Shown piece after piece: positions 1-32,000 of a stretch of 32,000 bases of DNA. The position numbers and the translations under genes were made by a program. The notes under the pieces were generated by a model that saw nothing but the letters and a program-made list of their open reading frames with translations, searched no databases and was not told the DNA's origin. Origin of the DNA: an uncultured Candidatus Saccharimonas sp. (lineage in GTDB: Bacteria; Patescibacteriota; Saccharimonadia; Saccharimonadales; Saccharimonadaceae); NCBI GenBank assembly GCA_963528875.1, contig CAURWT010000002.1:90001-122000 (forward strand). The letters are read 5' to 3'. Positions within the stretch are counted from its first letter, which is position 1; each line of letters starts with the position of its first letter.

Positions 1-2
1 TC

Positions 3-710
3 TTGCGTTCGCCACGAATTGCACTAATGCTTGTTGGGCATAGCAATATTCGAAAACGCGATTTTACGCTAGATATTGGCGCTGGAAGCGGTGTTTTTAC
101 TTTTGCCCTTAGCAAGAAATCTGCTCAAGTTTTGGCAATTGAATTTGACCGCGAAACTTTCAAAAAACTCCAAAATAACACTAAAAATTTAGAGAATATT
201 GAAGTTTTATGCGCAGATTTTTTGCGCTTCAACCTTTCGAAATTACCAAAAAATTATAAAGTTTGCGCAAATATTCCTTTTCACTTGAGTTCACCAATTA
301 TCCAAAAGCTTACAAATGCTCAAAATTCACCAAAAAGCATTTATTTAATTTTACAAAAACAATTCGCCCGCAAACTAATTGTGAGTGATAAAAATTTTAC
401 TTCCGCACTTGGTGTAAAAATATTTCCGTTTTTCGAAAGTAAAATTAAAAAACCTCTTCAAAAATCTGATTTTACGCCTCCACCGGCTGTTGAAACGGTA
501 TTTTTCGAAATGAAACGGCGAGAAACTCCGCTAATTTCGAAGGAAGAACAGCCAATTTTTAATGATTTTATTAAAAAAATGTTTGCTGTGCCAGATTTTT
601 ACAAAAAAAATTGCCAACCAAAATTTAAAACTAAAAAACCAAGCGAATTAAAGGGTGAAGAGTGGTTGGAGATATGGAAGTTTTGGCAAAATTCTGATAA
701 AATAGAATAA
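3..710 (+). CDS. rRNA adenine N6-dimethyltransferase family protein (KsgA/Erm-like paralog); 5' end lies outside the window
   Basis: SAM-binding motif LDIGAGSG, catalytic-type motif ANIPFHLSSPII and a FTPPP motif, all typical of the KsgA/Erm family. The frame is open to the window edge, so the M at position 3 is a track artefact. A better RsmA candidate is at 7398-8294. Confidence 0.8.
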   Translation: MRSPRIALMLVGHSNIRKRDFTLDIGAGSGVFTFALSKKSAQVLAIEFDRETFKKLQNNTKNLENIEVLCADFLRFNLSKLPKNYKVCANIPFHLSSPIIQKLTNAQNSPKSIYLILQKQFARKLIVSDKNFTSALGVKIFPFFESKIKKPLQKSDFTPPPAVETVFFEMKRRETPLISKEEQPIFNDFIKKMFAVPDFYKKNCQPKFKTKKPSELKGEEWLEIWKFWQNSDKIE

Positions 711-712
711 TT

Positions 713-2032
713 ATGGCACGGAAAATTAAGTTCGAAATAGCTAAATTTAATAAAATTACGCCTGGCGGGCAAGCCTTAGGCACGCTTGAAAATGGCAAAA
801 AAATCTTTGCTTGGGGAGTTTTACCAAATGAAACCGCAAAAATTCAAATTACAAAAAGTAAATCGAGTTTTGTAGAGGGTTTTGCGGTTGAAATTTTCGA
901 AAGTTCGCCCGAGAGAATTGAGCAAAAAGATAAGGAGAGTTTTCTTTCAACCAGCCCATGGCAGATTTTTAACTTTGATTTCGAACAAAAAACCAAACAA
1001 GAACTAATTTTTGAAAGTTTTCGCCAAGAAAAAATTGAACTCAAAAACCAAGAAGATTTTTATTCTGATGGTAAAATTTTTGAATATCGCAATAAAGTGG
1101 AGTTTTCATTTTGGTGGGAAAAATCTGGAGAAAATGAAAATGATGGCGAGCTAAGTTTAGCATTTTTTAAGCGTGGAGGAAAGGGAAAAATACCAGTAAA
1201 AGGTACGAGTTTAGCGAAGCCAGAAATCAATCAAGCAGGCCAAAAAGTGCTTGCAATTTTACGAGATAGAAAAACTGCAAGTCGAGATTTGAAGACTTTA
1301 TTAATTCGCGCAAACCAAAAAGGTGAAATTTCAGCCCAACTTTATGTAAAAGATGAAAAGTTTGAGCCATTTTCGAAAAAAGAAATAACTAGCCTTGGAT
1401 TTAAAAATTTTGAGATTATTTTTTCAAACCCAAAATCGCCAGCCAGTGTGATAACTAAAAAGATTCAAAGCCAAAACCAAGAGAATCTGCAAGATTCAGT
1501 TCTTGGCGTGAATTTTAATTATGCAACTGAGAGCTTTTTTCAGATAAATCTACCAGTTTATGAACAGGCTCTGCGCGACATGAAAAAATTCATCGATATT
1601 TCAAAGCCAACAGTTGATTTATACTCCGGTGTAGGATCGATTGGTTTAACGATTGGTGCGGGTGATCTAACTTTGGTTGAAATCAACGAGCCAGCAGTTG
1701 AAGAAATGCGAAGAAATATTACAAAGCTTGGGCGAGAAAAAACCGCAAAAGCTATTTTATCACCAAGCGAAAAAGCTTTAGACTTCATTAAAAAAGGTGC
1801 AAATTTAATTGTTGACCCACCGCGAGCCGGAATGAACCGTGAAGTTTGCGAAAAGATTCTTGAGATAGAGCCAGAAAAGGTGATTTATTTGAGTTGCAAT
1901 CCAACAACGCAAGCACGTGATGCGGCAATTTTAAGTAAAAAATATGAGATAATTTACACTCGTGGCTATAACTTCTTCCCACGAACACCGCATATTGAAA
2001 ACTTAATTATTTTGGAACTTAAAAATCAATAA
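713..2032 (+). CDS. 23S rRNA (uracil-C5)-methyltransferase, RlmD/RumA/RlmCD family (TRAM-like N-terminus plus SAM methyltransferase)
   Basis: Motifs DLYSGVGSIGL (SAM binding), VDPPRAGM and the nucleophile motif YLSCNPTTQARD. There are no cysteines upstream of these motifs, so there is no Fe-S cluster; this resembles Gram-positive RlmCD rather than E. coli RumA. Confidence 0.85.
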   Translation: MARKIKFEIAKFNKITPGGQALGTLENGKKIFAWGVLPNETAKIQITKSKSSFVEGFAVEIFESSPERIEQKDKESFLSTSPWQIFNFDFEQKTKQELIFESFRQEKIELKNQEDFYSDGKIFEYRNKVEFSFWWEKSGENENDGELSLAFFKRGGKGKIPVKGTSLAKPEINQAGQKVLAILRDRKTASRDLKTLLIRANQKGEISAQLYVKDEKFEPFSKKEITSLGFKNFEIIFSNPKSPASVITKKIQSQNQENLQDSVLGVNFNYATESFFQINLPVYEQALRDMKKFIDISKPTVDLYSGVGSIGLTIGAGDLTLVEINEPAVEEMRRNITKLGREKTAKAILSPSEKALDFIKKGANLIVDPPRAGMNREVCEKILEIEPEKVIYLSCNPTTQARDAAILSKKYEIIYTRGYNFFPRTPHIENLIILELKNQ

Positions 2033-2089
2033 AATATTTGAAAATATTGATTTTTTATCTTGCTTATGGTTTAATAATATCATACAGAT

Positions 2090-2281
2090 AAATAACAACA
2101 ATAATCGTTCATTAGAAAGGTGGATTTTCAGTATGAACTCAATTAATAAAAATAATAAAAAAGGTTTCACAATTATTGAAGTTGTGCTTGTGCTTGCCAT
2201 TGCCGGACTTATCTTCTTGATGGTATTCCTAGCACTACCTGCTCTACAACGAAGCCAACGAGATACGCAACGAAAGAATGA
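2090..2281. repeat. Left arm of a perfect 192-bp inverted repeat (5' UTR, RBS and codons 1-50 of pilin A)
   Basis: My base-by-base comparison shows 2090-2281 is the exact reverse complement of 3186-3377. A further shared 15-mer, tgcttatggtttaat, lies upstream at 2061-2075 and 3405-3419, separated from the arms by diverged spacers of different length. Confidence 0.9.
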
Positions 2282-2657
2282 CCTAAGTAGAATATTGGCA
2301 GCGGTAAATGAGTATAGAGCAGCCAATAAAGGAAAACTGCCATCTAATCAAGGAGAAGCTACTTTAGGAGATTTCCCGAAGAAAGATAAAGGCGCAACAG
2401 GATTTATAAAAAATTATTTATTCAAAGATGGTGAGGAGATGAAGGATCCAAGCGGGCGGAACTATGCAGTATTCGACAGAACTCCACACAAACTAGAATA
2501 TAATGACTATTCAGAAACTATAGATATTGAATGGTCGGCAAATGGAGTATGTGACCCATCGCAACCAGATGGAGTGAGAAGAGAAGAAGGAAACAAAGGC
2601 AAAGTAGCACTTCGAATAGTTCTAGAAGCTGGTGGATTCTACTGCGTAAATAACTAG
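2133..2657 (+). CDS. Type IV pilin / pseudopilin (prepilin with N-terminal methylation motif), variant A
   Basis: Class III signal MNSINKNNKKG|FTIIEVVLVLAIAGLIFL (G/F cleavage site, Glu at +5) followed by a hydrophobic alpha1-N helix. A C-terminal Cys pair (GVCDPS...FYCVNN) is consistent with a D-region disulfide loop. SD aaaggtgg lies upstream. Confidence 0.88.
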   Translation: MNSINKNNKKGFTIIEVVLVLAIAGLIFLMVFLALPALQRSQRDTQRKNDLSRILAAVNEYRAANKGKLPSNQGEATLGDFPKKDKGATGFIKNYLFKDGEEMKDPSGRNYAVFDRTPHKLEYNDYSETIDIEWSANGVCDPSQPDGVRREEGNKGKVALRIVLEAGGFYCVNN

Positions 2658-2676
2658 ATATAATCTTAATAAAATA

Positions 2677-2708
2677 AAAAACAGCTTTTCGTTAAGGAAG
2701 CTGTTTTT
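2677..2708. terminator. Bidirectional-looking intrinsic terminator hairpin downstream of pilin A
   Basis: Stem aaaaacagctt (2677-2687) pairs with aagctgttttt (2698-2708) around a 10-nt loop. An A-run precedes it and a T-run follows. Confidence 0.6.
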
Positions 2709-2770
2709 ATTGTGGCACAAAATGTGTCTTTAGTATCCGGTAATTCTAAAATAAACTCATTATCAAAGCC

Positions 2771-2800
2771 AATAGAATAGAATAGAATAGAATAGAATAG
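2771..2800. repeat. Pentanucleotide simple sequence repeat (AATAG)x6
   Basis: Six perfect tandem copies read directly from the sequence. They lie in the non-coding centre between the two convergent pilin genes. Confidence 0.95.
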
Positions 2801-2814
2801 ACTTTCACAAAATT

Positions 2815-2840
2815 AAATAACTCCCCAAAGAGAGTTATTT
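2815..2840 (-). terminator. Hairpin downstream of pilin B (minus strand)
   Basis: A 9-bp stem, aaataactc (2815-2823) with gagttattt (2832-2840), and an 8-nt loop. It starts about 24 nt after the pilin B stop. The stem is AT-rich, so terminator strength is uncertain. Confidence 0.5.
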
Positions 2841-2863
2841 AATTAAGTTTTATGGATTAATCA

Positions 2864-3334
2864 CTAACCTTCAACGCAGTTTGCAACGCCATTTTCAGTC
2901 TTAACAGAAACAGCAATTCCACTACCAGCTATGATAGCTCCGTCTGTGCCACATTTAGCTTGGTTAGAAACTTTCATCTCACCGAGTGTAGTTGGTGCAG
3001 CTGCTTCTCCAGTAGCAGTATTAACTGTGTATTTAGAGTTTGTTGAAGGATCATTAAATGTTGTTGTATCATTCGTTGTGATATATTTACTAATGAAGTC
3101 GCTATTTAGACCACCTCCATCCCAAGGTAATTTTCCTCGGTTGTTTGAAGTATAGTCAGTCACTGCTGCGCGCAATCGTGAAGCATCATTCTTTCGTTGC
3201 GTATCTCGTTGGCTTCGTTGTAGAGCAGGTAGTGCTAGGAATACCATCAAGAAGATAAGTCCGGCAATGGCAAGCACAAGCACAACTTCAATAATTGTGA
3301 AACCTTTTTTATTATTTTTATTAATTGAGTTCAT
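2864..3334 (-). CDS. Type IV pilin / pseudopilin, variant B
   Basis: The first 50 residues match pilin A exactly (MNSINKNNKKGFTIIEV...QRDTQRKND). After that the sequence is only loosely similar (ASRLRAAVTDYTSNNRGKLP versus LSRILAAVNEYRAANKGKLP). A C-terminal Cys pair is present (AKCGTDG...ANCVEG). I chose the start at 3334, not the track start at 3433, because the RBS and leader are then identical to pilin A. Confidence 0.88.
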   Translation of the reverse strand: MNSINKNNKKGFTIIEVVLVLAIAGLIFLMVFLALPALQRSQRDTQRKNDASRLRAAVTDYTSNNRGKLPWDGGGLNSDFISKYITTNDTTTFNDPSTNSKYTVNTATGEAAAPTTLGEMKVSNQAKCGTDGAIIAGSGIAVSVKTENGVANCVEG

Positions 3335-3377
3335 ACTGAAAATCCACCTTTCTAATGAACGATTATTGTTGTTATTT
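3186..3377. repeat. Right arm of the perfect 192-bp inverted repeat (5' UTR, RBS and codons 1-50 of pilin B)
   Basis: Exact reverse complement of 2090-2281. Confidence 0.9.
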
Positions 3378-3474
3378 TTGTTTACGGTCTGTCCGTATGA
3401 AACCATTAAACCATAAGCATAATCATTTTGCAAGCACTTTTTTTTAGGATTTTTTAGTTTTCCACAATTTTAAT

Positions 3475-3963
3475 TTATTTCATTAAAATTTTTTTGTAAG
3501 AATACCTTTGAGCTGTTCGCCACGAACCGATTGAATCAGCATTAAAACAGCGAATTTCACCATCGCGGATTTCAGAAATTTCAATAAGAGCAGGGTTATA
3601 AAGCACGCGTTTTTTATAATATCGCAATTCTTCATCTTTCACATCGTGGCGCCCCGGAAATACCTCTAAAAATTGCACCTTAGCACGGTCGTAAAAATAG
3701 TCTTCGAAACCACTTGGCGGAAAGAAATAAGCTGGTTTTAAGTTCATTTTTGAAAGAATATATTGAATATCGCCCAAAGTTGCACGAGCTTCAAGCGAAA
3801 TAAAAGCATAAACACGACCTTTTTTGCTTTTGAAAATTGTGGCTTCGGCTGAATATCCAACCGAAAGATTACGCGAAATAACTTCTTCAATTCCAAAATT
3901 AACACCAAAATGTTTTTGCAAAAATTCTTCAAGATTTTTATCAGAATAAGCGTGATTTTCCAT
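3475..3963 (-). CDS. Hypothetical protein (162 aa), directly upstream of pilin B on the same strand
   Basis: Long ORF that fills the gap between pcrA (divergent) and pilin B. I recognise no family motif. Confidence 0.6.
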   Translation of the reverse strand: MENHAYSDKNLEEFLQKHFGVNFGIEEVISRNLSVGYSAEATIFKSKKGRVYAFISLEARATLGDIQYILSKMNLKPAYFFPPSGFEDYFYDRAKVQFLEVFPGRHDVKDEELRYYKKRVLYNPALIEISEIRDGEIRCFNADSIGSWRTAQRYSYKKILMK

Positions 3964-3993
3964 AAAAATATTTTAGCACATTTTCGAAAAAAA

Positions 3994-4022
3994 TGGAAAT
4001 TTAAAAGAAAATTTGTTATAAT
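3994..4022 (+). promoter_or_regulatory. Sigma70-type promoter with extended -10 for pcrA (leaderless-type geometry)
   Basis: -35 tggaaa (3994-3999), a 17-nt spacer containing the extended TGn (TGtTATAAT 4014-4022), -10 hexamer 4017-4022. Only 6 nt (cgaaaa) separate the -10 from ATG 4029, and there is no SD. Confidence 0.6.
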
Positions 4023-4028
4023 CGAAAA

Positions 4029-6170
4029 ATGGAAATTACGGCAGGATTAAATAAAAATCAAAAAGAGGCGGTAGAAACATTAAGCGGGCCAATGCTAATT
4101 TTGGCTGGCGCAGGAAGTGGAAAAACCAAAACCTTAACGCACCGAATTGCGAATATAATTGCGCACGGCGTAGCGAGCGAGGAAATTTTGGCGGTAACTT
4201 TTACCAACAAAGCCGCACGTGAAATGCGAGAGCGACTTGCCGAACTGCTTGATCGAAACGCAAACGACAGATTCTTTATGCCTTGGATGGGAACTTTTCA
4301 CGGAATTTGTGTGAAGATTTTGCGGCTCAAAGGAGAGGCGATTGGCGTTGCAAACAATTTCGTTATTTATGACGAAGACGACCGCCGAAATTTAATTAAA
4401 AAAATAATTAAAGATCTAAAAATCGACGAAAAAAGCTTAAAGCCACAAAGTGTTTCAAGCGCAATTTCGAACGCTAAAAACCAGCTTTTGACGGCCGAAG
4501 AATTTTCAAACGGTGCAAATTGGGGTTTTGAACAAAAAGTAGCTGAAATTTTCTTGCGTTATGAAGAAGAACGAAACAAAGCTAACGCTTTAGATTTTGA
4601 TGATTTACTTTTTGAAACAGTAAAACTACTTCAACAAAATAAAGAAGTTCGTGAATTTTGGCAAAATAAATTTAAGCATATTTTGATTGATGAGTATCAG
4701 GATACGAACGCCGCACAATATGCAATTATTAAAATGATTGTGAATGCTGAGCAAAATATTTGCGTGGTTGGCGATGATTGGCAGAGTATTTATTCTTGGC
4801 GTGGGGCAGATTTTACGAATATTTTAAATTTCGAACGCGATTATAAAGGTGCAAAAGTGATAAAATTAGAACAAAATTATCGCTCAACTGAGAATATTTT
4901 GAACGCTGCACACAATGTTATTTCGAAAAATCGCAATCGAACAGACAAAAAACTTTTCACCGAGCTTGGTAAAGGCGAGCCGGTTTTAGTGCAAAGTGCA
5001 AGAGACGAAAGTGAAGAAGCCGCCAAAATTGCAGGGCAGATTTTTAGTTTTAAAACTGTTGGCGCACGAAAATTTAGCGATTTTGCAATTCTTTATCGCA
5101 CAAATGCACAAAGTTATAATTTTGAAAAAGCGATGATTCGTTTTCAAATTCCGTATAAAATTTTTGGCGGAACACGTTTTTACGACCGCAAGGAAATTAA
5201 AGATATTTTAGCATATTTGCGCGTGATTTATAATCCGCTCGACCGTGTAGCTTTTGAGCGAATTGTAAATGTACCTGCACGCGGTTTAGGCGCGGTGAGC
5301 CTTTCGAAATTCTTAGATTGGCAAAGTTCGAACGGTTTAGATTTGATTTCGAGCCTGCTTCAGGCAAGCGAACTTTCAACTTTAGCCTCACGAGCAAGAA
5401 AATCTTTAGAAAATTTAGGTGAAATTTTTAGAGAGTGTCAAATTCTAAGCGAAAATTCTTCAAACCCGAGCGAAATTATTGAACGAATTTTGGAACGCAC
5501 AAATTACGGCAAAAACGAAAAACTAACCGAAAACGAAGCAACCGAACGGAGCGAGTATCTTTCAACATTAGTGAGTGAAGCAAAAAATTACGCAGATTTG
5601 GCGAGCTTTTTGGAGGACGCCGCACTAATGAGTTCAAGTGATGCACAAAGTGGCGATGAAGTAAATTTAATGACGCTTCACTCAGCAAAAGGCTTGGAAT
5701 TTCCAGTTGTATTTCTTGCTGGAATGGAAGAGGGCATCTTTCCACACAGCCGAGTTTTTGATGCGGGCGAAGATGATCTAGAAGAAGAACGCCGCCTTTG
5801 CTATGTGGGAATGACGCGCGCGCGAGAAGAATTAATTTTAAGCTACGCTGAATCACGAGCGGTTTTTGGGCAGAGGAATTATTCAAGCCCGAGCCGATTC
5901 ATTACAGATGCCGAGCTGGAATTACCGAAAAAAGATTTTGGCGGATGGAATAATTTTTCAGATGATTACGAAGATGATTTTAGCCAAGAAGTTTCTTTTG
6001 ATGATTTTTATTATGACGAAGCAGGATTACAAATTGGCGACCGCGTAAAAAGTCCAGCTTTCGGTGTAGGGAAAGTGCTTGAAATCGATGGAATGGCAAT
6101 TGAGATTAAGTTCGAAAATGGCAAAATTCGCAAATTAAATGCTGAATTTGCACGCCTTGAAAAGCTCTAA
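4029..6170 (+). CDS. pcrA: ATP-dependent DNA helicase PcrA/UvrD (superfamily 1)
   Basis: Walker A AGAGSGKT, DEYQDTN, QNYRS, TLHSAKGLEF and YVGMTRAR motifs. The C-terminal Tudor-like tail (GDRVKSPAFGVGKVLEI...) is typical of PcrA/UvrD. Confidence 0.93.
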   Translation: MEITAGLNKNQKEAVETLSGPMLILAGAGSGKTKTLTHRIANIIAHGVASEEILAVTFTNKAAREMRERLAELLDRNANDRFFMPWMGTFHGICVKILRLKGEAIGVANNFVIYDEDDRRNLIKKIIKDLKIDEKSLKPQSVSSAISNAKNQLLTAEEFSNGANWGFEQKVAEIFLRYEEERNKANALDFDDLLFETVKLLQQNKEVREFWQNKFKHILIDEYQDTNAAQYAIIKMIVNAEQNICVVGDDWQSIYSWRGADFTNILNFERDYKGAKVIKLEQNYRSTENILNAAHNVISKNRNRTDKKLFTELGKGEPVLVQSARDESEEAAKIAGQIFSFKTVGARKFSDFAILYRTNAQSYNFEKAMIRFQIPYKIFGGTRFYDRKEIKDILAYLRVIYNPLDRVAFERIVNVPARGLGAVSLSKFLDWQSSNGLDLISSLLQASELSTLASRARKSLENLGEIFRECQILSENSSNPSEIIERILERTNYGKNEKLTENEATERSEYLSTLVSEAKNYADLASFLEDAALMSSSDAQSGDEVNLMTLHSAKGLEFPVVFLAGMEEGIFPHSRVFDAGEDDLEEERRLCYVGMTRAREELILSYAESRAVFGQRNYSSPSRFITDAELELPKKDFGGWNNFSDDYEDDFSQEVSFDDFYYDEAGLQIGDRVKSPAFGVGKVLEIDGMAIEIKFENGKIRKLNAEFARLEKL

Positions 6171-6213
6171 AAATTTGACCTTTCGAATTTTATTTGCTAA
6201 AATAGATTTAATA

Positions 6214-7407
6214 ATGCGAGTTTTACAACCAATTTATTTTTATAAAAAACAGATCACAATTGCGGGATTTATCTCGCTTGGATTTTTACTTTTATTAAAC
6301 ATTTTTGCAATTGCTGGGCGAAATTCCGCCAAAGCTAGCGGTGAAGGAAACAAAATTTTAACTGTTTTCGAAAATGGCCAAAGATTCTCTTTTAAAACTA
6401 ATGCAAAAACAGTTCGAGAAGCATTAAATGCCCAAAAAATTAGTTTTTCGAAAGAGGATACAGTTGAGCCAAGCCTTGATGGCGAGCTAACAGGCACAGA
6501 ATATAGCGTAAATATTTATCGTGCAAAACCAGTAATTATTGAAGACGGCGATTCGAAAATAAAAGTAATGACAGCCGCTCAAACTCCGCGACAGATTGTT
6601 CAAAAATCTGGAATTAAAATTCATAATGAAGATAAAGTTGCCTTCGAACAATCTGGTAGTATTCTTGAAGATGGAACAACAAACTCATTAAAAATTACAC
6701 GAGCAAAAGAGATTTTGGTTGAACTTTTTGGTAAAACCGAAAGTTTTCGAACACAAAGCAAAACCGTAGAAGATTTCTTGAAAGAAAAGAATATATCGCT
6801 CACAAAAGATGATGGAATTTCAATTGATAAAAAAACCATAATTTCGAACGGTTTGAGTTTTCGAATTTGGCGAAACGGTAAGCAAACAATTACAACTGAA
6901 GAAGAAATTTCTTTCTCAACTGAAATAATTAAAGATGCGAATAAAGATTCTAGCTATAAAGAAATAAAAGAAGCTGGGGAAAAAGGCTCGAAAAGCGTAA
7001 CTTATGAAATTGAAATGCAAAATGGTAAAGAAGTTTCACGCAAAAAAATTAACGAGACAGAAATTAAAGCTGCTAAAAAACAAGTTGAGATTGTTGGTAC
7101 AAAAGTTAACCTACCAGCTGGCTCGCACAGCGATTGGTTGAGTGCTGCAGGAATTTCTTCAAGCGACCACGGAATTGCAAATGCAATTATTGGTCAAGAA
7201 TCTGGCTGGCGAGTTAACGCAACAAACAGATCGAGTGGAGCTTATGGTATTCCGCAGGCTTTACCTGGTTCTAAAATGGCTTCAGCTGGAGCTGACTGGC
7301 AAACAAACCCAATCACGCAGCTTAAGTGGATGAATTCTTATGTACTTGGTCGCTATGGAAGCTGGCAAAACGCTTATGCCCATAAAAAAGCAAAGGGTTG
7401 GTATTAG
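6214..7407 (+). CDS. Secreted or membrane-anchored cell-wall protein with YabE/RpfB-like architecture: N-terminal TM, DUF348-like repeats, G5 domain, C-terminal lysozyme/transglycosylase-like domain
   Basis: TM segment ITIAGFISLGFLLLLNIFAIA; repeated segments of the type KTVREALNAQKISFSKEDTVEPSLD; a G5-like block (...KEAGEKGSKSVTYEIEMQNGKEV...VEIVGTK). The C-terminus GQESGWRVNATNRSSGAYGIPQALP...RYGSWQNAYAHKKAKGWY resembles Gram-positive transglycosylase / aggregation-promoting-factor C-termini. I chose the start at 6214 to avoid overlap with pcrA. The order yabE-like, ksgA, metS, tatD echoes the Bacillus neighbourhood. Confidence 0.7.
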   Translation: MRVLQPIYFYKKQITIAGFISLGFLLLLNIFAIAGRNSAKASGEGNKILTVFENGQRFSFKTNAKTVREALNAQKISFSKEDTVEPSLDGELTGTEYSVNIYRAKPVIIEDGDSKIKVMTAAQTPRQIVQKSGIKIHNEDKVAFEQSGSILEDGTTNSLKITRAKEILVELFGKTESFRTQSKTVEDFLKEKNISLTKDDGISIDKKTIISNGLSFRIWRNGKQTITTEEEISFSTEIIKDANKDSSYKEIKEAGEKGSKSVTYEIEMQNGKEVSRKKINETEIKAAKKQVEIVGTKVNLPAGSHSDWLSAAGISSSDHGIANAIIGQESGWRVNATNRSSGAYGIPQALPGSKMASAGADWQTNPITQLKWMNSYVLGRYGSWQNAYAHKKAKGWY

Positions 7408-8294
7408 TGGTAAATTTGAAATTTAATCAAAAATCTGGTAAAAAGTTTTCGAAAAAATCCAAAAATAGCGAAAATTTAAACTTAAAAAATAATAAATCAC
7501 TTGGTCAGCACTGGTTGCGAGACAGGGTTGTTCTAGATGGAATTGCAGAAGAAGCTGAAATCAAAAATGGTGATTTCGTACTTGAGATCGGTCCAGGGCT
7601 TGGAACTTTAACTTCTTCACTTTTAAAATTCGCAGGTAAAGATGGTGAAGTTCTCTCAATCGAGTTTGATGAAAATTTGGCAAAAAAACTACCAGCGCAA
7701 TTCCCAGGGAAAAATTTAACCGTAAAAAATACGGATTTTTTGGATTTTGATCTTTCGAAATTACCAAAAAATTATAAAGTTGCTGCGAACGTACCGTATT
7801 ATATTACTTCAAAAATTGTTGAAAAATTACTCACTAGCGAGAATAAGCCAAGTATTGCCGCACTTTTAGTGCAAAAAGAAGTTGCTGAGAGGATTTGCGC
7901 AAAATCTGGCGATTTAAGTGTTTTATCAATTGCATCACAGATTTATGCCGATTGCAAACTTGGCCAATTTGTACCACGAGAGCTATTTACGCCGCCACCA
8001 AAAGTTGATTCGCAAGTAGTAATTCTAAAAATTCTAGAAAAGAATAAGCTTGAGTGTTTTAATGAACAAAATAATGCTAAAATATCAGAAAAACAATTTT
8101 TCCGTATAGTTAAAGCTGGTTTTACCGCTCGACGAAAAAAAATCCTAAAAGCATTAAGTGCAAATTTGGCATTGAGCAAAGAACAAACAATTGAGATCCT
8201 CACACAAGCCAAGGTTTCACCAGATGCGCGCGCACAAGAATTAACTATCGAAAACTGGCTTGAAATTACTCGATACTATTTTGATTCTAAATAA
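7398..8294 (+). CDS. rsmA: 16S rRNA (adenine1518/1519-N6)-dimethyltransferase RsmA/KsgA
   Basis: SLGQHWL, LEIGPGLGTLT (SAM binding), ANVPYYITS and FTPPPKVDS motifs; the full-length family architecture is present. The exact start is uncertain (TTG 7398 or GTG 7407). Confidence 0.9.
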   Translation: MVLVVNLKFNQKSGKKFSKKSKNSENLNLKNNKSLGQHWLRDRVVLDGIAEEAEIKNGDFVLEIGPGLGTLTSSLLKFAGKDGEVLSIEFDENLAKKLPAQFPGKNLTVKNTDFLDFDLSKLPKNYKVAANVPYYITSKIVEKLLTSENKPSIAALLVQKEVAERICAKSGDLSVLSIASQIYADCKLGQFVPRELFTPPPKVDSQVVILKILEKNKLECFNEQNNAKISEKQFFRIVKAGFTARRKKILKALSANLALSKEQTIEILTQAKVSPDARAQELTIENWLEITRYYFDSK

Positions 8295-8350
8295 ATAATT
8301 TTTATTTATAAGCTTAACAATAATTCCAACTTTCTCTTTTTCGAAAAATA

Positions 8351-8359
8351 TGTTATACT
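8351..8359 (+). promoter_or_regulatory. Extended -10 element (TGtTATACT) upstream of metG
   Basis: TGnTATACT ends 9 nt before ATG 8369. There is no purine-rich SD in the gap (ataagcagt) and the -35 is poor. Confidence 0.45.
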
Positions 8360-8368
8360 ATAAGCAGT

Positions 8369-9889
8369 ATGACAAAGAAAAAACTTTATATAACAACTGC
8401 GATTCCTTATGCAAACGGAGCGCCTCATATTGGAAACGCTCTTGATTACTTAATTGCTGATATTTGGGCGAGATACCAGCGCCAGCAAGAAAATGAAGTT
8501 CGTTTTCAGGTTGGAACAGACGAACATGGTAATAAAATCGCTGAAAAAGCCGCCGAAAACGGTTTAACTCCACAAGAATACGTTAATGGAACTGTCCAGA
8601 ATTTTAAAAATTTAATGGACAAAATGAAGACAACTTATACAGATTTTGTGCGTACAACCGATTCTCATCACATTGGAGCAGCTCAATATATTTGGATGAA
8701 ACTTCAGCCATATATTTATAAAAATACTTATGAAGGATGGTATTGTACAGGTTGTGAGAGTTTTTACACTGAAAAAGAAGTGACTGAATTTCATGGCGTT
8801 TGCCCAAACCATCAAAAACCTTTCGAAAGGCTTTCGGAAGAGAATTATTACTTGAGAATTTCAGAATTTACACCAAAAATTATCGAAGCCATTGAAACCG
8901 ACCGAATGAAAATTGTGCCAGAATATCGCAAGAAAGAATTTTTAAACTTTTTGAAAGGCGGACTTGAAGATGTTTCGATTTCACGGCCAAAAAAGAATTT
9001 AACTTGGGGCGTGCCTGTTCCTGGTGATCCAGAACAAGTAATGTATGTTTGGATTGATGCGCTTGCAAACTATTTAACCGTAATCGGATATCCAGATGTT
9101 GCAGGTTGGCAAGAATTTTGGCCAGCAAATGTGCAAGTTATTGGAAAAGATATTTTACGTTTTCATGCGGGAATCTGGCCGGCAATGTTGCTTGGGCTTG
9201 ATCTAGCTTTACCAAAAACTCTGCTTGTTCATGGCCACATTTCAAGTAATGGCGTGAAAATGAGTAAATCGATCGGTAACGTAGTTGATCCGAACGAAAT
9301 TATTGATAATTACGGGCTAGATGCTTTTAGGTATTATTTCTCACGACACGTTGCAACTCAAGATGACGGAGATTTTACCTGGGAGAAGTTCGAAAATGCC
9401 TATAATAACGAACTTGGTAACGACCTCGGCAATTTGGCTTCACGCGTAGCTAATATGGTTAAACGTTATCAATCTGGCGTGGTTGGTGAAATCCCTAGCG
9501 ATGAGCACGATCGCCATACCTACAACGAATATATGAGATCTCTAGAATTTAATAAAGCAATTGATGAAATTTGGGGATTGGTTCGCGCCCACAATCAATA
9601 TATTGAAGGCGTAAAACCTTGGGAAATTGCTAAAAAAGCAAAAGAAAATAAAGATGAAGAAAATCATCTAGCAGAAGTTCTTGCACACTCTGTTTCAGGT
9701 TTATTGCAAATCAGCAAAATGCTTGAACCGTTTATGCCAGATACGGCCGAAAAACTCCAAACTATTTTTGGTAGTGGCGTAATTCGCGACGAAGAAATTG
9801 GCTTACTTTTTCCAAAAATCTATCTTAAAACCGAAGACCCGCGTGCCGCAAAAATCGCAGCTACACAAAATAATCAAGCTAAAAAATAA
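8369..9889 (+). CDS. metG: Methionine--tRNA ligase (short form, no C-terminal tRNA-binding domain)
   Basis: Class I signatures: PYANGAPHIGN (HIGH-type) and KMSKSIGN (KMSKS). A Cys-containing insertion is present (WYCTGCESF...GVCPNH). Confidence 0.95.
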   Translation: MTKKKLYITTAIPYANGAPHIGNALDYLIADIWARYQRQQENEVRFQVGTDEHGNKIAEKAAENGLTPQEYVNGTVQNFKNLMDKMKTTYTDFVRTTDSHHIGAAQYIWMKLQPYIYKNTYEGWYCTGCESFYTEKEVTEFHGVCPNHQKPFERLSEENYYLRISEFTPKIIEAIETDRMKIVPEYRKKEFLNFLKGGLEDVSISRPKKNLTWGVPVPGDPEQVMYVWIDALANYLTVIGYPDVAGWQEFWPANVQVIGKDILRFHAGIWPAMLLGLDLALPKTLLVHGHISSNGVKMSKSIGNVVDPNEIIDNYGLDAFRYYFSRHVATQDDGDFTWEKFENAYNNELGNDLGNLASRVANMVKRYQSGVVGEIPSDEHDRHTYNEYMRSLEFNKAIDEIWGLVRAHNQYIEGVKPWEIAKKAKENKDEENHLAEVLAHSVSGLLQISKMLEPFMPDTAEKLQTIFGSGVIRDEEIGLLFPKIYLKTEDPRAAKIAATQNNQAKK

Positions 9890-9937
9890 CCAGAACCTCG
9901 GCTTTAATGCTGAGGTTTCAACTTTCGAAAGGACAAA

Positions 9938-10720
9938 ATGAAAATCATTGATTCACATTGCCACATTCACGATGTAAATTTTCCAATTCCGCAAGAAGAA
10001 GTTTTTAAGAATATACAAAATTCTAAAATCTCGAAAGCGATTTGTATTGGCGAAAATCTTGAAAATTCTAAAATTGGCGTCAAATTTGCTGAAGAAAATT
10101 CGGGCGAAATTGAACTTTTTGCAGCGATTGGCGTTCATCCACATGAAGCCGAAAAATACGACTCAGAAGAGTTAGTTTATGAACTTGAGCAGCTTTCGAA
10201 ATCTCCAAAAGTGGTGGCTATTGGCGAAATTGGTCTTGATTATTTTTATGAAAATTCCAACCGCGAGGCGCAGAAACAAATTCTAAAAGCTCAGCTCAAA
10301 CTTGCTCAAAAGCTAAATCTGCCCGTAAGTTTTCATGTTCGAAATGCTTTCGAAGATTTTTGGCCAATTTTTGATGAAATTTCAAAATTCGGTAAAATTC
10401 GTGGAGTTTTGCATTCTTTTACAGATTCGAAAGATAATTTAAGCAAAGCTTTAAAGCGCGATTTATTTATTGGCGTAAATGGAATTTCAACTTTTACAAA
10501 AAAGCCCGAAAATATTGAAATGTTTGCGAGCATTCCACTTTCAAAAATATTAATTGAAACAGATTCGCCATTTTTAGCACCAAAAGGCAAGCGCGGAAAG
10601 CCAAACCAGCCAGCTTTCTCAAAATTAATTATTGAAGATTTAGCAGAAAAAAGGCAAATTCCAGCTGAAGAAGTTGCTAAAATCACAACCGAAAATTGCG
10701 AAAAACTATTTAAAATTTAA
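9938..10720 (+). CDS. tatD: TatD-family metal-dependent hydrolase/DNase
   Basis: DSHCHI, GEIGLDY, HVRNA, LHSF and ETDSPFLAP motifs. SD aagga lies upstream. Confidence 0.9.
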   Translation: MKIIDSHCHIHDVNFPIPQEEVFKNIQNSKISKAICIGENLENSKIGVKFAEENSGEIELFAAIGVHPHEAEKYDSEELVYELEQLSKSPKVVAIGEIGLDYFYENSNREAQKQILKAQLKLAQKLNLPVSFHVRNAFEDFWPIFDEISKFGKIRGVLHSFTDSKDNLSKALKRDLFIGVNGISTFTKKPENIEMFASIPLSKILIETDSPFLAPKGKRGKPNQPAFSKLIIEDLAEKRQIPAEEVAKITTENCEKLFKI

Positions 10721-10731
10721 TTTACCAAATA

Positions 10732-10760
10732 TTGACAAAAATATTAAAATATGATACAAT
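10732..10760 (+). promoter_or_regulatory. Near-consensus sigma70 promoter
   Basis: TTGACA (10732-10737), 17-nt spacer, TACAAT (10755-10760), with TG at 10752-10753. It ends about 23 nt upstream of ATG 10784. Confidence 0.6.
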
Positions 10761-10783
10761 TTAATCATATTTAAGGTTTAAAA

Positions 10784-11458
10784 ATGAACAATTCTGACAA
10801 AAGTTTATATCAAATTCCATATTTTCCAGAAGCTCAGAAAGAGCCAGATTTCAAAAAACCAAAAATCCAGATTACTTATGATACACCAAAACAAATGCCT
10901 TTAAAACCTATTCAACAGGTTAAAAAGCAGGCATTCCAGCCAATATTAAAAAATAATCAAATTGATATTTTTGGTGAAATGTTTGCAAAAAGCGCTCAAA
11001 TTTTGCAATTTCGAAATATTGCCGAAGAAGAAATTCGTCTTTCGCACTTAAAATATACTAGAAAATCTTTTTTGAAAAATTCAAAAAAACACGAAAGCAA
11101 TCAATTATATTATAAATATCTTTTTGCAAAATTCAAGAAAAATCCGCAAGATATTTCGCGAGCGTTAATTAATCTTGAAAGCAAAGTTGGCGCACAAATT
11201 TTTGGGCCAACAACGAACGGTATTCGGCGAGAATTTTTCGTGCTTGACCATAATTCTTGGATTTATCATGAAGAATGGATTGACGGCAAGCGAAAAGTTC
11301 ACCAAAATACAACCAGATATGAGCTTCGAAAAGACCAAGTAATTAAAATTGAAGCTGGGCCACACTATTTTGATTTAAAAGGAGCAGAACTTCAAAATTT
11401 TCACCATGCAGTGCAAGTTTACTACCAGAATGTCTCACGATTGGTTTATGGCAGATAG
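10784..11458 (+). CDS. Hypothetical protein (224 aa)
   Basis: Long ORF with its own promoter. No recognisable motif. Confidence 0.6.
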   Translation: MNNSDKSLYQIPYFPEAQKEPDFKKPKIQITYDTPKQMPLKPIQQVKKQAFQPILKNNQIDIFGEMFAKSAQILQFRNIAEEEIRLSHLKYTRKSFLKNSKKHESNQLYYKYLFAKFKKNPQDISRALINLESKVGAQIFGPTTNGIRREFFVLDHNSWIYHEEWIDGKRKVHQNTTRYELRKDQVIKIEAGPHYFDLKGAELQNFHHAVQVYYQNVSRLVYGR

Positions 11459-11459
11459 T

Positions 11460-11488
11460 TTGAAATTCTCAAAAAAGTGTGCTATAAT
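11460..11488 (+). promoter_or_regulatory. Near-consensus sigma70 promoter with extended -10, driving the small ORF
   Basis: TTGAAA (11460-11465), 17-nt spacer, TGcTATAAT (hexamer 11483-11488). Confidence 0.6.
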
Positions 11489-11526
11489 TGTTCAGAATTG
11501 TTTTATTTTTTAACGAAAGGAAAGAA

Positions 11527-11652
11527 ATGGCTAAACATAAAAGTTGGCATGGAGCAGACCGCAAACGAGCTTTGCGCGCAAAACTAAAAATTGAAAAACG
11601 CCGCGAAGCAAAACGCCGCGAACGAATTGCAGCAGCTTTGGCCGCAAAATAA
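11527..11652 (+). CDS. Small, highly basic protein (41 aa), absent from the ORF track
   Basis: My translation is MAKHKSWHGADRKRALRAKLKIEKRREAKRRERIAAALAAK. SD gaaaggaaag sits just upstream of the ATG, a dedicated promoter lies upstream and a hairpin plus T-run follows. No family recognised. Confidence 0.55.
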   Translation: MAKHKSWHGADRKRALRAKLKIEKRREAKRRERIAAALAAK

Positions 11653-11672
11653 TTTTAAAAATTTTAAAAAAT

Positions 11673-11699
11673 CGCTTTTCTTAAAGAAGGGCGGTTTTT
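11673..11699 (+). terminator. Intrinsic terminator after the small ORF
   Basis: Stem cgcttttc (11673-11680) pairs with gaagggcg (11686-11693), including two G-U pairs, around the loop ttaaa. The T-run gttttt follows. Confidence 0.55.
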
Positions 11700-11724
11700 A
11701 TTTTTGTTCGTAATTTTTAAATTA

Positions 11725-11753
11725 TTGCTTTTTTATGAATTTTATGATATAAT
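11725..11753 (+). promoter_or_regulatory. Sigma70-type promoter upstream of the GNAT gene
   Basis: TTGCTT (11725-11730), 17-nt spacer, TGaTATAAT (hexamer 11748-11753). The downstream leader carries the SD ggaggtgga. Confidence 0.55.
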
Positions 11754-11800
11754 TATAAAATCTATCGAATTTTCGAAATATATTTTGGAGGTGGAGAAAT

Positions 11801-12646
11801 ATGGAAGATAGAGGTATTTTAAATGTCATGCATAGAATCAAAAATGGCGAATGGTCATTTTGTTTTCTACACGAGCTCGGGATGGATCAGCAGGGTGAGA
11901 TTTCGGTTTGGCTTTCAGATCTAACCTATCAAGATGATTCGGTTTTAAATATGTCACCAGATGACATTATGAAAAAAGCTTGCGTTGCATTGCTTTTTGA
12001 CGAAGAAACGGGCGAAGTAATTGCTTCCGCTTCAATGATGCAACCGCAAATCAATTCTTTTGGTCAAAGATTGGGCGAAATTGGCTCAATGTTTACCATT
12101 GAAGGATATCAGCGACAAGGTGCAGCGAGCTTTTTGGTTCAGCAAATTGATGAATGGGCAAAAGCGCAAGACGATATTCACGGTGCATACGCTTTTTTGA
12201 ACTCGAAATCTCCGCGTTCATTTGCAGTGAATGGCTACAAGGGCGAGCTTCTAAAAGAAGGAGTTCTTTATAATGCAGCTGATATTACACCAGCTTATGC
12301 ATTTAATTTATGTCGTACAATTTGCCGAGATGAAAAAGCGATGCGCCTGATGGATTTAGAGCTTCGAAAAAAGGAGCTTCAAGACCCAGAGTTAGAAGAA
12401 GGACACGGAGAACTTCATAGAATTGAGGAAGAACTTAGTAGCGCAAGAATTGAACGGCGAAATCGTTTCGAAAACTTAATCAACGAAAACAAGCTCAAGA
12501 TTAACGCTATTGCAGCTCGAAAAGATCTAAGCGCAGAGCAAATTGATCATGACATAGAGGTACATTACAAGATTATCGATTTTTATCGCGATAATCTCAA
12601 AAATGCTTTGCACTGCTGCGATGTGGTGGTAGCAAAGCTATATTAA
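11801..12646 (+). CDS. GNAT-family N-acetyltransferase-like protein with a roughly 100-aa C-terminal coiled-coil-like extension
   Basis: Acetyl-CoA-binding motif A-like segment FTIEGYQRQGAASFLVQQIDEWAK (Q/R-x-x-G-x-G/A). The C-terminal part is rich in charged heptad-like sequence (LELRKKELQDPELEEGHGELHRIEEELSSARIERRNRFENL...). Confidence 0.55.
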   Translation: MEDRGILNVMHRIKNGEWSFCFLHELGMDQQGEISVWLSDLTYQDDSVLNMSPDDIMKKACVALLFDEETGEVIASASMMQPQINSFGQRLGEIGSMFTIEGYQRQGAASFLVQQIDEWAKAQDDIHGAYAFLNSKSPRSFAVNGYKGELLKEGVLYNAADITPAYAFNLCRTICRDEKAMRLMDLELRKKELQDPELEEGHGELHRIEEELSSARIERRNRFENLINENKLKINAIAARKDLSAEQIDHDIEVHYKIIDFYRDNLKNALHCCDVVVAKLY

Positions 12647-12727
12647 ACCATAGTGAGCTAAATGCTCGCTTTTTTATTGATTTTTGAAAGTGATTATGCT
12701 AAACTATTTACATCAAGGAAGTGGGCA

Positions 12728-14632
12728 ATGTTTAACTTAAAAAATATTTTTAGCGAAAACTCAGAAAATAAAAATTCGAAAAATACTTCGAGCAGCTTTT
12801 TGGGCGACGGAAAAGCAATTTTAGATGCTGTCGATGATGGAGTTTTAGCAGTTGATTCAAAAGGGAATATCTTGGCAATCAACCCAGCAGCAGAGCAAAT
12901 TACGGGCTGGAATGGCAGTGATGCGGCTGGATTGGTTTTTAATTCAGTTTTAAAAATTACGAATAATGAAGGCGGAGAGATGATTGAAATCTCCAACCCA
13001 GTGAATCGTGTTTTACGAACTGGTGAAAATTTCACAACACGAGATTTATTCATTAAAACTCAAAGTGGGAAAATTGTTCCGATTTTCTTGGCTGTAAACT
13101 CGATTGATAGTCAAAATTCTGGCGTAGTTGTAGTTTTTAGGGATATTTCGAAAGAGCTAAAAGATAACCGTGAACAGGCTGAATTTATATCAACTGCAAG
13201 CCACGAAATGAGAACGCCAGTTGCAAGCATTGAGGGATATATTGGCTTAGCCCTTAATCCAGCTACTGCAACGATTGACGCACGCGCAAAATCTTACCTC
13301 CAAAAAGCTCACGAAAATACCAAGCATTTAGGACAACTTTTTCAAGATTTACTCGATATTACAAAGGCAGAAGACGGACGGCTCAAAAATGAACCTGTTG
13401 TTTTAGATGCAATTGAATTTTCGCGAAACATTTGGGAAGGACTAAAGCCAAAAGCTGAAGTAAAAGGCTTAAGCTATACTTTTGAGCCAGATAGCCACAA
13501 AACAGGCGAAAAAACTCTAACGCCAGTATTTTTTATTCATGCCGACCGCGATCACTTACATGAAATTTTAAATAACCTTTTCGAAAATGCTATAAAATAT
13601 ACGCCAAGTGGAATGGTCTCTGTGAATATTACCGGCGACAACAACAATGTTCAAATTTCTGTTAAAGATAGTGGAATTGGGATTCCGGCCGAAGATATTC
13701 CGCATTTGTTTCAAAAATTTTATCGCGTAGATAATTCTGAAACGCGAGAAATTAATGGTACAGGGCTTGGGTTATTTTTGTCGCGCAAACTTACCGAATC
13801 GATTGGCGGATTCTTGGATGTTGAAAGCGAATATACAAAAGGTAGCACTTTTACTGTAAAATTACCAAGAATTACGCGCGAAAATGCCGAAAAATTAAAA
13901 GCCATTGAAGATACCAAAAAAGCTGAGGAACACCAAAAAATTGAACAAAAAAATAATCAACGTGAAATCGACGAGGCTGACCGCGACATTACGGCAATTC
14001 TTGAAGATCCTAAAATAGAAAATCCAAGCGAAGAAGTTTTCGAAATCACCCAAGAAATTCAGCCAGAAACTTCAATTAGTATTCCTGAAACTATTCCGCA
14101 AAATACACAACCAGAGAATTCGCAAGCTCAACAAGCTCCGTATATGCAAAATACGACTGAATCAACTCAACAACAAGAACAACAAATTTATGACAATTTC
14201 GTGCAAAATACAGCTCCAATTCCACAATTAAATGGCGTAATTGCTGAACAGAACCAACTGGCGCAAAAGGTAACTCAAACAGAGCAAGATTTTTCTAAAT
14301 ATGGCGCAATTCAAGGTTTCAGCCCTCTAGTGGGAGTGCAAAATCAAAATGGCCAAAATTCTGTGCCAAATCCTCAAACAGTACAAAATTATAATTCTCA
14401 AATAGCAGCTGAAAATTCACAACAAAACACACAAACTATTCAAAATAATTACTCACCTCAAAGTTCAATAGACATAAAAAATCAACAATTTCAACCGCCC
14501 CAAATGATGGAAACTACGCAGAATACAGCACCTCAGCCAAGCCAACATCCATCAAATCAGCCAACTTTAAATGATATCGAAAGAATGAAAATTGAATACG
14601 CTCAAAGAATGATGAATCAGCGGAAAAATTAA
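12728..14632 (+). CDS. Soluble PAS-domain sensor histidine kinase with a long Q/N/P-rich C-terminal low-complexity tail
   Basis: PAS-like segment (ILDAVDDGVLAVDSKGNILAINPAAEQITGW...VVVVFRDIS); H-box STASHEMRTPVASIEGY; N-box LNNLFENAIKYT; G-boxes VKDSGIGI and GTGLGLFLS. I see no hydrophobic TM segment. The start at 12728 is preferred because SD aaggaag lies 6 nt upstream. The tail from about nt 13880 onward has no recognisable domain. Confidence 0.85.
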   Translation: MFNLKNIFSENSENKNSKNTSSSFLGDGKAILDAVDDGVLAVDSKGNILAINPAAEQITGWNGSDAAGLVFNSVLKITNNEGGEMIEISNPVNRVLRTGENFTTRDLFIKTQSGKIVPIFLAVNSIDSQNSGVVVVFRDISKELKDNREQAEFISTASHEMRTPVASIEGYIGLALNPATATIDARAKSYLQKAHENTKHLGQLFQDLLDITKAEDGRLKNEPVVLDAIEFSRNIWEGLKPKAEVKGLSYTFEPDSHKTGEKTLTPVFFIHADRDHLHEILNNLFENAIKYTPSGMVSVNITGDNNNVQISVKDSGIGIPAEDIPHLFQKFYRVDNSETREINGTGLGLFLSRKLTESIGGFLDVESEYTKGSTFTVKLPRITRENAEKLKAIEDTKKAEEHQKIEQKNNQREIDEADRDITAILEDPKIENPSEEVFEITQEIQPETSISIPETIPQNTQPENSQAQQAPYMQNTTESTQQQEQQIYDNFVQNTAPIPQLNGVIAEQNQLAQKVTQTEQDFSKYGAIQGFSPLVGVQNQNGQNSVPNPQTVQNYNSQIAAENSQQNTQTIQNNYSPQSSIDIKNQQFQPPQMMETTQNTAPQPSQHPSNQPTLNDIERMKIEYAQRMMNQRKN

Positions 14633-14682
14633 GCATAAATAGTATAGATTTTTTCGAAAAATAATAGTATAATAGGAGCAAT

Positions 14683-15651
14683 ATGACAAAGATTTTATTA
14701 GTAGAAGATGATAAAAGTTTGCGCGAGATTTATGGCGTTCGATTATTGGCGGAAGGATATGATATTGTTTCGGCTGGTGATGGAGAAGAAGCGCTCGCAA
14801 TGGCGATTAAAGAACGCCCAAACCTAATTGTAAGCGATGTAATGATGCCAAAGATTTCTGGCTTTGACATGCTTGATATTTTGCGCTCAACAACTGAAAC
14901 CCGCGGTATTAAAGTTATTATGATGACAGCTCTCTCAAGTGAAGAGCAGCGTCGTCGCGGTGAAGCACTTGGCGCCGACCGCTATCTAGTAAAATCTCAA
15001 GTGGGAATTGAAGATGTTGTGCGAACAGTTCACGAGGTTCTTGAAGATGGCGACTTAACAGTAGAGCAGCGAACTGCACAAAAACAAGCGCCAATATCTA
15101 TGCCAGGGGAAGAAGCTCCAGCAATGCAATCGCAAGAAATTAAAGCACCAGTTGAATTATATTCTACCGCGCAAACGCAGGTAGCTCAAGCGCCAATTCA
15201 AAATTTTGAAAAACCAGCACCAGCTCCGGTTCGGCCAGTTCAGCCCATCCAATCTCCAGAACGTGCTACAGCACCGAGTTTAGCTCAATTCGAAAGAGAA
15301 CAGCTAACATCTTTTTCTACAAACCAACCGATTCAGCCAGTTTCTCAACATGTACAATTTGAACAGCCCCATGCTAAAGTAGCGCCAGTTCAAAATTTTA
15401 GAACACCAGAATCACCAACAATTGAAGCTCCGGCTCATCCAATTAGTGATTTTGTAAATCAGCCTCAAGCAGCTGTTCAAAATAATCAGCCAGCCACACC
15501 GACTGTCTCTGGCGAACGAGTAGTTCAACCAATCAAAAATAGTCGAAGTGATGAAGAAATATTATCTTTTCAAATTAACGATATCCTAAAAGGTGGAGCA
15601 GGCGAAAATCCCTTAAATAACAATTCTCAACCTCCTTTTGGAGCTCAATAA
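14683..15651 (+). CDS. Response regulator with receiver domain only, followed by a roughly 200-aa P/Q/A-rich tail (no recognisable output domain)
   Basis: Receiver signature: ILLVEDD, phospho-acceptor context LIVSDVMMPKISGF, MMTALS, and DRYLVKS. The remainder is low complexity with recurring Q-N-F type motifs (APIQNFEKP, APVQNFRTP). SD aggag lies upstream. Confidence 0.85.
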   Translation: MTKILLVEDDKSLREIYGVRLLAEGYDIVSAGDGEEALAMAIKERPNLIVSDVMMPKISGFDMLDILRSTTETRGIKVIMMTALSSEEQRRRGEALGADRYLVKSQVGIEDVVRTVHEVLEDGDLTVEQRTAQKQAPISMPGEEAPAMQSQEIKAPVELYSTAQTQVAQAPIQNFEKPAPAPVRPVQPIQSPERATAPSLAQFEREQLTSFSTNQPIQPVSQHVQFEQPHAKVAPVQNFRTPESPTIEAPAHPISDFVNQPQAAVQNNQPATPTVSGERVVQPIKNSRSDEEILSFQINDILKGGAGENPLNNNSQPPFGAQ

Positions 15652-15654
15652 GTT

Positions 15655-16347
15655 GTGGAGCAAAAAACAGAACGCTTAAATAAATTCCTGGCATTGCAGC
15701 TAGGAATTTCGCGTAGGCAAGCAGATGAACTTATCGAAAAAGGTCGAATTTCTATCAATGGGAAAACTGCTCAACTTGGCGAACGATTCAAAGCAGGCGA
15801 TGAAATAAAGCTTGGCGAAAAAATAATCTCAAAAACTCGCGAAGAAAAAAAATATGTAATTTTCAATAAACCTCGCGGTTATGTCTGCTCGCGTAAAAAA
15901 CAGGGTGAAAATGAAACAATTTATGCTATTCTTCCAAAAGAATTTAGCGTGCTAAAACCAGTTGGTCGGCTCGATAAAGATTCAAGCGGAATTTTACTCT
16001 TAACAAATGATGGCGATTTTGCTTTTCAAATGACCCACCCAAAATTTCGAAAGGTAAAAGAATATCTAGTTTCTCTTGATACGCCGCTTCAGCCAATTCA
16101 TCAACAGATGATTGCCGATTTTGGAATTAATCTACCAGACGGAAAATCACAGCTCGGGCTTGAACGACTTGATGATTCACGAAAAAACTGGAAAGTTATC
16201 ATGAGTGAAGGTCGCAACCGCCAGATACGCCGAACGTTTTCGGCTATAGGCTATGAAGTTAAAGAGCTGCACAGAATAGTTTTTGGCTCATATATTTTAC
16301 CGAAAGATTTAAATTTTGGTGATTTTCGAAAAGTTGAAAAGCTGTAA
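15655..16347 (+). CDS. RsuA/RluB-family pseudouridine synthase (S4 RNA-binding domain plus catalytic domain)
   Basis: N-terminal S4-like RLNKFLALQLGISRRQADELIEKGRISING and the catalytic motif GRLDKDSSGILLLTNDGDF. GTG start. The specific rRNA target is not assignable from sequence. Confidence 0.88.
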   Translation: MEQKTERLNKFLALQLGISRRQADELIEKGRISINGKTAQLGERFKAGDEIKLGEKIISKTREEKKYVIFNKPRGYVCSRKKQGENETIYAILPKEFSVLKPVGRLDKDSSGILLLTNDGDFAFQMTHPKFRKVKEYLVSLDTPLQPIHQQMIADFGINLPDGKSQLGLERLDDSRKNWKVIMSEGRNRQIRRTFSAIGYEVKELHRIVFGSYILPKDLNFGDFRKVEKL

Positions 16348-16358
16348 TACAAAAGAAG

Positions 16359-16383
16359 AAAAGACCTCAAAAGAGGTCTTTTA
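16359..16383 (+). terminator. Intrinsic terminator after the pseudouridine synthase gene
   Basis: Stem aagacctc (16361-16368) pairs with gaggtctt (16373-16380) around the loop aaaa, followed by tt. Confidence 0.65.
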
Positions 16384-16613
16384 AATCTGCTACATTTTTT
16401 CAATGTTAATCAGTAAATTCATTATATAACCAGCTGATATTTCGACACTTTCGTCAAGCATAATTTGACAAAAAATATCCAAAATCTTTTCGAAATATTC
16501 TTTAATTTCAATCGGAATTTTATCTTCATTGCCAGAGTTAGACTCGAACTTACAAGCTCGAGCAAGTTTCTCAATATTGATTTTTATTTCGAAAAATTAT
16601 ACAATAATTGAAT

Positions 16614-17948
16614 ATGCTAAAAACTAAAAAAGAACTTCGAAAAATGTTCTTCGATAATTTTCTCGGCACGATTGCCGATAATCTTGTCGAAGCAAACTGG
16701 GCGCTAGTAATGGCCTGGTATCCAAATGTAGCTTATGCTCAAAAATCATTAACAATGTTTGCAGTATCAGATACGCTGTGGGTGGTACTTTCGTGTGCTT
16801 ATTATGCCGTTCGAACAGCTCTAGTTGCAAATTTGCCAGCTTACATGGTGGGCAAAAGCGCCGAAAAAGCTTCGAAACCTTTAAAAAATGCATTTTATTT
16901 GGTTTATTTAATTTTAACACCAGCCGCTCTTATTTCTTTTATTTTTGCGGGCGAAATTCTTGGTAGTCTTGGGGTTTCGAAAGAATTGCTTTCAATGTAT
17001 GTGCCTTATTGGCGAATTTGTGTAGCAACAATTTTCTTGATTTGTCCAAACCAGATGTTAATAACTTCTTATCTGAAAGCAACTTTTCGAACACGAGAAG
17101 CAATGATTCTCGACCATGCTACAACTTGGTTTATGGCGATCGGTTCTTTTATAGCACTTTGGGTTTTTAATTGGGGAGCGAATGGAATGATGATTGCTTG
17201 TTTTTTGGCTAACGCAATTCCACTGATTTATTTTTTAATTGCTAAACCTTGCCCGAACTTCTTTAAAAATGGTTTTGAATTTGATCAGAGATGGATTAAA
17301 AAACTTTGGTTAAATACAAAATGGGAAATTATCCGCAGATTAGCTCCACGAATTGTTGCTATTTTCACAACATCATCATTGTTATATCTTTCACCATCAT
17401 TTGTTTCAGCCCGATATTGGATTTATACGATTGGTGCTTTTCTTGAAGGCGTAGTTGATGCAAGCGCAAGTCTTGCAAATGTTGACGTTTCTTACAACTC
17501 GAAATTAGGCTTTAAAACACAAAAAGAAGTTTATCAAAATAACAAATTTATTTGGCGGTTAGCTTTAAAATTTTTCTTTATTCTTACAATTTCGATTGGA
17601 TTTTCGGCGCCAATTTGGGTGAATATTATTTCAAACGATTCAGCGGTAAAAAACGCAATCCTCAATCCGATGATTTTGATTTTATTCGCGATCGAATTTG
17701 GTTCAAAAATTCGCTATTATATCTTGCTTTCAATTACGCGTTCATTTTTGAAAAAATACAATGGCACCATGCAAGTAATTTATGCAGCAGCAACCAGCAT
17801 TCTAACCCCAATTGGAATTTTAATTTTTCTAAAAACTTTAAACCTTGGCTTGACTGGCGTATTCTTGACCACTGCAATTGTTGGATTTTTGCAATTCTTT
17901 TTATCTGAAATTTATCTTCGAAAACAAAAAATTAAAGTTGGATTTTAA
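16614..17948 (+). CDS. Multipass integral membrane protein, probably a MOP-superfamily (MATE/Wzx/MurJ-like) transporter or flippase
   Basis: About 445 aa with many hydrophobic segments along the whole length, of a size typical for 12-14 TM MOP exporters. No diagnostic motif recognised, so the family call is tentative. Start is ATG 16614 (or TTG 16608). Confidence 0.45.
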   Translation: MLKTKKELRKMFFDNFLGTIADNLVEANWALVMAWYPNVAYAQKSLTMFAVSDTLWVVLSCAYYAVRTALVANLPAYMVGKSAEKASKPLKNAFYLVYLILTPAALISFIFAGEILGSLGVSKELLSMYVPYWRICVATIFLICPNQMLITSYLKATFRTREAMILDHATTWFMAIGSFIALWVFNWGANGMMIACFLANAIPLIYFLIAKPCPNFFKNGFEFDQRWIKKLWLNTKWEIIRRLAPRIVAIFTTSSLLYLSPSFVSARYWIYTIGAFLEGVVDASASLANVDVSYNSKLGFKTQKEVYQNNKFIWRLALKFFFILTISIGFSAPIWVNIISNDSAVKNAILNPMILILFAIEFGSKIRYYILLSITRSFLKKYNGTMQVIYAAATSILTPIGILIFLKTLNLGLTGVFLTTAIVGFLQFFLSEIYLRKQKIKVGF

Positions 17949-17959
17949 TTTCGAAAAGT

Positions 17960-17988
17960 TTGAATTTTTAGGCATATTGTGTTATAAT
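17960..17988 (+). promoter_or_regulatory. Sigma70-type promoter with extended -10 for der
   Basis: TTGAAT (17960-17965), 17-nt spacer, TGtTATAAT (17980-17988). Nine nt (taagaaact) separate it from ATG 17998, with no SD. Confidence 0.6.
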
Positions 17989-17997
17989 TAAGAAACT

Positions 17998-19458
17998 ATG
18001 TCTAAAAATCTCCCTAAAGTTGCAATTATTGGTCAGGCGAATGTTGGAAAATCTTCGCTTTTTAATCGAATGATTCGTGCCCAACAAGCCGTTGTTGCAC
18101 GAGAAGCCGGAACGACGCGCGACAGCGTTCTTGGAAAAGTTAGTTACAAAAAACAGGCTTTTTGGCTGATCGATACAGCTGGTCTAAAAGACCCGAATGA
18201 TGATTTTGAAGCGACAATTCAAGAACAAATTCAAGACGCGGTTGACGCCAGTGAATTGATTTTGGTAGTTCTTGATAGCACTAAACCTTTTTCGAACGAA
18301 GACCGCTTGATTGCAAAAAAGGCTTTAAAATCTCGAAAGCCAGTAGTTTTGGTTTTGAACAAAACTGACTTAAAAGGGAATTTACCAAATGAAGAATTTC
18401 TGCGACTTGGTATTAAACCGATTATTCGAACTTCTGCCGAGCACAATGCTGGCGTCGATGAGCTCTTGACCGAAATTGCTGAAAAAATTCCAAAAGTTAA
18501 AGAAGAAAAACGCGATGAAGATATAATTCGTGTGGCTTTGGTTGGACGCCCAAATGCCGGAAAATCTTACCTTTTCAATACGATGGCAGGTAAACAGCAG
18601 GCGATTGTTGCAAATGTTGCTGGAACAACGCGTGATACCAACAAAACGCAAATTCGCTTTAATGAAAAAACTATCGAAATTATCGATACAGCTGGAATGC
18701 GAAAACCCGGCAAACAGGAAGTTGGAATTGAGAAATTTAGTGTGCTTCGAACCTTGAATGCGATTGATGAAGCTGATATTTGTTTGCTTTTGATGGATGC
18801 GAATGAACTCAACACTCAGCTCGATCAACGAATTGCTGGCTTAATTAATGATGCCGGAAAAGGGATGATTATTGTGGTTTCGAAATGGGATAGCGTTGAA
18901 GGAAAAGACGCCTTCACTCGCGATGCTTTGGCGCCACAAATCGCATATTACTTCAAGTTTACACCTTGGGCTCCGTTAATTTTTACAAGTTCGAAAACTG
19001 GCCAAAATGTAACCAAAATTTATGATTTGATTTTGAAAGTTCACCGCAACCGTGCAAGGCAAGCAAAGACTTCAATCTTAAATCAGCTTCTGCAAAAAGC
19101 AACTCAAGCTCATCCACCAGCAGGCTTGAAGAATACTCACCCAAAATTGCGCTATATTTCGCAAAGTGATAGCAATCCACCTTGGTTTATTATTCACGGC
19201 TCAAATTTAAAATTTGTTCATTGGAGCTATAAACGATATTTGGAGCGCTTAATCCGCGAGAATTTCGATTATTCTGGCACGCCGATTAAGTTTTCTTTCA
19301 GAGATGAAAAGCAAATTAAAGAAAACCGCGCAAGAATTTCAGCCGGTAAAAAAATAGTCAACAAAAACTCTGGCGCGCTTAAAAAAGCTACCGATACGCA
19401 AAATAAACGCGAACGCAAACGCGACGAAAAACTCGCTCGAATTCAAAAAAATCAATAA
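17998..19458 (+). CDS. der: Ribosome-biogenesis GTPase Der/EngA (tandem GTPase domains plus KH-like domain) with a Lys/Arg-rich C-terminal tail
   Basis: Two G1 motifs (GQANVGKSS and GRPNAGKSY), two DTAG motifs, and NKTD / SKWD G4 motifs. Confidence 0.93.
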   Translation: MSKNLPKVAIIGQANVGKSSLFNRMIRAQQAVVAREAGTTRDSVLGKVSYKKQAFWLIDTAGLKDPNDDFEATIQEQIQDAVDASELILVVLDSTKPFSNEDRLIAKKALKSRKPVVLVLNKTDLKGNLPNEEFLRLGIKPIIRTSAEHNAGVDELLTEIAEKIPKVKEEKRDEDIIRVALVGRPNAGKSYLFNTMAGKQQAIVANVAGTTRDTNKTQIRFNEKTIEIIDTAGMRKPGKQEVGIEKFSVLRTLNAIDEADICLLLMDANELNTQLDQRIAGLINDAGKGMIIVVSKWDSVEGKDAFTRDALAPQIAYYFKFTPWAPLIFTSSKTGQNVTKIYDLILKVHRNRARQAKTSILNQLLQKATQAHPPAGLKNTHPKLRYISQSDSNPPWFIIHGSNLKFVHWSYKRYLERLIRENFDYSGTPIKFSFRDEKQIKENRARISAGKKIVNKNSGALKKATDTQNKRERKRDEKLARIQKNQ

Positions 19459-19461
19459 TTT

Positions 19462-19485
19462 TCGCCCCGCGCTTGGGGCGATTTT
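19462..19485 (+). terminator. Intrinsic terminator between der and pth
   Basis: GC-rich stem tcgcccc (19462-19468) pairs with ggggcga (19475-19481) around the loop gcgctt, followed by tttt. Confidence 0.7.
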
Positions 19486-19497
19486 CGAAAGGATAAA

Positions 19498-20058
19498 ATG
19501 AAAGTCATACTTTTTCAAGGTAATTTCCCCGAAAAATACAACGGAACTCGCCACAATCTCGGCTTTAATTTTGCAGATTATTTAGCAAAAAAATTTAACG
19601 CAAAATTCCAAGAAAAGCCAAAATTTAAAGCTTTTATTGCCGAAATTACACTTTTTGGTGAAAAAGTTTTGCTTGTTAAACCAACAACTTTTTATAATGA
19701 AACAGGTTTTTCAGCGCAGGCGATTTGTGATTTTTATAAAATTAATTTTCAAAAAGATTTTTTAGCAATTCACGATGATCTAGATTTGGATTTTGGCGTG
19801 GTCCGTGTTCGAAAAAGTGGAAGCTCGGCCGGAAATAATGGTTTGAAATCTTTAATTTCGGTTTTTGGCGAAGATTTTCCAAGAATTAAAATTGGCATCG
19901 CTAATGATTTTTTGCCAACAATCGGCGCGATGAATTTTGTTCTTGCAAAATTTTCGAAAAGTGAAAGCGAAAAACTGCCCCAGATTTTTGAAGTTTGTGA
20001 AGATTTTGTTGAAAAATTCGCGAAAGATTCACTCGAAAACGATAGGCGCTCAATCTAA
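19498..20058 (+). CDS. pth: Peptidyl-tRNA hydrolase
   Basis: YNGTRHNLGF and HDDLDLDFGVVRVRKSGSSAGNNGLKS motifs characteristic of bacterial Pth. SD aagga lies upstream. Confidence 0.92.
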   Translation: MKVILFQGNFPEKYNGTRHNLGFNFADYLAKKFNAKFQEKPKFKAFIAEITLFGEKVLLVKPTTFYNETGFSAQAICDFYKINFQKDFLAIHDDLDLDFGVVRVRKSGSSAGNNGLKSLISVFGEDFPRIKIGIANDFLPTIGAMNFVLAKFSKSESEKLPQIFEVCEDFVEKFAKDSLENDRRSI

Positions 20059-20274
20059 AAAATATTCTTATTTGCTTTTATATAAATAATAAAAATAACC
20101 ATGGGGGGAGCTCTGGCTTTTCTCAGCTTTTTAGCCCCATCAAACACCACTTCAAATTTAGAAGATCTTTCACTTATTGAAATTTCTGTAAAAAAATCTA
20201 CCAAATTTCATATTCACTTCATAAAACTATCATAAAATATAGTTAAGTATGAAACTAAAGCGAAAGGAGATAGA

Positions 20275-21564
20275 TTGAAAATCATACAAAAGTCACTGGC
20301 TTATGTTACACGAAAGAAAAAAAGAACTACGATTGTTTTTTTAATTCTTACCGCGGTGCTTTCAAGCCTATATGCATGCTTGAACGTAGTTAATTCTAGC
20401 AGTAATCTGGAAAATTCGCTATATAAAGCATCGAATTCATCTTTCTCGATAGTTAAGAAAGATTCTCAGGGCTACTTTAGCTACAAAGATGTTAAGAATA
20501 TTCGAAATATTAAAGAAATCAAAGAATCATTGCTTGAATATGAAGGCTTGGCCAAACCTAAAAATGCTAAAGCTATATCCGCTAATCAGCAAGTTCAGCG
20601 AGATGATCTTGGTGAAGACTCAAAAAATACAGTTGCAATTTACAGCACCAACAGTACCGCTAAAAATACGCTCTTTAGCAGTGGTGTATTCAAGCTCAAA
20701 CAAGGTCGTCATCTAGAACAAAACGATAGAGGAAAAGCCTTAATCCACGAAGCTTTCGCTCAAAAAAATAATCTAAAAATTGGTGATAAGATTGAACTAG
20801 ATTTAATAGATACTAGCGGCAAAAAAACTGAAACTCAAAAAACTAAATTCGAAATCATAGGAATTTTTAGCGGTAAAAAACAAGAGAAATACACTGGTTT
20901 ATCTTCTGATTTTAGCGAAAATATGATATTTTCAGATTTCGAAACAGCCATGCAAGCGCTTAATCTGCCAGAAAAGGAAGGCCTTTTAAGCAAAATAACT
21001 CTATACACCGAAACAGCAGATCAGCTAGAAAAAGCCATCGCAAAAACTGAAAAGCTCAATATTGACTGGTATAAATATAAGATCGAGAAAAATAATGCCG
21101 CCTTTAAAGATACTTTAGGGTCAATAGCTGGAGTTAAAAATATTATCAATTTAATGACTTATTTGATAATACTTGGTGGAAGCGTAGTTCTTAGCTTAAT
21201 TCTGATACTTTGGTTGCGCGAGAGGATTTACGAGATAGGAATTTTGCTTTCAATTGGCACAAGCAAGCTTCAAATAGTATTGCAATTTATTATAGAGCTA
21301 GTTTTAATTTCAATCCCAACAACAATCAGCTCTTTCATTCTTGGAAATTTAGTTTTCAGTTTAATCACAAAAGGGCTCAGTGAAGCCGAAGAAACCTCAT
21401 CTGTAGCATCAAGTTTTACAAACAATATTTTTGGATTAGACAGCTTAGCAGTTTTTATGCAAAGCTATAGCATATTAATCACAATAATTATTCTGTCTGT
21501 AATTATCGCATCAACGATGATTTTAGTTAAAAAACCAAAGGAAATTTTATCAAAAATTAGTTAG
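20275..21564 (+). CDS. ABC transporter permease, FtsX/MacB-type (4-TM type with a large extracytoplasmic loop)
   Basis: N-terminal TM (TTIVFLILTAVLSSLYA), a roughly 250-aa hydrophilic loop, then three C-terminal TMs (FtsX-domain-like). TTG start with the strong SD aaggag 5 nt upstream. It is a paralog of 22227-23603. Confidence 0.8.
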   Translation: MKIIQKSLAYVTRKKKRTTIVFLILTAVLSSLYACLNVVNSSSNLENSLYKASNSSFSIVKKDSQGYFSYKDVKNIRNIKEIKESLLEYEGLAKPKNAKAISANQQVQRDDLGEDSKNTVAIYSTNSTAKNTLFSSGVFKLKQGRHLEQNDRGKALIHEAFAQKNNLKIGDKIELDLIDTSGKKTETQKTKFEIIGIFSGKKQEKYTGLSSDFSENMIFSDFETAMQALNLPEKEGLLSKITLYTETADQLEKAIAKTEKLNIDWYKYKIEKNNAAFKDTLGSIAGVKNIINLMTYLIILGGSVVLSLILILWLRERIYEIGILLSIGTSKLQIVLQFIIELVLISIPTTISSFILGNLVFSLITKGLSEAEETSSVASSFTNNIFGLDSLAVFMQSYSILITIIILSVIIASTMILVKKPKEILSKIS

Positions 21565-21573
21565 GAGAATATT

Positions 21574-22212
21574 ATGAAAATATTAGAGATTAAAAATTTA
21601 ACTTATAGCTATAAAGACTCGAAAGAGAAAGTTCTAGCAAACGTTAATGAAAGTTTTGAAGAGGGAAAGTTCTATGCAATTATTGGCAAATCTGGCGCTG
21701 GAAAATCCACATTGCTCTCATTGCTAGCTGGCCTAGATGAACCAGATAGCGGAAAAATACTTTTCAATGGAGAGAATATCCAAGAAACCGGCTACACAAA
21801 TCACCGCAAAAACAACATCTCGCTAGTCTTTCAAAACTATAATCTCATTGATTACCTTTCACCGCTGGAAAATATCCGCCTAGTGAATAACCAAGCTCAG
21901 CAAGATATTTTGCTAGAACTTGGCCTTAGCGAACACCAAGTTAAGCGAAATGTAATGAAACTTTCAGGCGGTCAGCAGCAAAGGGTAGCGATCGCCCGCG
22001 CACTAGTTTCAAGCGCACCTGTTATTTTAGCGGATGAGCCGACTGGAAATCTGGATGAAAACACAGCTAGCGAAATTATCGAAATTCTCAAAAAACTAGC
22101 CAAAGAGAGGAACAAATGTGTAATTGTTGTAACTCACAGCAAAGAAGTTGCGCGCGCCGCCGATATCGTATTCGAACTTAAAAATAAAAAATTAATCAAT
22201 AAACGTGGGTAG
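21574..22212 (+). CDS. ABC transporter ATP-binding protein (MacB/LolD-like)
   Basis: Walker A GKSGAGKST, signature LSGGQQQRVAIARAL, Walker B ILADEPTGNLD and H-loop VTHS. Confidence 0.93.
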   Translation: MKILEIKNLTYSYKDSKEKVLANVNESFEEGKFYAIIGKSGAGKSTLLSLLAGLDEPDSGKILFNGENIQETGYTNHRKNNISLVFQNYNLIDYLSPLENIRLVNNQAQQDILLELGLSEHQVKRNVMKLSGGQQQRVAIARALVSSAPVILADEPTGNLDENTASEIIEILKKLAKERNKCVIVVTHSKEVARAADIVFELKNKKLINKRG

Positions 22213-22226
22213 AAAGGAGTAAAATA

Positions 22227-23603
22227 ATGTTAAAAAATGCTTTTGCGTATGTAACGAGAAAAGGCTTAAAATCACTAGTGATTTTGCTAGTTATCTTGAC
22301 AATGTCGGCCTTAAGTTTAATTAGTTTATCTATCAAAGAAGCCACCGACAAAGCTTCAACTAAAACCTTTAGTAATATCACAAATAGCTTTTCAATGGAA
22401 ATAAACCGCCGAGTTAATCCTGGCACGCCAAGAGGTGGAGGAAACGTTAAAGGCCAAGATATTAAAAAAATTGCAAATTCTGAAAATATAGAAAGCTATG
22501 TAAAGAGAATTAATAGCGTTGCTGATTTAGACGGCTACGACATCATCGAGACAGCCGAAACCACAGCTAACCAATCACCTGAGCGAGCTAAAAATTTTAA
22601 AAGAGCCGTCATGATTACTGGCGTTAATGATTCTTCTAAAGAAACTAAATTCGTTTCAGGCGCATATAAATTAGTTGAAGGCAAGCATTTAGCTGCTCAA
22701 GACAAAAATAAGGTTTTAATTCACAAAGATTTAGCTAAAAAGAACAATCTAAAAGTTAGCGATAAAATTAAGCTAAAATCAAATTTATTTGACGCAGATA
22801 ACGAAAAAGGCGCTAACGAAACGGTAGAAGTTGAAATAAAAGGCCTTTTTGACGGGCACAACAAAGGTGGCGTTACTGCCGCACAAGAACTTTACGAAAA
22901 CACTTTAGTTACAGATATTCACACCGCGGCAAAGGTTTACGGAAACACTGAAGACACAGCAACCTACCAAGATGCAACTTTTTCCGTTAAAGGAAATAAA
23001 AATCTTGACCAAGTTATAAAAGATCTTGGAAAATTAGATATAAATTGGCAAGAATACAGCTTAATTAAAAGCTCTTCAAACTATCCTGCACTTCAGCAAT
23101 CAATTTCAGGAGTTTATTCTATAGCCAACCAGTTATTTGTCGGATCATTGTTATTCGCCGGAATTATAGTTTCACTACTATTGTTCTTGTGGATCAATGC
23201 TCGCAAAAAAGAAATTGCAGTATTACTTTCATTAGGAATTTCAAAAGGCCAAATTTTAGCTCAGTTTGCGGTAGAATTAGCTTTCGTAACGATCCCAGCT
23301 TTCATCGGTTCATATTTCTTGGCTAGTTATGCCGGAAAACACATTGGAAACAATATTTTGCAAAGCGTTACCGGAAATATCGCTAAGCAAATCGCCAAAC
23401 AGTCAGCTTCAACAGGCCTAGGTGGTGGCGCCGAGGTAGATGGATTCAATAAAACTCTCAGCAGTCTTGATATGGCAATCAATCCAAATATGCTAGTCTG
23501 GGTAATTATATTCATGACTATCGTGCTTGCAATTTCGCTATACATCGCTTCATCTGGCATTCTAAAGAAAAACCCTAAAGATTTACTATCAGATGCAGAA
23601 TAA
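22227..23603 (+). CDS. ABC transporter permease, FtsX/MacB-type (second permease of the module)
   Basis: Same topology as 20275-21564, with a similar N-terminus (MLKNAFAYVTRKGLKSLVILLVIL versus MKIIQKSLAYVTRKKKRTTIVFLIL). SD aaggag lies upstream. Confidence 0.8.
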   Translation: MLKNAFAYVTRKGLKSLVILLVILTMSALSLISLSIKEATDKASTKTFSNITNSFSMEINRRVNPGTPRGGGNVKGQDIKKIANSENIESYVKRINSVADLDGYDIIETAETTANQSPERAKNFKRAVMITGVNDSSKETKFVSGAYKLVEGKHLAAQDKNKVLIHKDLAKKNNLKVSDKIKLKSNLFDADNEKGANETVEVEIKGLFDGHNKGGVTAAQELYENTLVTDIHTAAKVYGNTEDTATYQDATFSVKGNKNLDQVIKDLGKLDINWQEYSLIKSSSNYPALQQSISGVYSIANQLFVGSLLFAGIIVSLLLFLWINARKKEIAVLLSLGISKGQILAQFAVELAFVTIPAFIGSYFLASYAGKHIGNNILQSVTGNIAKQIAKQSASTGLGGGAEVDGFNKTLSSLDMAINPNMLVWVIIFMTIVLAISLYIASSGILKKNPKDLLSDAE

Positions 23604-23610
23604 AAAAATA

Positions 23611-23640
23611 ATATCAGCTCCATAATGGCGCTGATATTTT
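23611..23640 (+). terminator. Intrinsic terminator after the ABC genes
   Basis: Stem atatcagc (23611-23618) pairs with gctgatat (23630-23637), followed by tttctttg. Confidence 0.6.
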
Positions 23641-23642
23641 CT

Positions 23643-23671
23643 TTGAAGTCAATACAGTAAAATGATATAAT
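23643..23671 (+). promoter_or_regulatory. Sigma70-type promoter with extended -10 for the OmpR-type two-component operon
   Basis: TTGAAG (23643-23648), 17-nt spacer, TGaTATAAT (23663-23671). Eight nt separate it from ATG 23680, with no SD. Confidence 0.55.
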
Positions 23672-23679
23672 ACTAATAG

Positions 23680-24342
23680 ATGACAATGAAAATACTTATT
23701 ACTGAAGACGACGCAACAATACGAGAAGGAATTTGCGCATATTTATCTGAATTTGGCTACGAAATAATCGAGGCGCGCGATGGGCGAGAGGCTTTATCTA
23801 AATTCGGATCAAATAAAATCGACCTAGTGATTTTAGATATTCAAATTCCATTCATAAATGGCCTAGACGTCCTTAGAAAAATCAGAGAGAAAAGTGATCT
23901 GCCAGTTCTCATTCTAACTGCTTTTAGCGATGAAGAATTCAAAATCACCGCCTTTTCGAACCTGGCGGATGGCTATATTGAAAAACCGTTTTCGCTCCCA
24001 GTTTTAAAAGCTCGAATTGACGCGCTAATTACAAAAAATTATGAAAAATTCGAAGTTTTCAAATATAAAGAGCTAGAAATTAATTTTAGTAATTTTTCTG
24101 CAAAAATAAACAACGCTGAAGCGGAAATCAGCGCAAAAGAAATTGAGGTTTTAAAATACTTATTATTCAACGAAGGCAGAGCTTTGACCAGAAGGCAGAT
24201 TTTAGAAAATGTCTGGAAGGAAAACGAAAACATACCATTCGACCGAGTGATTGACGTTTATATAAAAGATCTACGCAAAAAATTCGGGCTTGATTGCATT
24301 AAAACCATCCGCAATGTCGGCTACAAATTGGAGAGAAAATGA
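23680..24342 (+). CDS. OmpR/PhoB-family response regulator (receiver plus winged-helix DNA-binding domain)
   Basis: ILITEDD, LVILDIQIP, LTAFSD, and the C-terminal winged-helix signature IRNVGYKLE. The start could also be ATG 23686. Confidence 0.9.
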   Translation: MTMKILITEDDATIREGICAYLSEFGYEIIEARDGREALSKFGSNKIDLVILDIQIPFINGLDVLRKIREKSDLPVLILTAFSDEEFKITAFSNLADGYIEKPFSLPVLKARIDALITKNYEKFEVFKYKELEINFSNFSAKINNAEAEISAKEIEVLKYLLFNEGRALTRRQILENVWKENENIPFDRVIDVYIKDLRKKFGLDCIKTIRNVGYKLERK

Positions 24343-25661
24343 GAAATTTGAAAATTTTCCCTAAAATGTTTTTATATACGTTTTCTATGTTAAGTATTTT
24401 AGCGATTTTAATTCATGCGTTGATTTATTTTATTTTTCCAAAAGTTTATCTCGAAACTCGCAAGCAAGAAATTGCTCAAAAAGCAGACCAAATTACTAAG
24501 AATATCCACGGCAAAAATATCGAAAGCATCAAGCAGATACTTGAGCTATATTCTAAAAGTAGCAAAGTTAAAGCTTTTGTTAAAGATAGCAACCATTTAA
24601 ACGAAATTAAAATTGATAACCAGATTGAGGCGGATCTAACCAGCAACAATAACTCTTTAGTCATCGAAGATAGAGAAGTACAGACTGACTCTAACAAAAA
24701 AATATTGGTTAAATTCATCTCAACAACAGATATGAATAAAGACGCAAAAGAGCTAACTTTTCAATTTTTACCAATTTCAATTCTGTTTTCTTTCTTTTTT
24801 TCGTTTATCGTTTCATTAATTTATGCCAAAATCATTACCAAAAATATAAATGAAATCAAAACCACAACTGCTAAAATGATGAAACTTAACCGAAATGCTA
24901 AACTGGAAGTTAACTCCACAAATGAAGTCGGTGCTCTGAAAAGCCAAATAAATGATTTATATTTAACACTCCTAAAATCGATTGACAGCCTAGAGATCAA
25001 AAATCAAGAGATCACTAAGCTCGAAAAACTAAAAAGCGAGTTTTTTAGAGGCGCCTCCCACGAGCTAAAAACCCCTTTAGCGAGCCTTAAAATAATTCTT
25101 GAAAATATGAAATATGGCATTGGCAAATATAAAAACAAAGAGAAATCTATTGAAGATTGTCTTGATATTGTTGATCAACTGGCTCAAAATATCGCTCAAA
25201 TATTATCAACCTCTTCATTCGAAAACCTAAAAAATGATGAGAAGTTTATTAATATCAATAAAATACTACAAAAGGTTCTAGATAACTATAAATTATTAGC
25301 CGAACAAAAAAATATCTCAATAGATAATCAGCTGAGCCAAGAAGAAATTTATATTGGTGAAACAGCGCTAGAAATTATTCTCTCAAATTTAGTGAGCAAT
25401 GCTGTAAAGCATTCCGACCAAAACGGTCAAATAAATATTGGCGTCAAGAATAACTGGTTTTATATTGAAAATTCAAATCAGAATATCAAAGACAACAAAA
25501 ATACTAAAATTTTCGAAACAAATTTTGACCTAAATAAAGAAAAAGGTAGCGGATTCGGACTTTACATAGTTAAAAATATTTTAACAAATTATAAAATTAA
25601 ATATAAAATAGAAAAGAGCAAAATTGGTGTAAAATTTTTAATTGATTTGTCGAAAAAATAG
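24339..25661 (+). CDS. Membrane sensor histidine kinase (two TMs, small extracytoplasmic loop)
   Basis: TM1 FLYTFSMLSILAILIHALIYFIF and TM2 LPISILFSFFFSFIVSLIYAKII; H-box FFRGASHELKTPLASL; N-box LSNLVSNAVKHS; G2 GSGFGLYIVKNI. The ATGA overlap with the regulator gene indicates translational coupling. Confidence 0.88.
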   Translation: MRNLKIFPKMFLYTFSMLSILAILIHALIYFIFPKVYLETRKQEIAQKADQITKNIHGKNIESIKQILELYSKSSKVKAFVKDSNHLNEIKIDNQIEADLTSNNNSLVIEDREVQTDSNKKILVKFISTTDMNKDAKELTFQFLPISILFSFFFSFIVSLIYAKIITKNINEIKTTTAKMMKLNRNAKLEVNSTNEVGALKSQINDLYLTLLKSIDSLEIKNQEITKLEKLKSEFFRGASHELKTPLASLKIILENMKYGIGKYKNKEKSIEDCLDIVDQLAQNIAQILSTSSFENLKNDEKFININKILQKVLDNYKLLAEQKNISIDNQLSQEEIYIGETALEIILSNLVSNAVKHSDQNGQINIGVKNNWFYIENSNQNIKDNKNTKIFETNFDLNKEKGSGFGLYIVKNILTNYKIKYKIEKSKIGVKFLIDLSKK

Positions 25662-25714
25662 ATTACGTTATTATCCTTAAAATTTTATACTTAAGCTTAT
25701 TTTAATACGCTTGG

Positions 25715-25743
25715 TTGAAAAAAATAGCTGAAAATGTTATAAT
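25715..25743 (+). promoter_or_regulatory. Sigma70-type promoter with extended -10 for smpB (leaderless-type geometry)
   Basis: TTGAAA (25715-25720), 17-nt spacer, TGtTATAAT (25735-25743). Seven nt (ttttaag) separate it from ATG 25751. Confidence 0.6.
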
Positions 25744-25750
25744 TTTTAAG

Positions 25751-26230
25751 ATGAAAAAGCCAAAAACTTCTGCTAAAAATATTATTAATCGTCGAGCGCG
25801 GTTTGATTATGAGCTTGACAACGAGCTTATTGCTGGAATGAGCTTGCGTGGAGTTGAAGTTCGTGCGGTGCGTGATGGCCGCGTTAGTTTAAAGGGTGCT
25901 TTCGTAACTCTTAGAAACGGGCGAAAAGGTGAAGAACTTTGGCTCAATAATGCAAGTTTTTCACTCAAAAATCAGGGCGAGGGAATTTCAAAAGCCGACA
26001 CTATTGATACTTCGCCCAAAAAACTCCTCGCAACTCGCAAACAGATCGAGGATTTTTCGAGCCAAAAGAAGGCAGGCTTCACAATTGTGCCAGTTAAAAT
26101 TTTAGCCGAAGGTCGCTTTATTAAAATTGTAATCGCACTCGGAAAAGGTAAAAAACAATATGACAAGCGTGAAACTTTAAAACGTCGCCAATCTGAACGT
26201 GAAAATGCAAGAATGTTAAAGAGGTATTAG
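25751..26230 (+). CDS. smpB: SsrA-binding protein SmpB
   Basis: NRRARFDYELDNELIAGMSLRGVEV..., typical of SmpB, plus a basic C-terminal tail. I chose ATG 25751 over the track TTG 25715 because the promoter occupies 25715-25743. Confidence 0.9.
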   Translation: MKKPKTSAKNIINRRARFDYELDNELIAGMSLRGVEVRAVRDGRVSLKGAFVTLRNGRKGEELWLNNASFSLKNQGEGISKADTIDTSPKKLLATRKQIEDFSSQKKAGFTIVPVKILAEGRFIKIVIALGKGKKQYDKRETLKRRQSERENARMLKRY

Positions 26231-27115
26231 ATGAAAATTTTTTCTTGGAATGTTAATGGAATTCGTGCGGTCGAAAAAAAAAGGAATTTAGCGGAATTTT
26301 TAAGCGTAAAAAATCCCGATATCGCATGTTTTCAAGAAATTAAAATTGATGAAATGCAAATTTCGAAAGAGAATTTTGACGAAAAATATCCTGAATATTT
26401 TAAATTTTATTCTCACGCCGAACGAAAAGGTTATGCGGGAACATCAATCTGGTCAAAGCAAAAACCACAAGCAATTTTACGAAATTTTCCAAAAAAAATT
26501 TTAGAAAATTTTGAACTTAGCGATAATTTTGGCGATGCCACAACTGAAGGGCGAATTTGTGCTGCAAAATTTAATAATTTTTGGCTAATTACAGTTTATA
26601 CTCCAAACACTAAAAACGATTTGGGCCGCTTAAAATTGCGAGAAAATTGGGATGTAGCCTTTTTGGCTTTTTCGAAAGGTCTAGAAAATGGTGAATTTTC
26701 AAAAGAAGATTTTGCAGAAAATTCAGAAATTATTGAAGAAAATCCTCAAGATATTTTTAAGCCGAGTTCGGTTATTTTTTGTGGTGACTTAAATGTTGCA
26801 CACGAGGAAATTGACCTTTCGAACCCAAAAGCTAATCGCGGAAAACATGGCTTTACAGATGAAGAGCGACTTGGATTTTCTAATTTCTTAAAAGCCGATT
26901 TATTTGATATTTTTCGAAATCAAAACCTAGAAAAGGCTGAAATTTACACTTGGTGGAGCCATTTTGCAAAATCTCGCGAACGAAATGTTGGCTGGCGGAT
27001 TGATTATTTTGTTGTTTCAAAATCATTAAATTCAGAAAAAAATAAAGCCGAAATTCATAACGAAATTATGGGGAGCGATCATTGTCCAATTTCACTGGAG
27101 CTTAAAGATGTTTGA
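26231..27115 (+). CDS. xth: Exodeoxyribonuclease III / AP endonuclease (Xth/ExoA family)
   Basis: SWNVNGIRA, CFQEIK, GDLNVAHEEIDL, WWSHF...GWRIDYF and GSDHCPISLEL motifs. The ATG directly abuts the smpB stop. Confidence 0.92.
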   Translation: MKIFSWNVNGIRAVEKKRNLAEFLSVKNPDIACFQEIKIDEMQISKENFDEKYPEYFKFYSHAERKGYAGTSIWSKQKPQAILRNFPKKILENFELSDNFGDATTEGRICAAKFNNFWLITVYTPNTKNDLGRLKLRENWDVAFLAFSKGLENGEFSKEDFAENSEIIEENPQDIFKPSSVIFCGDLNVAHEEIDLSNPKANRGKHGFTDEERLGFSNFLKADLFDIFRNQNLEKAEIYTWWSHFAKSRERNVGWRIDYFVVSKSLNSEKNKAEIHNEIMGSDHCPISLELKDV

Positions 27116-27914
27116 TTTTTGGCAAGTTCAATCTTCGAAATTACTTTTTCCTGAAATTGCTTGGAATAAACCTGAGCAAAAAGGACATGCGGGCAAACTT
27201 TTGATTATCGGCGGCGGAGCAGGGGCTTTTCGCGGACTTGCAACTTCTCACCAAACTGCTTTAAAGACTGGTGTTGGGGAAGTTCGAATTTTATTACCAG
27301 ACAGTTTGAAAAAAGACATTAAAATTGATTCAAGCGAGCTAATCTTTGCAAAAAGTAATCTTTCTGGTGGATTTTCGAATGAAGCTTGGGCAGTTTTTAA
27401 AGCTGGGGAAAAGTGGGCGGATTCTATTTTATTTATTGGCGACACGAACAAAAACTCCGAAACAGCAATTCTTTTCGAAAAATTTATTCTTGAAAGCGAG
27501 AAGCCTGTTCTTATCGCTCGCGATGCAGTTGATATTTTACTTGATTCTTTTAGCGAGATTTTATTAAAAGAAAATGTAAGTATTTTGGCAAGCTTTGCGC
27601 AACTTCAAAAGATTTTTTCGAAAGTTTTTTACCCAAAAGTTCTAACTTTCTCGATGAATCTTTCGAATATTGTTGAAGTTCTACATAAATTTACACTTTC
27701 TTATCCTGCTCAAATTTTAACTTTAAATAACGAAAACTTTATTATTTCTGAAAATGGTGAAGTTTTTTCATCTCCACTAAATTCAACTTTAAACTTGGGC
27801 AAGCTTTCACCTATCCAAATATGGTCAGGTGAAATTCCTACAAAAATTGCGGTTTGGCAAATTTGGAATAAAAACCAGAGGTCAAAAGCTGCAATCACAG
27901 CAATATCATCTTGA
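27108..27914 (+). CDS. Divergent YjeF C-terminal / carbohydrate-kinase-like protein (NAD(P)HX dehydratase-like)
   Basis: The N-terminal block KGHAGKLLIIGGGAGAFRGLATSHQTALKTGVGEVRILLP resembles the KGxxGxxLxIGGSxxYxGAxxLA...GxGLV motif of YjeF_C proteins. I could not find the C-terminal GGxGD-type motif, so the call is tentative. Confidence 0.35.
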   Translation: MFDFWQVQSSKLLFPEIAWNKPEQKGHAGKLLIIGGGAGAFRGLATSHQTALKTGVGEVRILLPDSLKKDIKIDSSELIFAKSNLSGGFSNEAWAVFKAGEKWADSILFIGDTNKNSETAILFEKFILESEKPVLIARDAVDILLDSFSEILLKENVSILASFAQLQKIFSKVFYPKVLTFSMNLSNIVEVLHKFTLSYPAQILTLNNENFIISENGEVFSSPLNSTLNLGKLSPIQIWSGEIPTKIAVWQIWNKNQRSKAAITAISS

Positions 27915-27962
27915 TTTTTAAAAACATAAGTATTATAATTGATTTTATAATACGAGATTTTT

Positions 27963-29141
27963 ATGATTGAAATGAAGAGAACTCGCCAAGATAAAGCCGA
28001 GAAAAATATTGAAAGAATAAAGAAAAATCCTCAAAAAGAGAAAGCTTTATTAGATAATCCTAAAAAATCACGTTTTTCACTTTCGAATTTGTCAAAAAAA
28101 CAAAAAATTAGTTTAATTATTGGTGTAATATTTTTGATTTTGGTTATTGTTTTTAGTTTTTTGTTCTTTTTTAGAAAACCAGAAAGCGCACCCGTGAAAA
28201 ATCCAGCCCCAAAAAGCCAAAAAACCGAGCCAAAAAAGAAAGCTAAACCAGAAAAATTTTATTCAAAATTATCTGGAGTTGAAGTTTCTGAGAAATCGCT
28301 CGAAAACGCACCAGTTTTTGGTGTTATGATCGAAAATTCGATTCCAGCAAGACCACAATCTGGATTAAGCCAAGCTGAGGTTGTTTTTGAAGCAATTGCT
28401 GAAGGTGGAATTACACGTTTTTTGGCTCTATATCAGCAAAATAAGCCTGAACTATTGGGGCCCGTTAGAAGCGTTCGCGGTTATTATATTGATTGGGCTT
28501 CAGGATTTGATGCCTCGGTTGCCCATGTTGGTGGGCCAGGAGATGCTTTGGCGAGAATGCGAGACGGCAAACATAAGGATATGGATGAATTCTTAAACAC
28601 ACAGACCTTTTGGCGTTCAAAAAATCGCTACGCGCCTCATAATGTCTATACGAATTTTACAAATTTATCAGCATTAGGCTCTTCGAAAGGTTGGAATTCT
28701 TCGAATTTTGAAGGTTTTAGTCGAAAAGAAGACTCACCAGCAAAAGATAAAAATGCAACCCAAATTCAGGTTAATATTTCAGGTTTTTCTTATAATTCAA
28801 CCTATGTTTACCGAGAAAACTGTAATTGCTATTTGCGAAGTCAGGCCGGAGTTACTCATACAGATGCAAATGGAACTCAAATCTCAACGAAAACCCTAAT
28901 TATTTTAAAAATAGAAAACGGGCTAGCTGCAGACAGATATCATAATGTCTACGGAAATATTGGGAGTGGAGTAGCGATTGTATTTCAAGATGGAGTAGCT
29001 CAAGAGGTGAAATGGGTAAAATCAAGTGAAAGCTCCCCGTTGATTTTACAAAATAATGATAGTTCAAATTTTAAAATAAATCGAGGTCAATCTTGGATTG
29101 TTGCGGTCGGAAATTCAATGGGCTCAATAGGTTGGCAGTAA
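27963..29141 (+). CDS. Membrane-anchored DUF3048 (YerB-like) protein
   Basis: N-terminal basic region, a TM (ISLIIGVIFLILVIVFSFLFFF), then VMIENSIPARPQSGLSQAEVVFEAIAEGGITRFLALY...VRSVRGYYIDWA, which matches my memory of the conserved DUF3048 N-terminal block. Confidence 0.55.
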   Translation: MIEMKRTRQDKAEKNIERIKKNPQKEKALLDNPKKSRFSLSNLSKKQKISLIIGVIFLILVIVFSFLFFFRKPESAPVKNPAPKSQKTEPKKKAKPEKFYSKLSGVEVSEKSLENAPVFGVMIENSIPARPQSGLSQAEVVFEAIAEGGITRFLALYQQNKPELLGPVRSVRGYYIDWASGFDASVAHVGGPGDALARMRDGKHKDMDEFLNTQTFWRSKNRYAPHNVYTNFTNLSALGSSKGWNSSNFEGFSRKEDSPAKDKNATQIQVNISGFSYNSTYVYRENCNCYLRSQAGVTHTDANGTQISTKTLIILKIENGLAADRYHNVYGNIGSGVAIVFQDGVAQEVKWVKSSESSPLILQNNDSSNFKINRGQSWIVAVGNSMGSIGWQ

Positions 29142-29215
29142 ACATGTATTATATTTTTGTTCGCTTTTTGTTTTTTTGCGAGCTTGGGCTAACAGTTTAA
29201 GTTTCACATAGTCTG

Positions 29216-29449
29216 TTAGTCCTCGTTTAGAAAGTTATCGATTTTATCTGATTGTGAAATTGATTTAATAGCGTCCATAAGGCCAAATTTGTCTTTTTTA
29301 TCGACAAAATAATCAATTTCTAAACCATTTTTGAATCGAAGAGTAAGAATTGTAAAATAATTTCCAGATTTTTCAGATTTTCGAGTTCGAAGTGCTACAC
29401 GGGCAACTGTTGAAATGATATTGTCTTGATTTAAAATTTTTTCTTGCAT
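29216..29449 (-). CDS. Hypothetical small protein (77 aa)
   Basis: ORF preceded on the minus strand by SD aaggag and a tataat element. No family recognised. Confidence 0.5.
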   Translation of the reverse strand: MQEKILNQDNIISTVARVALRTRKSEKSGNYFTILTLRFKNGLEIDYFVDKKDKFGLMDAIKSISQSDKIDNFLNED

Positions 29450-29953
29450 AATTTATTTTTTCTCCTTGAAAATTATATTTTTTAAATTACAAAAACATAA
29501 TAGCATATGCAAAAAGGAAATACAAGAAGGGTCGCACAATATATCTTTTACGACATCATACGTAAAAACAACTCTTAAATATAAAAATTAACTTACTATT
29601 TATATTTATACTGTGTAGGATTTATTTTATATAAATTATTTTTGTGGAATATAATAAAATAACAGATCTGTATAAATTATAATCTAGTAAATTATCAACA
29701 AGGAAAGAGCGGGAATTACAAAAAAATATTTTCCTTATATAATTTAAAAATTCTTTAAGTTTAATTTCTCAAATATCCATCTTTTCTAATAGATAAAAAT
29801 AATTTTCTACACCCCTACCTTATTTATTTTTTGACAATTTGACTTTTTTATTTTTTAATATTATAATATATTTTTTATATTTCTCCCTACTCTTCTTGTT
29901 CTCAATTGTATTATAGAACAAAAAACGAACAAACCCCTTCTCCTTTTTTGTTT

Positions 29954-30829
29954 TTATTTATAATAACCTTTTCCTTCAATTCTTAGATCTATGTAATTTG
30001 GTGAAATTTTATGAGTTCTAAAATATTCAATAGCTTTTTTAAAGTTAATAATTTGCCCTTCTGCGGAATCGGCTGTCGACATCCTCGCAAAGTAACTTAT
30101 ACCTTCTACAGAAACTTCAACCTGTCGTAAACTAAGGGGCGGAATACGAATTTTCGAAACCTCTAGTCCTTGTTTGTTCGCAGCAGAAACTAGTTTTCCA
30201 ATAAAGCTAAAAAAGCTACTGCTTGCAACATTTTTACCGTTAGAAACTATAGCACCACTATCATCAATTATATTTAGTGACGGTTTTTCAAAATTATTAA
30301 CACTAAAAGATATACCTTCAGAATCTACAAAAAATTCTTTACTATCGACCAACCAAGAAGCAACAGGTTTTCGAAAATCAAGATAAATTTTATATGAGGT
30401 TAAACCATTAAATTTAATATCCGAAATAGATAACACCTCTGGATAATCTTTTTGAAGACTTTCAAGTAAAGCATTTTTATTTAAATTTGACAAAATCCGT
30501 TCACTCGGATTTATATTTAAATATTCTTCAACTGATTTTTCATATTTACTTAAATTTTGGCTTTTTGACTCATTTGAAACTACTGAAACCTTAGAAATAA
30601 ACTGAAATAAAAATATAGAAATTAAACTTATAAAAATAGCTAAAATTATGAAAAAAGCACCTAGCTTTCTTCGGCGAATAACTAATTTTTGATTTTCTAA
30701 ACGCTCAGAATGCTCTTTTTGATGCCGTGAAATTGTTTTTCCACGCCGAAAATCACCCTTCTCTTTTGAGCGTTCTTCTAGGATCTTTTCGCGCATTTCG
30801 CGTCGAGTTAAGTTTTTTTCTTCTTTCAT
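29954..30829 (-). CDS. ftsQ: Cell division protein FtsQ/DivIB-like (basic cytoplasmic N-terminus, single TM, POTRA-like region)
   Basis: Bitopic topology (TM LGAFFIILAIFISLISIFLFQFI) and a position immediately downstream of murG, as in dcw clusters. Sequence similarity itself is weak. Confidence 0.6.
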   Translation of the reverse strand: MKEEKNLTRREMREKILEERSKEKGDFRRGKTISRHQKEHSERLENQKLVIRRRKLGAFFIILAIFISLISIFLFQFISKVSVVSNESKSQNLSKYEKSVEEYLNINPSERILSNLNKNALLESLQKDYPEVLSISDIKFNGLTSYKIYLDFRKPVASWLVDSKEFFVDSEGISFSVNNFEKPSLNIIDDSGAIVSNGKNVASSSFFSFIGKLVSAANKQGLEVSKIRIPPLSLRQVEVSVEGISYFARMSTADSAEGQIINFKKAIEYFRTHKISPNYIDLRIEGKGYYK

Positions 30830-30862
30830 CTAACTATAATTATACCATAAGCTCAATATTTT

Positions 30863-32000
30863 TTATAGTTTCACAGCCTCAAAAATCATTTCTGCAACAT
30901 CTTTAGCAGCATTAGGCTTAGCAAACTTACCAAATTCTTTACCAAGTTTAAGCATCTCTTCTGGATTTTCTAAAGTTCTCAAAATTTCATCTGAAAGGAT
31001 TTCTGGATTTTTTTCAATTTCATCGTCTGAAACAATCTTAACAGCATTAGATTTTTGATAAACCTGCGCATTTTTTAATTGATGTCCACCTGTTAATCTT
31101 GCGTTTGGAACAAGAATTGTTGGCTTGTGAAGCGCGGCAAGTTCAAGGTTGGAAGTTGCACCAGCCCGAGCAACAACCAAATCTGCAGCAGCTAAAAACT
31201 TCCACATATCTTTTGATACAAAACTTAACAAGTAAAAATCCTTCGAAAACCCCTCAGTTTTTCTCTTAAGTTCACTAAATTGAGATACGCCAGAAATTAG
31301 AACAATTTGAGCGGATTTTGAAAGCTCCCTGCCCTTTGAAACTACCGCATTGTTAAGCCGAGTTGCACCAAGACCACCACCAGTAACTAAAACAAGAGGC
31401 TTACTTTTCGAAAACCCGAGCTCAACCTTAAAATTATCTTGTTCTTTTTTACTATATTTTTTAAAATTTTCAAGTACCGGAATTCCAACGTAATTTGAAA
31501 TTTCTTTTGGATAATTATAAAATTCGAGTGGTGCGCCTGTTGCAATCCTTTTAGCAAATTTTGAAATAATACGATTAGCTAAACCTGGGTGAGCATCAGA
31601 ATCATGTATCACAATTGGAATTCTCAAAATCCAAGCGCTTATTCCAACAGGAACACAAACAAACCCACCTTTACAGAAAATAACATCTGGTCGCCAAAAA
31701 ATTAGTTTGAAAAAAGACTGAAAAATACCAGCAATATTTCGAAAAATATCTATAAGATTGCCAAAAACAACACTTGGAATTGTAAGATGTTGCCAAAAAG
31801 TTAAGTGATTGTAGCGGCGAAATTTCCCACTTGAAATTTTCGAAATTTTAACTCTTTCACCAAAAGAATCAGTCATTATTTTTTTAGCCTGTGGTGCAAA
31901 TTTTTTATCACACCAAAAATGTAATTCTACTTTTGGATTTTTCTTTAAAATTTCCTTAAAAACTGCCACGATTGGAACTACGTGACCGCCCGACCCGCCG
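30863..32000 (-). CDS. murG: UDP-N-acetylglucosamine--N-acetylmuramyl-(pentapeptide) pyrophosphoryl-undecaprenol GlcNAc transferase MurG; N-terminus outside the window
   Basis: The frame stays open to the window edge and reads GGSGGHVVPIVAV (the MurG G-loop GGTGGH-type motif). Also present: TGGGLGATRLN and ARAGATSNLELAALHKPTILVP. The track M at 31969 is an internal GTG (Val). Confidence 0.9.
   Translation of the reverse strand, partial: GGSGGHVVPIVAVFKEILKKNPKVELHFWCDKKFAPQAKKIMTDSFGERVKISKISSGKFRRYNHLTFWQHLTIPSVVFGNLIDIFRNIAGIFQSFFKLIFWRPDVIFCKGGFVCVPVGISAWILRIPIVIHDSDAHPGLANRIISKFAKRIATGAPLEFYNYPKEISNYVGIPVLENFKKYSKKEQDNFKVELGFSKSKPLVLVTGGGLGATRLNNAVVSKGRELSKSAQIVLISGVSQFSELKRKTEGFSKDFYLLSFVSKDMWKFLAAADLVVARAGATSNLELAALHKPTILVPNARLTGGHQLKNAQVYQKSNAVKIVSDDEIEKNPEILSDEILRTLENPEEMLKLGKEFGKFAKPNAAKDVAEMIFEAVKL

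What the first reader, a model, noticed from the sequence alone, without database searches (positions are those of the whole stretch)
1..32000. Strong over-representation of the palindrome TTCGAA (mostly TTTCGAAA) in all reading frames and in intergenic DNA
- Count: scanning by eye I found roughly 90 TTCGAA hexamers, about one per 350 bp. This is a manual count and should be treated as approximate.
- Expectation: with roughly one-third G+C (my rough estimate), a mononucleotide model predicts on the order of 10.
- All three codon phases inside genes: 49-54 is aTT CGA Aaa (I-R-K), 236-241 is ctT TCG AAa (L-S-K), and 731-736 is TTC GAA (F-E).
- Intergenic examples: 3983-3988, 8340-8345, 9924-9929, 14653-14658, 17950-17955 and 19484-19489.
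- Context: most copies sit in a T-rich 5' and A-rich 3' context, giving the 8-mer palindrome TTTCGAAA.
- Why it is unusual: occurrence in all phases plus non-coding DNA points to a DNA-level cause rather than codon or dipeptide bias. Short palindromes that are restriction sites (TTCGAA is the BstBI/AsuII-type site) are usually avoided in bacterial genomes, not enriched.
- Possible explanations, all inference: a DNA uptake or recognition signal for a competence/type IV pilus system; a site for an abundant nucleoid protein; a methylation motif that shapes mutation; or a lineage-specific mutational bias.
Basis: partly seen in the sequence, partly recalled or inferred. Interest (0 to 1): 0.7.

Follow-up and report, generated by a model that had tools for sequence, protein, structure and literature searches.

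The report
Hyper-abundant TTTCGAAA palindrome in gut Saccharibacteria
A clade of tiny human-associated Saccharibacteria (TM7) carries the palindrome TTCGAA, mostly as TTTCGAAA, about three times per kilobase in every reading frame and between genes; this resembles the unexplained "HIP1" palindrome of cyanobacteria and I found no earlier report of it for this phylum.

Summary
The window has 94 TTCGAA, 44 of them TTTCGAAA. Expected counts are 11 from base composition and 26 from dinucleotides. A synonymous-codon shuffle gives 27.5±4.7. A shuffle that keeps proteins, codon usage and every dinucleotide gives 46±4.6 (z=8).

- **DNA-level cause.** Codon choice depends on context in all three frames, and spacers are enriched 5-fold.
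- **True unit.** It is the octamer: 4.7x for TTTCGAAA, 2.8x with one flank, 1.6x for the bare hexamer.
- **Organism and distribution.** The window comes from an uncultured Saccharibacterium (Nanogingivalaceae/TM7-G6). The excess is confined to one clade of that family. Its sister species Ca. Nanogingivalis gingivitcus has 0.2x, and distant Saccharibacteria about 0.6x.
- **Dynamics.** Most sublineages hold lineage-private sites, so new sites were still arising after the lineages split. One sublineage (L019-21) keeps only inherited sites.
- **Mutation rates.** CpG mutation rates inside the motif equal those elsewhere. This argues against simple mutational or VSP-type repair causes.

My best reading is a HIP-like iterated palindrome read by a lineage-specific DNA-recognising factor. 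A TTCGAA methyltransferase or self-DNA mark used in natural transformation is most plausible. The mechanism is unproven: no DNA methyltransferase lies in the ~60 kb examined. I rate it a new variant of a known kind.

The parts
1..32000 (.). All 94 TTCGAA copies (palindromic, so strandless). Start positions: 49, 236, 432, 504, 536, 731, 896, 980, 1372, 2611, 3703, 3983, 4466, 4830, 4922, 5303, 5327, 6111, 6182, 6367, 6447, 6552, 6643, 6746, 6843, 6860, 7448, 7754, 8340, 8822, 9389, 9924, 10195, 10338, 10349, 10426, 11010, 11325, 11772, 12363, 12467, 12775, 13147, 13580, 14039, 14653, 15289, 16046, 16325, 16489, 16588, 16636, 16810, 16871, 16976, 17086, 17917, 17950, 18291, 18425, 18746, 18879, 18990, 19484, 19808, 19953, 20501, 20848, 20938, 22171, 23955, 24049, 25218, 25512, 26362, 26671, 26818, 26913, 27134, 27283, 27374, 27474, 27617, 27662, 28082, 28682, 28700, 29386, 30153, 30370, 31242, 31407, 31738, 31839.
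   Evidence: One search gives the list and the flanks. T is at -1 in 64% of copies and A at +1 in 71%, with no information beyond that. Spacing is close to exponential (CV 0.95).
49..54 (+). Example in phase 1 (xTT CGA Axx, I-R-K) in the Erm/KsgA-like methyltransferase gene.
   Evidence: This site is also present in L019/L021, so it is ancestral.
236..241 (+). Example in phase 2 (xxT TCG AAx, L-S-K).
731..736 (+). Example in phase 0 (TTC GAA, F-E).
3982..3989 (.). Intergenic TTTCGAAA between two divergent genes.
8339..8346 (.). Intergenic TTTCGAAA (TTTTTCGAAAAA), 23 nt upstream of metG.
9923..9930 (.). Intergenic TTTCGAAA abutting the AGGA ribosome-binding site of the TatD gene. It is kept in all clade A/B/C genomes.
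11771..11778 (.). Intergenic TTTCGAAA.
14652..14659 (.). Intergenic TTTCGAAA (TTTTTTCGAAAAA).
16488..16495 (.). Intergenic TTTCGAAA.
16587..16594 (.). Intergenic TTTCGAAA.
17949..17956 (.). Intergenic TTTCGAAA directly after a stop codon.
19483..19490 (.). Intergenic TTTCGAAA abutting the AGGA ribosome-binding site of pth.
29386..29391. The only intergenic copy without either T/A flank (gagTTCGAAgtg). It lies in the 0.8-kb stretch where my list has no ORF of 100 aa or more; a 77-aa gene is called in this stretch on the source contig, so this copy may be coding.
20275..25661 (+). ABC-transporter / two-component cassette with a lower motif load: 8 of 36 synonymously reachable positions are realised, against 76 of 186 elsewhere.
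   Evidence: Fisher p=0.04. It may have been acquired more recently; this is inference.

Best explanation
TTTCGAAA, with a strict TTCGAA core, is a lineage-specific highly iterated palindrome, a HIP-like genome-wide DNA signature. It is not a gene, repeat element or codon artefact.

Shown here:
- It sits about 3 times per kb. Extrapolated to a genome of about 0.67-0.69 Mb, that is roughly 2,000 copies.
- In genes it is written in by context-dependent synonymous codon choice in all three frames. 38% of all positions that could encode it without changing the protein do so.
- In spacers, 9 of the 10 copies are the full octamer.
- The trait arose once. Its origin lies at the base of one Nanogingivalaceae (TM7-G6) clade, after the split from Ca. 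Nanogingivalis gingivitcus.
- New sites kept arising after the sublineages split in most of them. In one sublineage (L019-21) only inherited sites remain.

Inferred mechanism: a lineage-specific protein reads the palindrome. I think a TTCGAA-specific DNA methyltransferase or self-DNA mark is most likely. Alleles that carry the site then gain a transmission advantage, most plausibly during natural transformation and recombination. This is what is now proposed for methylated HIP1 in cyanobacteria. Sites would therefore accumulate by biased fixation rather than by biased mutation, and they turn over mainly through ordinary CpG transitions (TTCGAA<->TTTGAA/TTCAAA).
For: **DNA-level, motif-specific excess.**

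**Octamer with strict core.** Synonymous-shuffle O/E is 4.7 for TTTCGAAA, 2.8 with one flank and 1.6 with none. Every one-off change inside the hexamer has O/E of 1.1 or less. HIP1 shows the same pattern, with deviations concentrated at the first and last base (PMC4390886).

**Single clade.** Synonymous-shuffle O/E is 2.4-3.2 in clades A/B/C, L018 and L023, and 1.7-2.05 in L019-21 and L025. It is 0.24 in L022, 0.46 in L027 and 0.4-1.4 in distant Saccharibacteria.

**Sites gained after the lineages split.** Among clades A/B/C there are 30 clade-specific sites where pure decay predicts about 6. Private-site density is 1.8/kb in L018, 1.3 in L023 and 0.4-0.8 in L012/L014. It is only 0.1-0.3/kb, the background level, in L019-21, where 7 of 8 sites are shared with the window.

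**No mutational signature.** Synonymous CpG transitions occur at 12/149 inside the motif and 94/1119 elsewhere. Proto-site to site changes occur at 2/75, against 188/5867 for other TpG->CpG changes. TTTGAA/TTCAAA is not depleted (O/E 1.03).

**Gains and losses.** Losses exceed gains on tips (20:4:7). They are roughly balanced on deeper branches. That pattern is expected if losses are weakly counter-selected.

**Conservation.** TTCGAA is the best-conserved of the words tested within the clade: 0.94/0.88/0.82/0.60 at 95/93/90/82% identity, against 0.84/0.75/0.64/0.39 for TTTGAA/TTCAAA. There is no excess in non-enriched lineages.

**Context from the literature.**
- Saccharibacteria are naturally competent (PMC10633639).
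- Methylated HIP1 raises transformation more than 100-fold (bioRxiv 2024.09.10.611283).
- TTCGAA is a methylated motif in nature (bioRxiv 10.64898/2026.06.24.734251).
- From my own knowledge, TTCGAA is the BstBI/AsuII type II site.
Against: - No DNA methyltransferase, restriction enzyme or Vsr gene lies in the window or in about 30 kb of flanks. I could not scan the rest of the genome.
- The tip-versus-deep contrast rests on small numbers. Fisher p ranges from about 0.003 to 0.12 depending on how events are counted.
- Parsimony over the whole clade infers about twice as many losses as gains (106 vs 57). A slowly decaying relic is therefore not excluded for clade A.
- Synonymous loss of sites is not slower than for other CpGs. 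That is not what strong selection on each site predicts.
- Much of the raw conservation excess disappears against the most similar control words. Terminal-branch loss is 9.0%, against 7-11% for AACGAA, TTCGTT and ATCGAA.
- Competence has not been shown for this uncultured lineage.
Confidence: 0.4

Rival explanations
1. Neutral by-product of methylation-linked biased repair. A TTCGAA methyltransferase together with a VSP-type (Vsr-like) or methyl-directed mismatch-repair ratchet, as in Elhai's model for HIPs, converts near-sites into sites. The palindrome piles up without having any function.
For: - Turnover is dominated by TTCGAA<->TTTGAA/TTCAAA (44 of 63 differences among close relatives).
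- The trait appears and disappears between sister lineages in the way a mobile methyltransferase gene would.
- This mechanism has been proposed for HIP1 (PMC4390886; discussed in PMC5861425).
Against: - TTTGAA/TTCAAA is not depleted (O/E 1.03 by synonymous shuffle, 0.87 by Markov-1).
- The T->C rate in the proto-site context is not raised (2/75 vs 3.2%). The C->T rate in the site is neither raised nor lowered (8.1% vs 8.4%). Power is low: a 3-fold rise in gains is only weakly excluded.
- The predominance of CpG transitions is largely what synonymous third-position changes predict.
- No dcm, vsr or mutH-like gene was seen in ~60 kb.
Confidence: 0.22
2. Binding site of an abundant nucleoid-associated or chromosome-organising protein, such as a dimer reading TTTC|GAAA. 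Selection keeps a high density of sites for DNA compaction or domain structure, as Xu et al. proposed for HIP1.
For: - The motif is palindromic, the full octamer is preferred in unconstrained DNA (9 of 10 spacer copies), and it is scattered evenly (CV 0.95).
- There is some conservation excess.
- HIP1 has been interpreted this way (PMC5861425).
Against: - An 8-bp site with a strict 6-bp core is short and sharp for a nucleoid protein and typical of type II enzymes.
- Periodicity cannot be tested in 32-52 kb.
- No candidate protein was identified.
- Site-by-site synonymous loss is not slowed.
Confidence: 0.15
3. Relic. The motif was amplified by some process in the common ancestor and now decays neutrally everywhere, with no present cause.
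For: - Losses outnumber gains on terminal branches (20:4) and overall by parsimony (106:57).
- L019-21 is demonstrably in this state.
- Recent rates inside the motif look neutral.
Against: - There are many lineage-private sites absent from all outgroups: L018 1.8/kb, L023 1.3/kb, and 30 clade-specific sites in A/B/C against about 6 expected.
- Pure loss from the ancestor of the window lineage and L018 would need about 12 sites per kb in that ancestor. This is my own estimate, not a tool output: a capture-recapture calculation from the counts, 32 x 33 / 10 sites in 8.7 kb.
- Density is similar (2.6-4.6/kb) in lineages up to 26% diverged.
Confidence: 0.12
4. Chance, codon/dipeptide bias, a dispersed repeat element or an assembly artefact.
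For: CpG is generally over-represented (O/E 1.28) and T/A runs are common, which raises simple expectations.
Against: - The count is z=8-12 above every shuffle, including one that preserves protein, codon usage and dinucleotides.
- All three frames and the spacers are affected.
- There is no sequence conservation beyond +/-1 nt, so it is not a repeat element.
- Independent MAGs from different studies share the trait, often at the same positions.
Confidence: 0.01

Closest known systems
HIP1 (GCGATCGC) and alternate HIPs of cyanobacteria
   Same: - Both are octameric palindromes that are by far the commonest palindromic 8-mer in the genome.
- Both are dispersed through genes in all frames and through spacers.
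- Both have a strict inner hexamer matching a type II methyltransferase/restriction specificity (CGATCG there, TTCGAA here), with deviations concentrated at the first and last base.
- Both are lineage-specific, with related lineages lacking the motif or replacing it.
- In both, sites are conserved somewhat more than controls.
   Different: - The phylum differs (Patescibacteria/Saccharibacteria) and so does the sequence (A+T-rich).
- The excess is weaker: 38x over base composition and about 8x over dinucleotides, against 15-300x for HIP1.
- Cognate methyltransferases are known for HIP1 and not identified here.
- Periodicity is not testable here.
- Here the recent substitution rates in the motif look neutral.
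DNA uptake sequences (Neisseria DUS, Pasteurellaceae USS)
   Same: - Density is of the order of 1 per kb.
- The motif is found in coding DNA regardless of frame.
- Motif variants are lineage-specific.
- The phylum is naturally competent and encodes type IV pili; two pilin genes lie in this window.
- Accumulation by transmission bias rather than mutation bias fits the data.
   Different: - Known uptake sequences are non-palindromic 9-12-mers.
- They often occur as inverted pairs in terminators, and their one-off variants are also enriched.
- Here the motif is an 8-bp palindrome with a strict core.
- No receptor or uptake bias has been shown.
Dcm/Vsr very-short-patch repair signature in E. coli (CCWGG excess, CTWGG deficit) [from my own knowledge]
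   Same: A methylatable palindrome is over-represented, and its main evolutionary partner is the C->T variant.
   Different: The predicted deficit of the T variant and the raised T->C conversion in context were tested here and not found.
BstBI/AsuII-type restriction-modification site TTCGAA [from my own knowledge]
   Same: The core hexamer is identical.
   Different: Restriction sites are normally avoided, as in the sister species (0.2x). Here the site is enriched 3-9x, and no R-M genes were seen nearby.

Membership tests
Highly iterated palindromes (HIP class) | A short (8-nt) palindrome far more frequent than composition predicts, and the most abundant palindromic octamer in the genome. | tested here: met
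   TTTCGAAA has 44 copies; the next palindromic octamer has 25. On two strands it is 88 observed against 2.3 (mononucleotide) and 10.6 (Markov-1) expected. Synonymous-shuffle O/E is 4.7.
Highly iterated palindromes (HIP class) | Dispersed in coding DNA in all frames and in non-coding DNA, and not part of a longer repeat. | tested here: met
   Phases are 24/23/37 and spacers hold 10 against 1.85 expected. There is no information beyond +/-1 nt.
Highly iterated palindromes (HIP class) | One-nucleotide deviations are concentrated at the first and last positions. | tested here: met
   O/E is 2.8 with one outer mismatch and 1.6 with two. All inner one-off variants have O/E of 1.1 or less.
Highly iterated palindromes (HIP class) | Sites are conserved between related genomes more than control words. 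| tested here: inconclusive
   TTCGAA has the highest pairwise conservation of all words tested. Per-branch loss rates are close to those of the most similar controls, and the synonymous CpG rate equals that of controls.
Highly iterated palindromes (HIP class) | Methyltransferase(s) recognising the inner sequence are present in the genome. | not testable with these tools
   None was found in the window or ~30 kb of flanks. The rest of the ~0.7-Mb genome could not be fetched.
Highly iterated palindromes (HIP class) | Periodic distribution at the 10-90 kb scale. | not testable with these tools
   Only 32 kb (about 52 kb with flanks) of contiguous sequence was available.
DNA uptake sequences (DUS/USS) | Over-represented at about 1 per kb throughout the genome of a naturally competent organism. 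| tested here: inconclusive
   The density criterion is met (3 per kb). Competence is shown only for other Saccharibacteria (PMC10633639).
DNA uptake sequences (DUS/USS) | A non-palindromic 9-12-mer that often forms inverted pairs in terminators. | tested here: not met
   The motif is itself an 8-bp palindrome. No extended asymmetric context was found.
DNA uptake sequences (DUS/USS) | Preferential uptake of motif-bearing DNA through a dedicated receptor. | not testable with these tools
   This needs experiments.
VSP-repair (Dcm/Vsr-type) signature | The C->T product of the site is depleted. | tested here: not met
   TTTGAA/TTCAAA O/E is 1.03 by synonymous shuffle and 0.87 by Markov-1.
VSP-repair (Dcm/Vsr-type) signature | T->C substitutions are raised in the proto-site context. 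| tested here: not met
   2/75 against 188/5867 in other contexts. Power is low.
Type II R-M target (BstBI/AsuII TTCGAA) | Cognate methyltransferase and endonuclease genes, with the site avoided in the host genome. | tested here: not met
   The site is enriched, not avoided. No R-M genes were found in ~60 kb. The only R-M system seen in related loci is HinP1I-like (GCGC) in L025.
Strand-oriented chromosome motifs (Chi, KOPS/AIMS) | The motif's orientation is skewed with respect to replication or recombination direction. | tested here: not met
   The motif is its own reverse complement, so it cannot carry orientation.

The most novel reading that the evidence does not exclude
TTTCGAAA is a self-DNA tag read during natural transformation in these epibiotic bacteria. 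It could act at uptake, or through methylation-dependent protection or recombination after uptake. That would make it the first uptake-type signal in Patescibacteria and the first palindromic one, and an independent, A+T-rich counterpart of cyanobacterial HIP1. In an organism that takes up DNA, such a tag could separate conspecific DNA from foreign DNA. If the host has a G+C-rich genome, the octamer would be hundreds of times rarer there. That is a rough estimate of my own; the host of this lineage is unknown.
Probability: 0.2. Interest if true: 0.85.

Novelty: new variant of a known kind. Interest (0 to 1): 0.62.

Why it matters
- **An independent case of an unexplained phenomenon.** Hyper-abundant palindromes have been a puzzle in cyanobacteria for 30 years. 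An independent case in a distant phylum, with a different sequence, shows the phenomenon is not a cyanobacterial oddity.
- **A natural comparison.** Sister lineages here are still generating sites (L018, A/B/C, L023), have stopped (L019-21) or avoid the site (Ca. N. gingivitcus). Comparing their complete genomes for the gene or genes that co-vary with the trait could identify the factor responsible. That has been hard to do for HIP1.
- **Practical uses.** The motif is a sharp compositional marker for binning these gut and oral TM7 genomes and for spotting recently acquired DNA. It should also be considered when designing DNA for transformation of Saccharibacteria.

Tried and rejected
1. **Search for a responsible gene nearby.**
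 - Pfam lists for the window and for 10 kb to its left and about 20 kb to its right show no DNA methyltransferase, restriction enzyme or Vsr.
 - Pfam and PADLOC scans of unannotated window proteins found none either.
 - The Erm/KsgA-like paralogue at 3-710 hits PADLOC mad2 (3e-13). It is a much better rRNA adenine dimethylase match (1e-36), and it is also present in the non-enriched L019 and L022. I rejected it.
2. **Regex screen of all ORFs in L001-L091 for methyltransferase motifs.** The only DNA methyltransferase found was in L025. It is paired with an R.HinP1I-family endonuclease, so it is presumably GCGC-specific and irrelevant.
3. **Walking along the genome.** One homologue search and one look-up gave ordinary housekeeping genes. 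I stopped because each step adds only 10 kb of a ~700-kb genome.
4. **Phages of this lineage.** Two protein-based scans of viral contigs found no relatives. No contig reached the host's density over a long stretch.
5. **tRNA T-loop or structured RNA as the source of TTCGAA.** There are no tRNA or Rfam hits in the window.
6. **Literature.** I found no paper linking TTCGAA or TTTCGAAA to Saccharibacteria, uptake sequences or over-representation.
7. **Promoter or terminator role for the spacer copies.** Their distances to -10-like boxes and start codons are inconsistent, so I did not pursue this.

Full report
**1.

The window is 35.2% G+C and has 94 TTCGAA, of which 44 are TTTCGAAA. Base composition predicts 10.7 copies.

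- Markov models of order 1 to 4 predict 26, 39, 50 and 77 copies.
- TTCGAA is the eighth most common hexamer of all. It is five times more common than any other NNCGNN word (188 vs 35 on two strands) and holds 7.4% of all CpGs.
- In the 29 genes there are 84 copies in phases 24/23/37.
- Shuffling synonymous codons gives 27.5±4.7 (z=12). Permuting codons gives 19.9±4.5.
- The strictest null keeps proteins, codon usage and every dinucleotide count exactly. It gives 46.1±4.6, with a maximum of 59 in 500 runs (z=8.2).
- Spacers (2.9 kb, 26% G+C) hold 10 copies against 1.85±1.35 expected.
- There are no tRNA or Rfam matches that could supply T-loop-like TTCGAA.

**2. Anatomy of the motif**

Codon choice depends on context in each frame:

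| Codon | Use in motif context | Use elsewhere |
|---|---|---|
| Phe TTC (before GAA) | 60% | 21% |
| Ser TCG (between T and AA) | 42.5% | 10.7% |
| Arg CGA (between TT and A) | 74% | 28.6% |

- 84 of the 222 positions where the proteins allow the hexamer by synonymous change carry it, which is 38%.
- Outside the hexamer only the adjacent bases matter: T at -1 in 64% of copies and A at +1 in 71%. Beyond that there is nothing, so this is not a repeat element. Spacing is close to exponential.
- The excess is graded. By synonymous shuffle it is 4.7x for TTTCGAAA, 2.8x with one flank and 1.6x (not significant) with none.
- Nine of the ten spacer copies are the full octamer.
- Every one-off change inside the hexamer is at or below expectation.
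- The unit is therefore an octameric palindrome with a strict six-base core. TTTCGAAA is the commonest palindromic octamer in the window (44 copies, against 25 for AAAATTTT).

**3. Organism and phylogenetic distribution**

- The methionyl-tRNA synthetase gene places the window in uncultured human-associated Saccharibacteria of the family Nanogingivalaceae (TM7 group G6; 'Candidatus Saccharimonas sp.' MAGs, UMGS1907).
- The window is identical, at the six 40-nt probes checked, to part of ENA ERZ28636975 scaffold_8. The 10 kb on each side have 34 and 35 copies.
- Eighty syntenic loci gave a ladder of relatives.
- A four-protein neighbour-joining tree and a synonymous-shuffle index for each locus show the excess is confined to one clade:

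| Lineage | Synonymous-shuffle O/E |
|---|---|
| Window's group and its two sister groups (A, B, C; 82-95% nt identity) | 2.4-3.1 |
| L018 | 3.2 |
| L023 | 2.4 |
| L019-21 | 1.7-2.05 |
| L025 | 1.7 |
| L022, Ca. Nanogingivalis gingivitcus (next branch out) | 0.24 (1 copy in 21.5 kb) |
| L027 | 0.46 |
| Distant Saccharibacteria sampled | 0.4-1.4 |

Pooled over loci L029-L080, distant Saccharibacteria show ordinary mild palindrome avoidance (Markov-1 O/E 0.64).

**4. Dynamics**

*Conservation.* Within the clade TTCGAA is the best-conserved of the words I tested. It is kept at 0.94/0.88/0.82/0.60 at 95/93/90/82% identity. The figures are 0.84/0.75/0.64/0.39 for TTTGAA/TTCAAA and 0.69/0.63/0.49/0.29 for other CpG hexamers. 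There is no excess in non-enriched lineages.

*Type of change.* Differences between close relatives are mostly TTCGAA<->TTTGAA/TTCAAA (44 of 63).

*Sites are still being created.*
- Among clades A, B and C, 23 sites are in all three, 20 are missing from one and 30 are confined to one. Pure decay predicts about 6 in the last class. Where outgroups could be aligned, most of these lack the site there.
- Private-site density is 1.8/kb in L018, 1.3 in L023, 1.15 in L025 and 0.4-0.8 in L012/L014.
- In L019-21 it is only 0.1-0.3/kb, the background level. There, 7 of 8 sites coincide with window sites.
- So the generating process began at the base of the clade, continued after the split in most sublineages, and has stopped in L019-21, which keeps relics.

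*Recent rates look neutral.*
- On terminal branches of nine close genomes, synonymous CpG transitions hit the motif at 12/149 and other CpGs at 94/1119.
- TTTGAA/TTCAAA become sites at 2/75, against 188/5867 for other TpG->CpG changes.
- The motif's CpG is therefore neither hypermutable nor protected, and near-sites are not converted at a raised rate. Power for the last point is low.

*Balance of gains and losses.*
- Losses exceed gains on tips (20:4:7). Parsimony over the whole tree gives 106 losses against 57 gains.
- On the deeper stems they are about balanced.
- Against the most similar control words (AACGAA, TTCGTT, ATCGAA), per-branch loss of TTCGAA is similar on tips (9.0% vs 7-11%) and somewhat lower on internal branches (5.3% vs 8-12%).
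- I read this as weak evidence for fixation bias, meaning selection or transmission drive. It is evidence against a purely mutational cause. It does not exclude slow decay in the window's own group.

**5. Surroundings**

The window is ordinary core genome. It contains:
- two rRNA adenine dimethylase-family genes and an RlmD-like methyltransferase;
- two type IV pilin genes;
- UvrD, MetRS, TatD, EngA, Pth, SmpB, an ExoIII-family nuclease and MurG;
- two-component systems and an ABC/FtsX cassette.

No DNA methyltransferase, restriction enzyme or Vsr-like gene lies in the window or in about 30 kb of flanks. The only R-M system met in related loci is HinP1I-like in L025, presumably GCGC-specific. 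The ABC/two-component cassette (20275-25661) carries fewer realised sites (22% vs 41%, p=0.04). That would fit later acquisition, but I did not test this.

**6. Most likely mechanism**

*Shown:* there is a DNA-level, octamer-specific, clade-specific process with continuing site creation and no detectable mutational signature.

*Inferred:* a lineage-specific protein recognises the palindrome, and site-bearing alleles are preferentially transmitted.

- The strict six-base core equals the BstBI/AsuII type II specificity (my own knowledge).
- TTCGAA is a methylated motif in an environmental MAG.
- The trait is switched on and off between sister lineages, as mobile methyltransferase genes are.
- I therefore favour a TTCGAA methyltransferase, orphan or part of an R-M system, as the reader of the motif. 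If the modification were N6-adenine, it would also explain why the CpG is not hypermutable.
- Saccharibacteria are naturally competent (PMC10633639). Methylated HIP1 raises transformation of a cyanobacterium more than 100-fold, and HIP1 has been proposed as an uptake or recombination signal. The most economical link between recognition and accumulation is therefore a bias during transformation or recombination.
- I give this combined reading about 0.4.
- Rivals are a neutral methylation-linked repair ratchet (0.22), a nucleoid-protein site (0.15), a decaying relic (0.12) and artefact (about 0.01).

**7. Comparison with what is known**

The closest known thing is HIP1 and the alternate HIPs of cyanobacteria (PMC4390886, PMC5861425).

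- Shared features: an octameric palindrome, a strict inner hexamer matching a methyltransferase-type site, deviations at the outer bases, presence in all frames and in spacers, lineage-specific replacement or absence, and some conservation.
- Differences: phylum, sequence, strength (38x over composition against 15-300x), no methyltransferase identified, and periodicity untestable.
- It is not HIP1 itself.
- It fails the structural definition of DUS/USS, which are non-palindromic 9-12-mers, although it may work like one.
- It fails two tested predictions of the Dcm/Vsr signature.

**8. Novelty**

Searches of the paper library found nothing on TTCGAA or TTTCGAAA excess in Saccharibacteria, nor on uptake sequences in the phylum. 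I rate it a new variant of a known kind: a HIP-like palindrome outside cyanobacteria.

**9. Limits**

- Only about 20 kb per relative was available and only about 60 kb of the source genome.
- MAG consensus sequences mix polymorphism and divergence.
- Parsimony is biased when turnover is high.
- Gene starts come from a mechanical ORF list.
- The mechanism is inference.

Noticed in passing
window 2083-2281 and 3186-3384 (genes 2133-2657 + and 2864-3433 -): A 199-nt inverted repeat, 98% complementary, covers the upstream region and the first ~50 codons of two convergent type IV pilin genes with different C-terminal parts. Strains differ in the second gene (180 vs 200 aa). Recombination between the arms would invert the 904-nt segment and swap the pilin C-termini, so this may be a pilin-variation cassette.
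   Followed up: partly
whole window; also L018, L023, L025, L012 and others: The non-palindromic hexamer AAAATC/GATTTT is over-represented against an order-2 Markov model across the family. In the window it is 152 observed vs 94 expected; L023 has z=11.5, L025 z=9.5 and L018 z=8.4. It is well conserved. It is a second, unexplained compositional signal with a wider distribution than TTCGAA.
   Followed up: no
window 3-710 (full gene = L081 9258-9998): This is a second rRNA adenine dimethylase-family (Erm/KsgA-like, NIPF motif) gene, in addition to the true ksgA at 7398-8294. It also hits the PADLOC model mad2 of the methylation-associated defence system (E=3e-13, SAM-binding region only). It is present in non-enriched relatives too, so I did not link it to the motif.
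   Followed up: partly
window 20275-25661: The FtsX/ABC/FtsX transporter plus response regulator and histidine kinase cassette has about half the motif load of the rest of the window (8 of 36 vs 76 of 186 reachable positions, p=0.04). It may have been acquired more recently.
   Followed up: partly
L025 11185-12977: A C5-cytosine methyltransferase sits next to an R.HinP1I-family endonuclease (a GCGC-type R-M system). It lies just upstream of a UvrD-helicase/PD-(D/E)XK nuclease fusion, at a place where synteny with the window is broken.
   Followed up: yes
L085 1-1919 and L089 8894-11548 (just beyond the window's right end): A KwaB-family protein (Kiwa defence component) lies directly upstream of a Pif1-family helicase. 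The Pif1 helicase has homologues of 94-100% identity in many assemblies. No KwaA was noted.
   Followed up: no
window 12662-14632 and 14683-15651: The PAS histidine kinase and the adjacent response regulator both carry long Gln/Pro/Asn-rich low-complexity C-terminal tails of about 200 aa.
   Followed up: no
L020 3-1709: A large serine recombinase (Resolvase + Recombinase + zinc ribbon + DUF4368) lies at the edge of the locus, which suggests an integrated element in that lineage.
   Followed up: no
L022, L023, L025 (whole loci): CpG observed/expected varies widely within one family: 0.73 in Ca. N. gingivitcus, 1.2-1.4 in the window's clade and 1.6-1.8 in L018, L023 and L025.
   Followed up: no

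What the first reader, a model, noticed from the sequence alone, without database searches (positions are those of the whole stretch)
2061..3419. Convergent type IV pilin pair bracketed by perfect 192-bp inverted repeats: candidate recombinational pilin switch with no invertase nearby
Two pilin genes face each other: A at 2133-2657 (+) and B at 2864-3334 (-).
- The repeat: segment 2090-2281 is the exact reverse complement of 3186-3377. It covers 43 nt of 5' UTR, the RBS and codons 1-50 (leader peptide plus the alpha1-N helix). I checked this base by base.
- Where identity ends: it stops abruptly. The next about 25 codons remain homologous at protein level but are heavily diverged at DNA level, and the C-terminal domains differ.
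- Why this is unusual: protein-level constraint cannot explain identical synonymous sites and an identical UTR. The arms must be homogenised by ongoing recombination or gene conversion.
- What inversion would do: homologous recombination between the arms would invert 2282-3185, which holds both variable 3' halves, both terminators and an (AATAG)6 repeat. That exchanges which variable domain sits behind which upstream region.
- Why the swap could matter: the upstream regions differ. Beyond a shared 15-mer (2061-2075 / 3405-3419) the spacers are 14 nt versus 27 nt and unrelated. Pilin B can also be read through from the upstream gene 3475-3963. An inversion could therefore change relative expression of two antigenically distinct pilins.
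- Precedent: this is formally like the Moraxella tfpQ/tfpI pilin inversion, but no Piv-like or tyrosine/serine recombinase gene is in the window. Type IV pili are reported to mediate host attachment in episymbiotic Saccharibacteria, so surface variation would be plausible biology here.
Basis: partly seen in the sequence, partly recalled or inferred. Interest (0 to 1): 0.8.

Follow-up and report, generated by a model that had tools for sequence, protein, structure and literature searches.

The report
Paired pilin genes sharing recombining fronts
Two facing pilus-subunit genes in an uncultivated oral Saccharibacterium share a front end that recombination keeps nearly identical, but public assemblies show one stable orientation, so this looks like gene-copy homogenisation and not a proven flip-switch.

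Summary
Window 2090-2281 is the exact reverse complement of 3186-3377 (192 nt). It covers the 5' leader, ribosome-binding site and codons 1-50 of two convergent type IV pilin genes.

Related oral G6 Saccharibacteria (Nanogingivalaceae) give the history:
- Sister species have a single, B-like pilin at this site, so pilin A is a clade-specific inverted addition that carries a copy of B's promoter, leader and N-terminus.
- In 26 assemblies that span the whole locus, the arms are identical in 13, with nine different haplotypes among them. They differ by 2-10 nt in the other 13.
- Outgroup polarity shows sequence copying in both directions, which is the signature of concerted evolution by homologous recombination.
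- All 26 spanning assemblies have the window's orientation.
- About 24 contigs carry an inverted junction. All are short, low-coverage or end inside the inter-arm segment, two continue into sequence foreign to the locus, and none reaches the second arm.

With arms this long, short-read contigs cannot prove inversion. Both genes also keep a complete promoter-like region in either orientation, so inversion would not switch a pilin on or off. One asymmetry remains: the window's A leader has lost a conserved 15-nt palindrome. No recombinase gene was found in the window. A regulated switch remains possible but is not shown.

The parts
713..2032 (+). Left flank: RumA-like rRNA/tRNA (uracil-5) methyltransferase gene, convergent with the ancestral pilin
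   Evidence: Pfam PF05958 at 3.8e-17. It is syntenic in all related loci.
2047..2075 (+). Promoter-like region of pilin A: TTGATT, 17-nt spacer, TGG-TTTAAT. It includes the shared 15-mer 2061-2075.
   Evidence: Read from the sequence. The TGnTTTAAT box and the 17-nt spacing to a TTGnnn box are conserved upstream of the pilin in every species aligned. The simple consensus scan did not call it, because the scan requires A at position 2 of the -10 box. Promoter function is inferred.
2090..2281 (+). Left arm of the perfect inverted repeat: 43 nt of leader with the ribosome-binding site (GAAAGGTGGA, 2115-2124) plus codons 1-50 (minus the last base) of pilin A
2133..2657 (+). Pilin A, 174 aa. A clade-specific paralogue with its own globular domain and two C-terminal cysteines.
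   Evidence: The A-type domain was found only in this clade, as three 90%-identity clusters plus fragments.
2282..3185 (.). Inter-arm segment (904 nt) that would invert if the arms crossed over. It holds both variable 3' parts, both terminators and the short repeat.
2680..2712 (+). Terminator-like hairpin plus T-run after pilin A
   Evidence: Fold gives -10.1 kcal/mol, z = -3.1.
2771..2800 (.). (AATAG)6 short tandem repeat. Its length differs between strains, and it is a frequent contig break point.
2811..2844 (-). Terminator-like hairpin after pilin B
   Evidence: Fold gives -18.4 kcal/mol, z = -4.8.
2864..3334 (-). Pilin B, 156 aa. The ancestral pilin of this site. Gene callers often extend it to the TTG at 3433 (189 aa).
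   Evidence: A B-like pilin is the only pilin at this site in sister species.
3186..3377 (-). Right arm of the perfect inverted repeat
3383..3397 (-). Conserved palindrome TACGG-ACAGA-CCGTA in the B leader. A 13-nt deletion has removed it from the A leader in this window.
   Evidence: Alignment of pilin upstream regions across species. Presence and absence across 26 genomes are tabulated. It forms a small 5-bp hairpin in the fold, and the leader as a whole folds no better than shuffles (z = -0.76). Function is unknown.
3405..3433 (-). Promoter-like region of pilin B: TTGCAA, 17-nt spacer, TGG-TTTAAT
   Evidence: Promoter function is inferred.
3475..3963 (-). Right flank: conserved 162-aa ORF of unknown function, upstream of and co-directional with pilin B
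   Evidence: No Pfam or NCBIfam hit. It was used as the synteny anchor and is also present next to the pilin in single-pilin species.

Best explanation
**What it is.** This is a pair of paralogous type IV pilin genes in an oral G6 Saccharibacterium (Nanogingivalaceae). The ancestral site held one pilin (B-type) between the 162-aa ORF and the RumA-like gene.

**How it arose.** In one clade a second pilin (A) was added in inverted orientation. It carried a copy of B's whole expression and assembly module: the -10 region, the leader, the ribosome-binding site, the prepilin signal and the hydrophobic alpha1-N helix. That module is joined at codon 50/51 to a different globular domain.

**How it is maintained.** The two inverted modules are kept identical or nearly so by homologous recombination between them. 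This is gene conversion that has run in both directions in different lineages. Absolute purifying selection on the 50 N-terminal residues adds to it.

**The window.** The derived A-side haplotype now sits on both arms, which indicates a recent A-to-B conversion.

**Orientation.** The arrangement is stable. Crossovers that would invert 2282-3185 are expected as rare by-products of the same recombination. They would not turn either pilin on or off, because each side has its own promoter-like region.

**Likely function (inferred).** The cell can make two pilins with the same processing and polymerisation module but different exposed domains. The exposed domains are the most variable part of the locus.
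For: **Shown**
- The 192-nt repeat is exact.
- Both proteins are prepilins.
- Sister species, whose ORF162 is 91-94% identical at amino-acid level, and Ca. Nanogingivalis gingivitcus (70%) have one B-like pilin at the site.
- In those sister species the arm DNA is only 81-85% identical to the window although the N-terminal protein is 94-100% identical (98-100% in most loci). Silent sites therefore drift between species.
- Within the two-pilin clade, 13 of 26 spanning assemblies have identical arms, in nine haplotypes. The rest differ by 2-10 nt and share derived variants in patches. The within-genome mean is 2.6 mismatches against 5.8 between genomes, and 0 of 10,000 permutations reach the observed value.
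- Outgroup states make CC at arm positions 85/88 and the A, T, T states at 115, 118 and 140 of the TCATT block (109-140) ancestral; 109 and 112 vary among the outgroups. These states sit mostly on B arms. The window haplotype is derived and sits on both arms in WIN, L004, L006 and L008. The ancestral TCAT block (109-118) sits on both arms in L044, L067, L073 and L075. Conversion has therefore run both ways.
- The inner boundary is at the same base in almost all 26 genomes (inward extension 0 in 24, 1 nt in L038 and L067). The outer boundary varies.
- Nucleotide diversity is 0.025-0.032 in the arms, 0.05-0.08 in flanking genes and 0.09-0.11 in the variable parts.
- dN is 0 in codons 1-50. dN/dS is 0.12 for the A domain, 0.30 for the B domain and 0.05-0.07 for neighbouring genes.
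- All 26 assemblies that span both arms are canonical. Thirteen of them have perfect arms that only read pairs could orient, so the assemblers were not choosing at random there.
- A conserved TTGnnn-N17-TGnTTTAAT region lies upstream of both genes.

**Background**
- Saccharibacteria are naturally competent and do allelic exchange (PMC10633639; PMC11623550, read).
Against: - Identical arms in short-read assemblies can be exaggerated when assemblers collapse near-identical repeat copies (bubble popping). The count of 13 of 26 is therefore an upper bound, and some patchy haplotypes could be artefacts.
- About 24 contigs from different samples join the A-side flank to the B domain (L011, L014-L016) or the ORF162 flank to the A domain (L021-L029, L047, L065, L105-L108, and further exact-match records). 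If even some of these are genuine, inversion does occur, and stability is not absolute.
- The two expression sites are not identical in this window. They have different -35 boxes, and the A leader lacks the conserved palindrome.
- Promoter activity, co-expression and RecA dependence were not tested.
Confidence: 0.6

Rival explanations
1. Recombinase-independent pilin switch. Homologous recombination between the arms reversibly inverts 2282-3185. This moves the two globular-domain cassettes between two non-equivalent expression sites and so changes the relative amounts of the two pilins.
For: - Inverted junctions are present in about 24 contigs from many samples and several assemblers.
- One A allele occurs in 8 inverted-junction contigs (P0004) against 4 canonical contigs (P0006).
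- Some inverted-junction arms carry the ancestral TCATT block on the ORF162 side next to the A domain. If the partner arm in that strain were the derived type, k-mer mis-joining could not have produced this.
- The sites differ: TTGATT against TTGCAA at -35, and the conserved leader palindrome is missing on the A side in 20 of 26 genomes.
Against: - No inverted contig reaches the second arm, while 26 of 26 spanning assemblies are canonical.
- For the window's own A allele there are 60 canonical contigs (longest 375 kb) against 3 inverted-junction contigs (longest 2.2 kb).
- In the unbiased anchor-based samples, one-arm contigs are 4 to 4 and spanning contigs 11 to 0.
- Many one-arm contigs of both kinds end in the (AATAG)n repeat.
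- L014 and L022 continue into sequence that matches no other locus.
- With perfect 192-nt arms an inverted genome creates no new k-mer, so such contigs are not evidence.
- Strains exist with identical arms of the alternative haplotype (L039), so mis-joining cannot be excluded.
- Both sites have full promoter-like regions, so there is no on/off logic.
Confidence: 0.2
2. Recent origin only. Pilin A was built recently by copying B's 5' module onto a foreign pilin 3' part, and the arms are identical simply because there has been no time to diverge. No ongoing conversion is needed.
For: - The inner boundary lies at the same base in almost all 26 genomes (within 1 nt). This fits a single founding junction.
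- The A-type domain is restricted to this clade.
Against: - Arms differ between genomes at 23 sites (between-genome dS 0.13-0.18) yet are identical within 13 genomes, in nine haplotypes.
- The A arm had acquired its own derived variants, which now appear on B arms, and the reverse has also happened.
- Time alone cannot produce this pattern.
Confidence: 0.08
3. Assembly artefact. The inverted repeat or its perfection is produced by a collapsed or duplicated repeat in a metagenome assembly.
For: - The window is probably from a metagenome-assembled genome. Every close relative found is a MAG or a metagenome contig.
- Assemblers can collapse near-identical copies.
- Several scaffolds have N gaps inside the inter-arm segment.
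Against: - The same architecture was recovered in 26 assemblies made with megahit, SPAdes and metaSPAdes from different cohorts, all but one pair distinct in sequence among those compared.
- These include megahit k=141 contigs whose arms differ by 3-9 nt and are therefore resolved by k-mers (L003, L030, L037, L038).
- Both genes are intact and under purifying selection.
Confidence: 0.04

Closest known systems
Concerted evolution of inverted paralogues by RecA-dependent gene conversion, e.g. tufA/tufB of Salmonella and E. coli, where conversion and chromosomal inversion are linked outcomes (recalled from general knowledge, not read here)
   Same: - Two inverted copies are kept near-identical within a genome while differing between genomes.
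- Conversion tracts are patchy and run in both directions.
- Inversion is an expected rare by-product.
- No dedicated recombinase is involved.
   Different: - Here only the 5' module (leader plus 50 codons, 192-235 nt) is homogenised, and the rest of each gene is unrelated in sequence.
- The copies are 0.9 kb apart and convergent.
- RecA dependence is untested.
Moraxella bovis / M. lacunata tfpQ/tfpI pilin inversion by the Piv recombinase (recalled from general knowledge)
   Same: - Two alternative pilin C-terminal regions lie in opposite orientation.
- The repeats lie in the conserved N-terminal pilin coding sequence.
   Different: - No piv-like or any other recombinase gene is in the window.
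- Both genes here are complete, each with its own promoter-like region, so inversion would not select which pilin is made.
- Both orientations have not been demonstrated.
Campylobacter fetus sapA-homologue inversion (RecA-dependent, using conserved 5' regions; recalled from general knowledge)
   Same: - Long conserved 5' regions of surface-protein paralogues serve as inverted homology.
- No site-specific recombinase is needed.
   Different: In C. fetus a single promoter on the invertible element serves otherwise silent cassettes. Here there are two promoter-like regions outside the invertible segment and no silent copy.
Loci with two major-pilin paralogues, e.g. Streptococcus sanguinis pilE1/pilE2 (PDB 8pfb PilE1 is the best solved-structure hit of pilin A) and Legionella pilA1/pilA2 (PMC13170364, abstract only)
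   Same: Adjacent paralogous pilins have the same N-terminal assembly module and different exposed parts. They may be assembled by one machine.
   Different: - Those pairs are, as far as I recall, tandem and not convergent, and are not bracketed by long perfect inverted repeats.
- Co-assembly is not tested here.
Neisseria pilE/pilS antigenic variation (recalled from general knowledge)
   Same: Recombination among pilin copies, with diversity concentrated in the exposed C-terminal part.
   Different: pilS copies are promoterless and lack the 5' constant region, and conversion changes the variable part. Here the constant part is the one converted, and both copies are expressible.

Membership tests
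Type IV pilin / prepilin (class III signal peptide proteins) | N-terminal cleavage/methylation motif recognised by family models | tested here: met
   PF07963 scores 28.2 and 28.6 bits against a cut-off of 21.2. TIGR02532 scores 22.8 and 23.2 bits against a cut-off of 16.3.
Type IV pilin / prepilin (class III signal peptide proteins) | Short basic leader ending in Gly, then Phe+1 and Glu+5, followed by about 20 hydrophobic residues | tested here: met
   Both genes read MNSINKNNKKG|FTIIEVVLVLAIAGLIFLMVFLALPAL directly from the translations.
Type IV pilin / prepilin (class III signal peptide proteins) | Globular C-terminal domain with a disulfide-bonded loop, and similarity to solved pilins | tested here: inconclusive
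   Each protein has two Cys near its C-terminus. The PDB sequence hits are weak: PilE1 8pfb at 2.3e-05 covers residues 12-139 of A, and the hits for B cover only the helix. No structure was predicted.
Type IV pilin / prepilin (class III signal peptide proteins) | Processed by a prepilin peptidase and polymerised by a pilus machine; major rather than minor pilin | not testable with these tools
   No pilB, pilC, pilD or pilT gene is in the window. The role as major pilin is inferred from size and from the TM7x precedent (PMC11623550).
Site-specific invertible pilin switch (Piv / tfpQ-tfpI type) | Recombinase gene next to the invertible segment | tested here: not met
   No recombinase family hit in any ORF of 100 aa or more in the 32-kb window, nor in the called genes of related loci that extend further upstream of the window's start.
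Site-specific invertible pilin switch (Piv / tfpQ-tfpI type) | One fixed promoter plus constant 5' part outside the segment, so only one complete pilin gene exists at a time | tested here: not met
   Both genes are complete, and each has a conserved promoter-like region, a ribosome-binding site and an ATG.
Site-specific invertible pilin switch (Piv / tfpQ-tfpI type) | Both orientations coexist in populations | tested here: inconclusive
   26 of 26 spanning assemblies are canonical. About 24 short contigs carry inverted junctions and cannot be told apart from mis-joins.
Recombinase-independent (RecA-type) inversion system, C. fetus sap type | Long inverted homology formed by conserved 5' regions of surface-protein paralogues | tested here: met
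   192 nt perfect here and up to 235 nt in relatives.
Recombinase-independent (RecA-type) inversion system, C. fetus sap type | A unique promoter is moved among otherwise silent cassettes | tested here: not met
   Two promoter-like regions lie outside the invertible segment, and there is no silent cassette.
Concerted evolution of paralogues by gene conversion | Paralogous tracts are more alike within a genome than between genomes | tested here: met
   Mean 2.6 against 5.8 mismatches. 13 of 26 are identical, in nine haplotypes. 0 of 10,000 permutations reach the observed value. Caveat: assemblers may collapse repeat copies.
Concerted evolution of paralogues by gene conversion | Patchy, bidirectional transfer of variants shown by outgroup polarity, and a sharp edge where homology ends | tested here: met
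   Searches show the polarity. Searches show the edge at the same base in almost all 26 genomes (within 1 nt) and the fall in third-position identity from 0.98 to 0.44.
Concerted evolution of paralogues by gene conversion | Dependence on the homologous recombination machinery (RecA) | not testable with these tools
   Needs genetics. No recA gene is in the window.

The most novel reading that the evidence does not exclude
Low-frequency crossovers between the arms act as a recombinase-free bet-hedging switch in a CPR bacterium. They move the two pilin globular-domain cassettes between a leader that carries the conserved TACGG-N5-CCGTA palindrome (a regulated or stabilised transcript) and a leader that has lost it. 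This would change which pilin dominates the pilus, and with it host or partner binding. On this reading the scattered inverted-junction contigs would be real minority variants.
Probability: 0.12. Interest if true: 0.7.

Novelty: new variant of a known kind. Interest (0 to 1): 0.4.

Why it matters
Type IV pili are the organelles that Saccharibacteria use to find and hold their bacterial hosts, to move and to compete (PMC11623550, PMC9894109).

This locus shows how an uncultivated oral lineage gained a second pilin. It duplicated only the promoter, leader and assembly module, and recombination has kept that module uniform while the exposed domains diversify. The B domain has dN/dS 0.30 against about 0.06 for neighbouring genes.

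It is a clean natural example of module-level concerted evolution, documented across 26 assemblies. It also yields testable elements: a conserved pilin promoter-like region and a leader palindrome.

It carries a caution as well. Inverted repeats longer than the read or k-mer length generate inverted-looking contigs, and these should not be read as phase variation.

If the switch reading were confirmed with long reads, it would be a recombinase-independent surface-variation mechanism in the CPR.

Tried and rejected
1. **Exact-protein look-ups as an orientation census**.
   - These are informative but biased. Gene callers extend whichever pilin follows the ORF162-side spacer, so the 174-aa A and the 156-aa B select opposite orientations. 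I therefore relied on the ORF162-anchored, unbiased fetches.
2. **Long-read evidence.**
   - Judging from their accession series (recalled, not checked), the BNJS-BNJV saliva assemblies appear to be long-read assemblies.
   - They carry either single-pilin relatives or the A-deleted form (L089, L099-L101), so they say nothing about inversion of the intact pair.
3. **Same-sample reciprocity.**
   - I looked for a sample in which both inverted junctions were assembled. The samples of L011, L014-L016 and of L105-L106 do not overlap. This is inconclusive.
4. **Arm variants as phase markers.**
   - I asked whether inverted-junction arms could only have arisen by real crossover. This fails because strains exist with both arms of the alternative haplotype (L039, L012).
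5. **Promoter and terminator consensus scan**.
   - It called neither pilin promoter, because TTTAAT fails its A-at-position-2 rule, and it missed both pilin terminators. Cross-species alignment and folding were used instead.
6. **Leader palindrome as an RNA hairpin.**
   - Folding is no better than shuffles (z = -0.76). The stem never varies in most species (only the diverged L063 A-side copy changes it), so there is no covariation evidence either way.
7. **Recombinase search.**
   - The unannotated ORFs gave nothing in Pfam or NCBIfam.
8. **Literature search**.
   - No report of inverted-repeat pilin pairs in Saccharibacteria was found.
9. **Structure prediction and fold search.**
   - Not run. 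They would not bear on the inversion question.
Full report
**1. Observation**

Window 2090-2281 is the exact reverse complement of 3186-3377 (192 nt). The match extends by no further base on either side. The repeat finder reports it as the only long inverted repeat in the first 8 kb (199 nt at 98%, 904 nt between the arms). Shuffled sequence gives exact inverted words of 11-16 nt at most.

The arms hold 43 nt of leader with the ribosome-binding site, plus codons 1-50 (minus the last base) of two convergent ORFs:
- A: 2133-2657 (+), 174 aa.
- B: 2864-3334 (-), 156 aa.

Both pass the prepilin N-terminal models, PF07963 and TIGR02532. Both read MNSINKNNKKG|FTIIEVV..., and both give weak hits to solved type IV pilins.

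After codon 50, DNA identity falls from 0.99 to 0.53 and then 0.29. Third-position identity falls from 0.98 to 0.44. Each gene is followed by a hairpin terminator, and (AATAG)6 lies between them. No ORF in the 32-kb window matches a recombinase family. The description is therefore correct.

One detail is wrong. The sequences outside the arms are related: the A spacer is the B spacer with a 13-nt deletion and a few substitutions.

**2. Source and relatives**

Exact-protein look-ups and synteny searches anchored on the neighbouring 162-aa ORF returned more than 100 loci. They come from human oral metagenomes and from MAGs labelled Saccharibacteria, Nanogingivalaceae or TM7 G6. Three architectures occur between the 162-aa ORF and the RumA-like gene:
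- **Pair as in the window.** Found in the closest relatives.
- **One B-like pilin only.** Found in sister species (ORF162 91-94% identical) and in Ca. Nanogingivalis gingivitcus (70%).
- **Intact B plus a pilin A with a 413-nt internal deletion.** The deletion corresponds to window positions about 2106-2518. Several contigs of the BNJ* accession series, probably long-read assemblies, have this form.

B is therefore ancestral at this site. A is a clade-specific inverted addition that can be lost. The A-type globular domain was found nowhere outside this clade.

**3. Arms recombine with each other**

- In single-pilin sister species the arm-equivalent DNA is only 81-85% identical to the window, although the 50 residues are 94-100% conserved (98-100% in most loci). 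Protein constraint alone does not freeze silent sites.
- Among 26 assemblies that span both arms, the two arms are identical in 13. These 13 fall into nine different haplotypes. The other 13 differ at 2-10 positions and share derived variants in patches.
- Mean within-genome distance is 2.6 mismatches, against 5.8 for A-B comparisons between genomes. None of 10,000 re-pairings reaches the observed value.
- Using the sister species as outgroup, CC at arm positions 85/88 and the A, T, T states at 115, 118 and 140 of the TCATT block (109-140) are ancestral (109 and 112 vary among the outgroups), and these states sit mostly on B arms.
- The window's haplotype is derived. It is typical of A arms, and it lies on both arms in the window, L004, L006 and L008.
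- In L044, L067, L073 and L075 the ancestral TCAT block (109-118) lies on both arms.
- Sequence has therefore been copied from A to B in some lineages and from B to A in others.
- The inner edge of identity is at the same base in almost all 26 genomes (within 1 nt). The outer edge varies from 192 nt to 233-235 nt of perfect repeat.
- Diversity between genomes is lowest in the arms (0.025-0.032), intermediate in neighbouring genes (0.05-0.08) and highest in the two globular-domain parts (0.09-0.11).
- dN is zero in codons 1-50. dN/dS is 0.12 (A domain) and 0.30 (B domain), against 0.05-0.07 in neighbours.

Caveat: short-read assemblers can merge near-identical repeat copies, so some identical arms may be overstated. 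However, megahit k=141 contigs whose arms differ by 3-9 nt, and which are therefore resolved by k-mers, show the same near-identity and shared variants (L003, L030, L037, L038).

**4. Does the segment invert?**

All 26 spanning assemblies have the window's orientation, RumA then A, with B facing back from ORF162. Thirteen of these have perfect arms that only read pairs could orient. Under arbitrary choice, 13 of 13 canonical would be unlikely, so the canonical state really dominates in those samples.

About 24 contigs carry an inverted junction:
- A-side flank, arm, B domain: L011, L014-L016.
- ORF162 flank, arm, A domain: L021-L029, L047, L065, L105-L108.
- Further exact-match records appear.

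None of them reaches the flank beyond the second arm. Most are under 5 kb, and those with recorded coverage are at 1.3-6.6x. The longest (34.5 kb, L021) ends in the (AATAG)n repeat 172 nt after pilin A. L014 starts with 168 nt that match no other locus, and L022 leaves the locus after the short repeat.

For the window's own A allele there are 60 canonical contigs (up to 375 kb) against 3 inverted-junction contigs (up to 2.2 kb). In the two unbiased anchor-based samples, spanning contigs are 11 to 0 and one-arm contigs are 4 to 4. Contigs of both kinds commonly stop in the (AATAG)n repeat.

An inverted genome with perfect 192-nt arms contains no k-mer that the canonical genome lacks. Such contigs are therefore what fragmentary assemblies are expected to produce by chance.

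Some inverted-junction arms would require a true crossover if the partner arm in that strain were of the other haplotype. But strains with both arms of that haplotype exist (L039, L012), so this argument fails.

Conclusion: inversion is neither demonstrated nor excluded. If it occurs, it is rare or disfavoured.

**5. Would inversion matter?**

Aligning pilin upstream regions across species shows a conserved TTGnnn, 17-nt spacer, TGnTTTAAT arrangement. A palindrome TACGG-N5-CCGTA lies 8-22 nt downstream of it, and then the leader and ribosome-binding site follow.
- Pilin A has its own TTGATT at the correct spacing (2047-2075). Pilin B has TTGCAA (3433-3405).
- Both genes are therefore complete expression units in either orientation, and an inversion would give the same two proteins.
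- The one notable asymmetry is that the A leader has lost the palindrome through a 13-nt deletion in the window and in 20 of 26 genomes. In the other 6 the A leader keeps it.
- The palindrome's function is unknown. It folds no better than shuffled sequence, and its stem is unchanged in most species (only the diverged L063 A-side copy alters it), so covariation gives no evidence either way.
- A quantitative effect of swapping cassettes is thus conceivable but unsupported.

**6. Comparison with known systems**

- In mechanism the locus behaves like inverted paralogues under gene conversion, the tufA/tufB type.
- In layout it resembles the Moraxella tfpQ/tfpI and Campylobacter fetus sap inversions. 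It fails their defining features: no recombinase gene, and no single promoter serving alternative or silent cassettes.
- Functionally it is closest to loci with two major-pilin paralogues, such as S. sanguinis pilE1/pilE2. The PilE1 structure is the best solved hit of pilin A.
- Published work on Saccharibacteria pili describes separate pilin loci and natural competence. It does not describe an arrangement of this kind.

**7. Verdict**

- The feature is real and reproducible.
- The inference of ongoing recombination between the arms is supported.
- The claim of a pilin switch is not supported. The orientation is uniform wherever it can be trusted, and both sides carry promoter-like regions.
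- The best reading is module-level concerted evolution of a duplicated pilin expression and assembly module, with diversifying exposed domains (confidence 0.6).
- Interest is moderate (0.4). The switch reading keeps a probability of roughly 0.1-0.2, and read-level data from the named samples would settle it.

Noticed in passing
window 2771-2800; L003 about 6640-6660; ends of L021, L107, L011, L045 and L046; N gaps in L001, L004 and L009: The (AATAG)n repeat between the two pilin terminators differs greatly in length between strains. It has about 1 unit in L003, 6 in the window, and at least 10-14 units where contigs end inside it. It is the commonest assembly break inside the locus. No function is evident.
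   Followed up: partly
window 3383-3397 (- strand); missing at window about 2083-2089: A palindrome TACGG-N5-CCGTA lies just downstream of the -10-like box in the pilin leader. It is conserved in every species examined, including one only 70% identical in neighbouring proteins. A 13-nt deletion has removed it from the pilin A leader in the window and in 20 of 26 two-pilin genomes. It could be an operator or a 5' stem-loop.
   Followed up: partly
L068 5287-5507, L071, L089, L099-L101 (corresponds to window about 2106-2518): Some strains, including contigs of the BNJ* series (probably long-read assemblies), carry a 413-nt internal deletion of pilin A. It removes the ribosome-binding site, the start codon, most of the arm and two thirds of the gene, but keeps A's promoter-like region and last 45 codons or so. 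Pilin A is therefore dispensable, and the inverted repeat is lost in those lineages.
   Followed up: yes
L037 12224-12525; L043, L048, L058 and L059 about 82-234; L054 465-602; L060 502-648: Several relatives have a further pilin-like gene (N-terminus 82-93% identical) about 4.5 kb away, beyond the second rRNA adenine dimethylase gene. The window has no third pilin: a prepilin motif scan and tblastn find only A and B.
   Followed up: partly
window 3-710 and 7398-8294: Two rRNA adenine dimethylase (RrnaAD) family genes lie 7 kb apart on the same strand. They share a 92-nt stretch at 73% identity (216-307 and 7734-7825). These are diverged paralogues, unlike the homogenised pilin arms.
   Followed up: no
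L014 1-168; L022 about 4050-4314: Two of the inverted-junction contigs continue into sequence found in no other locus: an unrelated 168 nt in L014, and a SHOCT-domain ORF after the short repeat in L022. This suggests chimeric joins in short, low-coverage contigs.
   Followed up: partly
window 3475-3963 (- strand): The 162-aa ORF upstream of pilin B has no Pfam or NCBIfam match. It is nonetheless conserved next to the pilin in all relatives, down to 70% identity in a named species and lower in error-rich BNJ* contigs. It could be a pilus-related or lineage-specific gene of unknown function.
   Followed up: no
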